Source: a bacterium (GTDB lineage: Bacteria; Joyebacterota; Joyebacteria; Joyebacterales; Joyebacteraceae). From it: DNA of 64,000 nucleotides. Positions within the stretch are counted from its first letter, which is position 1. Every line of letters begins with the position of its first letter. This document shows, piece after piece, positions 1-64,000 of this stretch. Under the pieces are notes generated by a model. It made no database searches, was not told where the DNA came from, and saw only the letters and a list, made by a program, of their open reading frames with translations. A program made the translations under genes and the position numbers. The stretch covers positions 2,525 to 66,524 of the forward strand of contig JALGWI010000008.1 in NCBI GenBank assembly GCA_025774245.1, in the 5' to 3' direction.

Positions 1-2
1 TC

Positions 3-947
3 CACCTTGAGCCCTTCGTCGCCCGCGGGGACGTCCAGCTTCACGGCAGGCTCGACGAGTTCGCCCGCGGGCTCGAGCATCTCCAGAACTTCCTTGAGTA
101 CCAGCCGATCCGCCTCGTGGTGCCGGACCTCGCGACGCCGTTCGCGAAGGAGATTCGCGAGGCGGTCGCGGGGTACGCGTTCGTGCAGCTCGTGGCGGTC
201 CCCCTGAGATACCCGTTCGACCACGCCTCGGTCCTGGCACGTCACCTCGGTCTGCCGCACGACCTCGAGCACCCCGTGTGGGCGATCCCGACCGCGGGGA
301 TCTTCGCGGTCGACCGCGCGCTGACGTTCGGCAGGCCCGTCACCGAGCGTGTCGTCTCGCTGGGCGGACCGGCGGTCGACGAGCCCGTGCACGTCAGGAT
401 CCCCGTGGGCTACCCGATCGACGACGTGCTCGCGAATCACGTCTGCAGGGAGCCCGCCAGGGTCGTGTCGGGCGGGGTCTTTTCGGGCGACGCCATGGGC
501 GAGGACCGGAAGGGTCTCGACACGGAGACCGCCGGGCTCACCGTCCTCGCGGAGAACAGGAGTCGGCACCTCTTCGGGTTCGCGCGTCCCGGGTGGTCGC
601 GGCGCTCGTACGGGAGGACCTTCCTCTCCGGGATCCGCCCGACGTTCGCCGAGAGCATGAACACGGCGCTTCAGGGTGAGCTCCGCCCGTGCATAGCCTG
701 CGGGCAGTGCGTCGACGTCTGTCCCGCCGGGATCATGCCGAACGTGATCCACAAGTACCTCTACGCGGACGAGATCGAGAACACCATCGACGCCCGCGTG
801 GATCTCTGCTTCGAGTGCGGGCTCTGCTCGTACGTCTGCCCGTCGAAGATCGACCTCCGCCAGCAGTTCATCGACGCGAAGAGGGCGATCCAGGAAGAGC
901 TCGAGGCCATCGCGGAAGCCGAGGCCGCGCTGGAGGTGGAAGCTTGA
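3..947 (+). CDS. nqrA: Na+-translocating NADH:quinone oxidoreductase subunit A-like / RnfC-like C-terminal fragment. 5'-partial; the ORF is open to the window start.
   Basis: The frame is open from nt 3 with no upstream stop. The C-terminus has two CxxCxxCxxxCP ferredoxin motifs (CIACGQCVDVCP, CFECGLCSYVCP). It is the first gene of an operon whose downstream genes are NqrB-F-like. Confidence 0.65.
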   Translation, partial: HLEPFVARGDVQLHGRLDEFARGLEHLQNFLEYQPIRLVVPDLATPFAKEIREAVAGYAFVQLVAVPLRYPFDHASVLARHLGLPHDLEHPVWAIPTAGIFAVDRALTFGRPVTERVVSLGGPAVDEPVHVRIPVGYPIDDVLANHVCREPARVVSGGVFSGDAMGEDRKGLDTETAGLTVLAENRSRHLFGFARPGWSRRSYGRTFLSGIRPTFAESMNTALQGELRPCIACGQCVDVCPAGIMPNVIHKYLYADEIENTIDARVDLCFECGLCSYVCPSKIDLRQQFIDAKRAIQEELEAIAEAEAALEVEA

Positions 948-961
948 GGCTCGTCGCGAAC

Positions 962-2014
962 ATGCTCGATCGTGCGCGTCCCCTCTTCGAAGAGGGGGGC
1001 AGGTTCAATCTCCTCAAGCCCGTCTTCGACGCCGGAGACGCGCTCTTTCTCTCGCCGCTCGCGCGCACGTCGGTAGCACCCCACGTCCGCGATCCGCTCG
1101 ACGTCAAGCGCGTGATGACGACGGTGATCATCGCGGTCATCCCGTGCATCCTGGCTTCGGTCTACTTCTTCGGCCTGCGGATGCTCGCGATGTTCGTCGT
1201 CTCGTACGCGGTCGGGCTCTCCATTGAGGTCCTCTCCGCGATCGTCCGCAAGGAGGAGATCAACGAGGGCTTCTTCGTCACCGGCGCGCTCTTCCCGCTC
1301 ATCCTGCCGCCGGCGCTCCCGCTCTGGATGGTCGGGGTGGGCGTCGCCTTCGGGGTCATCGTCGGGAAGGAGATCTTCGGCGGGACCGGACGCAACGTCT
1401 TCAACCCGGCGCTCGTTGGGCGTGTGTTCCTCGCGCTCGCGTATCCGCGGGCGATGTCCGGAGCGTTCGTCGAGCCGGGAAGCGGACCGCTCGGACGCGT
1501 GACGCAGTACGCCGTCGATGCCGTCGCGACGGCCACGCCTCTCGCGGCCGCGAAGGGCGGCGACTTCGCCCCGATCCCGAACCTCCTCATCGGGAACGTG
1601 ACGGGAAGCGCGGGGGAGGTCTCGAGCATCGCGATCCTCCTGGGCGGCATCTTCCTCGTCGCCGTCGGGATAGCGAGCTGGCGCACGGTGTTCTCGATGC
1701 TCGGGTCGTTCGCGATCCTCTCCGCCGTCATGCACGGCGGGAGCCTCGAGATCGTCGGGTGGCACATGCTCGCCGGCGGGCTCCTCTTCGGCGCCTTCTT
1801 CATGGCGACCGATCCCGTGACGAGCCCGATGACGAACGCCGGGAAGTGGGCCTACGGGATCATCATCGGCGTGTCGGCCGCCCTCATCCGGAATCTCACC
1901 GGCTACGTCGAGGGCGTGATGTTCTCCATCCTTCTGGGGAACATCTTCGCGCCGGTCCTGGACGAGGCGTTCATCGCGGCGAGCCTGAGGAGGCTGCGTG
2001 AACAAAAAGCATAG
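962..2014 (+). CDS. nqrB: NADH:quinone oxidoreductase subunit B (NqrB/RnfD family)
   Basis: Polytopic membrane protein. The N-terminus LFEEGGRFNLLKPVFDAGDALFLSP...HVRDPLDVKRVMT resembles the cytoplasmic N-tail of Vibrio NqrB. The ATG at 962 lies 12 nt after a GAGG; the track ORF from 689 begins with an Arg-rich overlap with nqrA. Confidence 0.85.
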   Translation: MLDRARPLFEEGGRFNLLKPVFDAGDALFLSPLARTSVAPHVRDPLDVKRVMTTVIIAVIPCILASVYFFGLRMLAMFVVSYAVGLSIEVLSAIVRKEEINEGFFVTGALFPLILPPALPLWMVGVGVAFGVIVGKEIFGGTGRNVFNPALVGRVFLALAYPRAMSGAFVEPGSGPLGRVTQYAVDAVATATPLAAAKGGDFAPIPNLLIGNVTGSAGEVSSIAILLGGIFLVAVGIASWRTVFSMLGSFAILSAVMHGGSLEIVGWHMLAGGLLFGAFFMATDPVTSPMTNAGKWAYGIIIGVSAALIRNLTGYVEGVMFSILLGNIFAPVLDEAFIAASLRRLREQKA

Positions 2015-2636
2015 CGGATACGCGATCCTCTACGCGGCCGTCCTCGGTCTCGTCTGCGCGCTGGCTCTGACGGGCGTCGACCGCTTCACGGCGGAGAGGA
2101 AGGCGGCGAACGCGCAGGCGGAGGAGGTCCGGAACGTCCTCGGCGTTCTCGGCGTTCCGTTCGCCGCGGGCGCGAGCGCGGCAGAGCTCCTCGAGGTCTA
2201 CGAGTCGAACGTCCGGGACGAGGAGCGGAACGGCCGTGAGTTCTTCGTGTTCGATCATCCGTCTGCGGGCGAGCTCCTCGCGACGCGCTTCGAGGGGCCG
2301 GGTCTCTGGGGACCGGTCGAGGGGTTCCTCTGCCTCCGCGGAGATCGCGAGACGATCTACGCGGTCTCGTTCTACCGGCAGGAGGAGACGCCCGGGCTCG
2401 GCGGGGAGATCTCGTCCGACGCGTTCCAGGACCAGTTCCGCGGCAAGAAGATAGCGACGGCGGCGGGCGCGGGCATCCGCGTGGTCGCCGACGGGGCGGA
2501 CGCGCCGAACGAGGTCGACGCCATCGCCGGCGCGACGATGACGAGCGACAAGGTGCAGGCGATGCTCAACGAGACGATCGAGGAGATCGTCGGCGCGAAC
2601 GGCCGCCCGGCGAGGAGAGGTTCCCATGGCGGATAA
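1998..2636 (+). CDS. nqrC: NADH:quinone oxidoreductase subunit C (NqrC/RnfG family, FMN-binding)
   Basis: N-terminal transmembrane helix. Conserved flavinylation motif AIAGATMTSDKV. GTG start overlaps the nqrB 3' end. Confidence 0.8.
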   Translation: MNKKHSGYAILYAAVLGLVCALALTGVDRFTAERKAANAQAEEVRNVLGVLGVPFAAGASAAELLEVYESNVRDEERNGREFFVFDHPSAGELLATRFEGPGLWGPVEGFLCLRGDRETIYAVSFYRQEETPGLGGEISSDAFQDQFRGKKIATAAGAGIRVVADGADAPNEVDAIAGATMTSDKVQAMLNETIEEIVGANGRPARRGSHGG

Positions 2637-3306
2637 GAGCCCGGTCGCGTGCGTCACCTGCGTCTCCCGCGGCGGCGTCTGCGACGGGAAGGGCATCCAG
2701 ACGCTCAAGGACGGCGTCTGGGCCTCGAACCCGATCTCGATCCAGATCCTCGGGATCTGCTCCGCGCTTGCGGTCACGAACAGGCTCGAGAACTCGCTCG
2801 TGATGGGCGTGGCCCTCATCTTCGTCTGCGTCGGCTCGAACCTCTTCGTCTCGCTCCTCCGAAACGTCACGCCCCGGCGGATCCGCATGATCGCCGAGGT
2901 CGCGATCATCGCCACGTTCGTGATCGTCTTCGATCAGATCCTGAAGGCGTACTACTGGGAGATGTCGAAGCAGCTCGGCCCGTACGTCGGCCTCATCATC
3001 ACGAACTGCATCGTCATGGGGCGAGCCGAGGCCTTCGCGCTCCAGAACCGTCCGGTCGTCTCCATGGTCGACGGCCTGGCGAACGGAATCGGCTACGCCG
3101 TCGTCCTCGCGATCATCGGGTTCTTCCGCGAGCTCGCGGGGACAGGCGGGGTCGCAGGATTCCAGATCCTCTCGCTCGACTGGTACGTGCCCAATCAGCT
3201 GGCGGTCCTGGCGCCCGGCGCCTTCGTGGCGCTCGGTTTCCTGATCGCGCTCTTCAACTGGCTGAGCGGGGCGAACAAGGAGGAGAATGAGGGGAGCACG
3301 CCATGA
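2626..3306 (+). CDS. nqrD: NADH:quinone oxidoreductase subunit D (NqrD/RnfE family)
   Basis: PISIQILGICSALAVT matches the NqrD/RnfE N-terminal signature. Polytopic membrane protein. Has an unusual Cys-rich 25-aa N-terminal extension. Confidence 0.85.
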   Translation: MADKSPVACVTCVSRGGVCDGKGIQTLKDGVWASNPISIQILGICSALAVTNRLENSLVMGVALIFVCVGSNLFVSLLRNVTPRRIRMIAEVAIIATFVIVFDQILKAYYWEMSKQLGPYVGLIITNCIVMGRAEAFALQNRPVVSMVDGLANGIGYAVVLAIIGFFRELAGTGGVAGFQILSLDWYVPNQLAVLAPGAFVALGFLIALFNWLSGANKEENEGSTP

Positions 3307-3893
3307 CTGAGCTGTCGCCGTTCGTCATCCTGATTGCCGCGATCTTCACGAACAACATCCTGCTCGCGAACTTCCTCGGGATGTGCTCGTTTCTCGCGGT
3401 CTCGAAGAAGATCGAGACCGCGGCCGGGCTCGGCGCGGCCGTCATCTTCGTGACGACGGCCACGACGGCCATCAACTACGGCATCTACCATCACGTGCTC
3501 ACGCCCCTCGGTCTCACGTATCTCACGTTCATCGTCTTCATCGCGGTCATCGCCGCGTTCGTGCAGTTCGTGGAGATGTTCGTCGAGCGGTTCAGCCTCG
3601 GGCTCTACCACGCGCTCGGCATCTTCCTTCCGCTCATCACGGTCAACTGCGCCATCCTCGGCGCCTCGCTCTTCATGATCATCAGGAACTACACGTTCTG
3701 GCAGTCGGTCGCCTTCGGGTTCGGGGGCGGTGTCGGCTGGACGCTCGCGATCGTGCTCATCGCGGGCCTCCGGCAGAGGATGCGCTACTCCGACGTGCCG
3801 GTGCCCTTCCGCGGCGTCGCGATCGCGATGGTGATCACCGGCGTCATGGCGATGGCGTTCATGGGGTTCGCGGGAATGGTGAGGATCCAGTAG
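3303..3893 (+). CDS. nqrE: NADH:quinone oxidoreductase subunit E (NqrE/RnfA family)
   Basis: 196-aa polytopic membrane protein. ILLANFLGMCSFLAVSKK matches the NqrE/RnfA family. Confidence 0.9.
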   Translation: MTELSPFVILIAAIFTNNILLANFLGMCSFLAVSKKIETAAGLGAAVIFVTTATTAINYGIYHHVLTPLGLTYLTFIVFIAVIAAFVQFVEMFVERFSLGLYHALGIFLPLITVNCAILGASLFMIIRNYTFWQSVAFGFGGGVGWTLAIVLIAGLRQRMRYSDVPVPFRGVAIAMVITGVMAMAFMGFAGMVRIQ

Positions 3894-4988
3894 ATGGCTC
3901 TGCTCCTGCCGATACTCGTCTTCGGAGGTCTCCTCGTCGGGCTCACGATCGCCCTGTCGCTGGCGGAGCGCGTCCTCATCAACTACGGTGTCTGCAAGCT
4001 CGACGTCAACAACGGCGATCGCGAGTTCGAGGTCGACGGGGGGCAGACTCTCCTCTCGGCGCTGAACGAGTCGAAGGTCTTCATCCCCTCGGCGTGCGGC
4101 GGCCGCGGGTCGTGCGGACACTGCACCGTCACTGTCCTCTCGGGCGGCGGGCCGGTGCTCCCGACCGAGACGCCGTTCCTGACGAGGGTGGAGGTCAGGC
4201 AGGGCGTGCGCCTCGCCTGTCAGGTGAAGATCCGCGAGGACATCCGAATCAAGGTCCCGGAGGAGATCCTCAACGTCAAGATGTTCGCCGCGACCGTTTC
4301 GGCCAACCACCGGCTGACGCACGACCTCGTCGAGACCCACATGAGGCTCGACGAGCCGACCGAGATAGAGGCGAGGCCCGGGCAGTACGTGCAGCTGCAG
4401 GCTCCGGCGCCCGAGGGACCGGTCTACCGCGCGTACTCGATCAGCTCTCCCGCGTCCGTGAAGGACGAGGTCGAGCTCGTTGTGCGACTCGTTCCCGGCG
4501 GCATCGCGTCGACCTACATCCACGGCCTCGAGGAAGGCGACCAGGTCATCTTCACAGGACCGTACGGCGACTTCCGGATGAACGAGGAACCGGACGTCGA
4601 CATCGTCTGCATCGGCGGCGGATCGGGCATGGCGCCCTTGAAGAACCTCGTGCACACCGTGACCGCGCGCTGGCCGGAACGGAAGTGCTGGCTCTTCTTC
4701 GGCTGCCGCACGACGCAGGACATCTTCTACCTGGACGAGTTCCGGGAGCTCGAGAAGAAGAACCCGAACTTCCACGTCGTCTACGCGCTCTCCGATCCCC
4801 TCGAGGGCGAGGAGAAGTGGGAAGGGGAGACCGGGTTTATCCACCTGTCGGTCGACAAGCACCTCGACGTCAGCGACAGGAAGCGACAGGCGTTTCTGTG
4901 CGGCCCGCCGCCGATGGTCGAGGCCGTGATGAAGGTCCTCGAGGGCAAAGGGTTCAAGCCCGAGGACATCTACTACGACGAGTTCTAG
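3894..4988 (+). CDS. nqrF: NADH:quinone oxidoreductase subunit F (2Fe-2S ferredoxin plus FAD/NADH-binding)
   Basis: N-terminal transmembrane helix. 2Fe-2S motif CGGRGSCGHC...C. FAD motif RAYSISS. NAD motif GGGSGMAP. Confidence 0.9.
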   Translation: MALLLPILVFGGLLVGLTIALSLAERVLINYGVCKLDVNNGDREFEVDGGQTLLSALNESKVFIPSACGGRGSCGHCTVTVLSGGGPVLPTETPFLTRVEVRQGVRLACQVKIREDIRIKVPEEILNVKMFAATVSANHRLTHDLVETHMRLDEPTEIEARPGQYVQLQAPAPEGPVYRAYSISSPASVKDEVELVVRLVPGGIASTYIHGLEEGDQVIFTGPYGDFRMNEEPDVDIVCIGGGSGMAPLKNLVHTVTARWPERKCWLFFGCRTTQDIFYLDEFRELEKKNPNFHVVYALSDPLEGEEKWEGETGFIHLSVDKHLDVSDRKRQAFLCGPPPMVEAVMKVLEGKGFKPEDIYYDEF

Positions 4989-5000
4989 GGAGGTCGTCTC

Positions 5001-5453
5001 ATGGCCGTCACGACCGTTGCCTGCGTGCTGAGACGTGCCGCCGACTTCGAGTGCATCCTGATGGACTACTACCTCGGCCTCGCGGAGCAGACGACGCGGG
5101 AGGGGGTCAGGCTCCTCACCGACTACATGGCGCGGCACCGCCGCCGGCTCACCGAGGCGCTCGAGAGGTTCCCGGCCGGCGAGTACAAGAGGATCTCCGT
5201 CCTTCCGATCCGCTACGAGCCGGTCGCTGCGGAGTGCGACCACTTCTCGAGCAGGCCGCTGCCGCGGGACGCGACCGCGGCCGAGGTGCTCGATATCGCC
5301 ATCGAACTGGACGAGTGCCTGATATCGCTCTACCGTCAGGTGATCGAGCAGGACGTCGACCCCGAGGTGAAGGATCTCTTCGAGAGCCTCGTTCACCGTG
5401 AGGAGCGCGACGAGATTCAGCTCAAGAAGATCAAGGCGATGAACTACTTCTGA
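5001..5453 (+). CDS. Hypothetical protein, possibly a four-helix-bundle or ferritin-like fold
   Basis: 150-aa ORF with ordinary amino-acid composition, between nqrF and the polyprenyl synthase in the same orientation. No recognisable motif. Confidence 0.45.
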   Translation: MAVTTVACVLRRAADFECILMDYYLGLAEQTTREGVRLLTDYMARHRRRLTEALERFPAGEYKRISVLPIRYEPVAAECDHFSSRPLPRDATAAEVLDIAIELDECLISLYRQVIEQDVDPEVKDLFESLVHREERDEIQLKKIKAMNYF

Positions 5454-5472
5454 GTCGTCAGGGAACGCACAC

Positions 5473-6480
5473 ATGCAGCTTGCTGACATATACAGACCCG
5501 TCCGGGACGATCTCGACGCCGTCGAGGGTGTGCTTCGCAAGAGCCTGACGGGCACGGGCGATGGATCGATGGCGGAGGTCGGTCGGTACGTCCTCGAGGC
5601 GGGAGGCAAGCGTATGCGACCTGCGCTCGTGCTCCTCTCGGCCGGGGCGTCCGGCGGCGACGCTGCATCGGGTGCCAGGCAGCATCTCGTAGGCCTGGCC
5701 GCCGCCGCGGAGCTCATCCACATGGCGTCGCTCCTTCACGACGACGTCGTAGACGATGCGCGCCTGCGGCACCACAACCCCACGATCAACACGAGGTGGG
5801 GCGACGACGTCTCGATCGCGCTCGGCGACTACCTCTACTCAATCGCGTTCCACCTCATCTCCATGAGCGACGATCCCGGCATCGTCCAGGTCATGAGTTC
5901 CGCCACCGTCGCCATGTGCGAGGGTCAGCTCCTCCAGATCTGCGAGCGGACGAACCTGAACCTCTCCAGGGAGCGCTACGTCGAGATCGTCGAGAAAAAG
6001 ACCGCGGCCCTCTTCGCCGCCTCGGCCGAGGTCGGCGCCTCGCTCTCGAGCCGCAAGGAGTCCCTGAGGCGAGCGCTCCGCGACTACGGATTGAGCCTCG
6101 GCATCTCGTTTCAGATCGTCGACGACTACCTCGACCTCATCGGGGACGAGAAGCGGATGGGAAAGGAGCCCGGTCAGGACATCGCGGCCGGCGAGGCGAC
6201 CCTCCCGATGCTGAACTTGTGGGAGATCCTCTCGGACGAGGAGCGGAAGGCGACGGCCGATCTTCTGTCGTCGCACACCGGCGCCGACGCACTCTCGATC
6301 ATCAGGGAGAAGCTCGTGAGCACCGGGGCGGCCTCGATGACAGAGAAGGCCGCGATATCCTACGCGAACTCGGCGCGCGAGAGCCTGAGCGTGCTCACCA
6401 ACTCCACCTACAAGGAGAGCCTCCTCGGGCTCGCGGACTTCGTGCTCGAGCGCGGGTTCGGGAGCGCGGGAAGGGCGTAG
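5473..6480 (+). CDS. Polyprenyl diphosphate synthase (trans-isoprenyl diphosphate synthase, IspB/HepT/DmkB-like)
   Basis: Two DDxxD motifs (LLHDDVVDD and IVDDYLD), the GKRMRP motif, 335 aa. Confidence 0.85.
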   Translation: MQLADIYRPVRDDLDAVEGVLRKSLTGTGDGSMAEVGRYVLEAGGKRMRPALVLLSAGASGGDAASGARQHLVGLAAAAELIHMASLLHDDVVDDARLRHHNPTINTRWGDDVSIALGDYLYSIAFHLISMSDDPGIVQVMSSATVAMCEGQLLQICERTNLNLSRERYVEIVEKKTAALFAASAEVGASLSSRKESLRRALRDYGLSLGISFQIVDDYLDLIGDEKRMGKEPGQDIAAGEATLPMLNLWEILSDEERKATADLLSSHTGADALSIIREKLVSTGAASMTEKAAISYANSARESLSVLTNSTYKESLLGLADFVLERGFGSAGRA

Positions 6481-6581
6481 CCGCACCGCGGGAGCGGCGG
6501 CGCCCAGGCCGCAGCGGGGCCGAGCACGCGGGCACCGAGGGCCCACCAGAGCCGACGCGCAGCCGCCGCAGGCCAACCCAC

Positions 6582-6989
6582 ATGAAGCCGAATCCTGCAG
6601 TCGATCCCACTTTCCTCAAGCCGACGGCCACCGACGTGATCCTCATCGCGGTGGTCCTCGTTCTTGCGACCGCCTCGATCGTCTGGGTGGGCCGCGCCGA
6701 GAGCCGGACACCGGCCGGATCAGCCGTGGCGAAGATCTACCACGGCAACGTGCTCATCGAGGAGGTCGCGCTCGATGTCGATCGCGACCTCGAGCTCACC
6801 GACGTCGGCATGAGGGTCGAGGTGAGGGAGGGGAGGATCCGGGTCGTCGAGTCGGACTGCCCCCAGCAGGTCTGCGTCCATGCCGGCTGGATCCGGCGGG
6901 GCCGACAGGTGATCGCCTGCGTTCCGAACAAGGTCCTCATCACGATCGAGTCGTCGGAGCCGCCGTTCCTCGACGCCATCGTCCACTGA
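6582..6989 (+). CDS. NusG domain II-like small membrane protein (EetA-like candidate)
   Basis: N-terminal transmembrane helix, then a domain with CPQQVCVHAGWI...IACVPNKVLITIE (four-Cys NusG_II-type motif). The ATG at 6582 lies inside the longer track ORF from 5796. Confidence 0.6.
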   Translation: MKPNPAVDPTFLKPTATDVILIAVVLVLATASIVWVGRAESRTPAGSAVAKIYHGNVLIEEVALDVDRDLELTDVGMRVEVREGRIRVVESDCPQQVCVHAGWIRRGRQVIACVPNKVLITIESSEPPFLDAIVH

Positions 6990-7020
6990 CGCGGGCGTCG
7001 CCGCCCGCACGGGATGCCTC

Positions 7021-8307
7021 ATGGCAGAGCCGGACACCACCGATCACCACGGCACGCACAGGATGGCCCTCCTGGTGGCGGTCGCGTGCGTGCTCCAGAT
7101 CGCGGAGTCGCTCCTCCCGCATCCGATTCCGGGGCTGCGCCTGGGGCTCGCCAACACCCTGACCCTGGTCGCACTCGTGATGTTCGGGTTCCGCTCCGCG
7201 CTCGAGCTCACCGTGCTCCGAACGATCCTCTCCTCGTTCATCATCGGGACGTTCATGTCGCCGGGCTTCATCCTGAGCTTCTCGGCGGGGATCGTGAGCA
7301 CGTTCGTCATGGGTCTCGTCTACTGGCTCGCGACGAGGCACCGTCGCCTCGGGCTCAGCATCATCGGGGTGAGCGTCGTCGGCGCGCTCGCGCACAACAC
7401 GGTGCAGCTCCTTCTCGCCTACGCGCTTCTCGTTCGGCATCCCGGCATCTTCATCTTCTTCCCGTGGCTCATGATCGGGGCCGTCGTCATGGGGTGGGTG
7501 ACCGGACTCGTTGCGGGCGGAGTCTGCCGGAGGATCGCCGCGCCGCACGAGCACACGGAGCGGCGGATGGCGGTCGGGTCGAAGCCGGCACCGATGGTGC
7601 CGCGCGACTACGTGCCCGGCGACTCCCTCGTTCACCGTGTTCCCTCTGTTGTCAAGATCGCGAGCGTCGTCGTCCTGGCAATCGTCATTCTCGTGTTCAC
7701 CGACCCCTGGCTCTATCTTGCGATCTTCGTTCTCCTTCTCGTCGCGGGCGCGGTCTCGGGCGCCTCGCCGGTCTTCTTCGCGAAACGAGTGGGGAGATAC
7801 GCCTTCCTCCTCGCGGTCGCATTCCTGTTGCCCGCATTCTTCAACTCGGGTACGCACGTCCTCGCGAGCGCGGGCCCGCTCCGGATCACAACCGAGGGGA
7901 TCCGCGCCGGATGTTTCTTCGCCGCGCGGATTCTCCTGCTCATGATGGCAAGCTCGCTCTGGGTTCGAACGACGTCGCCGCAGGAGATGACGCGGGGACT
8001 CACGAAACTCCTGTCACCCTTGCGCGCATTTGGCATTCCCGTCGAAAGGTCTGCCGCCATCGTCTCCGAGGCGTGGCTCGCGATTCCAGCGTTCTGGGGG
8101 ACGGTGACGGACACGTTCCATATCGAGAACCTGAAGAAGTTGCGGGGTATCCGCGACTTCGTTCCGCTGCTCACGGAACTCATCGCGGCTCTGTACGTCG
8201 AGGCAGAAGATGCGGGAATCGACGGCTCCGCTCAGGGCGGAAGCGAGACTGCGACCGGGAGAAACGGAGACCGGCTTGCGGCCGATGGAGGAGGAGGGAC
8301 CTCCTGA
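7021..8307 (+). CDS. Fusion protein: Gx transporter (ECF S-component-like, 'heptaprenyl diphosphate synthase component I' family) N-terminal domain plus an ECF transporter T-component (EcfT/CbiQ)-like C-terminal domain
   Basis: Residues 1-175 are a small polytopic protein with the Gx-family pattern. Residues ~190-428 begin with YVPGDSLVHRVPSVVKI, an EcfT N-terminal motif, followed by EcfT-like transmembrane helices. A single uninterrupted ORF. Confidence 0.7.
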   Translation: MAEPDTTDHHGTHRMALLVAVACVLQIAESLLPHPIPGLRLGLANTLTLVALVMFGFRSALELTVLRTILSSFIIGTFMSPGFILSFSAGIVSTFVMGLVYWLATRHRRLGLSIIGVSVVGALAHNTVQLLLAYALLVRHPGIFIFFPWLMIGAVVMGWVTGLVAGGVCRRIAAPHEHTERRMAVGSKPAPMVPRDYVPGDSLVHRVPSVVKIASVVVLAIVILVFTDPWLYLAIFVLLLVAGAVSGASPVFFAKRVGRYAFLLAVAFLLPAFFNSGTHVLASAGPLRITTEGIRAGCFFAARILLLMMASSLWVRTTSPQEMTRGLTKLLSPLRAFGIPVERSAAIVSEAWLAIPAFWGTVTDTFHIENLKKLRGIRDFVPLLTELIAALYVEAEDAGIDGSAQGGSETATGRNGDRLAADGGGGTS

Positions 8308-8367
8308 GGGCCTGAAAGGGCCCGCCCGGCCGCTTCGCCACGACAACGCCCGCTTGGGGATACGCCC

Positions 8368-9393
8368 ATGGAGAGAAGGACCATCGGAGCTGCGCTCGTC
8401 TGCGCCGCGCTCGCCGGCGCCGCCGGCGTCGGGCTCCCCTCGTGCTCGTCGGACCGCAGCGGCTCCTCCTCGGATGACGTCTCCGACAAGACGCGTTTCA
8501 TGATGGGGACGTACGTCACCATCCACGTCCGGGGGCCGGCGGAGAGCGCGATCCCGGCGATCGAAGCGGCTCTCGACCGGATGGAGGAGATCGACAGGAA
8601 GTTCAACGTCACGAACCCCGAGAGCCCCCTCCACGCGTTCAATCACGATGGCACTCCGGTCACCGACGAGGAGATCCTGGCGGTCGTCGATGAGGCGATG
8701 AAGATGACTGGCCTCACGGACGGAGCGTTCGACGCGACGATCTCTCCTCTGATCGAGCTCTGGGGTTTCTACGATGAGACCCCCGCCCTTCCTGAGCATC
8801 AGAAGATCGAGTCGTGCATGGAGAGGATCGGCCACGAGCACGTGGTTCTCCTGGACGGCGTGCTCAGGAAGACGAAGGAGGGCGTTGGGATCGACCTGGG
8901 CGGCATAGCCAAGGGTTACGCCGTCGAGGAGGGCGCCGAGGTTCTGCGCGGCCTGGGTCTGACGGAGGCCCTCATCGACGCCGGGGGCGATATCTACGCG
9001 CTCGGTTCCCGGGGCGGAGAGCCCTGGAAGGTCGGCGTCAGAAGTCCCCGCGGGGAGGAGCTTCTCGGGTACATCGAGGTCGAGGACATGGCCGTCATGG
9101 GCTCGGGCGACTATGAGAGGTTCTTCATCCACGAGGGCAGGCGATACCATCACATCTTCGATCCCAGGACGGGATATCCGGCCGAAGGTCTGTCGGGAAT
9201 CACCGTCCTATCCTCCGAGCCGATGACGGCGGACGCCTGGGCGACCGCGCTCTTCGTCATGGGGCCTGAGGAAGGTCTCCGGGCGGCCGAGGAGATGCCG
9301 GACCTCGAGGTCATCATGGTCACGACATCGGGCGAAGTGCTCCACACGAGCGGGATGGGGAACGAGCTCAGGGCGCCGCCCGAAAACCAGTAG
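8368..9393 (+). CDS. apbE: FAD:protein FMN transferase (ApbE family) lipoprotein
   Basis: Lipobox LPSC after the signal peptide. ApbE motifs TRFMMGTYVTI, GIAKGYAV, DAGGDIY and GSGDYERFF. Confidence 0.85.
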   Translation: MERRTIGAALVCAALAGAAGVGLPSCSSDRSGSSSDDVSDKTRFMMGTYVTIHVRGPAESAIPAIEAALDRMEEIDRKFNVTNPESPLHAFNHDGTPVTDEEILAVVDEAMKMTGLTDGAFDATISPLIELWGFYDETPALPEHQKIESCMERIGHEHVVLLDGVLRKTKEGVGIDLGGIAKGYAVEEGAEVLRGLGLTEALIDAGGDIYALGSRGGEPWKVGVRSPRGEELLGYIEVEDMAVMGSGDYERFFIHEGRRYHHIFDPRTGYPAEGLSGITVLSSEPMTADAWATALFVMGPEEGLRAAEEMPDLEVIMVTTSGEVLHTSGMGNELRAPPENQ

Positions 9394-9416
9394 GAGAGAA
9401 TCGGGAGGAGGGTTTC

Positions 9417-10136
9417 TTGAAGCTGAGACTGAGTTCCATCGGATTCCTGTCGCTCGCGATACTCATCGCGATCGCCGGGCTCTCGTGGGCCGAAGAGGCC
9501 GCGACCGAGAAGACGAAGGGCGAGACGGCCGTCGAGGAGTACTTCGGTGACGGGGCCGAGATCATCCACAAGGCGCTCGAGCTGGTCGATCCGAAGCTCG
9601 CCGCCCTGGAGGAGCAGCTCGGGTTCGCGCTCGTCGCTGAGCCCGACGAGGACGAGGAGGTTGAGCGGAAGGCGACCTTCGACTACTACTTCGTGAAGAG
9701 CGGGGAGAAGGTCGGCGCGGCAACCGTCGTCTCCGCGAGGGGGAAGTGGGCGCCCGTGACGTATCTCGTGGTGCTCGGCTTCGACGCCGCGGTGACCCGC
9801 GTGGAGGTCATCGAGCACAGCGAGAAGCGCGGCAAGGACATCGAGGGCAGGACCTTCCTCGAGCAGTTCGACGGAAAGACGTCCGAAGACGACATCACGC
9901 TCACGACGGACATCACCGCGGTGAGCGGCGCGACGGTCTCGTCGCGGAGTGCCACCGAGGCGGTCCGGGCGGCGATCGTCGTCTACGAGGAGTTGATCCT
10001 CAAGGGCGGAGCTGAGAAGGACAAGAAGACCGCGGACGAGCACGGTGCGGCCTGCGATCACGGCGCCAAGGACGACCACGACGATCATGGCGCCAGGGAC
10101 GACCACGACGACCACTCCGAGTCGAAGGACGAGTAG
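9417..10136 (+). CDS. Secreted FMN-binding domain protein (NqrC/RnfG-type FMN_bind) with a His/Asp-rich C-terminal tail
   Basis: Signal peptide. Flavinylation-type motif DITAVSGATVSS. C-terminal HGAACDHGAKDDHDDHGARDDHDDHSE. TTG start 5 nt after GGGAGGAGG. Confidence 0.7.
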   Translation: MKLRLSSIGFLSLAILIAIAGLSWAEEAATEKTKGETAVEEYFGDGAEIIHKALELVDPKLAALEEQLGFALVAEPDEDEEVERKATFDYYFVKSGEKVGAATVVSARGKWAPVTYLVVLGFDAAVTRVEVIEHSEKRGKDIEGRTFLEQFDGKTSEDDITLTTDITAVSGATVSSRSATEAVRAAIVVYEELILKGGAEKDKKTADEHGAACDHGAKDDHDDHGARDDHDDHSESKDE

Positions 10137-10173
10137 CGATCGTCGGCGCACCGCTTCATGTCAGCGAAACGAG

Positions 10174-10202
10174 AAGGGCCGCGGCACGATGCCGCGGCCC
10201 TT
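10174..10202. terminator. Bidirectional hairpin terminator between convergent genes
   Basis: Perfect 12-bp GC-rich stem AAGGGCCGCGGC / GCCGCGGCCCTT with an ACGAT loop, between the + strand gene ending at 10136 and the - strand gene ending at 10228. Confidence 0.5.
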
Positions 10203-10227
10203 TGACCATCACGCGCCGGTCGCGCCG

Positions 10228-12741
10228 TTACTCCGGCAGCACGTCAGTCGTCGCTTCGAGCTGGAACAGGTTATCGATCCCCGTATTCCCGAGGCTGAGG
10301 AACCGGTGGAGCCCCAGGCCCGCCGTCACCTCCTCGAGGCGCCTGTCGAAGAACGACCGCTTCTCGGTGCAGTAGGCGATGTTCGCCCTCTCCCTCTTCA
10401 CGCCGATCTTCTCGCACGCGTAGTCGATCGTCGCCGAGAGGCCGCCGGACTCGTCGACGAGTCCGAGCTCGAGTGCCCGGGCACCCACGTAGACCCTGCC
10501 CTCCGCGAGCTCGCGCAGCCGGTCGGCGCTCATCCCTCGGCTGTCCGATGCCTTCTCGATGAAGTCGTCGTAGAACCACTCCATGGCCTCCTGCGCCATC
10601 TCGAGTTCCTTCTCCGTGAGATGCCGCGTGAGGGACCACTGGTCGGAGTGCTCCCCGCGCTTGATCGTCTCGTGCGTCGCGTCGATCTTGTCGTAGAGCT
10701 CGGCCAGGACCGGCTTCATCCCCATGACGCCGATGCTCCCCGTGATCGTGAGCGGCTGAACGAAGATCTTCTCAGCGGCGACTGCGATGTAGTAGCCGCC
10801 CGATGCGGCGACGTCGGCCATCGACACGATCAGGGGCTTCTCCTTCGCGAGCTTGACCGTCTCGTTCCAGATGATGTCGGAGGCGAGGCCGCTCCCTCCT
10901 CCGCTGTCGACTCGGAGGATCACCGCCTTGACGCGCGAGTCCTTCCGCACCTTCTTGAGCGCCGCCACGAGTGTCTCCGCGCCGATCGAGCGCGCGCCGG
11001 AGACGGGGTCGGTGCCGCCCTTGCCTTCGTGGATCGTCCCGTAGGCTCCCACGACCGCGATCGTCGGCCCGTAGGTCCAGTCGTACACCTTGTCCTGCCA
11101 CTTCCGCACGCTGACGACGCCGATGTTGTCGGGATCGTCCGGTACCTTCTCCCCGGTGAACTCCCTCGCGGCGACCTTCGCTTCCTCGTAGAAGCCGAGG
11201 CGATCGACCAGGCCGGCCTCGAGCGCCGCCGGCGGCGTGAAGAGCCGTCCGTTGCAGAGCTCCTCGGCCTTGCTCCGAATGATCCCGCGTCCCTCGACGA
11301 TCGACTCGACGATGGCCTCGTAGCTGGAGTCGACCAGTTCCTGCACCTCCACGCGCTGCTCGGCGGTCAGGGAATCGGGGCCGAGCGAATGGAAGGTGCT
11401 CTTGTACTTCCCGGCCGTCATGTAGTCCCACTCGATGCCGAGCTTCTCGGTGGTGCCCGTGAACCGCATGATCGTCCTGTGGGCCCCGAGGCCGTCGATT
11501 CCGCTCGCCGGGTTCATGACGACGAGGTCGGCGGCGGTGGCCAGGTAGTACTCCTGCGAGCTCGCGCCGTGCTCGAGGTACACGACGATCTTCTTCCCCT
11601 TGACGTCGCGCGCCCGCACGATCTCGTCGCGGATGTCCTGCGAGAGCGCCGACGGGCCACCGAAGAACCCGCGGCCGAGCCCCTTGATGCGGAACAGGAT
11701 GCAGTCGATCGAGCTCTGATCCGCCGCTCGCCGGATGTCCCTGACGATCCGCTGCGCGCTCGCCTCGGGCCCGCCGAAGAGGCTCCAGCCCGGCGACGTG
11801 TCGGAGAGCGGGCCGGTGATCTTGATTTCGGCCACCTGGTGCGACGGCTTGATGACGCTCCTCATACGCTGTCCCGTGAAGAGCACGTCGTAGGTCATGA
11901 CGCGATCGATCGACGGCGTGAAGCTCCTGGCCGAGGCGCCGGCCCCGACGTGCGTTCCTCCGAGCCAGAGCCCGAGGCTCGTCTCTTCCTCGCGCGCTCC
12001 CTCATACCGGTACGACTTCATCGAGCCCCGGAGGATCAGTCCGTTCATGATCTCGGTCTCGAGCCCGCCGACGTACGACGCCTCGTCCCAGTCCCAGCCC
12101 CGCGGAACGCTGGCGTCCGCCATGAGCGTGAGGCGGTTCCCGAACGGACGGACGGCGAGGCCGAACACGTAGGACATGGTCGTCGACTGGCACGAGCAAT
12201 CGGCGGGCAAGATCGGGTCGCTCAGGTAGGTAGGCTCCGAGAGGTTCCTGAGCGTGGCGCCGAGCGACAGGACGCTCGACGGACGGATCATGAGTCCCAC
12301 GTCCCACGTGCCCGACTTCTTGCGGGTGCCGAACTGCGGCCTGAACCAGCGGTAGTCGAAGCCGAGACCCCACGAACGCGACTGCCCGAAGGCGAAGCCG
12401 AGGGTGTAGGTGTCCATGGCGTTTCCGCCCATGCGGAGCCCGGAGATGTCAGGATCGTCGTACGGTTCCCAGAGGTACTGCCGGTCGTAACCGAACCCGA
12501 AGCTGCCGAGCTTGACCGCGGCCGAGCCTCCCGCCGACTTCGAGCCGGCGGTCGAGTACGACACGTAGAGGCTCTGTTCGGGGTAGAGCGCGAGCCCGCC
12601 CGGGTTCAGGAAGACCGCCGTCGCGTCGTCGTTGACGGCGACCGAACTCGCTCCCCGCAACCAGGTGTTCGGGAGGATGTCCGCCTGGGCTCCTCCGGCG
12701 AAGACCGCCGCCACGATGAGCACTGCTGCAATCGTCCGCAT
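10228..12741 (-). CDS. sppA: Signal peptide peptidase SppA (two S49 domains, 67K type) fused to a ~300-aa N-terminal beta-barrel-like (PorV/FadL-like) domain
   Basis: Signal peptide. The N-terminal domain has alternating aromatic/Gly beta-strand patterns (LGFAFGQS, WGLGFDYRW). Two S49 peptidase domains lie in the C-terminal 550 aa. Confidence 0.8.
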   Translation of the reverse strand: MRTIAAVLIVAAVFAGGAQADILPNTWLRGASSVAVNDDATAVFLNPGGLALYPEQSLYVSYSTAGSKSAGGSAAVKLGSFGFGYDRQYLWEPYDDPDISGLRMGGNAMDTYTLGFAFGQSRSWGLGFDYRWFRPQFGTRKKSGTWDVGLMIRPSSVLSLGATLRNLSEPTYLSDPILPADCSCQSTTMSYVFGLAVRPFGNRLTLMADASVPRGWDWDEASYVGGLETEIMNGLILRGSMKSYRYEGAREEETSLGLWLGGTHVGAGASARSFTPSIDRVMTYDVLFTGQRMRSVIKPSHQVAEIKITGPLSDTSPGWSLFGGPEASAQRIVRDIRRAADQSSIDCILFRIKGLGRGFFGGPSALSQDIRDEIVRARDVKGKKIVVYLEHGASSQEYYLATAADLVVMNPASGIDGLGAHRTIMRFTGTTEKLGIEWDYMTAGKYKSTFHSLGPDSLTAEQRVEVQELVDSSYEAIVESIVEGRGIIRSKAEELCNGRLFTPPAALEAGLVDRLGFYEEAKVAAREFTGEKVPDDPDNIGVVSVRKWQDKVYDWTYGPTIAVVGAYGTIHEGKGGTDPVSGARSIGAETLVAALKKVRKDSRVKAVILRVDSGGGSGLASDIIWNETVKLAKEKPLIVSMADVAASGGYYIAVAAEKIFVQPLTITGSIGVMGMKPVLAELYDKIDATHETIKRGEHSDQWSLTRHLTEKELEMAQEAMEWFYDDFIEKASDSRGMSADRLRELAEGRVYVGARALELGLVDESGGLSATIDYACEKIGVKRERANIAYCTEKRSFFDRRLEEVTAGLGLHRFLSLGNTGIDNLFQLEATTDVLPE

Positions 12742-12939
12742 GTGCCTCCTCCTTCTTCCCGCCGCGCTGTGCCGTGATTAGTATCGTCCGCGCACCGATC
12801 GTGTTGCCGCCGCGCTGGCAGCTCGCGTGGGTGGGATTGTACCACGATGTCGCGTGATGGTCACGCGACTCCCGGAGGTCGGGAGCCGCGTCGAGGTTGG
12901 GGGTCGTGCTGAGGCTGGGAGCCGCGCCAGGGGGCGGGG

Positions 12940-14127
12940 CTAGTTGACGTAGAGGCGGAAGTCCACCATCAGGTCCCTGTTGTCCTCGAACGCGCGCGCG
13001 ACGTCGACGCGGAACTCGCCGAGTCCGGGCGCGTCCCAGTGGAACCCGATGCCGAGGTCGTACTTGAGCTCGTCAAACTGGTAGCCCTTGCTCGACCAGG
13101 TCTCTCCGACGTCGGCGTAGTAGATCACCTCGAACTCGTGCCAGATCCTGACGCCGTACTCGAGGCGCGTGAAGAAGACGTTCTTGCCGGAGTACTCCTT
13201 GCGCTCGTATCCCGCGAGGTTCTCGATGCCGCCGAGGTAGAAGAGCTTGTGCGACGGGAAATCGGTGCCGCTCGCGATTCCCCACTGGGAGATGAGCGTG
13301 AGCGTCTGCGTGTCGGTGATGCGCCAGTAAGGCATGACGTCGAGCGTGTACTTCACGAAGTCGTAGTCGCCACCGGTGCTCTTGCCCGAGCGCTCGAAGA
13401 ACCCGCGGAGGCGCCAACCGCTGTGCGAGATCGCGTCCCTCGAGTCATACGCGAAGTTGAGGTACCAGCTGTTCATCTTCCCTTCGTACCCCCACGCGTT
13501 GATCTCGTTTCCGACCATGAGCGCCGGGTTCTCGCGCCACCTCTCGTTGTTTCGGAAGAGGCTCCAGACGCTCTGCGCGGTCGTCAGAGACGTGAGGTCG
13601 TCCGTCCGGTACTCGAGGCGGAAGAGGAGCTCGGGATTCACGATGTGCTGGATGAAGAACGTCCCGCCCTCGCGCATGAAGTAGTCCCTGAGGTCGCGCC
13701 TCGCGGTGACCGCCCGGAGGTTGTTGTCGAGGTCGCCGATGGCTTCCTCGTCCTGACGGGACATGGCCGTCTTCTTGTAGAAGTCGACGCCGAACGAGAG
13801 GCTCTTCTGGCTGAGGAGCGGCTGTTCGAACTCAAGCTGGTAGAAACTGGCGCTCCGGGCCGAGGGCCAGCCCCAGAGCGCGACGACGCGCGGGTGGAGG
13901 CGGGTCTCCGAGCGATACCGGAGGCCGAGGTAGAAGTCGATACCGTCCACGCGGTTGTAGTAGATTCTGCCGGCCGGACCGAGGCAGCTCCCTCCGTCGA
14001 AACACCAGTTGGTGAAATCCGAGGCGTTCACCTCGAGGAAGGCTTCGGGGAAGTCGTCGGCCACTGCCGTCGTCGTGACGACGGCGATGAGTACGAGAGC
14101 GAGAAGCGTGATTCTCCGTGCGGGCAT
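12940..14127 (-). CDS. Omp85/BamA-TamA family outer membrane protein (surface antigen D15 beta-barrel)
   Basis: Signal peptide MPARRITLLALVLIAVV. C-terminal FYLGGIENLAGY...GIGFHWDAPGLGEFRVDVA barrel signature. GGAGGA RBS before the ATG at 14127; the track ORF extends to 14184. Confidence 0.7.
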   Translation of the reverse strand: MPARRITLLALVLIAVVTTTAVADDFPEAFLEVNASDFTNWCFDGGSCLGPAGRIYYNRVDGIDFYLGLRYRSETRLHPRVVALWGWPSARSASFYQLEFEQPLLSQKSLSFGVDFYKKTAMSRQDEEAIGDLDNNLRAVTARRDLRDYFMREGGTFFIQHIVNPELLFRLEYRTDDLTSLTTAQSVWSLFRNNERWRENPALMVGNEINAWGYEGKMNSWYLNFAYDSRDAISHSGWRLRGFFERSGKSTGGDYDFVKYTLDVMPYWRITDTQTLTLISQWGIASGTDFPSHKLFYLGGIENLAGYERKEYSGKNVFFTRLEYGVRIWHEFEVIYYADVGETWSSKGYQFDELKYDLGIGFHWDAPGLGEFRVDVARAFEDNRDLMVDFRLYVN

Positions 14128-14207
14128 GACGGTCCTCCGCGGACGGTCCGATGCGGCCTGGCCCGACGCACGTGTATACGACATCGTGAGAGGGGGGCAG
14201 GTTTCGC

Positions 14208-14996
14208 CTAGTCGCGATGGACGATCGTATCAGTGTACGTATCGGCCGTGCAACGGCGAAGATAGAGCGATTCGATCTCCGGCAGCGAGCTGAACACGTT
14301 CCTCGCCAGCTCCCGCGTCAGGCCCGCGAGAAGTTCGTCCTCGGAGCGCCCGTCCTCGGAGGCGAAAACGTACTCGAGGTAGAGGTTCTGTCCCTCGCCC
14401 TTCAGGCCCACGATCCGTCGAGGGCTCAACGCGCGGGCGGCGGGCTCGAGCTCCTGCAGCTTCTTCGTCAGTTCCTCTTCGATGTGGAGATCGACGATGC
14501 GGCGTGAGACGTCGGTGTAACAGATCCTGTCGAGGCCGAGCGTCGTGCACAGCGCGGCGGGTCCCTCTTCCCACACGTTCCCGCCGGCCGAATGGTAGAA
14601 CGCGACGTGGTCCTCGCCGACGCCGAGGAGGTACGCGGGGGAGCTGTCGGAGATGTAGGGCGTCTGCCTCATCTCGCCCTCCCAGTCCGGCGGCATCAGC
14701 CAGACCCGGTAGAACGAGTAGTAGTGGAAGCCGTTCGGGTGGAGGAAGCGCGTCTGCGTGTCCTCCACCATGGCGTAGAGCCCGGCCTCGTCGCCCGTCC
14801 AGCCGATCGGCACGCTGGCGATCCCCGTCTCGATGACGTGCCAACCCTCGGGGAGCGCAGTCTCGAGCTTCCCGGTCAGAATCTCGAGCTCTGTCTCCGG
14901 GGGCACAGGGGGAGGAGGTGGCTGAACTGCACGCGCGCACGCCAAAGGGAGTGATAGAACGAAGGTCGCAACAAATAGGTACTTCACTCTGTTCAT
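14208..14996 (-). CDS. Hypothetical secreted protein or lipoprotein
   Basis: Signal peptide MNRVKYLFVATFVLSLPLACARA. No recognisable domain. The competing -strand ORF 14230..15132 is Arg-rich and rejected. Confidence 0.55.
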   Translation of the reverse strand: MNRVKYLFVATFVLSLPLACARAVQPPPPPVPPETELEILTGKLETALPEGWHVIETGIASVPIGWTGDEAGLYAMVEDTQTRFLHPNGFHYYSFYRVWLMPPDWEGEMRQTPYISDSSPAYLLGVGEDHVAFYHSAGGNVWEEGPAALCTTLGLDRICYTDVSRRIVDLHIEEELTKKLQELEPAARALSPRRIVGLKGEGQNLYLEYVFASEDGRSEDELLAGLTRELARNVFSSLPEIESLYLRRCTADTYTDTIVHRD

Positions 14997-15052
14997 GTGT
15001 TTCACGTCCAAGCTTGCAGAAGAGCTTCCTCGCGCCGTCGCGCCGCTGCCGA

Positions 15053-16150
15053 TCATCGGGACTGCCCATCGTCCGCGCAGAGCTGCCCGCAACCGGCGGC
15101 GATGTCGCTGCCGCGGCTGATCCTTCTGACAACCGTCGGACAACGCGCCCTCAGGAGCGCGAGGAACCGCTCGACTGTCTTGTCCGTGGGGGGTGCGTAC
15201 GCTGCCTTCTTCGTCTCATTATAACATATGACGTTGATGCTGCAAGGTAGTTTGTCAGCGAGGTCAGCCAGCATGCTGGCCATTTCGGGGGAATCGTTGA
15301 TGTCCTGGAGCAGGACGTACTCGATCGTGATCCTGCGGCCCCGGCGCTTCGTGTATTTGGCGAGCGCGTCGATGAGTTCGTTCAGCGGGTACTTCCCGGC
15401 GATCGGCATGATCTCCGCGCGGAGCCTCTGGACGGGGGCGTTGAGCGAGATCGCGAGGTTGAGCTGGAGATCCTCCTCGGCCAGTCGCAGGATGCCCGGC
15501 ACGACGCCCGCCGTCGAGATCGTGATCCGCCGGGCCCCGATCTCGAGGCCCCACGGGGCGTTCGCGATGACGATCGCCTTCATCGTGTCGTCGTAGTTGT
15601 CGAGAGGCTCGCCCATCCCCATGAAGACGATGTTGCCGAGCCGCTCCGGGGCGATGTTCCGCCTGAGCGCCAGGATCTGTTCGACGATCTCCGCGGCAGT
15701 GAGGTTCCTCTTCAAGCCCATCGTTCCGGTGGCGCAGAAGCTGCAGCCCCAGCGGCACCCGACCTGGGTCGAGATGCAGCCGGTCGTCCGGTCGCCGTCG
15801 CGAAGGACGACGGCCTCGATCCGCGCCGTGTCGTTGTACTCGAGGAGGAACTTCTCCGTACCGTCGATCGCCGACAGCTCGCGCTCGATCACCTCGGTCC
15901 TCGCGATCTTCGCGTCCCGGGCGAGGCGCTCGCGGAGGGCGCGCGGGAGGTCGGTCATCTCCTCGAATCCGCGGACGCCGCGCGTGAAGACCCACGCGGC
16001 GATCTGGTCGGCGCGATAGCGCGGCTCGCCGAGCGACGAGACGAACTGCTCGATCTCAGTCAGCGTGAGTCCTCTGAGGTCGATGCGTCCGCGGCGAGGA
16101 GGACTGCCACTCTTCCGATCGCGGCGGTCCGCTCCCTTCTTCTCGCTCAC
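15053..16150 (-). CDS. rlmN: 23S rRNA (adenine2503-C2)-methyltransferase RlmN (radical SAM)
   Basis: GCRWGCSFCATG (CxxxCxxC). Full-length RlmN-like architecture. Confidence 0.9.
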   Translation of the reverse strand: MSEKKGADRRDRKSGSPPRRGRIDLRGLTLTEIEQFVSSLGEPRYRADQIAAWVFTRGVRGFEEMTDLPRALRERLARDAKIARTEVIERELSAIDGTEKFLLEYNDTARIEAVVLRDGDRTTGCISTQVGCRWGCSFCATGTMGLKRNLTAAEIVEQILALRRNIAPERLGNIVFMGMGEPLDNYDDTMKAIVIANAPWGLEIGARRITISTAGVVPGILRLAEEDLQLNLAISLNAPVQRLRAEIMPIAGKYPLNELIDALAKYTKRRGRRITIEYVLLQDINDSPEMASMLADLADKLPCSINVICYNETKKAAYAPPTDKTVERFLALLRARCPTVVRRISRGSDIAAGCGQLCADDGQSR

Positions 16151-16414
16151 GTTTTCCTTCCTCGCCCGAGTCCCGGGGCGCGGTTCACCTCAGCACGACG
16201 AGCGGTAATGAACGCGAGGAAGGGAACCGGTCTCATGCGGACCACCTCCGTTCGCAGTAGGAATCGCTCTCGGGTTCTCTAAGGACTCCTCTATTGTAGA
16301 CCGTTCGGGCGCGTGGCGGAAGGGAACTTCGCAGGCGCCCCACGCCGGCGGGAGGCATCTGCGCTGCCTCCGCCCTTGACGGCCGCCCCCCGCGGTGCTA
16401 GCACTGATGGCGAG

Positions 16415-16894
16415 ATGAGCGACTCTTCATCGACACGGACAACCATCATGACGGCACCGCTCGAGGTGTTCCGCGAGCTCGGCGACGCCACGCGGCTTCA
16501 GGTGTTCCTCGTCCTCCTTCGTGGTCGGCGGAACGTCTCGCAGATCGTGCTGGAGCTGGGACTCTCGCAGCCGCAGGTCTCGTACCACCTCAAGAAGCTC
16601 CGCGAGGCGGGCCTCGCCGTCGAGGAGCGCGACGGCCGCTGGGTCTACTACGAGGCGAACTGGGAGACCGGCGACCCGCACGTCCGTGAGCTTCTCGACC
16701 TCACCGCGCGGTGGGCGGAACTCGCCCCACCGTCGGCAGGCCCGTCCGTCCGCCCGCCCGCGCGCACGCCCGTGCGCCCGAGTCGCCCCGCAGAGAAGCC
16801 TCCGCCCGCGGGCCCGTCCGGCGAAAATGAAGGACGACCCATCATCGAGCGTCCCAAGAGAGCAGACAACGATCTGGACGACTTTTTGCTCTAA
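16415..16894 (+). CDS. ArsR/SmtB family transcriptional regulator with a Pro-rich C-terminal tail
   Basis: wHTH signature RLQVFLVLL...VSQIVLELGLSQPQVSYHLKKLREAGL. Confidence 0.65.
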   Translation: MSDSSSTRTTIMTAPLEVFRELGDATRLQVFLVLLRGRRNVSQIVLELGLSQPQVSYHLKKLREAGLAVEERDGRWVYYEANWETGDPHVRELLDLTARWAELAPPSAGPSVRPPARTPVRPSRPAEKPPPAGPSGENEGRPIIERPKRADNDLDDFLL

Positions 16895-17018
16895 GTAAGC
16901 GGAGTCCAGATTGAGCGCGGACCTCCGGGCCGACGCGCCGAACGGGCGCGGTGGCCTCGTGGGGCAGCCCCTGGGGGGAGAGACCGTGGTGGCTGAGAGG
17001 ATCCGGCGGCTCGCCGAT

Positions 17019-17762
17019 ATGACCTGGAACGACGTCGAGGCCTGTCTCGGGGAATCGGACGGGCTCGTCGTCCCGATCGGTACGTGCGAGCAGCACGGAC
17101 TCCACCTCCCTCTCTCCACCGACACCCTCATCGCCGAAGCCTTCGCGGACAGGATCGCCGGCGCCACCGGCGTCCCGATCGCGCCGACCCTCTCCTACGG
17201 CGTGAACCTCCCGTGCGACCGCTACGTGCCGGGAACCGCCGGCCTTTCGTTCGACGGCATGCGCGAGAGCCTGCGCAATCTCATCACGGACTGGACCCGG
17301 CAGGGCTTCCGCCGCTTCTTCGTCGTGACGGCCCACGGCTGCGCGACGGACGGCTACGGCTTCGCCCATCACGAGGCGATCAAGCAGGCCGCGCTCCCGC
17401 TCCTGACCGAGCGGGTTTGCGATGTCTTTGTCCTGTTCCCATATTGGGAAGAGATAGGCGACCTCCTGACAGACCAGAGCGGCGTCGAGCACGCGGGCGA
17501 AGTGGAGACGTCGCTCGCCCTACACCTCTTCCCGGAGATGGTCCGAACCGACCTGATCCGGGACGCCGCGAATGGGGAAGAGGAGGAGCGCTACCGCGCC
17601 TTCCCGGAGGGCGTGGCGACCGGCCCGCCGCCGGCCGGATGGAACGGCGCCGAGGGGCACCCCTCGGCTGCGTCGGCGGAGACCGGGGAACGGATCTTCG
17701 AACGGTGTCTGACGGCCATGGTTCGGTTCGTCGCAGAGAGGGGAGGAGGCAGGAATTCGTGA
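17019..17762 (+). CDS. Creatininase-family amidohydrolase
   Basis: MTWNDVEA...GLVVPIGTCEQHGLHLPLSTD is the family N-terminal metal-binding motif. Confidence 0.7.
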   Translation: MTWNDVEACLGESDGLVVPIGTCEQHGLHLPLSTDTLIAEAFADRIAGATGVPIAPTLSYGVNLPCDRYVPGTAGLSFDGMRESLRNLITDWTRQGFRRFFVVTAHGCATDGYGFAHHEAIKQAALPLLTERVCDVFVLFPYWEEIGDLLTDQSGVEHAGEVETSLALHLFPEMVRTDLIRDAANGEEEERYRAFPEGVATGPPPAGWNGAEGHPSAASAETGERIFERCLTAMVRFVAERGGGRNS

Positions 17763-17976
17763 CTGAAACCCACCCTCTCCGACAGTCTCTCTGGTTGACG
17801 GGCCCGGGCAATGGTGGTACAATGACCTTGGAAGACGAGGTCTTCCGACCGGACACCCCCCTTGTTCCAGCGTCACTCGCCGCCGGGCGAGAGTCTTATG
17901 ACGCGGAATCCCCGGCGGCACATATCATCACGTGGACGACTACCCCACAGAGGGCACGCCACAGGGAGGACAGTTC

Positions 17977-18327
17977 ATGAGAACACGACGGATCCTCGAC
18001 CTACTTGTGGTCCTCGCGCTGAGCTTTGCCTTGCTCACGGCAACGGCCAGCTCGGCGAGGCAGGCTCACGTCAGCGTCACGGATCAGGGGACGGCTCCCC
18101 CGATCGCCCTGAAGGACGACGGCGACGGCGGAGACGATGATCGCTGGGGCGCCTGCGATCCCTACGATCCCGAAGATCCCGACCCCGAAGGAGAGGGTGA
18201 GGGCGACGGTGAGGAGCCAGAGGGCGACGGAGAGGTTCAGGGCGGGAACCCGAAGGCGTTCGAGACGATTCGGATGCAGCTCTCGAACATCTTCTGGCGC
18301 CTGAGGCTCATGCTCGCAGCACTCTAG
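17977..18327 (+). CDS. Small secreted acidic low-complexity protein
   Basis: Signal peptide MRTRRILDLLVVLALSFALLTATASSA, then a D/E/G/P-rich stretch (DPYDPEDPDPEGEGEGDGEEPEGDGE). Confidence 0.35.
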   Translation: MRTRRILDLLVVLALSFALLTATASSARQAHVSVTDQGTAPPIALKDDGDGGDDDRWGACDPYDPEDPDPEGEGEGDGEEPEGDGEVQGGNPKAFETIRMQLSNIFWRLRLMLAAL

Positions 18328-18378
18328 CTTCAGCCAACACGGCTCAAGCGTTCGTACCCTGCTGCGCGAGGCCAGGAT

Positions 18379-21300
18379 ATGGCTGACCGAAGGCCGGACG
18401 ATAAGCCCGAACGCGAGATGCTCGAGGCGTTCAAGAAGGCGATGGAGTCGCGGAGTGCGCGCGATGCGGCGCTCACGGCCATCCGCCTCGGAGACGTCTA
18501 CCTCGAGTCGGACAGCTACACCGACGCGCTCGGCTACTACACCCGCGCCGCGGGAACCGAGCTCGGCTCTGAGCTCGCCGACGGTGAGGTGGCCGGTCTC
18601 AATGTTCAGATCGCCAAGTGTCATCTCGGTCTCGGAAACTACGGCAAGGCGCGGGCCTGCTGCGCGAAGCTCGACGATCTCGAGCTCAGCGAGGAAGACA
18701 GCGCGGCCTGGGCGGAGGCGAACGTCGTTCTCGCGCGAATCGAGATCGAGAGCGGCCGGTACGACGAAGCCCTTCGCGCGGCGCAGAAGGCGTACGACAT
18801 ACTCAGGGTAAGCCCCGACAGCCCACTCCTCGCCGAGGCCGGCAAGGCGCTCGGCATCGCCAACGCCGAACTCGGCAACACGCAGGCGGCGCGCGACTAC
18901 TTCACCGACTATCTTGTTTCGCAGAAACGGCTCGGCAACGAGGCCGGGCTCGCCGCGGCGTACAACAACCTCGGCATTCTGGCGAAGCGGACCGGTGACC
19001 TGAACGGCGCGCTCGAGTATCTCGACAGCGCGCTCACGATCGATCGGAAGCTCGGTCGGTCGCTCGCGATCGCCGACCGCCTGACCAACACCGGCATCAC
19101 CCTCTACAGGCTCTCCAGGTGGGCCGAGGCCGAGGAGAAGCTGAACGAGGCGAAGGAGATCTACTCGAGGATCGGCGCGACGAGAGGCATCGCCGCTGCG
19201 CAGACCGCGCTCGGCAACGTCTATCGCGTGCGCCGCGAGTGGGGCCCCGCCCAGGATCTCCTCGAGAGCGCGCTCAGGGTGAGCCGCGACCACGGCTACC
19301 TCCGGACGGAGGCCCTCGCACTCGAGTTCCTCGGCGACCTCCAGATGGATCAGGGCCTGAAGCAGCAGGCGCGCGGAACGCTCGATCAGGCGCTCGGGTG
19401 CGCGTACCGGCTCGCGTCGAACAGCGACGTCGTCGGGGAGGTCCTGAGGCGTCGCGCCGAAGTGCTCTTCGCACTCGGACGGCTCGAGGACGCCGAGCGC
19501 GACTGCTCCGACGGCGTGAAGCTCTGCCGCGAGATCGGCGACAGCCTCGAGGAAGGCGCGTTCCTTCGCGTCCTGGCGAGCATCTGCTACGCCAAGGGCG
19601 AGCGCACCGCCGCAGAGGTCCTCATCGGCCGCACGGAGGACATCCTCCGGAGGGCGGGGGACTCCTTCGAGCTGGCCAAGACCGCGTTCGCCGACGCCGT
19701 CGGCATGCGCGATTCCTCGGCGCCGGGCGAGCTTCCCATCGACCGTATCGAGGCGCGCTTCTCCGCCGCCGAATCGATCTTCACGAGGATCGGCGCCGGC
19801 GACTGGGTCGCCCGGTGCGAGCTCGAGAGAGGGAAGGCGCTCCACCGCGCCGGCCAGCCCGACCGCGCGAGGACGTGGCTCGATCGCGCCAGGCTCAAGA
19901 TGGAAGTGAGCCACGACCGCGAGGGCCTGGCCGAGGTCGACGCCATTCTGAGGGAACTGGACGCGGAGCTCGAAGAGGCCGGCGTCTCCCGTCGGGGGAG
20001 GTACTCGACCATTGCGGAAGGCTACCGCTTTCTCGAGACGACCGAGCCCAAGGCGGAGGACCTGCACGAGTTCGCCATAGAGATCGCGAACGCGATCCCC
20101 GCGGACCGGCTCGTGCTCTTCTCGGTCACGGAGGAAAACGGCCCGGTCGTCGCGACCTCGGTCGATCACACGGGACGGGGAGTGGCCGAGGTCACCAGGT
20201 TCGTCCGGACCACCATCGGGAACCGCGGACACACGAGGCCGCTCATCGTCAGCGACGGGCGCTCGGCCGACGCATACTTCGCGCCGGGCGTGGGCGCCGT
20301 GGCGCTCATCCCGGGCGAGGTCGGGAACGATCGCGGGCGGACGTACCTTCTCTACACCGACCGCGCCAAGAGCGACCGGTCGACGCCGTTCACGCAGAGC
20401 GACATCGAGTTCATCGCCGCGGCCGCCCGCATGCTCGGGCTGGCGTACACGCGGGCCGGCGAATCGCACGCCTGGGAGGCGGACGGCGAGCTGGCGCAGC
20501 AGCTCAGTGAGTCGTCCGACGGGCGCGGGCTGATCACTCGGGATCCCGGCATGCTGCGGCTCCTGGCCAGCGTCGAGCGTCTGAAGGACAGCCACGTCCC
20601 GATCGTCATCCGCGGTGAGTCGGGAGTGGGCAAGGAGCTCATCGCTCGGGCGATCCACGAGGGTGGGCGCAGCAAGACGGGCCGTTTCGTCGCCTTGAAC
20701 GCCGGCGCCATTCCACCCAACCTGCAGGAGAGCGAGCTCTTCGGGCACGTCAAGGGCGCGTTCACCGACGCCGACCGCGACCGCGAGGGACTCGTTCAGG
20801 CCGCTGCCGCCGGCACGCTCTTCCTCGACGAGATCGGCGAGATGAGCTCGCAGCTCCAGGTGAAGCTCCTCAGGTTCCTGCAGAACGGGGAGTACCGACG
20901 TGTCGGCGAGAGCGTGACGAGGACGAGCGACGCCAGGGTCGTCTCGGCGAGCAACAAGGACCTCGCGGAGGAGGTCAAGGCCGGACGCTTCCGGCGCGAC
21001 CTCTTCTACAGGCTCTGCGCCGTCGTCATCCTGGTGCCGCCCCTGAGGGACAGGCCCGACGACGTCCCGCTCCTCATGGAGCACTTCCGGGAGTTCTACT
21101 CGAAGCGCGAGACCAAGCACATCCCCGGGTTCAGCCGCGAGGTGCGGGAGATCTTCCAGCGGTACGACTGGCGCGGGAATAACGTCCGCGAGCTCGAGAA
21201 CGAGGTCCGTCGGGGCGTGGCCCTGGCTGCGGACGGGGAGGTGATCGGGATCGACAAGATCAGCCCCGAGCTCCGCAGCCGCTACGAGGTCAGCCTCGGC

Positions 21301-21471
21301 GACGACGAGCCGCACCGCCGCTCTCTCAAAGACGAGGTTGGGGCGCTCGAGAAGAGCCGGATCCTGGAGGCGCTCTCGAGGACCGGGTGGAACAAGCAGG
21401 CGGCGGCCGACGTCCTCGGCCTGTCGCGCACAGGCCTCCACGCGAAGATGAAGAAGTACGGGCTCGGATAG
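18379..21471 (+). CDS. Sigma-54-dependent transcriptional activator with a large N-terminal TPR-repeat domain
   Basis: Multiple TPR-like repeats in aa 1-500. AAA+ sigma-54 interaction domain (GESGVGKELIARAIH, ESELFGHVKGAFTDA). C-terminal Fis-type HTH (AAADVLGLSRTGLHAKMKKYGL). Confidence 0.85.
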   Translation: MADRRPDDKPEREMLEAFKKAMESRSARDAALTAIRLGDVYLESDSYTDALGYYTRAAGTELGSELADGEVAGLNVQIAKCHLGLGNYGKARACCAKLDDLELSEEDSAAWAEANVVLARIEIESGRYDEALRAAQKAYDILRVSPDSPLLAEAGKALGIANAELGNTQAARDYFTDYLVSQKRLGNEAGLAAAYNNLGILAKRTGDLNGALEYLDSALTIDRKLGRSLAIADRLTNTGITLYRLSRWAEAEEKLNEAKEIYSRIGATRGIAAAQTALGNVYRVRREWGPAQDLLESALRVSRDHGYLRTEALALEFLGDLQMDQGLKQQARGTLDQALGCAYRLASNSDVVGEVLRRRAEVLFALGRLEDAERDCSDGVKLCREIGDSLEEGAFLRVLASICYAKGERTAAEVLIGRTEDILRRAGDSFELAKTAFADAVGMRDSSAPGELPIDRIEARFSAAESIFTRIGAGDWVARCELERGKALHRAGQPDRARTWLDRARLKMEVSHDREGLAEVDAILRELDAELEEAGVSRRGRYSTIAEGYRFLETTEPKAEDLHEFAIEIANAIPADRLVLFSVTEENGPVVATSVDHTGRGVAEVTRFVRTTIGNRGHTRPLIVSDGRSADAYFAPGVGAVALIPGEVGNDRGRTYLLYTDRAKSDRSTPFTQSDIEFIAAAARMLGLAYTRAGESHAWEADGELAQQLSESSDGRGLITRDPGMLRLLASVERLKDSHVPIVIRGESGVGKELIARAIHEGGRSKTGRFVALNAGAIPPNLQESELFGHVKGAFTDADRDREGLVQAAAAGTLFLDEIGEMSSQLQVKLLRFLQNGEYRRVGESVTRTSDARVVSASNKDLAEEVKAGRFRRDLFYRLCAVVILVPPLRDRPDDVPLLMEHFREFYSKRETKHIPGFSREVREIFQRYDWRGNNVRELENEVRRGVALAADGEVIGIDKISPELRSRYEVSLGDDEPHRRSLKDEVGALEKSRILEALSRTGWNKQAAADVLGLSRTGLHAKMKKYGLG

Positions 21472-21963
21472 AGGGCCCCGGGCCGGCTCTATCGGCCCCA
21501 CAGGAGTGTGCTCCACGATCTCCCCCGGGCGCGCCTGCGCCGGGGGTTTCGATTGTCCGGGAGCGGCTTCCTCTGACGGCGGACCCCGCGCCCCACCGCG
21601 TGTCCCCATGTGCCCCCCGCGTGTCCCCGCCCCCCCCCGCCGGATCCCTCCCCGCGGTCCACGTTCTCCGCAGCCTCCTCCAGGGAGGATCCGCGGCCGG
21701 AAGGCCCGCTTTGTCAGCACTTCCAGCGCGTCGAAACCTCGACGACGCGTCAAAATCTCGACGCTCTCGTAACTTCCCATTCTTCAAGCGGTTAAGGCGA
21801 TACCCCCCCGAGACACCGTACGGACCGTCGAAAACGTGCCATGAGGCTGAATCATCAACCATTTGAGCTCGGCGAGCGCGGCCGTAAACTACAGATGGGC
21901 CACATGTTACATGGAGGCTGTCAGAACATGGCTGAGCGGTCATTCAGCCGTTTCTGGCATGGT

Positions 21964-22185
21964 CTATGCGGTAGTAGGGTATCGGTTGGATTGAAAATCG
22001 AATATGGGAGGAAGAGGCGGCCAGGGTGTTAATAATGCAGGGGGGGCGAGTCCGGTCGCTCTTTGGTTCGCCTCTTTCTTCCTGACTCTCGGCTCCCCGG
22101 AAGATTCGGGGGGATGAAAATAGAGGGTTGTTATGCCGAGCACGGTGAGAGTGAGAATGAAGGTAATGGTCGTGATCCTGCTCAT
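21964..22185 (-). other. Small ORF (73 aa, N-terminal transmembrane helix) with atypical low-GC codon usage inside a low-GC patch. Coding status uncertain.
   Basis: MSRITTITFILTLTVLGITTLYF... AGGTGA lies 9 nt upstream. Codons are ATT/ACT/ATA/TTT-rich, unlike the surrounding GC3-rich genes. Confidence 0.2.
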
Positions 22186-22359
22186 CGGTATCGCATCACC
22201 TGTGCTCGGCTGAGATTACGACAGCTCGCGAAAGCACCCGCAGCTGTAATCGATATAGACAGAGCGGCAGAGCAACGGTCAGCGTCACAGCAAGGAGCAC
22301 ACACTAACAGCACCACCAGCGCGGTTCTTCTCCGCGGGCTCCGTTCCGAGCAGCAACTC

Positions 22360-22376
22360 TGGTCAGCATTTTGCTT
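22360..22376 (+). promoter_or_regulatory. Candidate sigma-54 (-24/-12) promoter upstream of the radical SAM gene
   Basis: TGGTCAGCATTTTGCT: GG and GC at the consensus 12-nt spacing, with a TTGCT -12 element (consensus TGGCACG-N4-TTGCW). A weaker second match TGGCATGGTCTATGCG lies at 21955-21970. Confidence 0.3.
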
Positions 22377-22568
22377 CTCACCTTTCGAGGACGGAGCTGG
22401 CCCACACGGCCGGCAGGAAAGCAGATGACTCTCCCGCAACTGCCCTGCCGGCCGAACCTCGTTCTGGAACAGCATCCCCTTTCATTCGCACCGTCCCGCA
22501 CACCCGAGTCGCAGCGACAGCGCGTCGCGCAGGCCACGCGCTGAGCTCGATCCCCGTCGTTCGCGCTG

Positions 22569-22619
22569 CCCCTGAGATCTGTCCCCGAGGTCCATCCCCG
22601 AGATCCACCCCCGAGAACC
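22569..22619 (+). repeat. Four tandem ~12-13-bp direct repeats CCCC(T)GAG(A/G)(T/A)(C) immediately upstream of the radical SAM maturase start
   Basis: CCCCTGAGATCT / GTCCCCGAGGTCC / ATCCCCGAGATCC / ACCCCCGAGAACC, read directly from the sequence. A partial fifth copy GATCCCCGTCG sits ~25 nt upstream. Confidence 0.55.
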
Positions 22620-22620
22620 A

Positions 22621-25113
22621 TTGGAGAGCAGACCCGCCGTGACGGACCATCGCGTCGAGCTCAGACGTATCGCCGATGGGTTCGCGGCCGCACTCGCTGA
22701 CGTGCGCGGGGCGCCGGGAACCGCAGGAAGCGACAGGGGGCTTCGGCCCGACAACCTGTCTCTCATGATGCCGTTCTATCTCATCGAGGCGGAGCCGTTC
22801 GACGGAGACGTCGACGCCGCGCGCGTGATGGCGCTCGGCAACGCCTTCGGCGCCACCCACTTCCTTCTCCAGGACAGAGAACTCGACGGCGACGAACGGC
22901 CGAGCCCGGGGGGCTGCCACCTGTCGGATCGGTGCCTCGTCCTCTTCGCGCGCCAGTACGGGCGGCTCTTCTCGGGCGGGAGGTTCTGGAGCTTCCTCGA
23001 TCGCTACCTCGGCGAGTACTTCGCGAGCCTCTCGTGGGAGCGCGAGGTGCTGGGGACCCGCGCGGGGGCGGCGGCCGTTTCCGAGGACGAGTTGCCGTCG
23101 ACCCTCACCAGACTCGGGCACAAGATCTCTCCTCTGAAGGCGTGTGCGTGCGCGGTGTCGATGCTCGCGGGGCGTGAGGATCGCCTGCCGCTGATGGAAC
23201 GGGTGATCGAGAGGTTCCACACGGCGTACCAGCTCGCTGACGATCTGGAGGACCTGGCGGACGATCTCGAGGCGAATCGGTGGTCGGTCGTGAGCTGGAT
23301 CCTGGCGCGCTCGGCCGGGCTCGACGAGCCGCCCGCCGGCCGCGCGGTCGATCGACTCCTCTCCGGCGGGCTCGCTGCCGGGGCGCTGCCCGCGATCATC
23401 GATACTATAGACGAGAACTACGCTTCCGCGATCGAGGACGCCGAGAGGCTCGGTGCGCCCTCGCTTCGCTCGCACCTCGAGCGGTGTCGCCGGCGGACGG
23501 CGGCCATCCACCACTGGATGTCGCGGCGGCTCTCGATCGTCCTGAGATCGATGGAGGGGGCCGGCGGGACGGAGGGACCGCGCGCGGAGAACACCGGCTC
23601 GCTCCGGGCGGACGCGCCCGCCCGTCTCCTCCGCCGGGTGCACGCGTTCGAGGTACGGGGCCAGGCGTACGTTCTCGATATCGACTCGGGCCTCTTCTTC
23701 GAGGCGGACCGGCTGGCGTTCGACGTGATCGAATGGCTCAGGCGCGGCGCGGGTCAGGCCGAACTCGACGTGCTGCGGATGAACTCGGGGCAGGAGCCGG
23801 TCGGCGAGGCGATCCGCGAGGTCTGGGGCCTGGTCGATCCGGGCGCGCCCACGCTCCCGGCGGGCGACGAATCCGGCGGGCTCCCGCTCTGGGACGACGT
23901 GCCCGGCGACGTGCTGCCGCCCGGGATCGCCGCGCTGGCGCTCAACCTCACCGACGGGTGCAACCTCCGGTGCGACTACTGCTATCTCGGCGGGAACGCG
24001 GAGGCGAGCCCGCAGGCGACACCGGCCGCGCCCCCGGGCACGGCTCCCGCCGCGAACGGCGGCGTGGCGCCGGTGCTCATGTCCGAGGAGACGGCGCTCC
24101 GCGCCGTCGATCTCCTCATCGACGAATCGCTCGGCGAGTCGCGTCTCTCGATCGTCTTCTTCGGCGGCGAGCCGCTTCTGAACCCGTCGCTCATCGAGAG
24201 CGTCGTCGGCCACGCCAGGAACCGCGTGCGTGCGGACGGCCGCGCCGTGACCTTCCACATGACCACGAACGGGACGCTCCTGACACCGCGGATGTCGGAA
24301 CGCCTGCACTCGCTCGGCGTGGGCATCCTCGTGAGCATCGACGGCGCCGCGTGCGACCACGACGCGCACCGCGTCTTCCCCGGCGGCGGAGGTTCGTACT
24401 CGACGATCGTCGCGAACCTCCTGGGGCTGCCGGAGGGGATGCGGGTCGGAGCGCGGGCGACCGTCACGGAGGAATCGCGCCCGCTCAGCGTGATCGTGGA
24501 GCACCTGAGGGGGCTCGGGTTCTCCGTGGTGCACCTCGCGCCGGTGAGCGGGCCGCCGATGTCGGCTGAGTTCTCCTCGCGACTCTGTGACGAGTTCGAG
24601 GAGCTCGCGCGCCGGGAACTCGAGGCGGTGCGCGACGGGCGGCCGCCGTCGGTGGGGAATCTCGTCGAGCCGGTTCTGGCGCTGCGGACCGGTGCGCGGC
24701 GGCCCGCCCCGTGCGGCGCCGGAGCGCGCTACGTCGCCGCGGGAGCGGACGGCACACTGTCGTTCTGCCACCGCTTCGCCGGCGACGCGCGGTTCGTCGT
24801 GGGCGACGTGGGGGGCGGGCTCGATCGCGACGCGGTGAGGCGCCTCCTCGGGCGGCTCCCCGCCGAGGCGGCCGCGTGTCGCGAGTGCTGGGCGCGCCAC
24901 CTCTGCGGCGGACCGTGCCTGTACGACCTCACGTACTCTCCCGAGGACACGGTCGGCAACGACGCGCCTCGCTGCCGGCTGAGGCGCAGGATCTTCGAGC
25001 TGGCGATGTGGATCTACGCTTCGCTGCCGGGAGATGGGCGCGCGAGGCTGGCGGGCATCGCGAGGAGGGACGTGAGGCCCGAGATCGGAGCCGGGAAGGA
25101 GCCAGGGTCGTAA
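22621..25113 (+). CDS. Radical SAM/SPASM peptide-modifying enzyme with an RRE (PqqD-like) domain and an additional ~330-aa N-terminal domain of unknown function
   Basis: CNLRCDYCY (CxxxCxxC) radical SAM motif. C-terminal SPASM Cys cluster (CGAGARY...FCHRF...CRECWARHLCGGPC). RRE-like segment VHAFEVRGQAYVLDIDSGLFFEADRLAFDVIEWL. N-terminal domain has an acidic QLADDLEDLADDLE motif. An alternative GTG start at 22639 has a better RBS (GGAGAG). Confidence 0.85.
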   Translation: MESRPAVTDHRVELRRIADGFAAALADVRGAPGTAGSDRGLRPDNLSLMMPFYLIEAEPFDGDVDAARVMALGNAFGATHFLLQDRELDGDERPSPGGCHLSDRCLVLFARQYGRLFSGGRFWSFLDRYLGEYFASLSWEREVLGTRAGAAAVSEDELPSTLTRLGHKISPLKACACAVSMLAGREDRLPLMERVIERFHTAYQLADDLEDLADDLEANRWSVVSWILARSAGLDEPPAGRAVDRLLSGGLAAGALPAIIDTIDENYASAIEDAERLGAPSLRSHLERCRRRTAAIHHWMSRRLSIVLRSMEGAGGTEGPRAENTGSLRADAPARLLRRVHAFEVRGQAYVLDIDSGLFFEADRLAFDVIEWLRRGAGQAELDVLRMNSGQEPVGEAIREVWGLVDPGAPTLPAGDESGGLPLWDDVPGDVLPPGIAALALNLTDGCNLRCDYCYLGGNAEASPQATPAAPPGTAPAANGGVAPVLMSEETALRAVDLLIDESLGESRLSIVFFGGEPLLNPSLIESVVGHARNRVRADGRAVTFHMTTNGTLLTPRMSERLHSLGVGILVSIDGAACDHDAHRVFPGGGGSYSTIVANLLGLPEGMRVGARATVTEESRPLSVIVEHLRGLGFSVVHLAPVSGPPMSAEFSSRLCDEFEELARRELEAVRDGRPPSVGNLVEPVLALRTGARRPAPCGAGARYVAAGADGTLSFCHRFAGDARFVVGDVGGGLDRDAVRRLLGRLPAEAAACRECWARHLCGGPCLYDLTYSPEDTVGNDAPRCRLRRRIFELAMWIYASLPGDGRARLAGIARRDVRPEIGAGKEPGS

Positions 25114-25157
25114 CGCCGGGTTGGAGGCGAGTGGGAGTGGGAAGGGAGGTGGTGGGA

Positions 25158-25334
25158 GTGAGGTACCTGAGGATCGCGAACGGGCCGGGAGTGGCCCGTG
25201 CGTGGAGTTCGCGGAGCTCGAAGAAAGACGTCTGTCTGATCGACTACGCGAGCTGCGCGGGATCGGACGTCTGCTGGCTGCTCGACATCGAGAGCGACTG
25301 CATGTCGAACGACGGCTGCATCGTCGACACCTAA
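25158..25334 (+). CDS. RiPP precursor peptide 1 (Cys/Asp-rich, ranthipeptide-like)
   Basis: (M)RYLRIANGPGVARAWSSRSSKKDVCLIDYASCAGSDVCWLLDIESDCMSNDGCIVDT. GTG start 8 nt after GAAGGGAGG; alternative GTG starts at 25149 and 25152. Five Cx3-4D units. Lies immediately 3' of the maturase. Confidence 0.6.
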   Translation: MRYLRIANGPGVARAWSSRSSKKDVCLIDYASCAGSDVCWLLDIESDCMSNDGCIVDT

Positions 25335-25384
25335 TGAGGCCGCACGATGTGCGGGACGGGAATCCGGGATCGGGGAAGGGGGTG

Positions 25385-25570
25385 GTGAGGTTGAAGCACC
25401 TGAGACTCGCCAACGGCGCAGAGGGCGCGGCCGGGACGGTACGAATGGCGCCCAGTCCGTTCCTCTGCTACATCTTCATCGACTGGGGAGACTGCAACTC
25501 GATCGACCAGTGCGGGTTCGACTTCGCGGACTGCGTGAGTGGCGGGGACATCTGTCTCATCGACTACTAG
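25385..25570 (+). CDS. RiPP precursor peptide 2 (Cys/Asp-rich, ranthipeptide-like)
   Basis: (M)RLKHLRLANGAEGAAGTVRMAPSPFLCYIFIDWGDCNSIDQCGFDFADCVSGGDICLIDY. GTG after a GGGGAAGGGGG RBS. An alternative ATG at 25334 overlaps the peptide 1 stop. Five Cx3-5D units. Confidence 0.6.
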   Translation: MRLKHLRLANGAEGAAGTVRMAPSPFLCYIFIDWGDCNSIDQCGFDFADCVSGGDICLIDY

Positions 25571-25646
25571 AGCCGGAGGCGGGAGAGGCACCGGGTTCCC
25601 GGGGGCCGCGGTCGCCGGGGACCCGTGGGGAGGGAGAGGAGGCGCC

Positions 25647-25814
25647 GTGAAGCACCTGAGACTCAAGAACGGACCCGTGTCGGGATCTGCCGCACACGCG
25701 GCACGGGAGTGCTGCGTCCCGTACATCGATTGGGGCGGATGCAACGCGGTCGACTACTGCGGGCAGGACGTCCTGGACTGCCTGGGGGGTGATCTCTGTG
25801 ACCTCGACTACTAG
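25647..25814 (+). CDS. RiPP precursor peptide 3 (Cys/Asp-rich, ranthipeptide-like)
   Basis: (M)KHLRLKNGPVSGSAAHAARECCVPYIDWGGCNAVDYCGQDVLDCLGGDLCDLDY. This is the only in-frame start after the peptide 2 stop and it is preceded by GGAGGGAGAGGAGG. Six Cys, each followed by Asp at +3 to +5. Confidence 0.65.
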   Translation: MKHLRLKNGPVSGSAAHAARECCVPYIDWGGCNAVDYCGQDVLDCLGGDLCDLDY

Positions 25815-27195
25815 ATCGGCGCGGTCCGCGGGCGCGGGTGTGGCTCGCGGGGCCGGCGCGCTCGGCCCACCGGTCGTTCTCGCCGTGCTGCTCGGCGCGC
25901 CGGTCGGAGCGGCGGGCGGGCTTGCCTTCGAGCAGCTGTGGGAGGTACCGCTGGGGCTTCCGTCCCGGGGTACCTCGGACGTGCGCCTCGTCGACTTCGA
26001 CGGGGACGGTCGGACGGAGATCCTGATCGCGCGCTGGCGGCGAGGCGAGCCGGGCGACCTCCTGGTCCTCGATGGGGCGACCGGTAGCGAGAGCTGGCGG
26101 GTCGGCCTCGAGGAGCGGCCGTACGTCGAGACGTGCGACGTCGGTGGGGACGGCAGGATCGAGGTGCTCGCCGCCGTCGGCAACGGACTTCTCGTGATCG
26201 ACGGGGCGTCGGGCGAAACGATCACGACCGTGGGGCTTGCGGGCGAAGCCGGCGCGCTCGCGGTCGGGCACCTCGACGGCGACGAGACCGTGGACGTCGT
26301 CTACGCGGCCGGTGACGAGCGATGCGACGTGCTCGTCGCGCTCGCCGGAGCGGGGGAGAAGGAACTCTGGCGGCGGGAGGCGGAGCCGGCGGAAGGGCGC
26401 TTCGACGAGGGCTTCGGGTTCCTCGTCGCGACCGACGTCGACGGTGACGGTCTGGACGAGGTGCTCGTGACGGAGAACATGAACGTCCTTCTCTGTCTCG
26501 CTTCCGGAGGCGACCTCTCCTGGTCGGCGGTCCTCGGCGAGAAGGGGACGCTCGTTCCGGAGGGCGCCGCGAGCTCCGTTCCGGTCGTCGCGGATCTCCT
26601 GGGCGACGGCGTCAACGAGATCGCCGTCGGCTGCTACGCGGGAGCGCTCGTCGTTCTCGACGGAGCGACCGGCGAGGCGCTCTCGCGGTCGGCCCCGTTC
26701 GGGATCGAATCGCACGCCCGGTACACAAAGAGGGGACGGTTCACTCGTCCCCTCCGCGAGCTCCTGGCGAGGACGGGCGAACCGATCCTCGGGCTCCTGG
26801 CGGTCGATCTGGTCGGTGGGCCCGCGCGCGAACTCGCGTTCGGATGCGCCGACGGCATCTTCTACGCCGTCGATCCTCGCACGGGCACGGAACTCTGGCG
26901 CTACGAGGAGGGAGGCAAGGTCACCGAGCCTGCCGTCGCGCTCGACGCCACGGGCGACGGCGTCGCCGATCTCCTCGTCCGGGACCAGGGGGGAGCGTTC
27001 GTGCTCGACGGGACCGGCGAGGGCGAAGTCGATGTCGGGCCGCTCCCCGACGTGCGCGCCGCCTCGAGCGTCGTCGCGGGCGATGTGAACGCGGACGGCG
27101 TTCTCGATCTGGTCGTCGTGAGCGTGAGGGAGAACCGCGTGGCCGCATGGACGACGGGACTCCCGTGTCCGTCGTCGAACGAGAAGTCGCGATGA
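25789..27195 (+). CDS. Secreted FG-GAP/VCBS-repeat (beta-propeller-like) protein
   Basis: Repeated DxDGDG motifs (DFDGDGRTE, DVGGDGRIE, DVDGDGLDE, DVNADGVLD, DATGDGVAD). Hydrophobic N-terminal segment. The start is uncertain because it overlaps the peptide 3 3' end. Confidence 0.65.
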   Translation: MISVTSTTRSARSAGAGVARGAGALGPPVVLAVLLGAPVGAAGGLAFEQLWEVPLGLPSRGTSDVRLVDFDGDGRTEILIARWRRGEPGDLLVLDGATGSESWRVGLEERPYVETCDVGGDGRIEVLAAVGNGLLVIDGASGETITTVGLAGEAGALAVGHLDGDETVDVVYAAGDERCDVLVALAGAGEKELWRREAEPAEGRFDEGFGFLVATDVDGDGLDEVLVTENMNVLLCLASGGDLSWSAVLGEKGTLVPEGAASSVPVVADLLGDGVNEIAVGCYAGALVVLDGATGEALSRSAPFGIESHARYTKRGRFTRPLRELLARTGEPILGLLAVDLVGGPARELAFGCADGIFYAVDPRTGTELWRYEEGGKVTEPAVALDATGDGVADLLVRDQGGAFVLDGTGEGEVDVGPLPDVRAASSVVAGDVNADGVLDLVVVSVRENRVAAWTTGLPCPSSNEKSR

Positions 27196-27887
27196 GCGCC
27201 GGGGCGACACCTGCCGCGTCGCTCGTCTCTCTCCTGAACGTCCGGAAGTCCTACGGCAAGCGGGGGCGCTCGGTCGAAGCGCTCGCTCCGCTCACGCTCT
27301 CGGTCGGTCGGGGAGAGTCCGTCGCGCTGGTCGGACCGAACGGTGTCGGGAAGACGACGGCGCTCAAGATCGTCGCGACGCTCGTCGAGCCGACGTCCGG
27401 CACGGCGATCGTGTGCGGACACGACGTCGTCGGCGATTCCGGACGGGCGCGCCGCGCCGTCGGCGTGTCCCTCGGGTCTCGCCGCTCGTTCTACTGGAGA
27501 CTGACCACGCGGCACAACCTGTCGTTCTTCGCGAGGCTCAGGGGCGTCCGCGGCGCGAGGATCCCCGCGGAGATCGACCAGGTCGCCCGTGAGATGGGAC
27601 TCGGTCCGAACCTGGACCTTCCGGTCAGACGCCTCTCGCGGGGAGCGCTCGCGAGGCTCTCCGTCGGGCGGGCGATGCTCGGGGATCCCACCGTGCTCCT
27701 TCTCGACGAACCCCTGGCGTCGGTCGATCGCGCCGGGCGAGAGCTCGTCTGGCGCGCGATCGAGAGACGCCTCGCCGCCGGCGCCTGTCTGCTCCTGGCG
27801 ACCCACGAACCGGAGGTGGCGTCCCGGTGCGGCTCGGCCGTGTCGCTCGCCGGAGCTCCCCGCGTGCCGGGGAGGGCGGCGCGATGA
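27192..27887 (+). CDS. ABC transporter ATP-binding protein
   Basis: Walker A GPNGVGKTT, signature LSRGALARL, Walker B LLLDEP. ATGA start-stop overlap with the upstream gene. Confidence 0.8.
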   Translation: MSAGATPAASLVSLLNVRKSYGKRGRSVEALAPLTLSVGRGESVALVGPNGVGKTTALKIVATLVEPTSGTAIVCGHDVVGDSGRARRAVGVSLGSRRSFYWRLTTRHNLSFFARLRGVRGARIPAEIDQVAREMGLGPNLDLPVRRLSRGALARLSVGRAMLGDPTVLLLDEPLASVDRAGRELVWRAIERRLAAGACLLLATHEPEVASRCGSAVSLAGAPRVPGRAAR

Positions 27888-28735
27888 GAGACGACGTTCA
27901 CTGGCTCCGACGCGCGGTCCGCGCGGCGCGGATCCTGTGCGGCGTGGCGTGGGCGTTCGCGTCGCGGAGCGTCGCCACGTACGCGAGCTACCGGGCCAAG
28001 CTCTCGCTCGGGCTGGCGTCGCTCGTCCTGTCGCTCGTGACGTTCTCGTTCGTCGGCCGCGTCGTCTCGAGCGCCGGCTCCGGGTTCGTCGACCGCTACG
28101 GGATGAGCTACTCGTCGTTTGTCATCGTCGGCGTGCTCGTCCACGGCGCGGCCTCCGCCGGGCTCTCGTCGTTCCGCTCGTCGGTGCGCCGCGAGCAGCT
28201 CCAGGGGACGCTCGAGCTCCTCGCCGTCACGCCGGTTCCCGTGCCGCTCGTCCTGTTCCTCTCCGGGCTCGGCGAGATCGCCATCGCCGCGGCGGGCGGC
28301 GCGGCCCTTCTCGCGCTCGCGGCTGTGTTCCTCGGCTTCGAGATCACGCTCTCGCTCCCGCTCGTCGCGGCCGTCGTCCTCTACGGTGTCGCCGCGTGCG
28401 GGATCGGTCTCGCCTCCGCGGGGATCATCCTCGTCTCGAAGGAGGGCGAGCCGCTCTCCTGGGGGTTCGGGGCGATCGCCGGGCTCGTGGGCGGCGTCTA
28501 CTTCCCGGTCGACCTCCTGCCTTCGTGGCTGCGGCGCGTCTCGGTCGCCCTTCCCACCACGCACGCGCTTCGCCTCGCCCGCGCGGGCCTCTCGGGGGCC
28601 GGCGCCGACGCGTCGACGTCCTCGTCGCTCGTCCTCCTCGGGGCCACCGCCGGTCTCGCGCTGGTCGCCGGGTTTCTCGTCCTCCACTGGGGATACCGCT
28701 CCGCGCGGCGCGCGGGGACGCTCGGGGAGTACTAG
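27884..28735 (+). CDS. ABC-2 type transporter permease
   Basis: Six predicted transmembrane helices. Translationally coupled (ATGA) to the ATPase. Confidence 0.75.
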   Translation: MRDDVHWLRRAVRAARILCGVAWAFASRSVATYASYRAKLSLGLASLVLSLVTFSFVGRVVSSAGSGFVDRYGMSYSSFVIVGVLVHGAASAGLSSFRSSVRREQLQGTLELLAVTPVPVPLVLFLSGLGEIAIAAAGGAALLALAAVFLGFEITLSLPLVAAVVLYGVAACGIGLASAGIILVSKEGEPLSWGFGAIAGLVGGVYFPVDLLPSWLRRVSVALPTTHALRLARAGLSGAGADASTSSSLVLLGATAGLALVAGFLVLHWGYRSARRAGTLGEY

Positions 28736-28897
28736 ACGTCCCGCGATCGCGCCGCCCGGCGCACCCGCCCGCTTTCCGCTTGCTCTCGTCTCACGCCGTA
28801 GTGTCTAATGAGAGGATCGCCGCTCGCGCCGGTCGTTCCTCGCGGTGGACGCGTCCCGCGCCGCCGCGATCGCCGCACCCGACTCCGGAGTTCCGCG

Positions 28898-30706
28898 ATG
28901 ACCTCGAAAAGGCCCAGCTATCTCCCGATCGCGTCGATCGTCGTGGGCATCGTCATTCTCGCGATCGCCGTCGGCGTCGCCTCGTTCCGCGACATCGACC
29001 GGGGACGCCAGCAGGTCGCTGACGTGCTCGACCGCCAGGCGAGGTTCGCGATCGGGTCGCTCGGGGCGGCCGTGCGGGCCAGCTTCATGGCGCCGAACTG
29101 GGATCGACCGCACCTCGATCTGATCCTGCAGGGCGCGGCGGGCGACGAGGAGATCAGCCACGTGGCGATCCTCGACGCCGACGGGACGATCGTCGCGCAC
29201 AGCGATCCCGAGCGGGTCGGAACCGTCTGGGAGGGGAGCGGGCTTCTCGAGGCCGTGGCGGACCGGCGGTTCTTCGCAAGTCGCGTCATTCAGACCGACG
29301 GCCTGACGGTCCACGAGTACGTGGCGCCGTTCCCTCCGTTCCCGCGCCGTCTCACCGCGGCCATGATCCGGCGGGCGCCGCACAGGATCCTCGAGCTCGA
29401 GGCCATGTACGGCCGCATCTCGGTGCTCCTGAACAGGCGGGTCGCACCCGGCGAGAACCTCAATCTCTTCATGGTGATCGGCCTCGACTCGACGCAGCTC
29501 GACGCCGGGTTCCTCGCGTCGAGGAACCACACGTTCATGATGTCCGGCATCCTCCTTCTGATCGGCGGCATCGCGATCTACTTCCTCTTCCTGATGGCTC
29601 ACTACCGGTCGGTCAGGACGGCCCTCGCGAACATGCGTTCGTACACGACCAACGTGATCGAGAGCATGGGGAGCGGACTCGTCTCGTTCGACGCCGACGC
29701 GCGTCTCGTCACCGTGAACTCGAGGGCTCGCTCCCTTCTCAGCATTCCCTCGGGCGATGTCGCGGGTACGCCGATCGACGACGTCCTCGCCTTCGAATCG
29801 GACGCCGACAGGGCCGGCGTCTACGGCGTCATGAGCGGCGCCGCGGACACGTTCGAGTCCGAGGCCAGGCTCGTCGCGGGGAGCGACACCATCCCGGTGG
29901 CCCTCGCCGCCTCGTCGCTCAGGGACGAGGCGGGGGAGCGGTCGGGGTCGGTCGTGCTGCTCCAGGACATGCGCGAGATCGAATCGCTCAAGGAGGAGGT
30001 CGCGAGGGAACGCCACCTGGCGTCGCTGGGCAGGCTCGCGGCGGGCGTCGCGCACGAAGTCAGAAACCCCCTGAGCTCGCTCAAGGGTTTCGCCCAGTTC
30101 CTCCGGACCAAGTTCACGCCAGGGTCCCGGGAGGAGCGATACGCCGACATCATGATCGAGGAGGTCGAGCGGCTCGACCGCGTCGTTCAGGAACTCCTCG
30201 ACTTCGCGAAGCCGATCACGCCCGAGAAGAGGGCGGCCGATCTGAACGCGATCGTCGAGGAAGCGCTCTCGCTCGTCGTCGACGACGCCCTCTACAGAGA
30301 GGTCGAGATCGCGCGGGAGCTGGGCGACGGTCTCCCGCACGTGTTCGTCGACCCCGGGCAGGTTAAGCAGGCGCTTCTCAACATCCTCCTGAACGGACTC
30401 GAGTCGATGGGCGACGACGGCGGGACGCTCACCGTGGCGACGTCGGCCGATGGCGGCTCGGGTGGCAGCGTCGCGATCGCCGTCTCCGACACGGGAGCCG
30501 GCATGACGGACGAGGAGATCGCGAAGCTCTACGAGCCGTTCTACACGACGAAGCCGTCGGGCACGGGTCTCGGCCTCACGATCGTGTCGAGGATCATCGA
30601 GCAGAACGACGGTCACGTCCGCGTCGCGAGCGCGAAGGGCGAGGGAACGACGTTCACGATCGAGCTGCCGGCGGCGTCGGGACGCGGCGCGCGGCCGGCC
30701 GCCTGA
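28898..30706 (+). CDS. Sensor histidine kinase (NtrB/AtoS-like) with a periplasmic sensing domain, PAS, HisKA and HATPase
   Basis: Two N-terminal transmembrane helices flank a ~190-aa loop. H-box HEVRNPLSSLKGF. ATP-binding motifs (DTGAGMTDEE, GTGLGL). Confidence 0.8.
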   Translation: MTSKRPSYLPIASIVVGIVILAIAVGVASFRDIDRGRQQVADVLDRQARFAIGSLGAAVRASFMAPNWDRPHLDLILQGAAGDEEISHVAILDADGTIVAHSDPERVGTVWEGSGLLEAVADRRFFASRVIQTDGLTVHEYVAPFPPFPRRLTAAMIRRAPHRILELEAMYGRISVLLNRRVAPGENLNLFMVIGLDSTQLDAGFLASRNHTFMMSGILLLIGGIAIYFLFLMAHYRSVRTALANMRSYTTNVIESMGSGLVSFDADARLVTVNSRARSLLSIPSGDVAGTPIDDVLAFESDADRAGVYGVMSGAADTFESEARLVAGSDTIPVALAASSLRDEAGERSGSVVLLQDMREIESLKEEVARERHLASLGRLAAGVAHEVRNPLSSLKGFAQFLRTKFTPGSREERYADIMIEEVERLDRVVQELLDFAKPITPEKRAADLNAIVEEALSLVVDDALYREVEIARELGDGLPHVFVDPGQVKQALLNILLNGLESMGDDGGTLTVATSADGGSGGSVAIAVSDTGAGMTDEEIAKLYEPFYTTKPSGTGLGLTIVSRIIEQNDGHVRVASAKGEGTTFTIELPAASGRGARPAA

Positions 30707-30723
30707 GCCGCGAGGGGAATCGG

Positions 30724-32067
30724 ATGGACGCCAGGAGCATGAGGATCCTCGTCGTCGACGACCAGTCGAGTGTGCGGCAGCTTCTCAAGGCCGTGCTCGA
30801 GGAGGACGGACACGAGATCGACACGGCGCCCGACGGGGAGAAGGCGCTCGAGGCCGTCGCCGCGGGCTACCACGACCTCGTCGTGATGGACATCCGGATG
30901 CCGGGGATCGACGGCGTCGAGGCGCTCGAGCGGATGCGCGCGTCGAGCCCTCAGACGGCCGTCGTCATGATGACCGCGTACGCCTCGGTCGAGACCGCGG
31001 TGCGGGCCATGAAGCTCGGCGCCTTCGACTACGTCACGAAGCCGATCGACATCGACGAGGTCCGGGCCGTCGTCGCGCGGTTCATCGAGTCGTCCGGCCC
31101 TCCCGACGCCGTCGAGGAGGCGCCGCCCAAGCCGTCGAGGGAGATCATCGGGGCGAGCGAGACGTTCCGGGAGATGCTCTCGGTCGTCCACAGGGTCGCC
31201 GAGAGCGACGCGAGCGTTCTCCTTCTCGGCGAGAGCGGGACCGGCAAGGAGGTCATCGCGAAGGAGATCCACCGCGCCGGCCCCCGCGCCCGGAAGCCGT
31301 TCGTCGCCATCAACTGCTCTGCGATCCCGGAGGGTCTCCTCGAGAGCGAGCTCTTCGGGCACGAGAAGGGCGCGTTCACCGGTGCGGTCCGTCTGAAGAA
31401 GGGACGCTTCGAGCTGGCCAACGGCGGCACGGTTTTCCTCGACGAGATCGGCGACATGTCGCGGGCGCTCCAGGCGAAGCTCCTGAGGTTCCTCCAGGAC
31501 CACACGCTGTCGAGGGTCGGAGGAGGGCAGGACATCACGGTTGACGTCCGCGTGGTCGCGGCGACGAACCGCGATCTCGAGCGCGCGGTGGCGGACGGCG
31601 ACTTCCGCCAGGACCTCTACTTCCGGCTGAACGTCGTCACGATCACGATCCCGCCGCTCCGCGATCGCCAGGAAGACGTGCCGCTCCTGGTGGAGCACTT
31701 CCTGAAGCTCCACGCGCCGGAACGGGGCAAACCGAAGAAGATGTCGCCGCGCGCGATGCGCATCGCCATGAACTACGACTGGCCCGGGAACGTCCGCGAG
31801 CTCGAGAACGCCGTCCAGAGGGCGGTCGTCCTCTCGCGCGGAGAGACGATCTTCCCCGAGCACCTGCCCGCGAAGGTGCAGGCGACGGGCGGCGATCCCG
31901 GGGCTGAGACGCTCGAGGTGGGGAAGACCATCCGGGAGGTCGAGCGGGACATCATCGAGAAGACACTCAAGCAGACCGACGGGAACCGCACGAAGGCATC
32001 CGAGATCCTCGGCATCTCGCGGCGGACCCTCCAGAACAAGATCAAGGAGTACAAGATCGACCTCTGA
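30724..32067 (+). CDS. Sigma-54-dependent response regulator (NtrC/AtoC family)
   Basis: REC domain (VVDDQSSVRQLL...D). AAA+ domain (GESGTGKEVIAKEIH, ESELFGHEKGAFTGA). C-terminal Fis HTH. Confidence 0.9.
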   Translation: MDARSMRILVVDDQSSVRQLLKAVLEEDGHEIDTAPDGEKALEAVAAGYHDLVVMDIRMPGIDGVEALERMRASSPQTAVVMMTAYASVETAVRAMKLGAFDYVTKPIDIDEVRAVVARFIESSGPPDAVEEAPPKPSREIIGASETFREMLSVVHRVAESDASVLLLGESGTGKEVIAKEIHRAGPRARKPFVAINCSAIPEGLLESELFGHEKGAFTGAVRLKKGRFELANGGTVFLDEIGDMSRALQAKLLRFLQDHTLSRVGGGQDITVDVRVVAATNRDLERAVADGDFRQDLYFRLNVVTITIPPLRDRQEDVPLLVEHFLKLHAPERGKPKKMSPRAMRIAMNYDWPGNVRELENAVQRAVVLSRGETIFPEHLPAKVQATGGDPGAETLEVGKTIREVERDIIEKTLKQTDGNRTKASEILGISRRTLQNKIKEYKIDL

Positions 32068-32408
32068 GCGGCGGCTCCGGGACCGCGCTCCGCGGCGACG
32101 GGGAGCGGCCTTCGGAGGTGCGAAGATTCTGCGCAGTGGGTCCTCCCATCTGGGAAGGACCTGCGCAGCCGGACGCGTCGATCGCTCCCGGAAGCGCGTC
32201 GCTCGCGATCCTGCGCGCGCGTAACCCGCTGAATCCTCGGCGGTTGCACGATCATCAGAAAAGGGTGCGGCGGTTGTCCGGAGCTGGCATGCCGGTTGCA
32301 CAAAACGGGGAGTGTGGGAACGCTCCCGGCGGACCGAAAGAGGACGAACGGAGAAACGGTCACGGGGAGCACAAGACGGGAGAGTCGAAGGAAGGAAAGG
32401 GGAGAACC

Positions 32409-33209
32409 ATGAGACGCAGAAAAGCTCTGATCGCGGTCATCATAGCGCTGGCAGTTGCCACCGCGATTGCGGTTCCCGCGGTCGCGCAGAAGCGAGTAGA
32501 GGTCAGGCGCATGGAGTGCATGGACGGCCCCGGGATGGGCATGGGGCGCCCCGGCATGGGTAAGGGGCATCCCGGCATGGGCACGGGGCACGGCCCCGCG
32601 CTGACCTCCGAGCAGCAGGAGCAGGCCGACGCCATCCGGGAGAAGTACGATGACCAGCGCGTGGAGCTCGTCAACAGGCTGAAGGCGATGGCGATCGAGG
32701 CCGACGATGCCTTCGACGGTGACGCGCCGGACTTCGCCGCGCTCGAGAAGCAGATCGACGAGGCGGCAAAGGTCAGAGCCGACATGGCGAAGCTCAAGCT
32801 CAGGATGCACAAGGAGATCCGCGGTATTCTCACCGAGGACCAGCGCACCATCTTCGATCACGGCCTGTCCTCGAAGTTTGGCCGCGGTCTCATGATGGGC
32901 GGCCAGGGACACGGCGGCATGCGGGGCGACATGGGCCGCGGTTGCCGCGGCATGAGAGGCGGCGGGCGCGCCAGCTGCGGCATGATGGGCGGCATGGGTC
33001 CCGGAAGCTGCGGCATGATGGGCGGCTTCGGCATGGGCGGTGAGCCCATGATCTGGGAAGAGAAGACCGAGGACGGTACGCGTATCCGCAAGATGATCTT
33101 CATCCCCGAGGGGGCGGAGCTCCCCGAGGGGCACGAGATGCACGAGATGCACGAGATGTACTTCGAGACGGATCACGACGGCGACTCGGAGGGGCACAGC
33201 TCCCTCTGA
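32409..33209 (+). CDS. Periplasmic Spy/CpxP-family (LTxxQ motif) protein with Met/Gly/His-rich low-complexity segments
   Basis: Signal peptide. LTSEQQEQADAIREKY and LTEDQRTIFDHG motifs. GMGMGRPGMGKGHPGMGTGHG, MMGGQGHGGMRGDMG...GMMGGMGPGSCGMMGGFGMGG and HEMHEMHEM segments. Confidence 0.7.
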   Translation: MRRRKALIAVIIALAVATAIAVPAVAQKRVEVRRMECMDGPGMGMGRPGMGKGHPGMGTGHGPALTSEQQEQADAIREKYDDQRVELVNRLKAMAIEADDAFDGDAPDFAALEKQIDEAAKVRADMAKLKLRMHKEIRGILTEDQRTIFDHGLSSKFGRGLMMGGQGHGGMRGDMGRGCRGMRGGGRASCGMMGGMGPGSCGMMGGFGMGGEPMIWEEKTEDGTRIRKMIFIPEGAELPEGHEMHEMHEMYFETDHDGDSEGHSSL

Positions 33210-33221
33210 TGCGCGCTCCGT

Positions 33222-33256
33222 GAGGGAGGGGGTCGGGGGATTCCCCGACTCCCTCC
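33222..33256 (+). terminator. GC-rich hairpin downstream of the Spy-like gene (candidate terminator)
   Basis: GAGGGAGGGGGTCGGGG-gatt-CCCCGACTCCCTC extended stem. No strong U-tract follows. Confidence 0.4.
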
Positions 33257-33346
33257 ACCCCCCAACACACCGCAGGTCAGGATCACGATGCCCCCCCTCG
33301 AACGAGCGGGCGGACCCGGCGAAGAGGCCGCCCGCCCGCTTTCCTC

Positions 33347-33376
33347 TTGTCAGCCCGAGCGAGCCTTCCATATACT
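33347..33376 (+). promoter_or_regulatory. Candidate sigma-70 promoter for the NCS2 permease gene
   Basis: TTGTCA, 18-nt spacer, TATACT, ~60 nt upstream of the ATG at 33437. Confidence 0.4.
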
Positions 33377-33436
33377 GCGCGCTGGGCGCGGCTGACACGC
33401 CGACGCCCCGGGTGACTCGCGACAACGGGGGAGGCC

Positions 33437-34762
33437 ATGATCGAACGTCTCTTCAAGCTCAGCGAGAACGGAACGACGGTCCGCACCGAGCTCCTCGCCG
33501 GCGCGACGACCTTCATGACGATGGCCTACATCGTCTTCGTGAACCCGAGCATCCTCTCCGCTCCGGGCGGAGCCGCGATGGACTTCAGGGCGGTGATGGC
33601 CGCGACGTGCATCGCGTCCGCGCTCGCCACACTCCTCATGGCGTTCCTCGCGAACTACCCGATCGCGCTCGCGCCCGGCATGGGCCTCAACGCTTACTTC
33701 AGCTTCACCGTCTGCGGCCAGATGGGCGTCCCGTGGGACGTGGCCCTCGGGATCGTCTTCATCTCGGGCGTCGTCTTCACGATCCTTACGGTCGCGCGCG
33801 TGCGCGAGCTCATCGTCACCGCGATCCCCGCGCCACTGAAGTACGCGACCGCCGCCGGCATCGGTCTCTTCATCGCGTTCCTCGGCCTCAAGGACTCCGG
33901 GATCATCGCGTCCCATCCAGCCGCGTTCCTCACGCTCGGCACGCTCAAGGAGCCGCCCGTTCTCCTGGCGCTCTTCGGGCTGGCGGTGACCGCGGTCCTC
34001 CTGGCGGCGAAGGTCAGGGGCGCGATCTTCTGGGGCATCCTCGCGACGGGGGCCGCGGGCCTCGTGACCGGCATCGTGACGTTCACAGGCGTCTTCGCCC
34101 TTCCGACGCTCGGCCCGACCTTCCTCAAGATGAGGCCGGCGGCGGCGCTCAGGCTCGAGTACCTGACGCCGATCTTCGTCCTCCTCTTCTTCGACATGTT
34201 CGACACCGTCGGGACGCTCATCGGGGTCGGGGAGCGGGCGGGGTTCATGAAGGACGGCAAGATGCCGCGCGTCAACCAGGCGCTCGTGTCCGACTCGGTC
34301 GGCACGATGGTGGGAGCGGCCGTCGGCACGTCGACGACGACGAGCTACGTCGAGAGCGTGGCGGGCGTCTCGGCAGGCGGACGCACGGGCCTCGCGAACC
34401 TTGCGACCGCGGCGCTCTTCCTGATGGCGCTCTTCTTCTCGCCGCTGGCGGAGATGTTCGGCGGCGGGCACGAGATCGGCACCGGCGTCATCCTCCATCC
34501 CATCACGGCTCCGGCGCTCATCGTCGTCGGCTGCCTCATGATGAAGTGCGTCACGAAGATCGACTGGGACAACTACTCCGACGCGATCCCGGCCTTCCTC
34601 ACGATGATCGTGATGCCGCTGACCTCGAGCATCGCCCACGGTCTCGCGATCGGGTTCATCAGCTACCCGATCATCAAGGCGCTCTCGGGGAAGGCCCGCG
34701 AGGTCCACTGGCTGGTTTATTGCCTTGCCGCTCTGTCCATCCTGAGGTATATACTTCTGTAG
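33437..34762 (+). CDS. NCS2-family nucleobase permease (AzgA/PbuG-like adenine/guanine/hypoxanthine permease)
   Basis: 441-aa polytopic protein with conserved AzgA-like blocks (TFMTMAYIVFVNP, GLNAYF, FDMFDTVGTLIG). Confidence 0.85.
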   Translation: MIERLFKLSENGTTVRTELLAGATTFMTMAYIVFVNPSILSAPGGAAMDFRAVMAATCIASALATLLMAFLANYPIALAPGMGLNAYFSFTVCGQMGVPWDVALGIVFISGVVFTILTVARVRELIVTAIPAPLKYATAAGIGLFIAFLGLKDSGIIASHPAAFLTLGTLKEPPVLLALFGLAVTAVLLAAKVRGAIFWGILATGAAGLVTGIVTFTGVFALPTLGPTFLKMRPAAALRLEYLTPIFVLLFFDMFDTVGTLIGVGERAGFMKDGKMPRVNQALVSDSVGTMVGAAVGTSTTTSYVESVAGVSAGGRTGLANLATAALFLMALFFSPLAEMFGGGHEIGTGVILHPITAPALIVVGCLMMKCVTKIDWDNYSDAIPAFLTMIVMPLTSSIAHGLAIGFISYPIIKALSGKAREVHWLVYCLAALSILRYILL

Positions 34763-34870
34763 TGATGTGACCGGAATCCGGCGCGCCCGTCCAGGCTCGT
34801 CAGCCTTCGGATCGAGCGCGTCGTTCCTGCCCTATCGGGTGCCCCCACGTTTGACCGGGAGCCGCCGTCC

Positions 34871-35194
34871 GTGCCTCGCAGGTTCGTTCAGCTCCAGACG
34901 ACCATCGACGATCGGGACAGAGCGGAGGAACTGATCCGCGAAGTCGTCGAGAGGCGTCTGGCCGCCTGCGGCCAGATCGTCGGGCCGATCGAGAGCATCT
35001 ACCGCTGGAAGGGCTCGATCGAGACGGCGACGGAGTGGCTCTGTCTCTTCAAGACGAGGGCGGCGCTCGCGGGAGCGCTCGAGGAGTTCATCCTCGAGTG
35101 GCACCCCTACGAGGTTCCCGAGATCGTCGTCCTCGAGACGGTGAGGGTATCGGATGACTACGGGAAGTGGATCAGAAACGAGACGAGCGGCTAG
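34871..35194 (+). CDS. cutA: Divalent-cation tolerance protein CutA
   Basis: 107 aa. CutA1 signature (LAACGQI...SIYRWKG...ETVLLFKT). Confidence 0.8.
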   Translation: MPRRFVQLQTTIDDRDRAEELIREVVERRLAACGQIVGPIESIYRWKGSIETATEWLCLFKTRAALAGALEEFILEWHPYEVPEIVVLETVRVSDDYGKWIRNETSG

Positions 35195-35213
35195 CCGCGC
35201 GCTTCCTCGCGCG

Positions 35214-35852
35214 ATGCTCATCGTGCTCGCAGCGGCCGTCGTGCTCGGCTCGGTGTGCCGGGCGGCCGCCGAGGAGGAGAGGAGCGGCGACCGCAGATAT
35301 CGCTCGAAGTCCTACCGACGTCAGGGCGCCGAGGTCGGCGTGGTCTTCCCACGCTACGTCTTTCCAACGGGAGACGGCTACGCGGACGAATACGAGATCG
35401 ACGGCGGGATCGGGTTCGGGTTCAGTCTCATGTTCGCGGTCACCGACGTGATCGCTCTCGAGGGAGGGATGCTCCAGACGAACCACAAGACCCCGGACGG
35501 CCAGAAGTGGGACATGGACGAGGTCTACATCGGGCTCCGCTACATCATCCTCCACGATGTGGCGTGGCAGCCGTTCGTCGGACTCGGAGGATGCCGGCTG
35601 GCGCTCGAGACCGACCAGGAAGCGCTCGCTCCCCTGGAGTTCAGACGGATCAACGGGTTCGGCGGTGTCGTCTACGCGGGCGTCGACTACATCATGTCGA
35701 GCCGGTGGACCCTGAACTTCCGGATGGACTACCACCTCCTGAGCTACGCGGACGAGACCATCGGGATCCAGAGCGACAAGCTCGATCCCAAGCTCGACGG
35801 CAGCACCCTCGGATTCTCGCTCGGGCTCTCGTACCGGGTACCGATGTTCTAG
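35214..35852 (+). CDS. Small outer-membrane beta-barrel protein (OmpW/OmpA-like porin family)
   Basis: Signal peptide. Alternating beta-strand pattern ending with the C-terminal LGLSYRVPMF, consistent with an OMP signal that ends in Phe. Confidence 0.6.
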   Translation: MLIVLAAAVVLGSVCRAAAEEERSGDRRYRSKSYRRQGAEVGVVFPRYVFPTGDGYADEYEIDGGIGFGFSLMFAVTDVIALEGGMLQTNHKTPDGQKWDMDEVYIGLRYIILHDVAWQPFVGLGGCRLALETDQEALAPLEFRRINGFGGVVYAGVDYIMSSRWTLNFRMDYHLLSYADETIGIQSDKLDPKLDGSTLGFSLGLSYRVPMF

Positions 35853-35903
35853 CCGGCCGCGCGGAAGCGTCCGGCGCGCACTGCGTTCGAAACGGGAGGA
35901 CAC

Positions 35904-36323
35904 ATGCTCGAAGCGAAGGTCCGGTGGGTCGACGGTTTCCGATTCGACGCCACGGACGCGGACGGCCGCGAGCTCGCGCTCGACGCGAGCGTTGCCGGGG
36001 GCGGGGAGGGCAAGGGCATGAGCCCCGCGCTCCTTCCGCTCATGGGGCTCGCCGGCTGCACCGGTATTGACACCCTGGAGATCCTCCAGAAGATGCGCGA
36101 GCCGGTGGCAGGGCTCGAGGTCAAGGTGTCCTCGAGGAAGAAGGAGGGCATCCCTTCCGGCTACGACGGCATAGAGGTCGAGTACGTCGTCACCGGGAAG
36201 GGGATTTCGCGGGAGAAGGTCGAGAAGGCCGTCAGGCTCTCGGAGGAGAAGTACTGCACGGTCTCGCAGGTGCTCGCGAAGGCGTCGAAGATCACGCACA
36301 CCATCACGATCGTGGAAGAGTAG
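35904..36323 (+). CDS. OsmC/Ohr family peroxiredoxin-like protein
   Basis: 139 aa. GLAGCTGIDTLEIL and EKYCTVSQ motifs with the conserved Cys pair. Confidence 0.8.
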   Translation: MLEAKVRWVDGFRFDATDADGRELALDASVAGGGEGKGMSPALLPLMGLAGCTGIDTLEILQKMREPVAGLEVKVSSRKKEGIPSGYDGIEVEYVVTGKGISREKVEKAVRLSEEKYCTVSQVLAKASKITHTITIVEE

Positions 36324-36352
36324 CGCCCGGAGGGGCGTTCAGGGAGACCGAC

Positions 36353-37723
36353 ATGAAGGATCGTCTGGAACAGGTGGTTGCGAAGTTCGCCTCGCAGTGC
36401 GACTACCTCGAGGTTCACGCGGAGGAGACCGAGGAGTCACGGGTCACGTTCAGCGGCCCGAGGCTCGAGGACCTCGGGAAGAAGGTGGATTTCGGCGGGA
36501 ACGTGCGCGCTCTCTACAAGGGGGGCTGGGGGTTCGCGTCGTTCAACTCGGTCGACCGGATCGGCGAGTTCGCGCAGAACGCGATCGATCAGGCGAAGCT
36601 CGTCGGAGCGGAGACGAGCGAGTTGGCGAAGACGGATCCGGTGCGCGACGACGTGCTGCTCGATCTCAAGAACGACCCGCGCACGATCTCGCTCGAGAAG
36701 AAGGTCGAGATCCTGAAGGCATACAACGAGCAGGCGCTCGGGTATCACGAGCGCATCGTCAGCTCGTCGACGAGGTACTTCGACCGGAACCGGAAGTTCT
36801 GGTTCGCCAACAGCGAGGGGAGTCTCGTCTACCAGGAGCGCGTCGACATCGGTGGCATGGTTGCGCCGATCGCGATGAAGGGCGGAGACTCGCAGTACTT
36901 CGGGGTGCCGTTCGGGTCGAGCGACGACTTCAACGTCGCGCTCGGGCTAGAGAAGCGGATCGACGAGGTCTGCGAGATCTCGCTCGGCAAGCTCGAGGCT
37001 CCGAAGGTCAAGGGCGGCGAGTACACCGTCATCCTCGATCCGCGCCTCGGCGGGACGTTCATCCACGAAGCCTTCGGCCACCTCTCGGAGGCCGACAACG
37101 TCTACGAGGACAAGAATCTCCAGAAGGTCATGCAGCTCGGTCGCGAGTTCGGCAGGCCGTTCCTGAACGTCTACGACACGGGACTCGACAAGGGGCACCG
37201 CGGCTATCTCGTCTACGACGACGAGGGCGTCCCCACCGAGAAGACCTACCTCCTCCGCGAGGGCAAGCTCGTCGGGAGGCTCCACTCGCGCGAGACCGCG
37301 GGGAAGATGGGCGAGCGCCCGACCGGAAACGCGCGCCAGATCGACTACCGCCACGAGCCGGTCTGCCGGATGCGGAACACGTGCATCGAGAACGGTGAAG
37401 CGAGCTTCGACGAGATGCTCGCCGGCATCGACCTCGGCGTCTACTGCGTCTCCGCGCAGGGCGGCCAGACGAACGGCGAGATGTTCACGTTCACGGCGGG
37501 GAACGCCTACATGATCAGGGACGGCAAGCTCGCAGAGATGGTCCGCGACGTGACCCTGACGGGGAACGTGTTCGTCACGCTCAAGAACATCGACGCGCTC
37601 GGGAACGACCAGGCCGCGCACGACGGCCCGGGCGGCTGCGGCAAGGCCGGGCAGTTCCCGCTCCAGACGAGCCACGGGGCGCCGCACGTGCGGATCCGGA
37701 ACGTCGTGATCGGAGGTGAGTAA
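36353..37723 (+). CDS. tldD: TldD-family metalloprotease
   Basis: HEAFGHLSEAD (HExxxH) motif. 456 aa. Confidence 0.85.
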   Translation: MKDRLEQVVAKFASQCDYLEVHAEETEESRVTFSGPRLEDLGKKVDFGGNVRALYKGGWGFASFNSVDRIGEFAQNAIDQAKLVGAETSELAKTDPVRDDVLLDLKNDPRTISLEKKVEILKAYNEQALGYHERIVSSSTRYFDRNRKFWFANSEGSLVYQERVDIGGMVAPIAMKGGDSQYFGVPFGSSDDFNVALGLEKRIDEVCEISLGKLEAPKVKGGEYTVILDPRLGGTFIHEAFGHLSEADNVYEDKNLQKVMQLGREFGRPFLNVYDTGLDKGHRGYLVYDDEGVPTEKTYLLREGKLVGRLHSRETAGKMGERPTGNARQIDYRHEPVCRMRNTCIENGEASFDEMLAGIDLGVYCVSAQGGQTNGEMFTFTAGNAYMIRDGKLAEMVRDVTLTGNVFVTLKNIDALGNDQAAHDGPGGCGKAGQFPLQTSHGAPHVRIRNVVIGGE

Positions 37724-39068
37724 CGTGAGGGAGATCATCGAAAAGGCGATGGCGAAGGGCGCTTCGAGCTGCGAGGTCTTCTATCTCAACTCCCTCAGGA
37801 CCTCCGTCGACTTCGAGACCGGGCGCCTGAAGGGCGTCGGGCGCACCGAGGAGAGAGGCGCGACGCTCAGGCTTGTGAAGGACGGGCGGATGGGGCTCGC
37901 GACGAGCACGAAGCTGGACGAAGTCGACCGGCTGGTCGACGACGCGCTGGCCACCTCAGCCTTCGGCGGGAAGGCGGAGATCGAATTCGCCGGCGCCGCG
38001 ACGCTGCCCGGCGTCGAGACGGCACACGACGACGTCGAGAACCTCGACATCGACCGCGTGATCGAGGAGTCGCAGGCGGAGATCGCGAGGATCCTCGACT
38101 ACGAGGGTGAGATCAACGCCGAGGCGTCGACGCTCCGGGACGTCCAGGAGATCCGCGTGCTCACGTCGGAGGGGTTCGACGGGAGCTTCAAGCGGACGCT
38201 CTACCGGCACCACGCCGGCGGGCGGCTCATTGAGGGCGACAACATGCTGGACGCCTACGCCTACTTCGGCGGGACGAACCTCGACGCGCGACGCGACATC
38301 ATCGCCGAGGTGATCGAGGACTTCGAGAACGGGCGCACGAACGTCGGCGTGTCGACGGGGCCGACGAACGTGCTCTTCACGCCGAGGGCGGTCGCCGACG
38401 TCCTCATGACGCTCTATCTCGGCGTCTCCGGCGCGATGGTCGACAGGAAGATCTCGCCCCTGGCGGGGAAGCTCGGCCAGACCGTCTTCGACGAGCGCGT
38501 CACGATCTACGACGATGGGCTCGCGAAGGGCGCGTACGAGTCGGCGCCGTTCGATGACGAGGGCGTGCCGATGCAGCGCACACCGGTCTTCGAGTCCGGC
38601 GTGCTCAAGAACTTCCTGACGGACCTCCGCACGGCCCGGAAGCTCGACCTGCCCCTGACGGGCAACGCGCTCCGCGCCAAGCGGCTCGTGCTGACGAAGG
38701 ACCTGGGCAAGGTGCCCTCTCCCGAGGTCACGAACTGGCGGATGGAGGGCGGGACGAAGTCGAGCGACGAGCTCCTGGCGGGCATGAAGGAGGGCGTCAT
38801 CATCGACTCCATCATGGGCATCCTCATGAGCAATCTCACTGCCGGCGACTTCTCCGGCAACGTCGCGTACGGGCTCAAGGTCGAGAACGGGAAGACCGTC
38901 GGCCGCGTGAAGGACACGATGGTCTCGGGGAACGTCTACAAGCTCTTGAGGGACAACCTGCTCGATCTCTCGAGCGACACCAAGCTCACGGGGAGGCTCG
39001 GCGTCTTCGGGACGCACCACTTCCCGTATATGCTTCTGAAGGACGTGCCGATCTCGACGAAGGGGTAG
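37716..39068 (+). CDS. pmbA: PmbA/TldE-family protein (TldD partner)
   Basis: 450-aa TldD/PmbA-fold protein lacking HExxxH. Overlaps the tldD stop. Confidence 0.8.
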   Translation: MSNVREIIEKAMAKGASSCEVFYLNSLRTSVDFETGRLKGVGRTEERGATLRLVKDGRMGLATSTKLDEVDRLVDDALATSAFGGKAEIEFAGAATLPGVETAHDDVENLDIDRVIEESQAEIARILDYEGEINAEASTLRDVQEIRVLTSEGFDGSFKRTLYRHHAGGRLIEGDNMLDAYAYFGGTNLDARRDIIAEVIEDFENGRTNVGVSTGPTNVLFTPRAVADVLMTLYLGVSGAMVDRKISPLAGKLGQTVFDERVTIYDDGLAKGAYESAPFDDEGVPMQRTPVFESGVLKNFLTDLRTARKLDLPLTGNALRAKRLVLTKDLGKVPSPEVTNWRMEGGTKSSDELLAGMKEGVIIDSIMGILMSNLTAGDFSGNVAYGLKVENGKTVGRVKDTMVSGNVYKLLRDNLLDLSSDTKLTGRLGVFGTHHFPYMLLKDVPISTKG

Positions 39069-39100
39069 GGTCGACGACAGCGCCTTCGACTGCACCCACT

Positions 39101-39140
39101 CCGGGCCGCGTCCACTGCGACGCGGCCCGGCTCTCTTTGC
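39101..39140 (+). terminator. Rho-independent terminator downstream of tldD-pmbA
   Basis: Perfect 12-bp stem CCGGGCCGCGTC / GACGCGGCCCGG, loop CACTGC, followed by CTCTCTTTG. Confidence 0.55.
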
Positions 39141-39421
39141 GCCGCCCGGCGCCCGGATTCCGCACAAGTCGTCCTTGAACTCCACGCGTGGGATGGTAGC
39201 GTGGAGTCCGTCGTGCGCGCGGTCTCCGATGGGCCGACCCGCGCGCCGGAACGCTCCGTGGCGCTCAAGCGAATACCCGCTTGCACACCGTGTATATGAT
39301 GGTAGCTTCGGGTTGCTGGAGCGACTCGGGGTCGTCGGAGGAACCCGGGCGCGCTGCGTCGGGGCTCCGACCCCGATGCACATGTGGCGATCCCCCTGTC
39401 GGGGCACACACGGAGGCGAGA

Positions 39422-41326
39422 ATGCGGGTGATACGCGCAACATTCCTCATCATCCTTGCGGCTGTAGTGCTCGTGTGTGGAGCATCGCTCCCCGCGGCCG
39501 CCAAGGACTACCGAGTCACGAAGGTCCACATCGACGCCACCGTCCGTCCGGACGGGAGTTTCGCGTTCCTCGAGAAACGGACCTTCAAGTTCGACGACGA
39601 CTTCACGTTCGCCTTCTACAAGGTCGAGAAGGCGCGCACCGCGGGAGGAGGGCGGGTCGACATCACCGACTTCGTCGTGGGGGAGGCCGGACGGCCGTAC
39701 AGGCTGGGAACGCAGCGCGAGCTCGACGATCCGAGGACTCCCGATTCGTACTGGGTCTCCTACGACTACGAGGGCGACTCGGTCTACGGGAAGTGGTTCT
39801 ACCGCGCCGACGACGAGGAACGGACGTTCGACATCTCCTACGTGGTCCACGACGCCGTGACCGTCTTCGACGACTTCGCCATGCTCTACTGGAAGTTCAT
39901 CGGCGACGACTGGGACAAGGGCGTGAGGGAGGTGACCGGCACGATCCACCTCCCGCCCGGCGCCGACCGCGACCGCGTGCGCGCGTGGCTCCACACGACG
40001 CTCACGAGCGAGTACTGGATCCAGGACGAGCGCACCATCGGTTTCCGCGTCGACAACCTGCCGGCGAGGACGTTCGTCGAGATGCGGGTCCTCTTCCCGC
40101 CCGAGCTCGTTCCGCAGTCGAGGACACGCGGGTCGGGCGCGATCTGGGACACGGTGTACGCGGAGGAGTCGGAGTGGGTCGAGGACGCCAACCGCCGTCG
40201 CGAGCGGGCGCAGGTCGCCGTCGAGAACTGGCGGAAGAGGCGCGAGGCCGCGCGGGTGATCGGTCCCTTGATCGCCGCCATCGTCCTCCTCATCTGGGGG
40301 TTCATCTTCTCGCGCTTCGGTCGCGAGCACGATGTCACGTTCGACGGCGACTACTACCGCGAGCTTCCCTCGGAGCGACCGCCGGCCGAGGTCGGGTACA
40401 TCATGAGCTCGGGCTACGTCGGCTCCGGCGACATGGTGGCCACCATCATGGACCTGGCACGAAGAGGCTACCTCAGGATCGAGGAGATCCACCACGACGA
40501 CCGCGGGCTCCTCGAGAAGCTCGGCGGCCTGCCGGAGTACGACTACATGCTCGAGTGGTTGAAGAGGGACGTCTCGGAGCTCACCGACTACGAGAGCACC
40601 CTGCTCGTTCGCCTCTTCTCGTCCAAGTCGTCGCTCGACGGTCGCCTCTCGCTCCACGAGTTCAAGAAGGAGGCGCAGAAGAACTCGCACGAGTTCCTGA
40701 GGTGGTTCCGCACGTGGAAGAAGCGCGTCACGAAGACGGCCGAGCAGGAGGGGATCCTCGAGAAGCAGAGCTCGAAGATGGCGATCATCGCCATCTTCGT
40801 CGGGATACTCGGCGCGCTGGGCGGTGGTCTGACGTCCGCGCTGTCGCAGTCTATCTGGGGGATCCCGGCGTTCATCGTCGGCATCCTCGTCGTCATCCTC
40901 TCCTCGCTCATCAAGAGGAGGAGCCCGGAGGCGGGCCTCGAGTTCAAGAAGTGGAAGGCGCTCAAGCGTTACCTCCTCCACTTCTCCACGCTCGACGAGG
41001 CGCCGACGGCATCGCTCGTGCTCTGGGAGCACTTCCTCGTTTACGCGGTCACGCTCGGCGTCGCGAAGGAGGTCCTGAAGCAGCTCGAGCGCTTCATCCC
41101 GCAGCTCGAACAGGCCGCGGGGCGCCCGTTCGCGGCGGGATGGTACGTCGGCTCACAGGCCAGGCTGAGCGAGGGCGTCGGCGGCAGCATCGCTGGACTC
41201 TCCGAGGGGCTCACGAGCATGGTGGCCGTCGCAGGTAGCGCCATGAGCACGGCGAGCGGAACCGGAGGCGGCGGCACCGGTGGTGGTGGCGGTGGCGGTG
41301 GTGGCGGTGGTGGCGGCGCGGGCTAG
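39422..41326 (+). CDS. DUF2207-like membrane protein (extracytoplasmic N-domain, transmembrane segments, Gly-rich C-terminal tail)
   Basis: Signal/transmembrane MRVIRATFLIILAAVV, large N-domain, two transmembrane helices near aa 270 and 470, terminal GTGGGGTGGGGGGGGGGGGGAG. The ATG at 39422 has an upstream GGAGG. Confidence 0.7.
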   Translation: MRVIRATFLIILAAVVLVCGASLPAAAKDYRVTKVHIDATVRPDGSFAFLEKRTFKFDDDFTFAFYKVEKARTAGGGRVDITDFVVGEAGRPYRLGTQRELDDPRTPDSYWVSYDYEGDSVYGKWFYRADDEERTFDISYVVHDAVTVFDDFAMLYWKFIGDDWDKGVREVTGTIHLPPGADRDRVRAWLHTTLTSEYWIQDERTIGFRVDNLPARTFVEMRVLFPPELVPQSRTRGSGAIWDTVYAEESEWVEDANRRRERAQVAVENWRKRREAARVIGPLIAAIVLLIWGFIFSRFGREHDVTFDGDYYRELPSERPPAEVGYIMSSGYVGSGDMVATIMDLARRGYLRIEEIHHDDRGLLEKLGGLPEYDYMLEWLKRDVSELTDYESTLLVRLFSSKSSLDGRLSLHEFKKEAQKNSHEFLRWFRTWKKRVTKTAEQEGILEKQSSKMAIIAIFVGILGALGGGLTSALSQSIWGIPAFIVGILVVILSSLIKRRSPEAGLEFKKWKALKRYLLHFSTLDEAPTASLVLWEHFLVYAVTLGVAKEVLKQLERFIPQLEQAAGRPFAAGWYVGSQARLSEGVGGSIAGLSEGLTSMVAVAGSAMSTASGTGGGGTGGGGGGGGGGGGGAG

Positions 41327-41328
41327 CG

Positions 41329-41760
41329 ATGGTGGAGCGCCCCACATACGACGAGATCGAGCACACGGCTGACGTCGGCGTCGCGCTCAGCGCACCCGAC
41401 CTGCGGTCGGCCTTCGAGCTTGCGGCCGCATCGATGTTCGACCTCATGTTCGATCTCGACAGCATCGGATCGTCGTGGCGGCGCGAGATCAGGGTCGAGG
41501 GCCGCGAGGGCGACCTCGAGAACCTCCTGATCCGCTGGCTCGCAGAACTCCTCTTCATCTTCGAGACGGAGCGCGTCCTGCTCTCGACGTTCGCCGTCGC
41601 CCGGCTCGAGGACGGGGTCGTCGAGGCCCTCGTGGTCGGCGAGCCGTACGACGCGGCGAGGCACGCCGTGAAGGTCGAGATCAAGGCGGCGACCTACCAC
41701 GAACTCACGATCGAGGAGACCGACGGCGGCTGGACGGTGCGCGTGATCTTCGACACGTAG
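41329..41760 (+). CDS. Archease (RtcB activator)
   Basis: YDEIEHTADVGV N-terminal archease signature. 143 aa. Immediately upstream of rtcB. Confidence 0.8.
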   Translation: MVERPTYDEIEHTADVGVALSAPDLRSAFELAAASMFDLMFDLDSIGSSWRREIRVEGREGDLENLLIRWLAELLFIFETERVLLSTFAVARLEDGVVEALVVGEPYDAARHAVKVEIKAATYHELTIEETDGGWTVRVIFDT

Positions 41761-41853
41761 GCGGCGGGCACCGACGGCGGGGACGGTCCCGCGACGGTCC
41801 CGCGGACGGCCGCACGGACGCCCGCGCGGCGCCGGCACCGGCAACACGAGGGG

Positions 41854-43317
41854 GTGAACCGGGTGACGCACTACATGCACGGCATGGAGAGACGGAGCGA
41901 ATGCGTCTGGGAGATCCCGCGGGCGGGCGGCATGCGCGTGCCCGGGAGGATCTACGCGGACGACAAGCTCATGGAGCTCATCCGGAAGGAGAAGGCGGTC
42001 GACCAGGTCGCGAACGTCGCGCATCTCAATGGGATCGTCGGCGCCTCGCTCGCGATGCCGGACATCCACTGGGGCTACGGGTTTCCGATCGGCGGCGTCG
42101 CGGCGACCGACCCGGCGCAGGGCGGCGTCATCTCACCGGGCGGCGTCGGCTACGACATCAACTGCGGCGTGCGGCTCATCACGACGGCGCTCGAACGGGA
42201 GGAGATCGAGGATCGCATCCCGAGGCTCGTGAAGGCGCTCTTCCGGGACGTTCCGTGCGGCCTCGGCTCGCACGGCGCGATCGGGAAGCTCTCGAAGAAG
42301 GAGCTCGAAGAGGTCGCGGTCGGTGGATCCGAGTGGGCCGTCCGGAAGGGCTTCGGCACCAAGGCCGACCTCGACCACACGGAGGAGGGCGGCCGCCTCC
42401 GGATGGCCGACCCGTCGAAGGTGGGGCCGCGCGCGATCGAGCGCGGGCGCGACCAGGTCGGGACGCTCGGTTCCGGCAACCACTTCATAGAGATCGACGT
42501 CGTCGACGAGATCTTCGACGAGGCGACCGCGGCGGCCTTCCGTCTCCGCAAGGGCGGCATCGTCATCCAGATCCACTCGGGGTCGCGCGGGTTCGGATAC
42601 CAGGTCTGCGACGACTACCTCGAGGTCATGCAGGGCGCCGTGTCCAAGTACGGCATCACGCTCCCGGACCGCCAGCTCGCGTGCGCGCCCGTCGAGACGC
42701 CCGAGGGGCAGCGCTACCTCGCGGCGATGGCGTGCGCCGCGAACTACGCGTGGGCGAACCGGCAGGTGATGATGGCGCTCGCGAAACGCTCGTTCGCGAA
42801 GACGCTCTGCGCGAGCGAGCAGAAGCTCGGCCTCTCTCTCCTCTACGACGTCTGCCACAACATCGCGAAGCTCGAGACCCACGAGGTCGACGGCCGACCG
42901 ACCACGCTCTGCGTCCACAGGAAGGGCGCCACGCGCGCGTTTCCCGCGGGACATCCCGACGTCCCCGACAGCTACCGCTCCGTCGGCCAGCCGGTGCTCG
43001 TGCCGGGCGACATGGGGACGCACTCGTACGTGTGCGTCGGGACCGACGCCGCCATGCGCGAGACGTTCGGGAGCACGTGCCACGGAGCCGGACGCGTCCT
43101 CTCGCGCTCGAAGGCGAAGAAGGCCGCGGCGGGGAGGAACCTCGAGCAGGAGCTCTCGAAGATGGGCGTCTTCGTGATGGCGACCGGCAAGCGGACGCTC
43201 GCGGAGGAGATGCCCGACGCCTACAAGAACGTGACCGACGTGGTCGGCGTGATGGAGCGAGCCGGGATAGCCCGCCAGGTTGCCCGCCTGACGCCGCTCG
43301 GCGTCATCAAGGGATGA
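41854..43317 (+). CDS. rtcB: RNA-splicing ligase RtcB
   Basis: GYDINCGVRL, HSGSRGFG and CHNIA motifs. 487 aa. Confidence 0.9.
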   Translation: MNRVTHYMHGMERRSECVWEIPRAGGMRVPGRIYADDKLMELIRKEKAVDQVANVAHLNGIVGASLAMPDIHWGYGFPIGGVAATDPAQGGVISPGGVGYDINCGVRLITTALEREEIEDRIPRLVKALFRDVPCGLGSHGAIGKLSKKELEEVAVGGSEWAVRKGFGTKADLDHTEEGGRLRMADPSKVGPRAIERGRDQVGTLGSGNHFIEIDVVDEIFDEATAAAFRLRKGGIVIQIHSGSRGFGYQVCDDYLEVMQGAVSKYGITLPDRQLACAPVETPEGQRYLAAMACAANYAWANRQVMMALAKRSFAKTLCASEQKLGLSLLYDVCHNIAKLETHEVDGRPTTLCVHRKGATRAFPAGHPDVPDSYRSVGQPVLVPGDMGTHSYVCVGTDAAMRETFGSTCHGAGRVLSRSKAKKAAAGRNLEQELSKMGVFVMATGKRTLAEEMPDAYKNVTDVVGVMERAGIARQVARLTPLGVIKG

Positions 43318-43318
43318 G

Positions 43319-45031
43319 ATGAAGAACCGCGAGATCGCGACGATCTTCGAATCGCTCGCCGACATCCTCGAGATCAAGGGAGAGAACGCGTTCCGCGTGA
43401 ACGCGTACCACAGGGTGTCGCGCATCATCGGCGACCTTCCGACCGACGTGGCCGACCTCGTCGAGTCCGGCGAGATCACGGAGATCGCAGGTATCGGCGC
43501 GGGGACCGCCGGACAGCTCGCCGAGTATCTCGAGACCGGGAGGATCACGAGGTACGAGGAGGCGAAGAAGAGCATCCCGAAGGGACTGATCGAGCTCCTG
43601 TCGGTTCCGGGCCTCGGCCCCAAGACGATCGGTCTCGTCTGGAACGATCTGAACGTCAAGTCGCTCGCAGGCCTCAAGAGGGCGCTCCGCGGCGGGAAGA
43701 TCCTCGACCTCCCCGGCATGGGGAAGAAGAAGGTCGAGAACATCCAGAAGGGGATCAGCGCCTACGAGTCGCGGTCCGGGCGGCTCACGCTCGGCGCGAT
43801 CCTGCCGACCGCCGAGGAGATCGTCGAGTACCTGAAGGAGACCACCGGCGTCTCCGACGTGAGCCTCGCAGGATCGACGCGCAGGTACCGCGAGACGATC
43901 GGCGACATCGACGTGCTCGCGTTCAGCAGAAAGCCCGCGGCCGTCATCGAGGCGTTCACCGGAATGCCCGGCGTCAAAGAGGTCCTCGCTGCCGGAACGA
44001 CGAAGGCGAGCGTTCGCGTGTCGGGCGCCATGCAGGTCGACCTCAGGGTCGTCCCGCCGGACTCCGCTGGCGCCGCGCTCATGTACTTCACGGGATCGAA
44101 GGACCACAACGTCCGCCTCCGCGGGCTCGCCCAGGAGAAGGGCCTGAAGCTGAACGAGTACGGGCTCTTCAAGGGCGACCGGCGCGTCGCCGGGAAGACC
44201 GAGGAGGCGGTCTTCCGGAGGCTCGGGCTCCCGTTCATCCCGCCGGAGCTCCGCGAGGACAGGGGAGAGGTCGAGGCGGCGCTCGAGGGCGAGCTCCCGG
44301 ACCTCGTCGAGAGGGAAGACATCCGCGGCGACCTCCACGTCCACTCGAACTGGAGCGACGGCTACGCGACGATCGAGGAGGTCGCCCGCGCGGCGAAGGC
44401 GCAGGGACACCAGTACGTCTCGATCAACGACCACACCCGATCGCTCGGCATCGCGCACGGGCTCTCGATCGAGCGGATCGAGAAGCAGCTCAAGGAGATC
44501 GCGAAGGTCAACAAAAAGATCAAGGGGATCACGGTGCTCTCCGGCACCGAGGTAGACATCCTCTCGGACGGGCGGCTCGACTTCCCGGACAAGCTCCTCG
44601 CGCGGCTCGACGTCGTGGTCGCGTCGGTCCACAGCGGGTTCGCGCAGTCGAGCGACCGGATCACGGGCAGGATAGTCTCGGCGATGGAGAACCCGCACGT
44701 CGACATCATCGGCCACCCGACGGGACGGCTCCTCGGGACGCGGGAGCCGTACGCCGTCGACCTCGAGCGGGTCATGGAGGTCGCGGCGGAGACCGGGACG
44801 GCGCTCGAGATCAACGCCTACTACGAGCGTCTCGATCTCAACGGTGTCAACGTGCGGAGGGCGGTCGAGCTCGGCGCCACGATCGCAATCGGCACCGACT
44901 CCCACCACATCGACCAGCTCTGGATGATGGACCTCGGCGTGCACACCGCGCGCCGCGGCTGGCTCACGAAGAAGTCCCTCCTGAACACACTCACGAAGAG
45001 CGCGCTCCTGAAGAGACTCGGGCGGAAATAG
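43319..45031 (+). CDS. polX: DNA polymerase/3'-5' exonuclease PolX (Pol beta-like domain plus PHP domain)
   Basis: Helix-hairpin-helix and nucleotidyltransferase region (GSTRRYRETIGDIDVL). C-terminal PHP with His clusters (HVHSNWSDG, HSGF, GTDSH). Confidence 0.85.
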   Translation: MKNREIATIFESLADILEIKGENAFRVNAYHRVSRIIGDLPTDVADLVESGEITEIAGIGAGTAGQLAEYLETGRITRYEEAKKSIPKGLIELLSVPGLGPKTIGLVWNDLNVKSLAGLKRALRGGKILDLPGMGKKKVENIQKGISAYESRSGRLTLGAILPTAEEIVEYLKETTGVSDVSLAGSTRRYRETIGDIDVLAFSRKPAAVIEAFTGMPGVKEVLAAGTTKASVRVSGAMQVDLRVVPPDSAGAALMYFTGSKDHNVRLRGLAQEKGLKLNEYGLFKGDRRVAGKTEEAVFRRLGLPFIPPELREDRGEVEAALEGELPDLVEREDIRGDLHVHSNWSDGYATIEEVARAAKAQGHQYVSINDHTRSLGIAHGLSIERIEKQLKEIAKVNKKIKGITVLSGTEVDILSDGRLDFPDKLLARLDVVVASVHSGFAQSSDRITGRIVSAMENPHVDIIGHPTGRLLGTREPYAVDLERVMEVAAETGTALEINAYYERLDLNGVNVRRAVELGATIAIGTDSHHIDQLWMMDLGVHTARRGWLTKKSLLNTLTKSALLKRLGRK

Positions 45032-45098
45032 CCGTCAGGCCCGGGGCCCGAACGTCACGCTCAGTGACGCGTCGATGACGGGCTACGTCTATGATGGC

Positions 45099-45989
45099 CT
45101 ACATCGCTCTCAGGATCTCGATCCGTTTTTCGACGGCGGGATGGGTGGAGAAGAGGTTGTTCAGGCCGCTCTTGTGTTCCTTGAGCGGGTTCTCGATGTA
45201 GAGGTGGGCCGTCGCCTTGTTGGCGACCTCGAGAGGTTCCTTGTCCATCGCGATCTTCTCGAGGGCGCTCGCGAGCCCCTCGGGGTATCGCGTCAGTCGG
45301 GCGGCGTTGGCGTCGGCCAGGAACTCGCGCCGGCGCGAGATCGCGAGCTTGATGAGCTGGGCGATGAGCGGGGAGAGGACCGCGAGCGCGACCGCCACGA
45401 GCGCGATGATCGCCCCGCCCGAGCCGCCGCTCTTGCGGCTCCTGCTCCTCCCGCCGCCCCAGAAGAAGCTCCGGAGCATCCAGTCGCTCACGAGCGCGAC
45501 CGTGCCGACGAGCACGACGGTCAGCGTCATGAGCAGCGTATCGTAGTCGGCGATGTGCGACATCTCGTGCGCGATCACGCCCTCGAGCTCGACGCGGTTG
45601 AGCTTGCTCATGAGCCCGGTGGTGACGGCGACGGCGGCGTGCTCGGGGTTCCTGCCCGTCGCGAAGGCGTTCGGGGCGCTGTCGTCGATCACGTAGACCT
45701 TCGGCTGCGGAATGCCCGCCGCGATCGAGAGTCCCTCTACGATGTTGGTCAGGAGCGGGAACTCGTCGTGGTGTGCCGGGCGCGCGCGGCTGATCGCGAG
45801 GACCATCTTGTCGCTGTTGTAGTAGCTGGCGAACCCCGCGATCCCGGCGAAGATCGCCGCGAGGATGGGACCCGCCGGGCCCCACCCGGTCGATCGTCCG
45901 AAGATCCAGCCGAGGAAGACCACGAAGAGAAGGAAGAACCCGACGAGGAACGCCGACTTGACTCGGTTGCTGGTGATCTGTTCCCACAT
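45099..45989 (-). CDS. htpX: Heat-shock membrane protease HtpX (M48)
   Basis: HEMSH (IAHEMSHI) zinc motif. Two N-terminal transmembrane helices. Confidence 0.9.
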   Translation of the reverse strand: MWEQITSNRVKSAFLVGFFLLFVVFLGWIFGRSTGWGPAGPILAAIFAGIAGFASYYNSDKMVLAISRARPAHHDEFPLLTNIVEGLSIAAGIPQPKVYVIDDSAPNAFATGRNPEHAAVAVTTGLMSKLNRVELEGVIAHEMSHIADYDTLLMTLTVVLVGTVALVSDWMLRSFFWGGGRSRSRKSGGSGGAIIALVAVALAVLSPLIAQLIKLAISRRREFLADANAARLTRYPEGLASALEKIAMDKEPLEVANKATAHLYIENPLKEHKSGLNNLFSTHPAVEKRIEILRAM

Positions 45990-46065
45990 CGCTCTCTACT
46001 CCGACTCGCCCCGGACGCGAGCGCTCGGGGACGGACGCTCGGACGGGCGGAACCGTGCGCGCGGC

Positions 46066-46236
46066 CTACAGGAAGGGCGTGGTGATCGCGGCCAGGATCA
46101 AGAGACCCGCGGGGATCGCGAGGTTCGGCGGCTTGCCGTCCTCGACCAGCCGCTTCCTGCCCCAGAAGAGTGCCAGCCCGGCGAAGAGGTAGAGGAGCGA
46201 AAGGACGATCTTGATGACTACTCTGCTTGCATCCAT
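46066..46236 (-). CDS. Small two-transmembrane-helix membrane protein (YgaP/DUF2892-like)
   Basis: MDASRVVIKIVLSLLYLFAGLALFWG. GGGAGAAG RBS before the internal ATG; the track ORF extends to 46296. Confidence 0.35.
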   Translation of the reverse strand: MDASRVVIKIVLSLLYLFAGLALFWGRKRLVEDGKPPNLAIPAGLLILAAITTPFL

Positions 46237-46329
46237 CTCAGCTTCTCCCGGATAACGGCGCGCGCTGCTCCCGCATCCGCGGTCGCGACGCGGCACGCCG
46301 GCGAAGGGGCCGGCGCGCGGACGACGTTC

Positions 46330-46872
46330 CTAGAACTCCACCTTGACCGGCTCGCGGTCGGTCTCCGGAACCTCGAAGTACTCGCGCTCCTTGAAGTTGA
46401 ACATGTTGGCAACGACGTTCGACGGGAAGCGCTCGCGCTTGTTGTCGTACTTCAGCACCGTGTCGTTGTAGAACTGCCTGGCGTACGCGATCTTGCTCTC
46501 CGTGCCCGACAGCTCCTCCTGGAGCATCATGAAGTTCTCGTTCGCCTTGAGCTCCGGGTAGTTCTCGGCGACGGCGAAGAGCGTCTTCAAGGCCCCGGTC
46601 AGCATGTTGTTCGCCGCGGCCTGGTCCTTGACTCCCTCCGCCTTCATGAGGGCGCTCCGGGCCTCGGTGACCTTCAGGAACACCTCCTTCTCGTGTTCCA
46701 TGTACCCCTTGACGGTCTCGACGAGGTTCGGGATGAGGTCGGTCCGCCTCTTCAGCTGGACGTCGATCTGCGACCAGGCGTTCTCGATCCGGTTCCTCAG
46801 AACCACGAGGCCGTTGTACGTCGAGATCAGCCAGGCGACGATCACTGCCAGGATGACGAGAATGACAATCAT
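46330..46872 (-). CDS. lemA: LemA family protein
   Basis: N-terminal transmembrane helix. LemA blocks ([36 protein letters not shown]). Confidence 0.8.
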
Positions 46873-47063
46873 CGCGCTGCTCCCCGGTTTCGGTTGGACT
46901 GCTTCGTGCCCCTCGTTAACCAGTACGTCCCGGGGCGCGGCGTATTCGTCGCTGCGCAACCCGACGTATCGTTTATAGGGGGTGTTCCGGGCGTGAGTCA
47001 ACGGGATTCAGCGGGGGAGGCGTGGGCGCGGGAGGCGTCCGCCGTTTCCGGAGCCGGATCTCG

Positions 47064-49541
47064 CTAGAGCCGGGCGCGCCGGAGCCTGAGCGAGTTCGTG
47101 ACGACCGAGACCGACGAGAACGCCATCGCGGCGGCGGCGAAGACCGGCTTGAGGAGGATCCCGAACGCGGGATAGAGCACGCCCGCGGCGATCGGGATGC
47201 CGATCGAGTTGTAGAAGAAGGCCCAGAAGAGGTTCTGCCGGATCGTCGCGATCGTGCGACGCGAGAGCCGGATCGCCTTCACGACCCCGGTGAGGTCGGG
47301 CCGCATGAGCGTGATGTCGGACGCCTCGATGGCGACGTCGGTCCCCGTTCCGATCGCGATGCCGACGTCCGCCTGGGCCAGCGCCGGCGCGTCGTTGATA
47401 CCGTCCCCGACCATGCCGACGAGCCCGCCCTCTTCCTGGAGCCGCACGATCTCGAGGGCCTTGCCCTCGGGCAGGACCTCGGCGATCACGCGGTCGACGC
47501 CGACCTCGTCGCCGATCGCCCGCGCGATCCGCTCGCGGTCGCCCGTCATCATCACGACCGTGATCCCCATTTCGCGAAGCTCGCGGACGGCCTGCCGCGC
47601 CTCGTCCCGGAGCGTGTCGGCGACCCCGACGATGCCGAGGAGGCGTCCGTTCCGGGCGACGAGAAGCGGTGTCCTCCCGCGCGCGGCGATCGACTCCGCC
47701 GTCTCGGTGAGGGAACCGCCCGCGCCCGTCCCGCCTGCCGCCAACGCGCCCCGCTCGCGCAGGAACTCCTCGGTTCCGACCAGGACCGTCGCTTCGCCGA
47801 GCTTCGCCGCGACGCCCTTGCCGGCCGTCGCCTCGAAGTCCGTCGCGCCGGGGATCTCGATCCCGCGCCGCGCGGCGTCCGCGACGACCGCCTGGCCGAG
47901 CGGGTGTTCCGAGCCCCTCTCGACAGCGGCGGCGGCCCTGAGAACATCATCCTCCGTCGCGCCCTCGACGGGAACGACGTCGGTCACCGACATCTCGCCG
48001 CGCGTGAGCGTCCCCGTCTTGTCGAGGACGATCGTGGTGAGCTTGTGCGCGGTCTCGAGCGTCTCGCCGCCCTTGATGAGTATGCCCATCTCGGCCCCGC
48101 GTCCGGTTCCCACCATGATCGCCGTCGGCGTGGCGAGCCCCATGGCGCACGGGCACGCGATGATGAGGACCGCGACGAAGCTCAGGAGCGCCGTCACCGC
48201 CGCCGGCTCCGGTCCGAAGAAGAGCCAGACGAGGAAGGTGACGACGGCGATCCCGATCACCGTCGGGACGAAGATCCCCGCGACCCTGTCGGCGAGGCGC
48301 TGGATCGGGGCCTTCGAGCCCTGCGCGTCCTCGACCATCTTGATGATGTGCGCGAGGACGGTCTCCTTGCCGGTGCGCGTCGCGCGGAACTCGAAGCTGC
48401 CGGTCGCGTTGAGGGTGGCGCCGATGACCTCGTCGCCGACGTCCTTGTCGACCGGGATGCTCTCGCCGGTCAGCATCGACTCGTCGACGGCCGAGGCGCC
48501 GCGTGTGACGACGCCGTCGACCGGGATCTTCTCGCCGGGGCGGACGAGGACGACGTCGCCCGGCGCGACCTCTTCCACCGGGATCTCGACCTCGCCGCCG
48601 TCTCGAAGGACCGTCGCGGTCTTGGGAGCGAGGTCGGCCAGACGCCGGATGGCCTGCGACGCCCTTCCTCTCGCGCGCCTCTCGAGATAGCGCCCGAGGA
48701 GGATGAGCGTGATGATCATCGTGCTCGTGTCGAAGTAGACGTGGACACCGCCCCCGGTCCCCGCGAAGAGCCGGGGCGCGAACGTGGCGACGACGCTGTA
48801 CGCGTACGCGGCCGACGTTCCCACCGCGACGAGTGTGTTCATGTCGGCGGTCCCGTGCTTCGTCGCCGCCCAGAATCCCTTGAAGAACGGGAGGCCCGCC
48901 CAGAACATGACGGGCGTCGCGAGGAGGAAGAGGATGGTGTGTCGGATCTGAACCGGGATCCCCGTGACGAACGGGAAGAGCATCGGCATGCTGCCGATGA
49001 AGACCAGCACGGAGAGAACGGCCGCGCCGATGAGGCGCGTCCGAAGGTCGGACAGCTCCCGGGCCTCGCGCTTCTCGCGCGTCGTGGCCCAGTCGGCGTC
49101 TGTCGCCCCCGTCTCCTTCTCGATGATCCTGTAGTCGCCCGCCGCGACCGCGGCCTCGCGCACGTCGTCCATCGTGATGGTGCCCGGGACGATCTCGGTG
49201 GTGATGCCGCCCGTCGCGAGGTTGACACTTGCGGAGACGACGCCCGGGACGAGGAGCAGCTTGTCCTCGATCTTCTTCACGCACGAGGCGCAGGAGATGC
49301 CTTCGACCTCGGCCTCGATACGGTCGAGACCGACGCCGTATCCCGCGTCGCGGACGGCGGCCGCGATGTCGCCGGCCTTCGTCTCGGAGGGATCGAAGGC
49401 GATCCGCGCGCTGTTCGTCGCGAGGTTGACGGTGGCCTCGGCGACGCCCGGCACGCCGGCGATCGCCCGTTCGACGCGGCGCACGCAGGCCGCACACGTC
49501 ATGCCGGTGACCGGCAGGGTGATCTCGACCTTCTCCTTCAT
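47064..49541 (-). CDS. copA: Copper-translocating P1B-type ATPase with two N-terminal HMA domains
   Basis: [12 protein letters not shown] and [12 protein letters not shown] metal-binding motifs. CPC ([14 protein letters not shown]), [27 protein letters not shown] before the ATG at 49541. Confidence 0.9.
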
Positions 49542-49679
49542 GCCGCCACCTCCCGGGGTCTTCATCGTCGCCGCGGCCGGTCCGCCAGGCTCCGCCGTGG
49601 GCGTTCTTGACACCGCCCGGCTCCCGCGGTTATCATCCTCATACTACCGCTCGCCGCGAACCCGACAAAGGACATCGCC

Positions 49680-50072
49680 GTGCTGAAGTCGTTCTCCGTC
49701 AGGACGAGGTCGAGGACGCAGTTCGTCAACATCACACCCGAGGTCGAAGAGGCCGTCGCCGAGTTCGGCCTCACCGACGGCGCCGTCCTCGTCTACGTCC
49801 CGCACACCACCGCCGCCGTCACGATCAACGAGAGCGCGGACCCGGACGTGGTTCGCGACCTGAACGGCAAGCTCTCCGAGCTCGTTCCCTCGTCGCCGAA
49901 CTACTTCCACGCCGAGGGAAACTCCGACGCGCACATCAAGTCGACGCTCGTCGGGTGTTCGGAGACGATCCTCGTCAGGGACGGAGCCCTGGTGTTCGGG
50001 ACCTGGCAGGGGATCTTCTTCTGCGAGTTCGACGGCCCGAGGACGCGGCGGGTCGTCGTCGGGACGCTCTGA
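49680..50072 (+). CDS. YjbQ/UPF0047 family protein (secondary thiamine-phosphate synthase-like)
   Basis: 130 aa. Conserved VPHTTAAVTINE and HIKSTLVG blocks. Confidence 0.8.
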   Translation: MLKSFSVRTRSRTQFVNITPEVEEAVAEFGLTDGAVLVYVPHTTAAVTINESADPDVVRDLNGKLSELVPSSPNYFHAEGNSDAHIKSTLVGCSETILVRDGALVFGTWQGIFFCEFDGPRTRRVVVGTL

Positions 50073-50166
50073 GTCGGCGTCAGGACTCTTACGACCGATA
50101 GTAACCACGGTGGACGCGAGGTCAAGCGTCCGCTGACGACGTGCGAAGGGAGAGGAGGTCGGTATC

Positions 50167-50784
50167 ATGAGAACCACGGCATGCGCGATCCTGGCGGTGT
50201 CGGTGCTCCTCCTGGCGGCCGGATTCGCCGGCGCCGACGAGGTGACCGACGCGATCGGTCAGGCGTCCGCCGCGTACTCGGGCGGCGACTACAAGGAAGC
50301 GAGCACGCAGCTCCAGACGGCGCTCATCGGGGTGAACCAGCAGCTGATCGATCTTCTGCTGGAGCAGTTCCCCGATCCGCCTTCCGGATGGACGGCCGAC
50401 GAGCCCGAGAGCATGGACGCGTCGATGATCGGAGCGTCGTTCTTCGCAGGTCTCGTCGTATCGCGCGACTACCACCCGCCGTCCGGGTCGACGGTCGAGC
50501 TCACCGTCGCCGCGAACTCCCCGATGCTCGCGATGCTCCGGAGCTTCATCGGGAACCCGATGCTCGCGGCGATGACCGGGCAGTCCGGCATGAAGAAGAT
50601 CTCGGCCTGCGGCTTCGACGCGATCGAGCAGGCGGACGAGGAGAGCGGGTCTTTCGACCTGCACGTGCTCGCAGGGAACGCGACCCTGGTGAGTTACTCG
50701 GGTCAGACCGCCGACGACATGCCGCACATCCACACGCTGGTCGGCGGCACGGACTGCCAGGGGTTCGTCGACGTCGTGGAGTAG
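50167..50784 (+). CDS. Hypothetical secreted protein
   Basis: Signal peptide MRTTACAILAVSVLLLAAGFAGA. No recognisable domain. Confidence 0.5.
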   Translation: MRTTACAILAVSVLLLAAGFAGADEVTDAIGQASAAYSGGDYKEASTQLQTALIGVNQQLIDLLLEQFPDPPSGWTADEPESMDASMIGASFFAGLVVSRDYHPPSGSTVELTVAANSPMLAMLRSFIGNPMLAAMTGQSGMKKISACGFDAIEQADEESGSFDLHVLAGNATLVSYSGQTADDMPHIHTLVGGTDCQGFVDVVE

Positions 50785-50915
50785 AGGTCGACCGGGCGGC
50801 GCCGAGCGCCAACCGATCACCGTTGGACAACACCAGATAACACCGGGCGGCCCCACCGAAAGGCGGGGCCGCCCGATTCTCTTGTCTTGTCGCCGGCCGC
50901 GGCCGTCGGGCGCGG

Positions 50916-51959
50916 TCAGGTTCCTTCCTCTTCCTTCCGCCTGCCGGTCCTCTTCCAGATGAGCCACCCGCCCCAGATCGCGAGGGCGACCGTGCAGGCG
51001 AGCCCCGCCTCGGGCCCGTAGCTTCCCCCCGTCAGCCGTGAGTCCGGGTCGACCTCGACCACGTTCAGCACACCGTAGATGGGAAGCCCGCTCACGGGGA
51101 GCGAGTAGAGATAGCCGAGCGAGAAGTTCCACGCGAAGTGGAAGCCGACGGGCATCCAGAGCGACTGCGTGCGGAAGTAGAGGACGCAGAGGATGACGCC
51201 GATGATCGTCGTGTTGAAGATCCCGAACGCGTCGGCGCCTGGGTTCGCGCCGTGCAGAACCGCGAAGACGATCGACGAGATGATCGTCGCGACGACCTTG
51301 CTCGCGCGCTCGCTCAGCCGCTGAAGGATGTAGCCCCGGAACATCACCTCCTCGTAGAGCCCCACCACGAAGAAGGCGACGATCGCTCCGAGAAGGTACA
51401 GGGCGATCGGCGTTCCCTCCGGCGCCGGGCGCGCGAATCCCTCCACCCGGACCTGATCGATCGCGATCGAGAACGTGAAGATGACCCCGAGGATGAGGAG
51501 CGCGAGCGCGGCGCCCTTCGCGAAGTCTGAAGCCCAGCCCCGCTTGAAGTAGAGCCCGAGGCTCACGAGCGGCTTCCTGTCCACGATCCACATGAAGGCC
51601 CACGTGTAGAGGATCGTGTAGAGCCCCGTGATGATGGCGAGAGGGAAGAGGTACGGAGAGATGTACTCGAGGATCTCCTCGATGTTCATCGTCGGCGTGA
51701 TGGAATCGAGCGGCGTCGAGTCGATGACGCCGAAGCCTATCAGGATCCCGGCGATCATCGCGAAGAAGATCGAGACGACGATGCCGACGACGAAGTAGCC
51801 GACGAGGTAGAGGATGACCTTCCCGTAGGGACCTGGACCGCGTCGCACCGGGGGCGGCATGGGCGTCGCTTCGGGCGGGGCCTCGAGGGTCGCTTCGTGC
51901 TCCTCGGGACCTCCGGTCTCGCGGTAGGTCGGTTCCTCGTCGTGCTCGGGGGAGTTCAT
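50916..51959 (-). CDS. CPBP family intramembrane metalloprotease (CAAX protease-like)
   Basis: EEVMFRGY, FAVLHG and HFAWNF motifs. Multiple transmembrane helices. Acidic N-terminal tail. Confidence 0.75.
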   Translation of the reverse strand: MNSPEHDEEPTYRETGGPEEHEATLEAPPEATPMPPPVRRGPGPYGKVILYLVGYFVVGIVVSIFFAMIAGILIGFGVIDSTPLDSITPTMNIEEILEYISPYLFPLAIITGLYTILYTWAFMWIVDRKPLVSLGLYFKRGWASDFAKGAALALLILGVIFTFSIAIDQVRVEGFARPAPEGTPIALYLLGAIVAFFVVGLYEEVMFRGYILQRLSERASKVVATIISSIVFAVLHGANPGADAFGIFNTTIIGVILCVLYFRTQSLWMPVGFHFAWNFSLGYLYSLPVSGLPIYGVLNVVEVDPDSRLTGGSYGPEAGLACTVALAIWGGWLIWKRTGRRKEEEGT

Positions 51960-52151
51960 GGATGCCTCCGCTCAGGGCCGCGTGGGGGACGCGCTCACCG
52001 TCGACGCAGTGACGGAGAGGCGGCGTCCCGGACGCTCAGATGATAGCCGCGCGGAGGCGATGGCTGCAAGTTCGTTCGGTGAAGTTGGGGACGGTGCGGT
52101 GCGGGCCTGGCAGGCGTCAGGTCGCTGGAGTATCGACCGTGTGGCGGGGTG

Positions 52152-52778
52152 TCATCGCTGCGAACTCTTGAGCTCGCTGAGGCTCGACGCTCCGTCCGGG
52201 AGCGCCGGAGGAGGCCCGGTGTCGTACCACCTGGTGACGTCCCACAGTAGTTCGCCGCTCGAGCTGACGGTGTCCGGGTCGGCCCGGAACCGAAACTCGC
52301 TGTCGCCGACGACGTACCACGCCGGATGGTCGGGATCCTCGAAGACGATCTCGAGATCGACGTCGACGACATAGTGCCACGCGTCATCGGTCGGATCGTA
52401 GGGATCGGGGCCCTCCTGGAACTGGACAGACACCGCCTCAATGTCGAGAGAGATCTCGGCGATGCCACCGTCGGGACCGAACATGTCCTCGTGGATCTCG
52501 CGCTCGGTCTCTCTGTCCCAGCAGGGAGGGAGCGGGTTGTTCGGGTCGTTCTGATCGTAGGAGGGACAGAACAGGAAGTCCTCCGCGAGGCAGTCCATGT
52601 AGGCGTCGCAGTCCATGTTCCTGAAAGCCCGCTCGATCTTGGTGAGGACGTTGTCCGGGGTCGTGCGCTCGGGGTATCCGGTGTCCTCGGTGTCCCCGGG
52701 CCCGCTCGTCGAGCCGCAGCCTGCGACGAGCGTCGCGACGATCGCGATCAGGATCCAGACGGAAACGCGTGTCGTCAC
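52152..52778 (-). CDS. NTF2/SnoaL-like lipoprotein, paralog 1 of a tandem array
   Basis: Lipobox LVAGCGS. Conserved YPERTTPDNVL...MDCDAYMDCLAEDF block. ~75% identical at the N-terminus to the next gene. Confidence 0.6.
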   Translation of the reverse strand: MTTRVSVWILIAIVATLVAGCGSTSGPGDTEDTGYPERTTPDNVLTKIERAFRNMDCDAYMDCLAEDFLFCPSYDQNDPNNPLPPCWDRETEREIHEDMFGPDGGIAEISLDIEAVSVQFQEGPDPYDPTDDAWHYVVDVDLEIVFEDPDHPAWYVVGDSEFRFRADPDTVSSSGELLWDVTRWYDTGPPPALPDGASSLSELKSSQR

Positions 52779-52803
52779 GTGTTGTCCTCCCGGTGGACGG
52801 CCG

Positions 52804-53433
52804 TCACCGGAATGCGGCCTTGAGTTTTCCCCAACTCCACGACTCTACTCTCTCGCCAGCCCAGTAGTCGAGCTCCCTCCACTCTACGATCTCCCAGAGG
52901 TTCTCTCCGCCTGGTCCGACTTGGCTCTCGTCGACCTGGAGCAGGAATCGCTGGTCCCCGTATCCGAGGTAGACGAGGGGGTCATCGGGGATCGCGACGA
53001 AGGCCCGGATGTCTGCCTCCGCGACGTACACCCACCGGCCGTCATTGCTCTCGGGATCGGAACCGGGATCAAACTCGGCAGTCTGCGTCGCCAGGTAGAT
53101 CACGATCCGATTGATCTCCGGCCCTGGCCCAAACATGTTCTCGTGGATCCTGCGCTCGGCTTCCCGATCCCATGACGGAGGAAGAGGATCGACCCAGCCG
53201 AACTGATCTTCCAGAGACGGGATGAAGACGAAGTCCTCGGCGAGGCAGTCCATGTACGCCTCGCAGTCCATGTCCTCGTAGGCCTGCTTGAGCTTGGCGA
53301 GGACGTTGTCCGGGGTCGTGCGCTCGGGGTATCCGGTGTCCTCGGTGTCGCCGGGTCCGCTCGTCGAGCTGCAGCCGGCGACGAGCGTCGCGGCGATCGC
53401 GATCAGTATCCAGACGGGAACGCGTGTCGTCAC
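52804..53433 (-). CDS. NTF2/SnoaL-like lipoprotein, paralog 2
   Basis: Lipobox LVAGCSS. Same conserved blocks. Confidence 0.6.
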   Translation of the reverse strand: MTTRVPVWILIAIAATLVAGCSSTSGPGDTEDTGYPERTTPDNVLAKLKQAYEDMDCEAYMDCLAEDFVFIPSLEDQFGWVDPLPPSWDREAERRIHENMFGPGPEINRIVIYLATQTAEFDPGSDPESNDGRWVYVAEADIRAFVAIPDDPLVYLGYGDQRFLLQVDESQVGPGGENLWEIVEWRELDYWAGERVESWSWGKLKAAFR

Positions 53434-53458
53434 GGGTCGTCCTCCTGGTGGAACAGCG

Positions 53459-54253
53459 TCACCGGTACATGGCCTTGATGCTGCCCCAGGTCGAGTCCTC
53501 TACTCTCTCGCCGGCGCGCTCCTCGACGTCCCACCACTCGACGATCTCCCAGAGGTCCTCGCCGCCCTGTCCGACCTGATCGGGATCGACCTGGAGCAGG
53601 AACCGCTGGTCCGCGGTCGCGAGGTAGATGAGATAATCGTCGGGGAGCGGGATGAGGAGCCTGAGATCGATCGCCTCGACGTAGTCCCACGTGTCGTCGG
53701 CCGTGCTCCCTGGGTCCGCTCCTGGGTCGAACTCGGAGGTCTGCGTCGACAGATCGAGCGTGATGCGAGCGACATCGCTGTCGGGCCCGAACATGTTCTC
53801 GTGGATCGTCCGCTCCTCCTCCTTGTCCCAATCGGGCGGCAGAGGGCTGTTCGGGTCGTTCTGATCGGCCTCAGCTGTGTGGAACACGAAGTCCTCGGCG
53901 AGGCAATCGAGGTACGCGTAGAGGTTCATGTTCTCGTAGGCGGCCGCGAGCCGGGCCAGACAGTTCTCCGGCGTCGTGCGCTCGGGGTACTCGGGCTCCT
54001 CGACACCGATGCGGTGGAACGAGTGCTTGAGTCGTCCCCAGGTGGTCTCCGCCCGTCCGGCGCCGGTGAACGACGGGACGTCGTCCCACTCGGCGATCTC
54101 CCACAGCGTCTCACCCTCGGGGCCTGTGTCGATCGGGTCCTGTTCGATCAGGAGAACGGCGCCGCCCGCGACGGTGTAGGTCAACCCGTCGTCGATCCGA
54201 ACGCTGAGGTCCACGTCCTCGCTGTACTCCCAGGCGACCGTGTCTCCGGGCAC
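53459..54253 (-). CDS. NTF2-like paralog 3 in frame with the C-terminal region of paralog 4. It lacks its own signal peptide and is probably part of a frameshifted tandem-fusion gene.
   Basis: The first ~80 aa align to the C-terminal third of paralogs 1 and 2 (AWEYSEDVDL...LWEIAEWDDV). A second copy starting YPERTTPENCL... then follows without a stop. Confidence 0.45.
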   Translation of the reverse strand: MPGDTVAWEYSEDVDLSVRIDDGLTYTVAGGAVLLIEQDPIDTGPEGETLWEIAEWDDVPSFTGAGRAETTWGRLKHSFHRIGVEEPEYPERTTPENCLARLAAAYENMNLYAYLDCLAEDFVFHTAEADQNDPNSPLPPDWDKEEERTIHENMFGPDSDVARITLDLSTQTSEFDPGADPGSTADDTWDYVEAIDLRLLIPLPDDYLIYLATADQRFLLQVDPDQVGQGGEDLWEIVEWWDVEERAGERVEDSTWGSIKAMYR

Positions 54254-54684
54254 TGCCCCAGTGTCAGGACGATGCTCCTCGCGGCCTCGTCACTCACGAA
54301 CAGGTTCCAGTGGATCGTCTCCTCGACGGCCGCGTTCCAGAAGAGCGGTATGTTCGGATCGCCGGTGCAGTCGTCCTCGTTCGGGAAGAAGAGGAAGTCG
54401 TCCGACAGGCAGTCGAGGTACGCGCCCTGGTCTCTGTTCCCGTATGCGGCGACGAGCTTCTCGATGACGCCCGCTGGGGTGGTCCTCAGGGCGTACTCGA
54501 CGTCACCGTCACAGCCGCACGGTGCAGTCGTCGACGTGCAGGAGCCGAGCAGGAAGACGAGAGGGACGAGCATCGCAAGTGCTGAGCAGGTTCTTCGCAT
54601 GGCGGTCTCCGTCGGCTGGGTGCGATCTCGGGGGTGGGGTCGGTGAGCACGACACATTATCTCACACCTCGGGGCGTTGGTCAA
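54181..54684 (-). CDS. NTF2-like lipoprotein paralog 4 N-terminal part. The reading frame breaks near 54240 (apparent 1-nt frameshift into the 53459..54253 frame).
   Basis: Signal peptide plus lipobox LLGSCTS. Conserved domain up to ...IVLTLGQ, after which translation diverges. The paralog-like continuation is in the adjacent frame. Confidence 0.45.
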   Translation of the reverse strand: MTNAPRCEIMCRAHRPHPRDRTQPTETAMRRTCSALAMLVPLVFLLGSCTSTTAPCGCDGDVEYALRTTPAGVIEKLVAAYGNRDQGAYLDCLSDDFLFFPNEDDCTGDPNIPLFWNAAVEETIHWNLFVSDEAARSIVLTLGQCPETRSPGSTARTWTSAFGSTTG

Positions 54685-55310
54685 ACCGCGGGGCAGGCTC
54701 CCCAGCGTTCACACCACCCCCGCCACAACGGCCCGGGACCGCCTGGAGAGACCCCGCCGCGGCCCCGGGTGTCGACCGGGTTGACACCCGATCGGCCGCT
54801 CCGTCGCGTTTCGCGAGGGGCCCCGCGACCGCGCGTTCCTAACCCCGTGCCGCGCCACAGGTTCCGCCGTTCGTCACGAACGGAGCGGCTCGGGAACCCA
54901 CCTGGCACGCCCCTTGTTATTACAGGGGGGTGAGCGCTTGCGTTCCGCGCGGAACGGGGGAGGAGCTGGGCGGGGCTGGCCCGAAAAGGGGCGGGGCAGT
55001 TCCTGCCCGGCACCTGCCGAAGACCGCGCGGCACGGGGCGTCACGGCACGCCCGGGCGCCGCCCGCACCTCTGCCGTCCCCGCACGCCGCCCTCGAAGTG
55101 CCGCCCGCCGTCGTCCTTCCCGAGAATCGCCTTGCGGACCCATTCCGTGTTGAGTAAACTCTCGCGAGCGACGTCTTTATCTAGCGGACGCCGCTTGCGA
55201 ACGCACGGGGCGGCCGGGCTCTGTCCGGCCGGCCTGCACATCTCCGCACTGCTACCCGGGCACCAAGGCTCCGAGAGGCGCCGAGACCGGCCTCTCTCGA
55301 GGAGGACCCG

Positions 55311-56222
55311 ATGAAGCGTACGATCATCATTCTCGCGGGTATCGCCCTCATGCTTCTTTCCTCCGCGGCCGCTGCCGAGGACGGCACGTCCGGGGCCGCC
55401 TATCTGAAGCTCGGGGCCGGCGCCCGCGCGATCGGGCTGGGGGACGCCTACGTCGCCGTCAGCGGCGACGCCTCATGCGTGTACTGGAATCCGGCGGGGT
55501 TGGCGGGGGTCGAGCACATCGACGTCGAGCTCATGCACAGCGAGTGGTTCCAGGGGATCCGCTACGAGTTCCTCGGCGGGGCGAAGCGGTACGATCACCA
55601 GGCGTTCGGCGGCGCGATCACGGGTCTCTACATGGACGACCTCGAGCGGCGCGAGGGCGCGAGCGCGGAGCCGGACGGTCACTTCGGCGTCTTCGACTTC
55701 TCGCTCACGGGAAGCTACGCGCGCCGGCTCACCGAGCACTTCGACGTCGGCGGTTCGCTCAAGTACCTGCACGAGAAGATCGATCACGAGACCGCGTCGG
55801 GCTTCGCCGTCGACCTCGGCACGATCTACCGCATCCCCGGCGTCGAGGGGCTTGCGGCCGGCATCGTCGTACAGAACCTCGGTCCCCAGATGAGCTTCAT
55901 CAAGGAGAAGTTCAATCTGCCCTTCGCGGTCCGCGCGGGCGTGGCGTTCGCGTTCCCGGCGGAGCCGCTCCACGGCGACTTCCTCCTCACGGGCGACGCC
56001 GTCGTTCCGAACGACGGCGACACGAAGGTGCACTTCGGGATCGAGTACGAATACGCCAAGATCCTCGCGCTGCGATTCGGGTACCGGACGGGGTGGGACA
56101 ATCAGAACGTCTCGCTCGGTCTCGGCGCGAAGGTGAACAGGTTCCGTCTCGACTACGCCTACACGCCGTTCTACTCCGACCTGGGCGACACCCACAGGAT
56201 CTCGCTGGGCTTCACCCTCTAG
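55311..56222 (+). CDS. PorV/FadL-like outer membrane beta-barrel protein (T9SS PorV-like family)
   Basis: Signal peptide. N-terminal YLKLGAGARAIGLGDAYVAVSGDASCVYWNPAGLA signature. C-terminal barrel ending LGFTL. Confidence 0.7.
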   Translation: MKRTIIILAGIALMLLSSAAAAEDGTSGAAYLKLGAGARAIGLGDAYVAVSGDASCVYWNPAGLAGVEHIDVELMHSEWFQGIRYEFLGGAKRYDHQAFGGAITGLYMDDLERREGASAEPDGHFGVFDFSLTGSYARRLTEHFDVGGSLKYLHEKIDHETASGFAVDLGTIYRIPGVEGLAAGIVVQNLGPQMSFIKEKFNLPFAVRAGVAFAFPAEPLHGDFLLTGDAVVPNDGDTKVHFGIEYEYAKILALRFGYRTGWDNQNVSLGLGAKVNRFRLDYAYTPFYSDLGDTHRISLGFTL

Positions 56223-56362
56223 CGCGCGAGCGCACGCGGGCGACGCGGGCGCAGGCGAGCACGCGGGGCGTTCGTCCGACTTCGCTCTCTCACAGGAATG
56301 GAAGAGGCGGGGTGGTCAGATCCCTCTGGCCGCGCCCCCGCCGTGGCGGCAGGGAGACGCCG

Positions 56363-57211
56363 TCACAGCACGGCCGCGCTTCGCTCCGCGTCCGACTCGA
56401 CGAGCGAGCCATCCGACCAGCGCAGCATCCGGAAACCGTCGGGCGTGAGTTCCACGACGGAGCGGTTCACCATCCAGTCGCCGACGATCACCGCGGTCCC
56501 GCGCTCGGTCCGCCAGATGAACGGTCGGTGGACGTGGCCGACGATTACGGCGTCGTACCCGTCGGCGAGCTTCCGCTCGAGGAAGTCCCTCATCGGCGGG
56601 ACGGCGTTCTGGATCCTCTCCTCGGTGATCTCGCTCAGCCCCGACGCCCAGCGGGCGAGCGCCGCGCCGATCGTCGGGTGGAGCAGGCGGAACGCGGCGA
56701 TCGCGGGGCGGCTCCTGATCACGGCCTTGAGCATCCGGTAGCCCCAGTCGCCGGCGGGAAGCCCGTCGCCGTGTGCGACGAAGAGCTTCTTCCCGAAGTG
56801 CGTCGGGTGGGCGGTGTTCCGGACGACGATGGCTCCGGCCATCGCCTCGAGCTTCTCGCCGGCCCAGTAGTCGTGGTTGCCGCCGAGGAACCGGATCTCG
56901 GTCCCCGCGCGCGAGAGTTCCGAGAGCGCCTTCAGCACCTCGAAGTGCTCGGTCGGTGTGACGGTGGGATACTCGAACCAGAAGTCGAACAGGTCGCCGA
57001 CGAGGTAGAGAGACGAGGCGCGACCCCGGAGGTGGGAGAGGAGCGCGAGGAGGTCGCGGAGCTTCTCCGACTCGAGTGACGGAGGCTCACCGCCGAGATG
57101 GGCGTCGGCTATGAAATAGACGATCCCGCCGGCGGATCCATCGGCCGGGGGACCCGCGCCGGGGACGGCGTCGGTGGCTCGGGGTTTCAGCTCGGTTGCC
57201 ATCGCGGCCAC
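56363..57211 (-). CDS. Calcineurin-like metallophosphoesterase, UDP-2,3-diacylglucosamine hydrolase (LpxH)-like
   Basis: YFIADAHLG, GDLFDFW, GNHD and VHGHVH metallophosphatase motifs. Confidence 0.7.
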   Translation of the reverse strand: MAAMATELKPRATDAVPGAGPPADGSAGGIVYFIADAHLGGEPPSLESEKLRDLLALLSHLRGRASSLYLVGDLFDFWFEYPTVTPTEHFEVLKALSELSRAGTEIRFLGGNHDYWAGEKLEAMAGAIVVRNTAHPTHFGKKLFVAHGDGLPAGDWGYRMLKAVIRSRPAIAAFRLLHPTIGAALARWASGLSEITEERIQNAVPPMRDFLERKLADGYDAVIVGHVHRPFIWRTERGTAVIVGDWMVNRSVVELTPDGFRMLRWSDGSLVESDAERSAAVL

Positions 57212-57315
57212 GCTCTCGAATCACGGGAAACATGGGCTTTTCGGCGTTTCGGGCGGTCTGGGCGATCCGGCCGGGACCGGATTCCGCCGATTCGGCCAAG
57301 GCGGGCGAAATACGC

Positions 57316-57344
57316 TTGACCCTCTGAATCTACGCTCATATAGT
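57316..57344 (+). promoter_or_regulatory. Near-consensus sigma-70 promoter upstream of the 57490 gene
   Basis: TTGACC, 17-nt spacer, TATAGT. ~145-nt leader before the ATG. Confidence 0.45.
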
Positions 57345-57489
57345 AGCATCTCATTGATTGGGTTCGATGAGGGGTATGGGGGAGACGCAGCTCCCCGCCC
57401 GGCACGCTGCCAAGCGGCCCGAAGCGTGAGTATAGGCCGAGAGGGCCCCTGCGGCAAGCGAAACCCCGGCGGTACAGGAGGGCGAAGCG

Positions 57490-57852
57490 ATGTCGAGCCT
57501 CTGGGAAGATGTCAAGAACGCGATCGTCGACGGGTACGTCCACGCCGCCGACAAGGCCGAGGAACTCACGCAGATCGGCAAGGCGAAGGTCGAGATCCTC
57601 CGCCTGAACCGCCAGATCGCCAACACGATGAGCGAGGTCGGCGGTATGGTCTTCGATCTCTTCGACAAGGGCGAGCAGAGCAAGATCGCCAAGGACGAGG
57701 ACGTTCGCGTCGCCGTCGAGAAGATCCAGGCCCACCGGGCCGAAATCGAGAAGTGGCAGGTCGAGGTCGAGCAGGCCAAGGCCGAGCGCGAGGCGAGGGC
57801 CTCGGTCGAGACCGAGGCTCCCGAAGAGGAGCAGGGGACTCCGTCGAAATAA
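57490..57852 (+). CDS. Hypothetical coiled-coil protein
   Basis: 120 aa, charged and helical (EKWQVEVEQAKAEREARA). No domain assigned. Confidence 0.5.
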   Translation: MSSLWEDVKNAIVDGYVHAADKAEELTQIGKAKVEILRLNRQIANTMSEVGGMVFDLFDKGEQSKIAKDEDVRVAVEKIQAHRAEIEKWQVEVEQAKAEREARASVETEAPEEEQGTPSK

Positions 57853-57950
57853 GATTGAACGCGAGCCCCTTAATGACCGTCTAATCAATAAAGGCCGAAG
57901 CGAGCCCGTTTTCGGGCGCGATCGAGATCCGGGAAGGGAGCAGTCAGCCC

Positions 57951-59459
57951 ATGAGAAGCTCGGCAGGTTGGATCGGTGGAGGCGTTGTTCTCCTTCTTGC
58001 CGGACTGGTCCTCGGTGTTCTGATCACCGTGAACTACGATCTGCAGCCGCCCTCGTCGGCGCGGGAGGTCCGCGAAGTCGACACACGGATCCCGCCGGCC
58101 GCCGCCGCGTTCGGAGGCAGAAGTCCGTTCGTCGCGGTGGCGGAGGAGGTCCTTCCCGCGGTCGTGAGCGTCGACACGAAGCAGAAGGTGAGCCGGGGCT
58201 CCGGCGATCCGTTCGCGGAGATGTTCAGGGACTTCTTCGGCGAGAGATGGTACCGCGAGCGCTACGGCGATCAGGACTCGGAGCGGGAGTTCGAGATCCC
58301 GAGTTCGGCGTCGGGGTTCATCTTCGACGATCGCGGGTACGTGATGACGAACAACCACGTGGTGCAGCACGCGGACGAGATCGAGATCACGCTCGACGAC
58401 GGTCGTTCGTTTCCGGCCGAGGTCATCGGTCGGGATCCGTCGACCGACATCGCGGTGGTGAAGATCGACGGAACTGATCTTCCGACGGTGCGGCTCGGAG
58501 ATTCCGACGAGATCCGCGTCGGGGACTGGGCGATCGCCATCGGCAATCCGCTCGAGCTCAAGGGAACCGTGACGGTCGGCGTCGTCAGCGCGCTCGGTCG
58601 CGCGGACCTGCGCATAAGAGGAGGGGCGCCGATCTACCAGGACTTCATCCAGACGGACGCTTCGATCAACTTCGGGAACAGCGGCGGACCCCTCGTCAGC
58701 ATCGAGGGTGAGGTCATCGGCATCAACAGCGCCATCAATCCGGGAGCCGACGGCATCGGGTTCGCCATTCCCATCAACCTCGCGCGTCACGTGGCAGAGG
58801 CGCTGATCAGCGAGGGGAAGGTCGTGCGGGGTTACCTCGGCGTCGTGCCGCAGGAGATCACCCGCGACCTGGCCGAGGCGAGAGACCTCGACGTGGACGA
58901 CGGCATCCTCATCGCGAGCGTCGAGGCAGGGACGCCGGCCGACGACGCGGGCCTCGAGCCCGGCGACGTCCTGGTCGAGTTCGGAGGCGTCAAGATCGCC
59001 AACGTCTCGCAGTTCCGGATGGCAGTCGCCGCCGTGGCGCCGGAGGAGCAGGTCGACATGAAGATCCTCCGCGACGGCCGCACGCGGGACCTGACGGCGA
59101 CGCTTCGGGAGCGGCCCGACTCGTTCGCCGCGGCCGAGGAGCCGGTGGAGGAGCGGGAGGAGATCGAGCCGACGTGGCTCGGGATCGACGTCGTGGCCCT
59201 GGACGATGCCATGGCCGACGACTTCGACATCGAGGCGGAGCACGGCGTGCTCGTTGTGAACGTAGAGGGTGGAAGCCCTGCAGCCGACGGCGGTTTGCTC
59301 GTCGGTGACATAATAGTGAGTATCGGCGACCGGGAAGTGACAGGCCTCCGAGACTACAGGCGGATCGTCAGTGACCTCGAGGGAAGCACGCGTGCCGTGG
59401 CCTTCATGGTTCAGCGTGGCGCCTATACGTATTTCGTGGCGATCCGACCGGAGAAGTAA
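57951..59459 (+). CDS. htrA: Periplasmic serine endoprotease DegP/HtrA (trypsin domain plus two PDZ domains)
   Basis: Catalytic motifs TNNHVV, D...(IAVVKI), GNSGGPL. Two PDZ-like regions. Confidence 0.9.
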   Translation: MRSSAGWIGGGVVLLLAGLVLGVLITVNYDLQPPSSAREVREVDTRIPPAAAAFGGRSPFVAVAEEVLPAVVSVDTKQKVSRGSGDPFAEMFRDFFGERWYRERYGDQDSEREFEIPSSASGFIFDDRGYVMTNNHVVQHADEIEITLDDGRSFPAEVIGRDPSTDIAVVKIDGTDLPTVRLGDSDEIRVGDWAIAIGNPLELKGTVTVGVVSALGRADLRIRGGAPIYQDFIQTDASINFGNSGGPLVSIEGEVIGINSAINPGADGIGFAIPINLARHVAEALISEGKVVRGYLGVVPQEITRDLAEARDLDVDDGILIASVEAGTPADDAGLEPGDVLVEFGGVKIANVSQFRMAVAAVAPEEQVDMKILRDGRTRDLTATLRERPDSFAAAEEPVEEREEIEPTWLGIDVVALDDAMADDFDIEAEHGVLVVNVEGGSPAADGGLLVGDIIVSIGDREVTGLRDYRRIVSDLEGSTRAVAFMVQRGAYTYFVAIRPEK

Positions 59460-59552
59460 GGGGAACGCGCCTGCGCCCGGGTAGACGGAGACGAACCGGC
59501 AGGGAAGGACCGTCGACTCGGCGACCGGAACAGGCGGAACCCCAGGGGGGAA

Positions 59553-60416
59553 GTGAGTAACATGTCGTACTACGGAAGTGGAGCTGAGGAAGACAAGAGC
59601 CTGGACCTCTATCTGAGGGAGATCGCCAGGACCCCGCTGCTGACCAGAGAACAGGAGCAGGAGCTGGGCAGGCGGATCCTTCGCGGAGACCAGTGCGCTC
59701 GAGACGAGCTGATTCAGGCGAACCTTCGGTTTGTGGTCAGCGTCGCGAAGGGGTACGCCCGGAAGACGGGCGCCCCGATCATGGACATCATCAATCAGGG
59801 GAACGTCGGTCTCATCGAGGCGGCCAAACGCTTCGACTCCGAGCGCGGACGGAAGTTCATCACGTACGCCGTCTGGTGGATCCGGCACGCCATCCTCAAG
59901 GGCATGGCGGAGCAGTCAGGAGCCATGCGGCTCCCGCTCAACAAGGCGGGCGCGGTCCGGAGGATGTGGCGGACGAATGAGCGGATCCGGCAGAAGACCG
60001 GGTGCGAGCCGACCGACACTGAGCTCGCGGAGGTCATGAAGCTCAGGGTGAAGGACATCGCGGAGCTCCGGAAGCTCTCGGTGGGAAGCCTCTCGCTCGA
60101 CGCTCCCGTCGCGTCCGACCAGGACATCGCACTCGGTGACATGGTTCCCGACACGGCCGAGGATCCGGCCCTCGCGGGCCTCCACTACGAGTCGCTCGGG
60201 CAGGAGGTCGATTTCGCGCTTGCGGCCCTCACGCCGAGGGAGAGCAGGATCATCAGGCACTACTTCGGCCTGGGCGGCAAGAAGAAGCGGACGCTCGAGC
60301 AGATCGGCCAGATGATGGGCCTGACTCGCGAGCGGATTCGCCAGATCAAGGAAGAGGCCCTCGGGAAGCTCAGGGGCGGAGCGGGGCTCGACGAGCTCAG
60401 GACGTACCTGAACTAG
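59553..60416 (+). CDS. rpoD: RNA polymerase sigma factor, sigma-70 family, probably the short FCB-type primary sigma
   Basis: Regions 1.2 (LYLREIARTPLL), 2 (ANLRFVVSVAKGY...DLIQEGNxGL-like), 3 and 4 (LTPRESRIIRHYFGL...TLEQIG). 287 aa. Confidence 0.8.
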   Translation: MSNMSYYGSGAEEDKSLDLYLREIARTPLLTREQEQELGRRILRGDQCARDELIQANLRFVVSVAKGYARKTGAPIMDIINQGNVGLIEAAKRFDSERGRKFITYAVWWIRHAILKGMAEQSGAMRLPLNKAGAVRRMWRTNERIRQKTGCEPTDTELAEVMKLRVKDIAELRKLSVGSLSLDAPVASDQDIALGDMVPDTAEDPALAGLHYESLGQEVDFALAALTPRESRIIRHYFGLGGKKKRTLEQIGQMMGLTRERIRQIKEEALGKLRGGAGLDELRTYLN

Positions 60417-60495
60417 AGACGGTCGGGCGCCGGCACGCAGCCGGCGCGGCGTCCAGCACCGAAGGGACCTTTCGAGCACTAAAGCTGAAGGAACG

Positions 60496-60530
60496 AGCGC
60501 CCACCGATCCGCTCCCGAACGGTGGGCGCT
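60496..60530 (+). terminator. Hairpin downstream of the sigma factor gene (candidate terminator)
   Basis: 11-bp stem GAGCGCCCACCG / CGGTGGGCGCT with a 13-nt loop. A second 8-bp hairpin GCGCCGGC-acgca-GCCGGCGC lies at 60427-60448. Confidence 0.35.
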
Positions 60531-60601
60531 TCCGTAGGCGCCCCGGGTCGGGAGGGCGAGCCGTTCGCGGCCGAGACGCGGGCATGTTGGAACGAAACGC
60601 C

Positions 60602-60631
60602 TTGACGAGGGATTTGACCTTTCCTTAGTAT
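60602..60631 (+). promoter_or_regulatory. Candidate sigma-70 promoter upstream of the M16 peptidase pair
   Basis: TTGACG, 18-nt spacer, TAGTAT. Followed by the inverted repeat CACTCC-N9-GGAGTG, which contains the palindrome GTGCGCAC. Confidence 0.4.
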
Positions 60632-60699
60632 CTCTTGTCTAAGGGTTTTGGAGCCCTGAATTCGTGCGCACTCCGTGCGCGGTGGAGTGAACCGGACGG

Positions 60700-62028
60700 A
60701 TGATAAGAACCCCCTTGAAGTCAATCCTCCTCGTCGTCATCGCGACGGCGACCCTCCTCGGCGGATGCGCCACGGAGGACCAGCGGACGACCACCTCGGT
60801 CACGCGCATACTCGACAACGGGCTCATCATCATCACCAAAGAGAACCGCGGCGGCGACGTCGTCTCCGCCCAGGCCTGGGTGGCCGATGGCGCCGTCCAC
60901 GAGACTGCCGAGGAGGCGGGGATCGCCTCCTTCGTTGCGCGGATGATGTTCGACCAGACTGAGTCCCGCGGTCCGGGCGAGATGACCAACCTCGTCGAGA
61001 ACGTGGGCGGGGTCATCAAGATCGAGCCATCCCACGACTACGGCCAGTTCGCGATCACCGTCTCGGCGGAGCACGGCGACCTCGCGCTCAAGCTCCTCGC
61101 CGACGGGCTTCGGAACGCCACGTTTGCCCCCGAACGGGTCGAGAGGATCCGGAGGACGATCCTCTCCGAGATCACGTCGATAGCAGAGCGGCCGATCGAC
61201 CAGGTGAACCTGCGATTCCTCAAGGAGATGCTGGGCGACCATCCCTACGCTAGGCCCGCGCAGGGGACGGCCGCGACCGTCTCGCGGTTCACGCCGGCCG
61301 ATCTCGAGAAGAGGCACGCCGAGCGTTACGTCGGCAACAACATCGTCATCGTCGTCGCCGGCGCCATCGACGCCGTGGCCGTCGCCGATCGAGTGGAGTC
61401 GCTCTTCGGCGACCTCGACGCCGGCGTTCCCGCAGAGCTGGCCTCGCCGAGCGGCGGGTGGCCGACGAGCCCGGTCCGCGTCGTGGAGCACGGCGACGTT
61501 CACAGGGCCTACCAGATCGTTGGTTTTCCCGCGCCGGCGGTCGGCGACGAGGGCGACGTCGCGATGGACGTCCTCCTGTCGGTTCTCGGGCTCGGACGGA
61601 GCTCGCGCCTGCGACAGGCACTCACCGAGAAACGAGGACTCGTGAGCGGTGTGTCGGCCGGCTGGTACACGCGGCGACAGCGCAGCCCGATTTTCGTCTG
61701 GATGGAACTCTCACCGGAGAACACGACCGACGCCGAGCTGGCGACGGTCGCTCTCTTCCGCGACCTCGCGGAGTCGCCGGTCGACGATGAAGAGATCACG
61801 AAGGCGAAGGCGTTCTACGAGTCGTCGCTCCTCTTCATGCAGGAGACCGCGGAGGGGCAGGCCGGCTTCTACGGATACTGGACATCGGTCGGCGGGCCCG
61901 ATTTCACCGACGAGTACGTCGAGCGGCTTGCCGCTGTCACGGCGGAGGACATCCAGGAACTCGCGGCCGCGCACTTCGCGTCGTCGTCGCACGCAGCAGT
62001 GGCGGTCGTGCCGAAGTGGGCGAAGTGA
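60700..62028 (+). CDS. M16 (pitrilysin) family protein with a degenerate zinc motif, lipoprotein-like N-terminus
   Basis: Signal peptide plus LLGGCA lipobox. M16 N-domain fold, but the HxxEH position reads HETAE. Confidence 0.7.
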   Translation: MIRTPLKSILLVVIATATLLGGCATEDQRTTTSVTRILDNGLIIITKENRGGDVVSAQAWVADGAVHETAEEAGIASFVARMMFDQTESRGPGEMTNLVENVGGVIKIEPSHDYGQFAITVSAEHGDLALKLLADGLRNATFAPERVERIRRTILSEITSIAERPIDQVNLRFLKEMLGDHPYARPAQGTAATVSRFTPADLEKRHAERYVGNNIVIVVAGAIDAVAVADRVESLFGDLDAGVPAELASPSGGWPTSPVRVVEHGDVHRAYQIVGFPAPAVGDEGDVAMDVLLSVLGLGRSSRLRQALTEKRGLVSGVSAGWYTRRQRSPIFVWMELSPENTTDAELATVALFRDLAESPVDDEEITKAKAFYESSLLFMQETAEGQAGFYGYWTSVGGPDFTDEYVERLAAVTAEDIQELAAAHFASSSHAAVAVVPKWAK

Positions 62029-62075
62029 TTTCGAGGCCTTTCGGGAGAGAGGGCCTCGTTCTGAGGAGAGCAGCA

Positions 62076-63404
62076 ATGGAGAGGACGCGTCGCCACCGGG
62101 TTGCCATCGCCATCGGGATCATGATTCTCGTGGGCGCGTCCCTGTCCGTGGCGACGGTCAGGAGGCACGAGCTTCCGAACGGTCTCACGGTCATCACGGC
62201 TCCGCACGAGTGGAACCGCATCGTCTCGGTCTCGTTCGTGGTCGGCGCCGGCTCGAAGTACGACCCGCCGGGCCGCCGCGGACTCGCGCACGTGACGAAC
62301 GAGCTTCTGGCCCGCGGGACGGAGACGATGTCGGCGCTCGAGCTGGCGGAGCTCCTCGACGGCTCCGGCATCCACCTCGAGACCTACACGACCGAAGACT
62401 ACGCGATGGTGAGCCTGGCCTCGAGCGACACGCAGTTCGATCAGATCATCGACATCCTGGGCGAGATCGTGGCGAGTCCCGCGCTCGAGGGTCACCAGCT
62501 CATCGACGTACAGAAGAAGACGCGCGACGCCCTGGAGGGAGAGCAGGACGACACGTTCGCGAGGAGCTACCTGAAGCTCAACCGTCTTCTCTTCGGCGAG
62601 CACCCGTACGCGTATCCGACCGCCGGCTCGCCCGAAGGGGTCGACGCGATCACGCCCTCCGATGTCGAGTCGTTTTACGGAGAGCGGTATCGCGGCGGCA
62701 ACTCCGTCATCGCGATCGTCGGGAGCTTCGATCCGGCGGTGGCGGTGAGCGCACTCGGCGCCAGGCTCCAGGACTACCCGCGTGGGACCGCCGAGCGGGT
62801 CGTCTTCCCCGAGGTGGAGGCTCACGAGGCGACCGAGATCGAGATCTATCGCGCCGCCTCTCGGGGGTACGTCCAGATCGGCTTCCTCGCGCCGTCGATC
62901 GGCGCGAAGGACCACGCGGCCGTGTCGGTCCTGACCTCCGTCCTGGGCGACGGGACCGCCTCCAGGCTCTACCAGGCGCTCGGGCCGGACGGCGCAGGGC
63001 TTGCGGACGTCGCCGGCGCGTTCTACCCCGGGCGGTTCGAGGCCGGGCAGATCGTGATCTACACCGAGTCGGCCGACGTCGACCAGACGATCGACATCGT
63101 CGGCGAGGTCGTGCAGGGCGTCTGGGACGGACCCATCACGGACGAGGAGCTGGTGCGGGCGAAGAACCGCGTCAAGGGTCGGTGGCTTCTGAAGGGCCAG
63201 ACGAACCTCGAACAGGCCCGACGCCTCGCCGTCGGCGAGCTCTCGGGCCTCGGATACGGTTTCTACGGCGATACGTACGTGAAGCAGATCGAGCGAGTCG
63301 ACAGTGAGGACGTGCTGGCCGCTGCGCGGGAGTATCTCGAGAACCCCGCGAAGGTGATCCAGCGGCCCGCGGAACCACCCAGAAAGAGGAAGGCGGGCAT
63401 CTGA
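62076..63404 (+). CDS. M16 (pitrilysin) family protein with a degenerate zinc motif (second subunit)
   Basis: Signal/transmembrane RVAIAIGIMILVGASL. GLAHVTNELLARGT sits where GxxHFLEHMxFKGT is expected. The ATG at 62076 has a GAGGAGAG RBS; the track ORF begins at a GTG at 62016. Confidence 0.7.
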   Translation: MERTRRHRVAIAIGIMILVGASLSVATVRRHELPNGLTVITAPHEWNRIVSVSFVVGAGSKYDPPGRRGLAHVTNELLARGTETMSALELAELLDGSGIHLETYTTEDYAMVSLASSDTQFDQIIDILGEIVASPALEGHQLIDVQKKTRDALEGEQDDTFARSYLKLNRLLFGEHPYAYPTAGSPEGVDAITPSDVESFYGERYRGGNSVIAIVGSFDPAVAVSALGARLQDYPRGTAERVVFPEVEAHEATEIEIYRAASRGYVQIGFLAPSIGAKDHAAVSVLTSVLGDGTASRLYQALGPDGAGLADVAGAFYPGRFEAGQIVIYTESADVDQTIDIVGEVVQGVWDGPITDEELVRAKNRVKGRWLLKGQTNLEQARRLAVGELSGLGYGFYGDTYVKQIERVDSEDVLAAAREYLENPAKVIQRPAEPPRKRKAGI

Positions 63405-63543
63405 CCCGCCCGGACGCCCGTCGCGGGCTGGCGTGACGCGGCGACCGACATCCTGATTCGTCCCCGGCAGCGGCGGGGGGTGTTCGGCCCCGGAACGCTC
63501 ACCGCAGGGGAACCGCCGTCGGAGGAATCCCTTTGGACAGGCC

Positions 63544-64000
63544 TCGTTGCTCCATGAGGCTCGCGCAGCTCGCGGCCGTTGCCGCGATCGTCCTGTTGGC
63601 GCAGGGCGTTTCCGCCGAGCCGACCATTACGTCCGTCCGCCACTGGACCGCGCCCGACGCGACGCGGATCGTCGTCGACCTGAGCGAGAACGCCGCGTAC
63701 TCGACGCGCGTCCTGACGGGCCCGGACCGCGTCGTCGTGCTCGTCGTCGACGGGAGCATCGGCGGCATGGCGCGGAGGACCGAGGTCATGGACGGGCTCG
63801 TCGATCGGGTCCGCCTGAACCAGCTCAAGAGCGGGGCGCAGGTCGTGATCGACCTCGCGTCGTCATCGCCGCACAACGTCTTCCACCTGAGGCCCTACCT
63901 CGACAAGCCGCATCGTGTGGTCATCGACGTCTTCCACGACGGGCCGCCCGAGGCGCCCACGCCGCCGCCCGGTGTCGACACACGGGAGGCGATCGGTCCC
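63544..64000 (+). CDS. N-acetylmuramoyl-L-alanine amidase (AmiC-like) N-terminal AMIN domain. 3'-partial; runs off the window end.
   Basis: Signal peptide MRLAQLAAVAAIVLLAQGVSA. AMIN-domain pattern (VRHWTAPDATRIVVDL...VVIDL). Open to the window end. Confidence 0.55.

Follow-up and report, generated by a model that had tools for sequence, protein, structure and literature searches.

ZraR of Salmonella and E. coli activates the sigma-54 promoters of zraP and zraSR; the zraP product is a periplasmic chaperone that depends on zinc (PMC4987338). In the comQXPA system, ComQ contains an isoprenoid-synthase-fold domain (PMC10853753). Features that recall both systems occur at the locus analyzed here, which is part of a 64-kb stretch of DNA (the window); named homologues of the region come from Candidatus Eisenbacteria, to which the uncultured source probably belongs. 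A preliminary description had read the locus as a RiPP island under the layered control of two sigma-54 enhancer-binding proteins (EBPs). Our own reading, to which we assign a probability of roughly 0.6, is that three transcription units have been kept together in one uncultured bacterial lineage: EBP1 would activate a peptide operon from the promoters P1 and P2, a sigma-70-like promoter would express a histidine kinase and an NtrC-type regulator, and this regulator would activate a third promoter, P3.

Results

The neighborhood consists of three adjacent units, i.e. EBP1 with the peptide operon, the kinase/regulator pair, and UAS3-P3 with a ZraP/Spy-like gene, and runs beyond 32067 to 33209 (Table 1). 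It was compared with 8-13 divergent related loci, the number depending on the feature; the maturases of the compared RiPP loci are 44-57% identical. Only two EBP genes are present within 64 kb, both in this neighborhood and both encoding a Walker A motif and a GAFT-type loop. No rpoN gene was found within the window. Every gene listed in the preliminary description is present. The proposed island did not hold up against the relatives: in the examined RiPP-bearing loci, synteny extends over the whole neighborhood, including one flank with Omp85, RlmN, ArsR and creatininase and the other with a Xan_ur permease, CutA1 and an outer-membrane barrel. The low-GC patch that had been suggested as an insertion boundary is real (55-60% GC over 21600-22400), but corresponds to the conserved regulatory region.

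Table 1. Genes and regulatory elements of the locus (positions in the window)
Feature	Position	Strand	Description
EBP1	18379..21471	+	1030 aa; TPR/MalT-like repeats, sigma-54 AAA+, AAA lid, HTH_8 (Pfam)
UAS1	21729..21763	.	dyads CGTCGAAACCTCGACG and CGTCAAAATCTCGACG in tandem, probably the EBP1 enhancer; P1 lies ~210 bp downstream
P1	21955..21970	+	sigma-54-type TGGCATGGTCTATGCG, 14.3 bits; predicted start near 21981
Structured leader of predicted P1 transcript	21981..22132	+	holds invariant 25-nt GGGGGGCGAGTCCGGTCGCTCTTTG at 22041-22065
Small ORF	22133..22213	+	MPSTVRVRMKVMVVILLIGIASPVLG, 26 aa; basic N-terminus, then hydrophobic tail
UAS2	22244..22262	.	dyad CTGTAATCGATATAGACAG, ~108 bp upstream of P2; CTGTCA-N7-TGACAG in relatives
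P2	22360..22375	+	sigma-54-type TGGTCAGCATTTTGCT, 14.4 bits; predicted start near 22386
Hairpin/palindrome in 5′ untranslated region	22408..22453	+	GGCCGGCAGG-N26-CCTGCCGGCC
Maturase	22621..25113	+	radical SAM/SPASM enzyme; begins at GTG 22639 in the database gene call
Precursor type A	25158..25334	+	leader MRYLRIANG; core with 5 Cys, Asp at +3 to +4 after each
Precursor type B	25385..25570	+	core CYIFIDWGDC...CLIDY
Precursor type C	25647..25814	+	only in the window and locus L161
Secreted FG-GAP/PQQ-like beta-propeller	25840..27195	+	Pfam FG-GAP_3, 81.9 bits; starts after third precursor
ABC ATPase, DrrA-like	27192..27887	+	start overlaps propeller stop (ATGA)
ABC-2 permease	27884..28735	+	start overlaps ATPase stop (ATGA)
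Sigma-70-like promoter of kinase-regulator pair	28780..28809	+	TTGCTC, 18-nt spacer, TCTAAT
Histidine kinase	28898..30706	+	TM, Cache-like extracytoplasmic domain, TM, PAS, HisKA, HATPase
NtrC-type response regulator	30724..32067	+	canonical GAFTGA loop
UAS3	32119..32167	.	TGCGAAGATTCTGCGCA and TGGGAAGGACCTGCGCA, ~140 bp upstream of P3; conserved in 7 loci
P3	32285..32300	+	sigma-54-type TGGCATGCCGGTTGCA, 16.2 bits, best match in the window
ZraP/CpxP/Spy-family periplasmic protein (LTXXQ/Metal_resist)	32409..33209	+	Gly/Met-rich and HEMHEMHEM segments

The whole window was scanned on both strands for -24/-12 sites with a position weight matrix. The three best matches were P3, P2 and P1, all of them intergenic, on the + strand and within this neighborhood; their scores should be read with the matrix in mind, which represents the published sigma-54 consensus rather than a curated alignment. 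Simulations under a dinucleotide model (n = 100) yielded a mean of 0.23 matches of at least 14 bits and never three, the number present in the window. The positions of P1, P2 and P3 are kept in 7-13 loci, and in 11-13 loci the GG and GC dinucleotides and the exact distance between them never change, whereas neighboring bases do. Three distinct types of dyad were detected, each 108-210 bp upstream of its own promoter; matches to these types elsewhere were only stray, in coding regions or distant. What had been noted as candidate -24/-12 elements preceding the maturase resolves into two predicted tandem promoters with their own upstream dyads, in place across 11 divergent loci. Conservation of P1, P2 and their dyads across related loci lends good support to the predicted control of the peptide operon by sigma-54.

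EBP1 carries a Sigma54_activat domain (204 bits, Pfam) and has no receiver domain. Its loop reads GAFTDA in place of the canonical GAFTGA, a variant present in 75 of 87 family members. All loci examined have an orthologue (65-97% identical) adjoining the maturase cluster. The protein is as described beforehand, but since some 1.15 kb separate it from the maturase, it does not lie strictly "directly upstream". The dyads of UAS1 have the form CGTC-N8-GACG. In each scanned RiPP locus covering the region, a tandem GTC-N8-GAC pair occurs at UAS1 only, apart from one further match in the window, at 50052. UAS1 aligns in 12 of 12 loci, two of which lack peptide genes. As UAS1 and P1 are kept in these two loci together with EBP1 homologues (~54% identical), both elements appear tied to EBP1; the flanks there are entirely different, so these homologues may be paralogues and not orthologues. 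We infer that EBP1 acts as a one-component activator of sigma-54 promoters: its TPR/MalT-like region would sense a signal, and the protein would bind the tandem dyads just 3′ of its own gene to open P1. It is likely the activator of the peptide operon.

P1 would transcribe a structured leader and the gene for a hydrophobic 26-aa peptide. The position of this promoter is kept in 11 RiPP loci and in the two EBP1-only loci. Within the leader, the 25-nt element was invariant in 7 loci in one comparison and in 11 in another, and a predicted stem displays seven pairs with compensatory changes (RNAalifold); no Rfam family matches the leader. In 11 loci, the small ORF occurs together with a ribosome-binding site (GAGG), indels within it come in multiples of three, and 12 of its 17 variable columns fall on codon position 3; Pfam gave no match for it. 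A hairpin-forming sequence is located 3′ of the small ORF, but a T-rich terminator was not found there, which makes read-through into the peptide operon likely.

UAS2 was found in the window and in seven of the eight relatives covering the region, with one match per locus where searched. It has the GTC/GAC core in common with UAS1 and differs from it in spacing and flanks. In 11 loci, a sigma-54-type site precedes the maturase by 80-260 nt. The subgroup of L082, L166 and L167 has this site at a new position, along with a new UAS2, yet still just 5′ of the maturase; such replacement argues for selection keeping a sigma-54 promoter there. Downstream of P2, both arms of the hairpin are invariant in 7 loci (fold of -31 kcal/mol, z = -5.3). 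A scan with the sigma-70 consensus, which is not tuned to this phylum, returned no site upstream of the maturase. P2, supplemented by read-through from P1, would drive the seven-gene peptide operon.

The first gene of this operon encodes the maturase, whose N-terminal ~300 aa adopt a polyprenyl-diphosphate-synthase fold, followed by a peptide-recognition region and a radical SAM/SPASM domain of the QhpD/PapB/SCIFF type (PDB 5wgg matches the C-terminal part, E = 9e-44). A maturase-peptide operon had been described, and it is present, although with three precursor genes instead of one. Each core peptide contains a Trp; neither NCBIfam nor Pfam matched precursor type A. The operon continues, as had been stated, into the genes for the FG-GAP protein, the ABC ATPase and the ABC-2 permease. 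The beta-propeller has a signal-peptide-like N-terminus and is conserved in every locus; likeness to the QhpB beta subunit was not recovered among solved structures at E ≤ 1. Both ATGA overlaps reported earlier are real; together with the lack of terminator-like sites inside the operon, they fit a single transcript. It would encode a maturase in which a prenyl-synthase fold is fused to a radical SAM domain, the three precursors, all rich in Cys and Asp, the propeller and a translationally coupled ATPase and permease. The notion of an own export module is borne out in that the operon carries an ABC/ABC-2 transporter, through which the cross-linked peptides would most likely cross the inner membrane.

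The periplasmic-sensing kinase and the NtrC-type sigma-54 regulator that had been reported to follow possess the expected domains. CTTGC and GTGTCTAAT of the sigma-70-like promoter, which would express both genes, do not vary across 8 loci, two of which have a gap of only 60 nt between permease and kinase. The kinase likely starts at 28898 and not at 28808. Its two hydrophobic segments flank a domain of ~180 aa matching sCache_3_2, and the protein matches the AtoS and ZraS models, both below cut-offs. Orthologues (at least 49% identity) directly follow the permease/peptide cluster in 8/8 contexts examined, and none were found away from it. A functional link to the peptides is therefore possible, although adjacency alone says little about the role of the kinase, because the whole neighborhood is syntenic. 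As no terminator was found 3′ of the permease, read-through from P1/P2 could contribute to the expression of kinase and regulator as well.

Beside the regulator, the enhancer type TGCGAAGAAnCTGCGCA occurs upstream of P3 and the ZraP/Spy-like gene only, never near P1 or P2. Apart from a match at 54583 in the window, the remaining matches to UAS3 (up to 3 mismatches) lie within coding regions. P3 is the top or second-best sigma-54 match in all 7 loci reaching this far. The ZraP/Spy-like gene follows the regulator in the window and in 5 loci examined; L161 has an unannotated 253-aa gene at this position, and L169 differs. In a Deltaproteobacterium, a 35%-identical kinase-regulator pair is located beside a Metal_resist gene and a heavy-metal ATPase, without peptide genes, and this Metal_resist gene has its own sigma-54 site (16.9 bits). 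The phosphorylated regulator would bind UAS3 and activate P3, leading to synthesis of the Met/His-rich periplasmic protein.

Discussion

Sigma-54 control is the part of the preliminary interpretation that is supported, together with the transporter and the coupling. It is highly improbable that the -24/-12 matches are non-functional and that transcription of the operon starts at an unrecognised sigma-70-type promoter, with the conserved blocks representing RNA structure or repressor sites. Some blocks, such as the hairpin and the 25-nt element, are clearly something other than promoters, and the sigma-70 consensus scan was not tuned to this phylum; still, that scan gave no site upstream of the maturase, whereas GG/GC and their spacing persist amid varying bases, matches of at least 14 bits far exceed expectation, each site has an upstream dyad at typical enhancer distance, and two EBP genes flank them. 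Possibly, EBP1 controls only the P1 unit, whose leader and 26-aa gene would be older than the peptide cluster, and P2 answers to an EBP from elsewhere or to the neighboring regulator. The occurrence of EBP1, UAS1 and P1 without peptide genes, the hairpin-forming sequence 3′ of the small ORF, the spacing and flanks of UAS2, and the turnover of P2/UAS2 independently of P1 in one subgroup would fit such a division. We nevertheless consider it unlikely: read-through into the operon is probable, EBP1 homologues of the 65-97% group adjoin the maturase in every locus examined, UAS1 and UAS2 have a common core, and the 64 kb hold just two EBP genes.

The other component of the preliminary interpretation, two EBPs layered on the peptide operon, is not supported. 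In its fullest form, the kinase would sense the exported modified peptide and the regulator would feed back on P2, as in ComQXPA. Modifying enzyme, precursor, kinase and regulator follow one another in comQXPA, and the same order is found here, with further genes between precursors and kinase; the isoprenoid-synthase-fold domain of the maturase is ComQ-like, every core peptide has its Trp, the kinase-regulator pair follows the transporter in all 8 contexts examined without a kinase orthologue found elsewhere, and no terminator separates permease and kinase. Even so, such autoinduction, for which the analysis gave no evidence, appears distinctly unlikely. Neither P1 nor P2 has UAS3, the dyad adjoining the regulator gene. 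A conserved sigma-70-like promoter of its own precedes the pair, a distant relative has kinase, regulator and Metal_resist gene together without peptide genes, and, given synteny throughout, adjacency is a weak argument for feedback. Moreover, the Cache/PAS kinase and the NtrC-type regulator are of types other than ComP and ComA. Most likely, they form a ZraPSR-type module driving P3, and the second and third units would constitute a metal or envelope stress circuit of this kind next to a peptide operon probably under EBP1 control.

Organization of the region

The genes between 18379 and 33209 all lie on the + strand of a window with an overall GC content of ~67%. They encode the TPR-type enhancer-binding protein EBP1, a peptide operon (maturase, three precursors, beta-propeller, ABC ATPase, and ABC-2 permease) and, further downstream, a histidine kinase, an NtrC-type response regulator, and a ZraP/Spy-like protein. 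The 64 kb contain two genes for enhancer-binding proteins (EBPs), both in this region. All genes named in the preliminary description are present in the window, and the stop-start overlaps it reported are real at the ATPase and permease junctions. Its peptide gene is there too, although three such genes were found instead of one.

Upstream of EBP1 lies a small gene (17932-18327) without a Pfam match, which encodes 113-131 aa across the related loci L161-L168, including L164 and L165. This gene always precedes EBP1, even in loci without peptide genes, equivalence being judged by position.

Features of the region encoding the peptide operon and its candidate regulators (window coordinates)
Feature	Position	Strand	Description
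EBP1	18379-21471	+	1030 aa; TPR/MalT-like repeats, Sigma54_activat (204 bits), AAA lid, HTH_8 (51 bits)
EBP1-maturase gap			~1.15 kb, intergenic; centre 55-60% GC
UAS1	21729-21763		two tandem CGTC-N8-GACG dyads, ~210 bp upstream of P1
P1	21955	+	TGGCATGGTCTATGCG; 14.3 bits, third-best match in window
25-nt element	22041-22065		GGGGGGCGAGTCCGGTCGCTCTTTG; invariant in 11 loci; inside predicted long stem
Small ORF	22133-22213		MPSTVRVRMKVMVVILLIGIASPVLG; 26 aa (24-28 aa across loci); GAGG ribosome-binding site
UAS2	22244-22262		dyad CTGTAATCGATATAGACAG (CTGTCA-N7-TGACAG in relatives), ~108 bp upstream of P2
P2	22360	+	TGGTCAGCATTTTGCT; 14.4 bits, second-best match in window
Hairpin/palindrome	22408-22453		GGCCGGCAGG-N26-CCTGCCGGCC; -31 kcal/mol, z = -5.3; 10-nt arms invariant; in 5' untranslated region of operon
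Maturase	ORF from TTG 22621, database call from GTG 22639 (824 aa); end 25113	+	~830-aa radical SAM/SPASM protein
Three small Cys/Asp-rich precursors	25158-25334, 25385-25570, 25647-25814	+	
Beta-propeller	25840-27195	+	FG-GAP/PQQ-like, with signal peptide
ABC ATPase	27192-27887	+	ATGA overlap with neighbour
ABC-2 permease	27884-28735	+	ATGA overlap with ATPase
Histidine kinase	likely start 28898, end 30706	+	two hydrophobic segments around Cache-like domain; PAS, HisKA, HATPase
NtrC-type regulator	30724-32067	+	
UAS3	32119-32167		TGCGAAGATTCTGCGCA + TGGGAAGGACCTGCGCA; between regulator gene and P3 in 7/7 loci reaching that far
P3	32285	+	TGGCATGCCGGTTGCA; 16.2 bits, best match in window
ZraP-like protein	32409-33209	+	LTXXQ/Metal_resist (ZraP/CpxP/Spy family), periplasmic; beyond the region covered by the preliminary description

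Predicted sigma-54-type promoters and enhancers

Phylogenetic footprinting gives good support for sigma-54 control of the peptide operon. A position weight matrix built from the published TGGCACG-N4-TTGCW consensus was used to scan the full window for -24/-12 elements on both strands. The three top matches (P1, P2, and P3) are all intergenic and correctly oriented, have the GG-N10-GC spacing in a TGGCAC-N5-TTGCW-like context, and keep their position in 7-13 orthologous loci. In 100 simulated sequences from the same dinucleotide model, the mean number of matches of at least 14 bits was 0.23, and none of the sequences had three. For P1, the TGGCA and TGC bases were invariant in an alignment of seven loci that was extended to 11-13. 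Together, scan and conservation support the candidate -24/-12 elements that had been proposed ahead of the maturase gene.

Dyad enhancers (UAS1, UAS2, and UAS3) are located 108-210 bp upstream of the respective promoters. They are of three types, each upstream of its own promoter; stray matches fell into coding regions or to 50052 and 54583, far from the cluster. In the subgroup of L082, L166, and L167, P2 has degenerated at its ancestral position; nearer the maturase gene, these loci have gained another sigma-54-type site, accompanied by a new and perfect dyad. This turnover with retention of function argues for selection keeping a sigma-54 promoter ahead of the operon. A sigma-70 consensus scan upstream of the maturase gene found no site, a scan for terminators gave none above chance, and no RpoN box was found to be encoded within the 64-kb window.

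Conserved elements between EBP1 and the maturase gene

The intergenic alignment displayed the following order of blocks: UAS1, P1, a 25-nt element, a small ORF, UAS2, P2, and a hairpin; in one subgroup of loci the hairpin was found upstream of P2, not downstream. The leader following P1 (21981-22132) contains a predicted purine/pyrimidine stem in which seven pairs show compensatory changes, and may act as a cis-regulatory RNA or sRNA. When 21400-22800 was searched against Rfam with E-values up to 5, no family matched; the few models listed, for microRNAs and Pseudomonas sRNAs, scored well under threshold and were taken as noise.

The small ORF, which sits between two sigma-54 promoters, is kept as protein-coding in 11 loci: indels are multiples of three, and 12 of the 17 variable columns fall on codon position 3. 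Its product has a basic N-terminus and a hydrophobic tail and may serve as an immunity peptide or as a small regulator in the membrane. Neither the small ORF nor the precursors matched any Pfam or NCBIfam model.

The low-GC patch in this gap had been suggested to mark an insertion boundary. We rejected this interpretation, as the patch aligns block by block across loci and represents a conserved regulatory region.

Relatives and gene neighbourhood

The two-domain maturase family comprises 47 clusters, all metagenomic, and its named members come from Candidatus Eisenbacteria, to our knowledge a phylum without cultured members. When genome and metagenome contigs were scanned with an alignment of the maturase, most matches were QhpD-type enzymes with a single domain, from Pseudomonas and others (~30% identity over residues 338-802); the only true relatives in these scans were L001 and L081-L085. 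Synteny was therefore taken from exact-protein look-ups, which provided seven further long contexts (L161, L162, L163, L166, L167, L168, and L169) with maturases 44-57% identical to that of the window, where measured. In total, 12 gene contexts were inspected.

The common order is EBP1, a gap of ~1 kb, maturase, two to three peptide genes, beta-propeller, ABC ATPase, ABC-2 permease, kinase, regulator, and Metal_resist gene. Exceptions were frameshift-fragmented gene calls in a long-read assembly (L169) and contig ends. The flanks are also shared: one side carries genes for an S49 peptidase, Omp85, RlmN, an ArsR-type regulator, a creatininase, and a small gene, and the other side those for a Xan_ur permease, CutA1, an outer-membrane barrel, OsmC, and PmbA/TldD. 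The flanks of the window match those of the seven contexts. Because gene order and flanks are common to the RiPP-bearing loci examined, the neighbourhood is a stable chromosomal one in these loci and not a recently inserted island.

Probable assignment of activators to promoters

EBP1 contains a Walker A motif and no receiver domain, and its loop reads GAFTDA in place of GAFTGA, as in 75 of the 87 members of its family. With its Sigma54_activat and HTH_8 domains, it is classed as a bacterial enhancer-binding protein whose variant loop may contact sigma-54. Its homologues form two groups. Those with 65-97% identity adjoin the maturase cluster in every locus examined. Of the ~54%-identical group, two loci were examined (L164 on a 1.1-Mb contig and L165 in an NCBI Eisenbacteria assembly), and no peptide genes were present within 10 kb. 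Both loci keep the small upstream gene, UAS1, and a P1-like site 340-370 nt past the EBP1 stop codon, followed by ~0.6 kb without a called gene (L164 13091-14065, L165 13031-14030); no small ORF, 25-nt element, or hairpin was recognized in either of them. The co-inheritance of UAS1 and P1 with EBP1 in peptide-free loci ties both elements to EBP1, from which we infer that EBP1 would activate P1. EBP1 is the probable activator of the peptide operon. It is far more conserved than the maturase: on one contig of 17,447 nt that carries both, identity to the window copies is 84% for EBP1 and 54% for the maturase.

UAS2 has the GTC/GAC core in common with UAS1 but differs in spacing and flanks, and EBP1 is the simplest candidate to act at P2 as well. 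UAS3 was sought near P1 and P2 in eight loci, and none was found. Its sequence resembles what we take to be the AtoC binding site, and AtoC is the best NCBIfam match of the regulator. All pairings of dyad and protein given here are inferred.

A UAS3-like sequence (TGCGAAGAACCTGCTCA, 54583-54599, - strand) was also noted ~300 bp upstream of a sigma-54-like site (TGGCACGCCCCTTGTT, 54903-54918, + strand) whose -12 element is off-consensus. Downstream lies a 303-aa signal-peptide-bearing gene (55311-56222) on which the NtrC-type regulator might act in addition to its first target.

Kinase, regulator, and zraP-like gene

The gap between permease and kinase genes contains an element that is invariant in eight loci (CTTGCy, 17-18 nt, TCTAAT; window 28780-28809) and kept even where the gap shrinks to 60 nt. 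It was found by alignment only and missed by the consensus scan; we read it as a putative sigma-70-type promoter. P3 is located 109 nt upstream of the zraP-like start codon, an arrangement kept in seven loci.

Kinase homologues fall from at least 49% identity, on Eisenbacteria-type contigs, to 35-38%. On every contig examined of the former group, the kinase gene follows the permease gene. In a Deltaproteobacterium (L170), a kinase of like architecture and an NtrC-type regulator are encoded divergently from a Metal_resist gene and adjoin the gene for a P-type ATPase for heavy metals; the vicinity contains no peptide genes. One sigma-54 site is directed towards the Metal_resist gene (16.9 bits) and another towards the kinase gene (16.5 bits), which is the zraP-zraSR layout. 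ZraR drives the sigma-54 promoters of zraP and zraSR in Salmonella and Escherichia coli, and ZraP is a zinc-dependent periplasmic chaperone responding to envelope stress (PMC4987338).

In the window, the zraP-like gene is co-directional with the kinase and regulator genes, and the divergent layout with shared sigma-54 control was not found. The ZraS model scored 290 against the kinase (NCBIfam cut-off 479), covering the catalytic half only, and the ZraR model 441 against the regulator (cut-off 760); AtoS and AtoC scored higher, also below their cut-offs. The ZraP-like protein reached 25.5 with LTXXQ (cut-off 24.3) and 24.2 with Metal_resist. By analogy, the three genes most likely work like a ZraPSR system; they are not equivalogs, because scores are below the cut-offs and gene orientation differs.

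Long segments rich in Gly and Met, together with the sequence HEMHEMHEM...HDGDSEGH at the C-terminus, suggest that the ZraP/Spy-like protein binds metal. Genes with metal-related annotation in the neighbourhood include those for the ArsR-type regulator and CutA1; some relatives also have genes for CzcB-like and MacB efflux proteins. Tails and neighbours are indirect hints of a response to zinc or envelope stress.

Components of the peptide system

A SCIFF-maturase structure (PDB 5wgg, presumably CteB) is covered over its full length by the last ~490 aa of the maturase (E = 9e-44). The best NCBIfam models were QhpD (241, cut-off 453), PapB (230, cut-off 340), and SCIFF (170, cut-off 425). As all are below their cut-offs, no named subfamily was assigned. 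The CxxxCxxC motif (C447, C451, and C454) and the C-terminal Cys clusters are invariant, and a peptide-recognition region is present. A QHNDH-like complex was considered, given QhpD as best match and a similar gene order, and rejected: haem, protease, and flavoprotein genes are absent, and a search of the beta-propeller against solved structures at E <= 1 gave no match to QhpB.

In 18 precursors from eight loci, the leader M(K/R)HLRLANG is common to all, and each core contains one Trp and five Cys-x(2-4)-Asp units, in which the Asp is at +3 to +5 from its Cys. The five Cys-Asp units per core would fit Cys-Asp thioether chemistry. Two precursor types, ending in IxDT (type A) and CLVDY (type B), occur in all eight loci; a third type is restricted to the window and L161.

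For the N-terminal ~300 aa of the maturase (window 22621-23640), no Pfam match was obtained. Structure prediction gave a trans-prenyl-diphosphate-synthase fold (pLDDT 89), whose top 50 PDB matches consisted almost entirely of prenyl diphosphate synthases and prenyltransferase domains related to them. Profile comparison with the sequences in the PDB agreed. Two Asp-rich motifs are invariant. Relatives of this domain numbered only 269 among 1.84 billion representative proteins; they are found as stand-alone proteins or as fusions with either radical SAM/SPASM enzymes or toroid domains of the squalene-cyclase/prenyltransferase kind. Prenylation of Trp in ribosomal peptides is catalysed by ComQ and PalQ, enzymes with an isoprene-synthase fold (PMC10853753). 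By analogy, we hypothesize that the N-terminal domain may prenylate the Trp of each core.

The transporter genes, kept in all loci, encode an ATPase and a permease of DrrAB/ABC-2 type without a peptidase domain; export of the peptide is a plausible role for them.

Interpretation

The preliminary description had placed the operon under layered sigma-54 control by two EBPs, possibly with autoinduced production, on an inserted island. This is supported in part: sigma-54 control stands, with EBP1 as the probable activator, control by the second EBP is not supported, and the insertion boundary is contradicted. The UAS3 elements next to the regulator gene were not found near P1 and P2 in the eight loci searched, and kinase and regulator have a sigma-70-like element of their own. 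Most likely, the second EBP is part of a neighbouring ZraPSR-like circuit and acts on a target there.

The two circuits may still be linked, since none of the eight contexts has the peptide cluster without the kinase-regulator pair and the permease gene lacks a terminator behind it; the kinase might, for example, mediate a stress response to the exported peptide or sense the peptide. Taken further, the cluster could be a cell-cell signalling circuit of a new kind. A thioether-cross-linked and possibly Trp-prenylated peptide would be produced by a fusion of ComQ-like and radical SAM enzymes, exported by the ABC-2 transporter, handled by the beta-propeller in the periplasm, and sensed by the Cache kinase. 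The regulator would have outputs at P3 and perhaps P2, the TPR activator would gate P1, and the 26-aa peptide and the leader would be further parts. We regard this scenario as improbable. The UAS3 search in eight loci gave no evidence linking the regulator to the peptide promoters, and no evidence for autoinduction was found. The reading we prefer, with EBP1 acting on the operon and the regulator on the zraP-like gene, is a standard EBP/sigma-54 setup applied to an uncharacterized peptide cluster. Its unusual details are (i) the tandem promoters; (ii) the small ORF and structured leader between them; and (iii) a TPR-type EBP with a GAFTDA loop.

We found no paper linking ranthipeptides to sigma-54, or Candidatus Eisenbacteria to radical SAM enzymes or such regulation. 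The promoters, enhancers, predicted starts (near 21981, 22386, and 32311 for P1, P2, and P3), and candidate activators described here provide a testable regulatory map for an uncharacterized family of peptide clusters in this group. Heterologous expression of the operon would probably require both sigma-54 and the TPR-type activator, or else a swap of promoters. A second sigma-54 regulator nearby is also no proof of cluster control, being here most likely part of a ZraPSR-like stress module with its own target. Further subjects that emerged from the comparison are the 26-aa small ORF, the structured leader, and the prenyl-synthase-fold domain on the maturase.

Comparison with known systems

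The transporter resembles DrrAB/LanFEG-like ABC-2 systems in its separate, translationally coupled ATPase and ABC-2 permease at the end of the operon. It differs from them in having one permease gene, no C39 peptidase domain, and no recognizable immunity protein. With the ranthipeptide/SCIFF systems (CteB, PapB) and QhpD, the cluster shares a radical SAM/SPASM maturase and Cys-x(2-4)-Asp repeats in the precursors, and the qhp operon presumably has a similar order (maturase, small peptide, beta-propeller, ABC transporter). Differences are NCBIfam scores all below cut-off, the fused prenyl-synthase-fold domain, precursors matching no model, a split DrrAB-type ABC-2 transporter, and the lack of genes for a haem subunit, protease, and flavoprotein. 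ComQXPA systems (ComQ/PalQ) are similar in that an isoprenoid-synthase fold is predicted for the N-terminal domain of the maturase, the precursors contain Trp, and the genes run from enzyme and precursor to kinase and regulator. In the window, however, the putative prenyl domain retains both of its Asp-rich motifs and forms one protein with a radical SAM enzyme, the kinase (Cache/PAS) and regulator (NtrC) belong to families unrelated to ComP and ComA, and beta-propeller and ABC transporter genes lie between precursors and kinase.

The ZraP-ZraS-ZraR system of E. coli and Salmonella (HydH/HydG) likewise combines a membrane kinase that senses through an extracytoplasmic domain with a sigma-54 regulator of NtrC type and an adjoining LTXXQ/Metal_resist periplasmic protein with a sigma-54 promoter and upstream dyad; HydH is also the JGI name for the kinase orthologues. 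In contrast, the zraP-like gene of the window lies downstream in the same direction, and what precedes the kinase-regulator pair looks like a sigma-70 promoter, with none of the sigma-54 type to be seen. The sensor is Cache-like with PAS, and the ZraP-like protein is longer with Met/His-rich tails.

In one survey of biosynthetic clusters, sigma-54 domains occurred in only 2% of response regulators (PMC10663231). PspF, NorR, and PrpR provide close parallels to EBP1 as receiver-less EBPs encoded beside their presumed targets, with dyads 100-210 bp upstream of GG-N10-GC sites. The window differs from them in its sensor, a TPR/MalT-like array of ~700 aa, in the GAFTDA loop, and in two tandem sigma-54 promoters with different dyads and a conserved small ORF between them; its target is a peptide-modification operon.

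Follow-up and report, generated by a model that had tools for sequence, protein, structure and literature searches.

A conserved bacterial locus encodes a radical SAM/SPASM enzyme fused to a PalQ-like domain alongside tandem Cys/Asp-patterned peptides

We analyzed a 64,000-nucleotide stretch of bacterial DNA (the window) containing a gene block that keeps the same order across all loci compared by synteny and tblastn (Table 1). So far, this operon is known only from Candidatus Eisenbacteria and related metagenome contigs. The original prediction, made from the sequence, described a radical SAM/SPASM gene followed by small genes. Both are present, but the conserved block is larger and also contains sigma-54 regulators, a secreted FG-GAP β-propeller, and an ABC-2 exporter. 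The TPR/sigma-54 enhancer-binding protein (EBP) is encoded upstream of the maturase in every locus extending there (67–83% identity, tblastn) and has an AAA+/HTH part similar to the sigma-54 response regulator encoded further downstream. The response regulator (73–74% identity) is syntenic, as are the histidine kinase (L092, L094, L096, L098, and L099; 50–55% identity) and, in all loci, the DrrA-like ATP-binding gene. The FG-GAP gene lies directly 3′ of the peptide genes wherever the locus is long enough, including the distant L105. Its product has a hydrophobic, signal-peptide-like N-terminal segment, with an uncertain start codon.

Table 1. Features of the locus, with positions in the window
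Feature	Position	Strand	Basis or remark
TPR + sigma-54 enhancer-binding protein, 1030 aa	18379..21471	+	first gene of conserved block
sigma-54 type -24/-12 box (putative) TGGCATGGTCTATGC	21955..21969	+	positional conservation
Structured 5′ leader RNA element (predicted)	21990..22130	+	contains 23-mer GGGGCGAGTCCGGTCGCTCTTTG, 22043-22065
Mini-ORF, 26 aa, MPSTVRVRMKVMVVILLIGIASPVLG	22133..22213	+	hydrophobic, single-helix-like
Two further conserved RNA helices	22322..22454	+	RNAalifold
Maturase ORF, 830 aa, TTG start	22621..25113	+	open reading frame
PalQ-family prenyltransferase-like domain, residues 1-335	22621..23625	+	trans-isoprenyl-diphosphate-synthase fold
N-terminal leader-binding (RRE-like) region, residues about 339-435	23635..23925	+	QhpD/ScfB/CteB type, by homology
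Radical SAM core + full SPASM, residues about 436-830	23926..25113	+	Pfam Radical_SAM
Radical SAM CX3CX2C, C447/C451/C454	23959-23982	+	invariant
SPASM domain, C698...C785	24712-24975	+	7-Cys motif complete
CHR motif, C716-H717-R718	within SPASM	+	maturase residues
pepA, 58 aa, GTG start	25158..25334	+	core CLIDYASCAGSDVCWLLDIESDCMSNDGCIVDT
pepB, 59 aa	25391..25570	+	core CYIFIDWGDCNSIDQCGFDFADCVSGGDICLIDY
pepC, 55 aa, GTG start	25647..25814	+	core CCVPYIDWGGCNAVDYCGQDVLDCLGGDLCDLDY
Secreted FG-GAP/VCBS-type β-propeller	25840..27195	+	Pfam FG-GAP_3, 4.9e-23
ABC transporter ATP-binding protein, DrrA-like	27192..27887	+	NCBIfam drrA subfamily 6.4e-41, Pfam ABC_tran
ABC-2 type permease	27884..28735	+	Pfam ABC2_membrane 2.1e-9; syntenic
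Sensor histidine kinase	28808..30706	+	kinase features read from sequence
sigma-54-dependent response regulator	30724..32067	+	receiver + AAA+ + HTH read from sequence

Upstream of the maturase, a TGGCA[CT]-N5-[AG]TGC box occurs at the equivalent place in 15/15 gaps examined, and the alignment agrees. A loose sigma-54 pattern is not enriched across the window, and we assign the promoter because the position of the box is conserved. This putative sigma-54 promoter is predicted to drive a conserved, structured 5′ leader of about 650 nt. The 23-mer within the first RNA element is exact, and on the + strand, in each of the 21 loci in which the upstream region is present, and RNAalifold places a basal helix (7 pairs with compensatory changes) around an invariant apical hairpin. 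Reading frames of this element vary among loci, indicating that it is not coding; it has no match in Rfam. The mini-ORF that follows is kept in 13/13 loci with the C-terminus ..VVILLIGIASPFLG. Its stop position is common to 12 of these (L089 is two codons longer), its variation falls at third positions, its indels are multiples of three, and an AGAGG Shine–Dalgarno (SD) sequence lies upstream. It is already an unnamed gene call in JGI data. The length of a 73-aa antisense ORF over it is not conserved. Of the two further helices (21 pairs in 12 loci by RNAalifold, 7 with compensatory changes, all but one of these in the first helix), the first pairs GCTCCGTTCC with GGACGGAGC around a second GG-N10-GC box, TGGTCAGCATTTTGC (22360-22374). 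The second is an 11-bp hairpin, CGGCCGGCAGG/CCTGCCGGCCG (22407-22417 / 22444-22454), with 9/11 pairs invariant.

The three peptide genes had been predicted to start at GTG behind purine-rich SD sequences. An SD sequence precedes all three genes and likewise all orthologues, which elsewhere have ATG or GTG starts. The GTG start holds for pepA and pepC; pepB probably starts at TTG 25391, likelier than the upstream GTG 25385 because all orthologues begin M-K/R-H-L. Two or three orthologous peptides with strong ribosome-binding sites occur in every related metagenome locus extending past the maturase. Contrary to the expectation that a standard gene finder would overlook them, pepB (NCBI and JGI data) and pepC (as a 55-aa gene) are already in public collections as unnamed calls. 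A six-frame scan of the window with a peptide HMM, for which pepC was the best match, returned only these three genes as significant matches (next best E = 1.5), and none of the peptides matched the NCBIfam and Pfam models scanned.

An Asp had been said to follow every Cys by 3–5 residues. This is true of 15/16 core Cys, with one exception, a count matched by only 4 of 200,000 composition-preserving shuffles of the three window cores; across 27 peptides, 134/142 Cys have an Asp at +3 to +5. Orthologous peptides in related metagenome loci keep five Cys and five Asp, and the CxnD units are strictly kept in about 15 independent loci. No residues other than Cys and Asp, which are coupled in position, are invariant over the whole of the cores; the residues between motifs are hypervariable, and each locus has two or three divergent paralogues. 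The pepA orthologues (13 loci, SD upstream; median dN/dS 0.5) read C-x2-D-Y-x2-C-x3-D-x-C-W-x2-D-x4-C-x3-D-x-C-x2-D, and the pepB orthologues (11 loci; median dN/dS 0.28) read LCYIFIDWGxCxxxDxCxFDxxxCxxxDxCLxDY, with a common C-terminal Tyr as the last residue. L081 also has a third peptide, and in L105, where the fusion protein is much more distant, a homologous peptide follows it. A core Trp is conserved in 12/13 A-type and 11/11 B-type peptides and is absent from the L105 peptide and from one C-type peptide. The small ORFs are genes under selection. The notion that they are open only by chance, as reading frames in high-GC DNA can be, might draw on the many long spurious ORFs of the window (such as those of 1259 and 1011 aa that run antisense to the EBP and maturase genes), but their position and length are kept in about 15 loci, as are the Cys/Asp pattern and the start context; dN/dS is below 1, and a homologue is present even in L105. 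Already refuted by this conservation, the chance reading was rejected, and we accord it virtually no probability.

The three peptides do have a common leader. Its claimed likeness at the nucleotide level is seen in an identical 15-nt stretch, aagcacctgagactc, in pepB and pepC. About 22–27 residues precede the first Cys, and the leader is thus not unusually short, as had been proposed. The motif MKHL[RK]xANG resembles QhpC and SCIFF leaders (hhalign, P = 4.9e-4): QhpC N-termini read MKH/MRH-L-K/R/Q in 53/53 sequences recovered from qhp loci, and one SCIFF peptide starts MKHIKTVN.

The gene described as an 830-aa radical SAM enzyme does contain a radical SAM/SPASM protein, but it encodes a two-enzyme fusion whose N-terminal 335 residues, a separate PalQ-like domain, had been missed. 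A public call of the same maturase (P0001) has 824 aa and fits a start six codons later, at GTG 22639. All 21 homologues keep every Cys of the CX3CX2C and SPASM motifs. The top NCBIfam matches are PapB and QhpD, tied over the same 284 core residues (209.6 and 207.0 bits). For the whole maturase, the PapB model gives 229.7 bits (cut-off 340) and the QhpD model 240.9 bits, the best whole-protein match (cut-off 453); falling below both equivalog cut-offs, this enzyme therefore represents a sister family and is a member of neither. Similarity extends to nif11-type and SCIFF maturases (SCIFF model 170 bits, cut-off 425), and the anSME score of 42.6 bits for the whole protein is far below those for PapB and QhpD. 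The original prediction had set QhpD against RiPP maturases. The core is equally near PapB and QhpD, and this dichotomy is false because QhpD performs the same Cys-to-Asp/Glu thioether chemistry; "QhpD-like ranthisynthases" are already a group in the field (PMC10288494). The ranthipeptide-like reading is supported, with the core nearest the two known Cys-to-Asp/Glu thioether synthases and a QhpC/SCIFF-like leader.

CteB (5wgg) is the closest solved structure (1.3e-43, full length) and aligns from its residue 6. Alignments to the QhpD, nif11, and SCIFF maturase profiles begin at about residue 339 of the enzyme and at profile position 1–4. The predicted RRE is supported by this match to CteB, QhpD, and ScfB over their N-terminal regions, but the PqqD Pfam model did not match the maturase, and the RRE-like region is therefore assigned by homology only. 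A CHRF motif is also found in the QhpD of L007; the HR common to QhpD and this enzyme corresponds to HQ in CteB. In PapB, the residues predicted to bind the acceptor carboxylate are H377/R378 (PMC10739248), to which the maturase CHR may be equivalent.

The N-terminal domain is homologous to PalQ (hhalign 99.5%, E 2.7e-23), a characterized peptide tryptophan prenyltransferase (PMC10853753), and more distantly to ComQ, all-α-helical enzymes of the same fold. The four metal-binding Asp of PalQ (pairs D89/D93 and D200/D204) and its indole-contacting Gln (Q197) are all conserved. D85, D89, Q204, D207, D208, D211, D215, and K173 do not vary among 21 fusion proteins whose overall identity is only about 50%. 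Every distant family member examined keeps D85, D89, and K173, and most keep DDxxD, a pattern difficult to account for unless the domain is catalytic. Most Eisenbacteria members have D-R-x-x-D as the first Asp motif, with Arg rather than Asp second. Stand-alone relatives adjoin NHLP precursors and radical SAM enzymes of the PapB-like type; the precursor cores contain Cys and have Trp or Asp at the end (GGCVW; CYAGCCGVD). Others adjoin a LanM-like gene, or ICMT, Rce1-like, and squalene-hopene-cyclase-like genes. Our literature search found no description of a thioether synthase fused to a prenyltransferase domain. The fusion would pair a sulfur-bridge-forming radical enzyme with a lipid-attaching (prenyl-transfer) domain in one tailoring enzyme.

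The closest known systems each account for part of this locus. PapB/PapA (freyrasin, Paenibacillus polymyxa) offers a radical SAM/SPASM enzyme from the same clade, an Asn-containing N-terminal leader, and a core in which Cys-Xn-Asp units recur. In PapA, six CX3D motifs carry Cys-S to Asp Cβ links (PMC9413430), whereas here there are five units of mixed spacing (x2, x3, x4) in two or three paralogous precursor types; PapB tolerates CXnD with n = 0–6 (PMC9413430), which covers these spacings. The QhpD/ScfB-type RRE-like region, the extra PalQ-like domain, the propeller, the ABC-2 exporter, the sigma-54 control, and a host of a different phylum also set this locus apart from PapB/PapA. From QhpD/QhpC come an equally similar maturase aligned from the very N-terminus of QhpD, a leader beginning MKHL-basic-x-x-N, a secreted β-propeller gene after the peptide gene, ABC exporter involvement, and possibly a Trp-modifying partner (QhpG there, the fused domain here). 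The Cys–Asp spacing is x2–x4 here and x5–x8 in QhpC. SCIFF systems with ScfB/CteB have similar leaders (MKH[IL]K..N) and Cys-rich substrates of about 45–60 residues encoded beside the maturase; Asp is not known to serve as a SCIFF acceptor, and the acceptor set thus differs from that proposed here. PalQ, like the fused domain, is linked to a RiPP precursor with a histidine kinase nearby, but it is a stand-alone 312-aa enzyme in a three-gene cluster without a radical SAM gene, and its substrate is an NHLP precursor whose Trp is C-terminal (PMC10853753). In the present locus, the PalQ-like domain forms one protein with a likely thioether synthase, the leader is QhpC-type, and the Trp is internal or sometimes absent.

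A RiPP-type operon under sigma-54 control best explains the locus, and we consider it reasonably probable that the whole directs synthesis of a prenylated RiPP with thioether rings. Transcription would start at the conserved promoter and run through the structured leader RNA carrying the mini-ORF. The QhpC/SCIFF-type leaders of two or three precursors would dock on the RRE-like region of the bifunctional maturase, whose QhpD/PapB-like half would abstract an H-atom adjacent to each conserved Asp carboxylate and join that Asp to the thiol of the Cys 3–5 residues upstream. The result would be five small in-line Cys-S-C(β)-Asp thioether rings per roughly 33-residue core (−10 Da); Cα versus Cβ and in-line versus nested rings are beyond what sequence can tell, and this geometry is what we infer. 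With a prenyl diphosphate and Mg2+, the PalQ-family domain would lipidate the same bound peptide, most likely at the conserved core Trp or, alternatively, at the Tyr of the universal C-x2-D-Y unit. The leader would be removed, the DrrAB-like ABC-2 transporter would export the product, and the propeller, we guess, would act on or bind it outside the cytoplasm. Points against this proposal are the scores below cut-offs, the DRxxD motif, the Trp-less cores, and the lack of a leader peptidase in the conserved block; these peptides, moreover, lack both the NHLP leader and the C-terminal Trp that PalQ requires.

Some of these points would fit a RiPP operon with other chemistry, such as sactionine Cα or non-Asp links, or an inert docking or chaperone PalQ-like domain and no prenylation. 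Both equivalog cut-offs are missed, with nif11-type and SCIFF maturases also similar, and most members have D-R-x-x-D. The absence of Trp from some peptides makes the prenyl acceptor uncertain, and the domain could be a noncatalytic peptide-binding module, a role made conceivable by the binding of both substrate leader and core by PalQ (PMC10853753). We regard this alternative as possible but unlikely, given the position-coupled Cys and Asp as sole invariant core residues, the CHR motif in common with QhpD, and the invariance of D85...D215 and K173.

The RiPP operon must also be weighed against a QHNDH-like arrangement, in which thioether-stapled peptides would be subunits or ligands of a periplasmic complex with the secreted propeller and not free products, possibly bearing a Cys/Trp-derived cofactor as in QhpC with QhpB. 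The QhpC-like leader and the nearness of the radical SAM core to QhpD fit such a complex, as does the order maturase, peptide, secreted propeller, and ABC exporter, which parallels qhpD-qhpC-qhpB with QhpF (PMC7876137) and retains a tightly linked propeller even in L105. The core Trp of B- and C-type peptides lies six residues after a Cys, matching the QhpC Cys37/Trp43 spacing, and the Trp-modifying QhpG acts in a ternary complex with QhpD (PMC7876137), a parallel to the domain fusion. We nevertheless judge this arrangement improbable. The conserved block contains no QhpA-like dihaem cytochrome, QhpG flavoprotein, or QhpE protease by NCBIfam, Pfam, and synteny, nor a QhpB homologue: the FG-GAP propeller belongs to an unrelated sequence family, without detectable homology to QhpB (hhalign 4.8%). 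The peptides fall outside the γ-subunit family, with no match to the QH-AmDH gamma Pfam model, and divergent paralogues that are hypervariable between the motifs are more suggestive of RiPP precursors than of an enzyme subunit.

We examined the three small genes, pepA, pepB, and pepC, that lie 3′ of the 830-aa maturase ORF. Alignment of their products shows a common N-terminus, with L4, R5, N8, and G9 invariant, and invariant Cys and Asp columns over the C-terminal two-thirds. Asp is found at positions +3 to +5 after 15 of the 16 Cys in the cores, a level reached by 4 of 200,000 shuffles of those cores, and each core carries five conserved C-Xn-D units, so that Cys donors are paired with Asp acceptors in precursors encoded beside the maturase, as in ranthipeptide systems. 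When a three-peptide HMM was run on all six frames of the window, pepA, pepB, and pepC were the sole significant matches (next best window match, E = 1.5). The ORFs, shared N-terminus, shuffle test, and HMM scan agree with the original prediction of a maturase followed by three tandem peptides in which Cys is followed 3–5 residues on by Asp. Orthologue comparison favors the TTG over the in-frame GTG as the likely start of pepB; public annotations of this gene disagree, giving 59, 73, and 78 aa. None of the three peptides matched a family in NCBIfam or Pfam. The further claim that a standard gene finder (≥60 aa, ATG only) would miss them did not hold, as pepB, pepC, and related peptides have already been called in public data, where they are listed without a name as "hypothetical protein"; what they lack is a description, not a gene call.

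Coordinates of features in the window
Feature	Position	Strand	Length or remark
Antisense ORF opposite activator	18001-21780	-	1259 aa
Conserved elements of the gap	21955-22460	+	within 1.15-kb gap
Putative sigma-54 box	21955-21969		TGGCA[CT]-N5-[AG]TGC
Small antisense ORF	21964-22185	antisense	73 aa
Invariant 23-mer	22043-22065		
Mini-ORF	22133-22213	+	26 aa
Antisense ORF opposite maturase	22378-25413	-	1011 aa
Maturase ORF	22621-25113	+	830 aa
pepA	25158-25334	+	58 aa
pepB	TTG start 25391; in-frame GTG 25385	+	59 aa from TTG
pepC	25647-25814	+	55 aa
ORF without Pfam match	32118-33209		
Near-consensus sigma-54 box	32285-32299	+	1 mismatch
ORF without Pfam match	33220-34770		
TldD/PmbA pair	36353-39068	+	

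A metagenome scan with the N-terminal part of the maturase yielded 24 related loci, and the peptide HMM detected two or three small ORFs directly 3′ of the maturase in every locus extending beyond it. Class A peptides (13 loci) follow the pattern ..C-x2-D-Y-x2-C-x3-D-x-C-W-x2-D-x4-C-x3-D-x-C-x2-D-T, class B peptides (11 loci) follow LCYIFIDWGxCxxxDxCxFDxxxCxxxDxCLxDY and have the same terminal Tyr, and class C is represented in the window and in one related locus (L081). Every orthologous peptide gene begins with ATG or GTG behind a GGAGG-type ribosome-binding site, and the median pairwise dN/dS, with the hypervariable linker counted in, is 0.50 for class A and 0.28 for class B. Across 27 peptides from the window and related loci, Asp follows 134 of 142 Cys at +3 to +5. 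Both the orthologous ORFs and their Cys/Asp spacing are kept in relatives, the opposite of what would have refuted the original prediction. The same plan recurs in a 61-aa peptide encoded 3′ of a much more distant fusion protein (P0081, locus L105), with an RHVRLVN leader and the core CNCETSDTCSIVDFGSGCGEIDSCGVDYT. The C-x2-D-Y unit is nearly universal among the peptides. Of the cores, 12 of 13 A-type and all 11 B-type ones retain a conserved Trp, which is missing in the L105 peptide and one C-type peptide; in the Eisenbacteria precursors this Trp lies within the peptide, which ends in Tyr or Thr.

A collection of 5.8 billion proteins contains 47 relatives of the maturase, nearly all of ~800 aa and 44–54% identical, and those with a named source come from Candidatus Eisenbacteria MAGs. 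A Pfam Radical_SAM match is present, and peptide-modifying radical SAM/SPASM families match residues ~339–810. Scored against the whole maturase, the QhpD model reached 240.9 bits (curated cut-off 453), the PapB model 229.7 (340), the nif11-type model 207.2 (below its curated cut-off), and the SCIFF maturase (ScfB) model 170.2 (425). When the comparison is restricted to a common 284-residue core, the PapB and QhpD models come out level (209.6 and 207.0 bits, respectively). By these scores the enzyme is closest to PapB and QhpD while belonging to neither equivalog. The CX3CX2C motif (C447/C451/C454) and all seven SPASM Cys (C698, C716, C753, C756, C762, C766, and C785) are invariant in 21 homologues, and the SPASM domain is complete, as for two auxiliary clusters. 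The enzyme thus shares CX3CX2C, a complete SPASM domain, and Cys/Asp precursors with ranthipeptide systems without reaching the PapB or QhpD equivalog scores.

The nearest solved structure is that of the SCIFF maturase CteB (5wgg, 1.3e-43), and the alignment starts at CteB residue 6, so that the N-terminal leader-binding domain is included. Residues 339–435 of the maturase can be aligned with the N-terminal parts of QhpD, ScfB, and CteB. The PqqD/RRE Pfam model gave no match at E ≤ 10 to the isolated segment in six family members, so it is homology that carries the assignment of a putative RRE. At C716 the maturase reads C716-H717-R718, as does QhpD (LCHRF, L007), whereas CteB has HQ there. 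In PapB, adjacent H377 and R378 are modeled as holding the acceptor carboxylate (PMC10739248), and we infer that the HR pair of the maturase corresponds to these by position. PapB forms its links between Cys S and Asp C-beta of CX3D motifs and accepts spacings of 0–6 residues (PMC9413430). The original prediction had set anaerobic sulfatase maturases and QhpD apart from RiPP maturases. The sulfatase maturase model scored only 42.6 bits, below its curated cut-off; because QhpD forms three Cys-to-Asp/Glu thioethers in QhpC (PMC7876137) and "QhpD-like ranthisynthases" is a term already in use (PMC10288494), closeness to QhpD favors the thioether reading rather than refuting it.

Residues 1–335 of the maturase gave no significant Pfam match. 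This N-terminal domain contains two invariant acidic motifs, HFLLQD(R/D)xLDGD and YQLADDLEDLxxDL, all 14 of its weak PDB sequence matches are trans-prenyltransferases, and 7 of 13 domain members weakly match Pfam polyprenyl_synt, the fold being all-alpha trans-isoprenyl-diphosphate-synthase. PalQ has an isoprenoid-synthase fold and prenylates the C-terminal Trp of an NHLP precursor (PMC10853753). We recovered genuine Paenibacillus PalQ-type proteins for comparison, one of which (P0215) reproduces by its numbering the published PalQ residues K39, D89, D93, Q197, D200, and D204. The Eisenbacteria domain aligned with a profile of 22 such proteins over 209 columns (hhalign, 99.5%, E 2.7e-23), and an hmmsearch with the domain gave 74–84 bits for the eight best-scoring PalQ-type proteins listed. 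PalQ D89/D93 and D200/D204, with published roles in metal binding, and Q197, which contacts the indole (PMC10853753), align to invariant D85/D89, D207/D211, and Q204. D85, D89, and K173 are kept in all 21 diverse family members aligned, and DDxxD in most, three having DH there. The maturase is thus a PalQ-family prenyltransferase-like domain fused to a QhpD/PapB-like thioether synthase. The lanthipeptide prenyltransferase MppC was rejected as a relative of the domain, being of the ABBA fold.

The domain profile retrieved 1,205 proteins at E ≤ 1e-3 and 341 at E ≤ 1e-10 from 1.84 billion representative proteins. Among the 150 best-scoring matches listed, most are stand-alone proteins of ~310–330 aa; others are radical SAM/SPASM fusions of ~760 aa or three-domain proteins of ~1,100 aa that join, in this order, a squalene-hopene-cyclase-like, a PalQ-like, and a radical SAM/SPASM domain. 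P0085 and P0087 are two such cyclase-like fusions of ~1,100 aa. The neighborhoods of these relatives are RiPP clusters. One of them (L108) encodes a PapB-like radical SAM enzyme, the domain protein, an NHLP precursor ending in GGCVW (core CVW), and a histidine kinase, the same arrangement as in the published PalQ system of histidine kinase, NHLP precursor with C-terminal Trp, and PalQ (PMC10853753). Stand-alone relatives, like PalQ, thus have NHLP precursors with a C-terminal Trp. Elsewhere a radical SAM/SPASM enzyme and two NHLP precursors (cores CYAGCCGVD and CYAGMCGKD) accompany the domain protein and an ABC transporter (L114/L115), and a LanM-like protein is encoded near another relative (L111). 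Further neighborhoods contain a Frankia_peptide precursor with two radical SAM enzymes, an ICMT-family methyltransferase, and a squalene-hopene-cyclase-like protein (L113), or a three-domain fusion followed by a Rce1-like CPBP protease, together with a PKS (L106). The Eisenbacteria domain shares the fold, homology, metal-binding Asp pairs, and Gln of the PalQ family, but its precursors have a QhpC-type rather than an NHLP leader and an internal Trp.

A genome-collection scan with the whole maturase returned mostly true QhpD genes (Pseudomonas and relatives) and one short Eisenbacteria contig; these qhp loci supplied the QhpC and QhpB sequences. All 53 QhpC (L002–L080, for example L007 8406-8729) start MKH/MRH-L-K/R/Q, typically MKHLK[APS][ILV]N, a SCIFF peptide in L077 starts MKHIKTVN, and the Eisenbacteria peptides start M-[KRT]-H-L-[RK]-x-A-N-G. 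An N-terminal leader motif is therefore common to the three groups. In profile–profile comparison with QhpC, the first 15 residues of the Eisenbacteria peptides alone align (P = 4.9e-4), and this short match is consistent with the apparent homology of the leader-binding region of the maturase. Likeness to QhpC is limited to this leader start: the cores are unrelated, and the three peptides matched no Pfam or NCBIfam model of the QhpC gamma-subunit family. They likewise matched none of the NCBIfam models scanned when SCIFF was considered, and the maturase does not reach the ScfB cut-off.

Searches with the window proteins (tblastn) revealed one fixed gene order in all loci. A TPR and sigma-54 activator, 67–83% identical and far better conserved than the maturase, is followed by a gap of 1–2.8 kb, the maturase, the peptides, an FG-GAP beta-propeller with a hydrophobic, signal-peptide-like N-terminal segment (Pfam FG-GAP_3, 4.9e-23), an ABC ATPase, an ABC-2 permease, a histidine kinase, and a sigma-54 response regulator. 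In the distant locus L105 the propeller again comes directly after the peptide. The main rival explanation draws on this order and on the QhpC-like leader, taking the stapled peptide and the propeller to form a QHNDH-like assembly; we consider it improbable, given that QhpA, QhpB, QhpE, and QhpG of the QHNDH operon are all absent from the conserved block and that the propeller has no homology to QhpB detectable by profile–profile comparison (hhalign probability 4.8%). Under the preferred reading of a RiPP operon, the ABC-2 system would export the product and the propeller would act extracellularly, roles suggested by synteny only. No protease is encoded within the conserved block. A TldD/PmbA metallopeptidase pair lies ~4 kb downstream of it; such pairs can process RiPP leaders.

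Together, these data strongly support a RiPP operon in which the radical SAM half of the maturase acts on the precursors, an assignment in which we have high confidence. The links are probably Cys-to-Asp thioethers, five per core, given the enzyme's neighbors and the finding that Cys and Asp alone are conserved, with their positions coupled; an in-line ring topology is a guess from the spacing. Prenylation of the peptide by the PalQ-like domain, suggested by homology, conserved catalytic residues, and the RiPP context of the family, is a prediction on which we are evenly divided. Its acceptor could be the Trp of A- and B-type cores or the C-x2-D-Y unit, and the choice between them is uncertain.

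Conserved elements also occur in the gap upstream of the maturase. The motif TGGCA[CT]-N5-[AG]TGC stands at the same aligned position in all 15 gaps examined; sigma-54 patterns are not enriched window-wide, and this box owes its credibility solely to its conserved position across loci. A 23-mer further 3′ is identical in all 21 loci that include the region and caps a hairpin with a covarying basal helix. A coding role for it was rejected, as its frame differs among loci and the G-run length varies. A hydrophobic mini-ORF (MPSTVRVRMKVMVVILLIGIASPVLG), already called in JGI data and preceded by an SD, shows third-position variation, in-frame indels, and the same stop position in 12 of 13 loci, making it a candidate small membrane protein or regulatory uORF. 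Two more helices lie 3′ of it: one encloses a second GG-N10-GC box, and the other, a GC hairpin, has 11 bp, of which 9 are invariant. Rfam models found nothing relevant across 17000-33000. The invariant leader RNA 3′ of the putative sigma-54 promoter is a candidate new regulatory element. The small antisense ORF in this region was rejected, since neither its length nor its end is conserved.

Each part described here is of a known kind: the synthase is ranthipeptide-type, the domain PalQ-type, and the leader QhpC/SCIFF-type. Neither the fusion, the precursor family, the fixed FG-GAP partnership, nor the leader RNA was found in NCBIfam, Pfam, or the literature searched, in which coverage of subscription journals is incomplete; no title or abstract there on Eisenbacteria radical SAM enzymes, prenyl-ranthipeptides, or RiPP terpene-prenyl fusions or ICMT describes this architecture. 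To our knowledge, ranthipeptides are few and nearly all characterized ones come from Firmicutes. To these the present loci add, from an uncultured phylum, a conserved family with several precursors that has a five-unit Cys-Xn-Asp design and mixed ring sizes. We tentatively suggest, with somewhat less than even weight, that the products of the fusion form a new class of lipidated peptides with multiple thioether staples ("prenyl-ranthipeptides"), that the domain family is a large unrecognized RiPP tailoring family whose members are regularly paired with, or fused to, PapB/QhpD-like radical SAM enzymes, and that in Eisenbacteria the products work with a dedicated extracellular beta-propeller under control of a new structured leader RNA. 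A thioether synthase–PalQ fusion predicts lipidated, stapled peptides from a single polypeptide and would appeal to peptide engineers, since both PapB and PalQ already serve as tools. Many further clusters of radical SAM, NHLP, and lanthipeptide type contain the PalQ-like family, which offers a new handle for mining prenylated RiPPs, and if the proposal is true, the squalene-hopene-cyclase-, ICMT-, and Rce1-like partners would point to widespread bacterial peptide–isoprenoid hybrid chemistry. The common leader and the gene order maturase–peptide–propeller connect RiPP ranthipeptides with QhpC/QhpD cofactor maturation, a connection that bears on their mutual origin.

The two long antisense ORFs opposite the activator and the maturase were rejected as Arg/Pro/Gly-rich, high-GC shadow frames. 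A near-consensus sigma-54 box, TGGCATGCCGGTTGC, occurs just 3′ of the gene for the sigma-54 response regulator and precedes two ORFs without Pfam matches.

Follow-up and report, generated by a model that had tools for sequence, protein, structure and literature searches.

A prenyltransferase-like domain fused to a radical SAM/SPASM maturase beside three candidate RiPP precursor genes

The window, the whole 64,000-nucleotide stretch of DNA analysed here, encodes an 830-aa protein in which a full-length homologue of PalQ-type peptide prenyltransferases precedes an RRE, a radical SAM core and a SPASM domain, and three precursor genes lie in tandem directly 3' of it. The N-terminal domain has the trans-IPPS fold and retains the key residues of its characterised relatives, and Eisenbacteria-like MAGs show synteny across the entire locus. 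We think it fairly likely that the protein is one bifunctional RiPP enzyme, which would act on the three downstream precursors to give a prenylated, multiply thioether-bridged peptide.

Integrity of the fused gene

22621–25113, plus strand: gene of the putative bifunctional enzyme (prenyltransferase-like domain, linker, RRE, radical SAM core, SPASM), 830 aa

The two halves of the protein are encoded by a single gene. Translation starts at a TTG, with an alternative GTG at 22642, and GC3 stays at 0.86–0.93 in one frame from ~22700 to ~24950 without a frame switch, indicating that the fused ORF is continuous. The AF2 model of the full-length protein reached a pLDDT of 83.3 and a pTM of 0.85. The initial annotation, made from the sequence alone, had proposed an additional domain of ~330 aa ahead of the RRE; this domain is real and occupies aa ~8–314 of one unbroken ORF. 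The strings quoted at that time are all present in the protein (QLADDLEDLADDLE at aa 204–217, VHAFEVRGQAYVLDIDSGLFF from aa 340 and CNLRCDYCY at aa 447–455).

A mis-fused upstream gene had been named among the outcomes that would refute the extra domain; in this reading, the long ORF would be an artefact in which faulty sequencing or assembly had joined two adjacent genes. The frames of the two halves differ in one related contig (L005), as an artefact of this kind would suggest. However, the coding frame is continuous here, and the same architecture occurs on 10+ independent MAG contigs and in about 30 of the best 150 50%-identity cluster representatives, from many lineages; overall, more than 30 representative metagenome proteins share it. 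This recurrence shows that the fusion is not an assembly artefact, and together with the continuous frame it effectively refutes the joining of two genes, which we regard as practically excluded.

The N-terminal prenyltransferase-like domain

22642–23562, plus strand: PalQ-like trans-IPPS-fold domain (aa ~8–314)
22870–22887, plus strand: equivalent of the first Asp-rich motif, QDRELD (D85, D89), identified by invariance in the fused family and by alignment to the PalQ family and IspA
23227–23271, plus strand: region of the second Asp-rich motif, YQLADDLEDLADDLE (Y203, Q204, D207, D208, D211, D215), identified by invariance in the fused family and by alignment to the PalQ family

Assignment of this domain required a family profile, as single-sequence searches were insufficient. 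Pfam and NCBIfam matches on the fused protein are confined to aa ~339–810, and searches of Pfam, NCBIfam and the PDB with the single N-terminal sequence gave nothing beyond sub-threshold polyprenyl-synthase matches; aa 1–338 alone matched only polyprenyl_synt (PF00348; E 0.24, 11 bits versus 27 needed). A word-indexed protein search recovered one relative with the single sequence and two with a 90-sequence profile, and an exhaustive HMMER search revealed the family, with 518 relatives of the domain. A predicted structure, a fold search and a profile comparison agree on an all-alpha trans-isoprenyl diphosphate synthase fold, which bears out both the helical character and the isoprenoid-synthase-like Asp-rich motif suspected earlier.

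The closest characterised relatives are peptide prenyltransferases. Comparison of the fused domains with a Paenibacillus PalQ-like set gave an hhalign probability of 100 (E 7e-42, 282 columns), and HMMER comparisons between the N-domain family and these proteins gave E values of 1e-10 to 1e-15. The Paenibacillus relatives, ~310 aa long and named 'class 1 isoprenoid biosynthesis enzyme' in their sources, carry the invariant residues at exact PalQ numbering (D89/D93/Q197/D200/D201/D204) and also match the PalQ-homologue alignment in the supplement of PMC10853753. This family was characterised in 2023–2024 (PMC10853753, PMC13290415), and the label 'unknown function' can be dropped. The domain is thus probably, judging from homology, a trans-IDS-like peptide prenyltransferase of the PalQ/ChrPC-P/ComQ kind, in line with the second tailoring activity that had been offered as one option.

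The residues expected of such an enzyme are retained. Across 25 fused proteins with identity down to ~20%, P51, D85, D89, K173, Q204, D207, D208, D211 and D215 are invariant. D85/D89 align to D89/D93 of the PalQ family and apparently face the first and last Asp in the FARM of IspA, and the Q204/D207/D208/D211/D215 region aligns to Q197/D200/D201/D204/D208 of the PalQ family. In Ord1, the FARM Asp pair D85/D89 coordinates Mg2+, and D89/D93 of PalQ are modelled to do so; a Gln-Asp pair (Ord1 Q216/D219; PalQ Q197/D201) is reportedly required when Ord1 prenylates indole, and PalQ has been modelled with it (PMC12510300), and roles for the Gln and SARM Asp residues are also given in PMC13290415. One feature counts against an active enzyme: QDRELD has Arg where the canonical FARM has its second Asp, although the two Asp matching the Mg2+ ligands are kept.

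The degenerate FARM, compared with DDxxD, leads to an alternative in which the domain is a catalytically dead prenyltransferase derivative and serves the maturase as a peptide-docking, dimerisation or scaffold module. PalQ directly binds the leader domain of its own precursor, and its D200A/D204A SARM mutant is still active, so the motifs tolerate change (PMC10853753); homodimers are also common among trans-IPPS-fold proteins (PMC13290415). We nevertheless consider a dead domain quite unlikely, as the metal- and indole-binding residues are all invariant at only ~20% identity, which is unexpected in a scaffold, the protein already has a dedicated RRE, and, in a distant fused relative (L022), the fused gene overlaps at its start with an IPP isomerase gene. 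The pure-scaffold and leader-peptidase options proposed earlier are left without support.

Other assignments of the domain were rejected. A protease fold or motif, as a leader peptidase would have, is absent. A canonical chain-elongating trans-prenyl diphosphate synthase (PF00348) is not indicated: the score is below gathering, the GKRxRP positions carry no basic residue in both alignments and RRG is not conserved. Nor does the domain fit the class I terpene cyclases: terpene cyclases are not its closest fold neighbours and its second motif is not NSE/DTE. A terpene synthase or chain-elongating synthase that works on free isoprenoids and is merely tethered to the maturase would have the same fold, and some family members do match polyprenyl_synt and Terpene_syn_C_2 weakly in Pfam, but we regard this reading as very unlikely. 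The preferred assignment remains a peptide prenyltransferase.

The radical SAM/SPASM maturase half

23614–23835, plus strand: PqqD-like RRE (aa ~332–405) between the two catalytic domains, with three strands and three helices in the model; NCBIfam maturase models align from aa 339–340
23959–23982, plus strand: radical SAM cluster motif CNLRCDYC (CX3CX2C), with a PF04055 match at E 9e-15
24712–24987, plus strand: SPASM auxiliary-cluster Cys (C-X12-G-X4-C ... CX2CX5CX3C ... C), identified from sequence and the CteB fold match

By sequence, the maturase half (aa ~332–817) is CteB/PapB/QhpD-like and related to those families, but it is a member of none. The radical SAM Cys are C447/C451/C454, and the 7-Cys SPASM pattern comprises C698, C716, C753, C756, C762, C766 and C785. 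Foldseek aligned this half to CteB (5wgg/5why) with TM 0.83–0.87 at 26% identity. NCBIfam E-values were low for QhpD (2e-71), PapB (5e-68) and the SCIFF maturase (7e-50), whereas all equivalog cut-offs were missed (241 vs 453 bits for QhpD, 230 vs 340 for PapB, 207 vs 519 for nif11 and 170 vs 425 for SCIFF). Thioether chemistry is therefore assigned by analogy. A 29-aa Pro/Ala-rich insert directly follows the cluster loop.

Precursor peptides and the likely prenyl acceptor

25158–25334, plus strand: precursor 1, 58 aa, leader MRYLRIANG..., core CLIDYASCAGSDVCWLLDIESDCMSNDGCIVDT; small ORF with GGGAGG 8 nt upstream of its GTG, orthologues at the same place in related loci, family alignment
25385–25570, plus strand: precursor 2, 59–61 aa, start at GTG 25385 or TTG 25391, core CYIFIDWGDCNSIDQCGFDFADCVSGGDICLIDY; small ORF, orthologues in related loci, family alignment
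25647–25814, plus strand: precursor 3, 55 aa, leader MKHLRLKNG..., core CCVPYIDWGGCNAVDYCGQDVLDCLGGDLCDLDY; small ORF, related loci, family alignment

The three precursor genes were previously unannotated and had been overlooked in the initial annotation, and no NCBIfam model matched the family. Five alternating Cys...Asp pairs are invariant in 19/19 aligned precursors from 10+ loci, each with a single core Trp, and the leader is conserved as M(K/R)HL(R/K)xANG. All three precursors of the window show the five pairs and one core Trp. A distant fused relative (L021) retains the CW(I/L)DF motif in its precursor. The single RRE between the two catalytic domains would bind this leader in all three precursors, and the radical SAM/SPASM domain may then form up to five intramolecular thioethers, from the five invariant Cys to the five invariant Asp.

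The single core Trp is the likeliest prenyl acceptor. Trp is the target of every characterised trans-IDS-like peptide prenyltransferase (2026 review, PMC13290415), the indole-recognition Gln-Asp pair is invariant in the fused family, and a core Trp occurs in 21/22 precursors across the relatives. The exception is the sole precursor visible beside the fused gene of L022, where the contig ends ~650 bp further on; it lacks Trp and keeps the Cys/Asp pattern and a C-terminal DYT, so Trp may not be a universal acceptor. Moreover, the core Trp occupies four different positions among the aligned precursors, a spread at odds with strict site specificity of the enzyme, and Tyr or another aromatic residue together with many nucleophiles is found in every core. 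These points favour an active prenyltransferase that modifies a Cys thiol, Tyr, an Asp carboxylate or a peptide terminus instead; given that the radical SAM domain is expected to use the Cys and Asp residues, and given the three observations listed first, we judge a non-Trp acceptor unlikely.

Locus organisation and proposed mechanism

18379–21471, plus strand: TPR-containing sigma-54 enhancer-binding protein upstream of the cluster (Pfam), 74–84% identity and syntenic in all related loci
21955–21969, plus strand: candidate sigma-54 promoter TGGCATGGTCTATGC (GG-N10-GC) in a strongly conserved ~550-nt intergenic block, conserved as TGGCAC/TG-N4-(A/T)TGC in four loci
25789–27195, plus strand: FG-GAP/beta-propeller protein with a hydrophobic N-terminus and an uncertain start codon (Pfam FG-GAP_3, E 5e-23; synteny)
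27200–28735, plus strand: ABC transporter, with an ATPase at ~27200–27887 (PF00005, DrrA-like NCBIfam; synteny) and a putative permease at 27827–28735 assigned by position and synteny only
28808–32067, plus strand: sensor histidine kinase (28808–30706) and sigma-54-dependent response regulator (30724–32067) (Pfam; conserved synteny)

The genes around the precursors are those of a possible export and sensing system. The beta-propeller gene is a conserved partner 3' of the precursors even in L021 and L022. The candidate sigma-54 promoter is proposed from its conservation: a search with the strict consensus (<=2 mismatches) missed it, and the matches of that search were not enriched above chance. 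Rfam had no match in this intergenic block. We identified no leader peptidase within the window. Also against our reading, no prenyl-diphosphate synthase is linked to the cluster, and the only canonical one in the window lies ~16 kb off at 5443–6480.

The data establish the domain architecture, the fold, the PalQ-type homology with its retained residues, the precursor family and the synteny. From homology we infer catalytic activity; donor chain length, acceptor residue, reaction order, thioether regiochemistry and any role in signalling are likewise predictions. In the proposed mechanism, the prenyltransferase domain would use Mg2+ and D85/D89 to hold an allylic prenyl diphosphate and pass the prenyl group to the peptide, with the core Trp placed by Q204 and D207/D208. 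Together with thioethers of the putative Cys-to-Asp regiochemistry, this would yield a lipidated, multiply stapled peptide, which is probably exported by the adjacent ABC system. ComQXPA is a quorum-sensing system in which a prenylated peptide acts with a histidine kinase and a response regulator. By analogy with it and with PalPXQ (the PalP-PalX-PalQ cluster; PMC10853753), the neighbouring histidine kinase and sigma-54 response regulator may detect the mature peptide.

Distribution and significance

The fusion is one of several architectures in this family. Related proteins join the N-domain to a squalene-hopene-cyclase-like domain, and triple fusions carry a radical SAM domain as well. A metagenome scan for a low-GC fused subgroup mostly returned further Eisenbacteria-type loci and prenyltransferase-cyclase fusions. 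All fused members that were looked up are unnamed or 'uncharacterized' in their source. A check for homologues standing alone beside shorter maturases had been proposed: stand-alone PalQ-like proteins of ~310–330 aa do exist, but the two nearest inspectable unfused maturases (P0170 and P0171) have no stand-alone prenyltransferase beside them, and one of these loci is an ordinary SCIFF locus. With the present fusion, the prenyltransferase family is now known in four kinds of fusion: prenyltransferase-cyclase, prenyltransferase-radical SAM, cyclase-prenyltransferase-radical SAM and methyltransferase-prenyltransferase.

IPPS-fold enzymes that prenylate peptides (ComQ, PalQ, ChrPC) have been described, and so has thioether stapling by radical SAM enzymes. 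Our searches of the available literature turned up no account of both activities residing on one polypeptide or modifying one peptide, and the word "radical" is absent from the April 2026 review of trans-IDS-like peptide prenyltransferases (PMC13290415). If our reading is correct, the enzyme would be a compact two-in-one catalyst for lipidated, conformationally locked peptides and a test case for one RRE serving two active sites, its substrates would form a new precursor family with a highly regular (Cys...Asp)x5 plus Trp core, and a phylum known from metagenomes alone would gain a candidate system for cell-cell signalling. More tentatively, this could be the founding case of a hybrid 'prenylated ranthipeptide-like' RiPP class from the uncultivated phylum Eisenbacteria, in which one polypeptide with one RRE supplies two active sites of unrelated chemistry, one for radical SAM thioether stapling and one for Mg2+-dependent Trp prenylation. 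Its product might then be a ComX-like lipidated pheromone sensed by the local histidine kinase and sigma-54 response regulator, with autoinduction via the conserved sigma-54 promoter, and the relatives with a terpene-cyclase domain would be three-enzyme fusions.

Comparison with known systems

PalQ of Paenibacillus alvei, a trans-IDS-like RiPP tryptophan C3-prenyltransferase (PMC10853753), is among the closest known systems. Homology extends over the whole domain with the same fold, the FARM D...D, K...K, Gln and SARM Asp are conserved, and PalQ is likewise encoded beside its own precursor and a histidine kinase. However, identity to the window domain is only ~17–22%, and PalQ is a stand-alone protein of ~310 aa acting on the C-terminal Trp of an NHLP-type precursor, whereas the window domain is fused to an RRE and a radical SAM/SPASM maturase and its precursors have short leaders and an internal Trp. 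Ord1 (PDB 9v4g; PMC12510300), a stand-alone farnesyltransferase of free tryptophan/indole, has a sequence far more similar to those of canonical prenyl synthases.

ChrPC, a prenyltransferase-terpene cyclase fusion maturase, offers a parallel for the fusion itself, as far as it is described in the review (Hubrich et al. 2024, via PMC13290415). In that description, ChrPC joins a trans-IDS-like P domain to another tailoring domain and modifies a Trp inside a RiPP, and relatives of the window domain include comparable fusions of a P domain to a squalene-hopene-cyclase-like domain. The partner in ChrPC is a class II cyclase, in contrast to the radical SAM/SPASM cross-linking enzyme found here. Compared by description, the Bacillus ComQ/ComX pair of ComQXPA also relies on an IPPS-fold enzyme that prenylates Trp in a small ribosomal peptide, and genes for a histidine kinase and a response regulator accompany it (PMC10853753, PMC13290415). 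ComQ has no true SARM, ComX has no thioethers and the system has no radical SAM enzyme. On the maturase side, CteB (SCIFF), PapB (ranthipeptide) and QhpD have the same RRE, CX3CX2C motif and 7-Cys SPASM pattern and act on Cys/Asp-rich substrates, while the 330-aa N-terminal prenyltransferase domain and the Pro/Ala-rich insert set the window enzyme apart from them.

The fused gene and its maturase half

Long spurious ORFs are common in the window because its G+C content is 65–72%, and the coding frame was therefore checked by third-position G+C. The 830-aa fused maturase ORF at 22621–25113 on the forward strand held a GC3 of 0.86–0.93 in one frame from ~22700 to ~24950 with no switch, and its translation contained every string quoted in the initial annotation. 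A 1011-aa ORF on the opposite strand was rejected as a composition artefact. Translation leaves two candidate start codons:

22621, +: TTG start codon of the fused maturase
22642, +: GTG start codon of the fused maturase

Pfam recognized only Radical_SAM and Fer4_12 (aa 442–599), and the NCBIfam maturase models for QhpD (E 2e-71), PapB (5e-68), nif11-type (4e-61), and SCIFF maturases (7e-50) spanned aa 339–340 to ~800–810, all without reaching their curated cut-offs. Since these alignments begin at aa 339–340, ~330 N-terminal residues lie outside every maturase model, which bears out the earlier proposal of an extra domain ahead of the RRE. The predicted full-length structure (pLDDT 83.3, pTM 0.85) resolved the following features and places the RRE between the two catalytic domains:

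aa 10–312: helical domain
aa 315–331: disordered linker
aa 340–405: PqqD-like RRE, three strands and three helices
after the RRE: radical SAM barrel, then SPASM domain
aa 457–485 (window 23989–24075, +): Pro/Ala-rich insert of 29 aa, predicted disordered, directly after CX3CX2C

The CNLRCDYC motif and seven SPASM cysteines are present, and Foldseek matched the C-terminal half best to the thioether synthase CteB (5wgg/5why; TM 0.83–0.87 on target, 26% identity), followed by ChlB and anSME. Related loci carry just ~8–14 residues at the position of the Pro/Ala-rich insert.

Relationship of the N-terminal domain to PalQ

Judging from alignment, the N-terminal domain is almost certainly a homologue of PalQ-type prenyltransferases and keeps an intact set of the residues reported as functional. 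Searched alone, aa 1–338 gave only hints, namely PF00348 polyprenyl_synt around the DDLED motif (E 0.24) and GGPP synthases in the PDB (E 0.04–0.1). The family profile matched trans-IPPS sequences in the PDB at E values of 4e-6 and 2e-5. AlphaFold2 with the family alignment predicted an all-helical fold for aa 1–316 (pLDDT 92.6, pTM 0.91), for which Foldseek returned exclusively trans-prenyl diphosphate synthases from the PDB, with a TM of ~0.67 across the whole domain. Profile–profile comparison of 10 fused N-domains with 14 PalQ-like proteins gave a probability of 100% and an E value of 7e-42 over 282 aligned columns, with these equivalences:

window D85/D89 = PalQ D89/D93: first Asp-rich motif (FARM)
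window K168/K173 = PalQ K161/K166: Lys
window Q204 = PalQ Q197: Gln
window D207/D208/D211/D215 = PalQ D200/D201/D204/D208: second Asp-rich motif (SARM)

In PalQ, published work on this enzyme and on Ord1 singles out FARM D89/D93, SARM D200/D204, and the pair Q197/D201 (PMC10853753, PMC12510300); the counterparts of this pair in the free-indole farnesyltransferase Ord1 are Q216/D219, and the activity of Ord1 is nearly gone in Q216A (PMC12510300). Several stand-alone matches are Paenibacillus proteins with the invariant residues at exactly PalQ numbering, whose source labels are "hypothetical" or "class 1 isoprenoid biosynthesis enzyme"; they agree with the alignment of PalQ homologues in the OCR-ed supplement of PMC10853753 (e.g., P0132 corresponds to A0A410X357). 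A catalytically dead docking or dimerization module takes second place among the alternative explanations; set against it, the PalQ-equivalent residues, like P51, show no variation among 25 full-length fused proteins with identity down to ~20%. Neither alignment, one of which was made with IspA, contains a basic counterpart to the IPP-binding GKRxRP motif in the N-domain, and a chain-elongating synthase was rejected on this ground. A terpene cyclase identity was also rejected.

Distribution and architectures of the family

A word-indexed database search with the N-domain yielded a single relative, an incomplete Eisenbacteria protein that carries this fusion as well, and a two-sequence HMMER profile retrieved 518 proteins at E ≤ 1e-3 from 1.84 billion representatives. 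The ~15 best matches (776–860 aa) share the architecture of the fused maturase, and an assembly artefact is effectively excluded as the origin of the fused ORF. Among the best 150 of the 518 relatives, ~30 carry the radical SAM/SPASM half. A squalene-hopene-cyclase-like alpha/alpha-toroid is joined to the prenyltransferase domain on either side in other relatives (proteins P0029, P0031, P0144, and P0148; loci L017–L020), and three domains are joined in P0020 and P0025 (~1100 aa), in the order toroid, prenyltransferase domain, radical SAM/SPASM. One protein, P0151, has a methyltransferase N-terminal to the domain; the remaining relatives are mostly stand-alone proteins of 300–340 aa. The family consensus keeps "LPFWL", "QDxxxD", "FW", "KxxPLK", and "QLxDDxxDWxxDL", with D89 and D215 (window numbering) unchanged across 90 diverse members.

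Some observations lie beside this pattern. At 3886–6421 of the related contig L005, a frameshift or assembly error puts the prenyltransferase and radical SAM halves out of frame with each other, the sole case seen. Contig L012 of Streptomyces sp. MUM 203J (7381–13149) encodes two tandem prenyltransferase-like paralogues, each with a long C-terminal extension, and the gene directly upstream of both resembles, by eye, a B12-binding radical SAM protein, which may be another kind of pairing between a radical SAM enzyme and a prenyltransferase. Some family members are also matched by the NCBIfam model "SCO2321 family membrane protein".

Precursor peptides

The initial annotation missed three tandem small genes directly after the maturase stop codon, each with a purine-rich ribosome-binding site:

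25158–25334, +: precursor gene 1
25385/25391–25570, +: precursor gene 2
25647–25814, +: precursor gene 3

Related loci with enough sequence downstream of the fused gene encode matching peptides there, and 19 precursors from these loci align as one family, with an M(K/R)HL(R/K)xANG motif inside a ~25-residue leader. No NCBIfam model matched them. In their cores, Cys and Asp alternate strictly over ten invariant positions, five of each (C26 D29 C33 D37 C39 D43 C48 D52 C54 D57), a Cys-Xn-Asp pattern of the kind cross-linked by PapB and QhpD-type enzymes. Each core of the 19 contains exactly one Trp, at one of four alignment positions, which looks like selection for its presence and not its position. 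Tryptophan is the target of all characterized "trans-IDS-like peptide prenyltransferases", a group defined in a 2026 review to include ComQ, the ChrPC P domain, and PalQ (PMC13290415). Two distant, lower-GC fused relatives, L021 and L022, were reached by protein search. L021 has two precursors of the form MKKHIRLINEA...CW(I/L)DFASGCG..DSCTVDYT, with the Trp kept; L022 has one visible precursor on the same scaffold without Trp, on a contig that ends ~650 bp beyond, and it stands as a genuine exception to the idea that Trp always serves as the acceptor. We give Trp an even chance of being the prenyl acceptor, and a different acceptor residue is the foremost of the alternative explanations.

Genomic neighborhood and regulation

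The whole locus is syntenic across Eisenbacteria-like MAGs, with only 50–57% identity in the maturase compared to 74–84% in the activator. Its order is as follows:

upstream: RlmN, creatininase-family protein, TPR/sigma-54 activator, ~550-nt conserved intergenic block
middle: fused maturase, 2–3 precursors, FG-GAP protein
downstream: ABC ATPase and permease, histidine kinase, sigma-54 response regulator

The FG-GAP/PQQ-like beta-propeller protein (window 25789–27195; L021 9479–10806; L022 3192–3743), whose N-terminus looks signal-like, recurs 3' of the precursors in all three loci, which suggests a functional partner in reception, immunity, or processing. At L022 1–483, an isopentenyl-diphosphate isomerase gene (NF002995, E 3e-36) shares 19 nt with the beginning of the fused gene, a context that independently supports isoprenoid chemistry. 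A tblastn search with the E. coli IspA sequence (E 1e-21) located a canonical polyprenyl diphosphate synthase gene at 5443–6480, outside the cluster and ~16 kb upstream of it, so there is a source of allylic diphosphates. No prenyltransferase neighbors the two closest unfused maturases inspected. Just upstream of the L021 maturase (266–5459), divergent peptidase S8 and C25 genes are possible leader-processing enzymes; no counterpart was seen in the window.

At the nucleotide level the intergenic block (21930–22480) is far more conserved than the genes on either side, showing long stretches without change across four loci, and it begins just past a sigma-54-like promoter. It contains:

21955–21969: conserved GG-N10-GC, sigma-54 promoter candidate
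22133–22213, +: hydrophobic 26-codon ORF
21964–22185, −: opposing 73-codon ORF

The GG-N10-GC element is three positions off the strict consensus, with a pattern not enriched in the window, and would be compatible with a sigma-54 promoter. Rfam did not match the block, which might act as a structured leader of some length, as a small RNA, or by encoding a tiny membrane peptide. A near-consensus sigma-54 promoter with one mismatch, TGGCATGCCGGTTGCA, lies at 32285–32300, just 3' of the sigma-54 response-regulator gene.

Proposed mechanism and comparison with known systems

A single chain holds two catalytic domains, both with their signature residues intact, and one RRE between them, alongside a dedicated precursor family (five Cys/Asp pairs plus Trp) and a conserved export and two-component neighborhood. 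We think it rather probable that the N-domain is an active prenyltransferase working on these precursor peptides. The RRE would bind the MKHLRxANG leader, and the radical SAM/SPASM domain would link Cys to Asp through as many as five thioethers. The N-domain may use Mg2+ bound by D85/D89 to ionize or position an allylic diphosphate and may prenylate the core Trp, gripped by Q204 and D207/D208; the product would be exported and may serve as a signal. A free-terpene enzyme, third among the alternatives, would share the trans-prenyl synthase fold.

Both halves of the fused maturase are known kinds of RiPP enzymes, and ChrPC is a published fusion of the same prenyltransferase family with a terpene cyclase, as cited in PMC13290415. 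What appears to be new is the joining of this family to an RRE–radical SAM–SPASM maturase, together with the precursor family and the type of product predicted, a peptide both prenylated and bridged by several thioethers. The word "radical" is absent from the 2026 review (PMC13290415), prenyl or terpene domains are unmentioned in a compendium of 15,000 RRE-radical SAM enzymes, and all ten fused relatives looked up were unnamed or "uncharacterized". Full-text searches pairing peptide prenyltransferases, ComQ, or terpene synthases with radical SAM, SPASM, or ranthipeptides returned nothing relevant from a literature collection with few subscription-journal papers, and an earlier mention may therefore exist. 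The locus is a strong, readily testable genome-mining lead and not a new principle. The grouping of prenyltransferase, peptide, histidine kinase, and response regulator in the locus parallels ComQXPA. It likewise parallels the PalP-PalX-PalQ cluster (PMC10853753).
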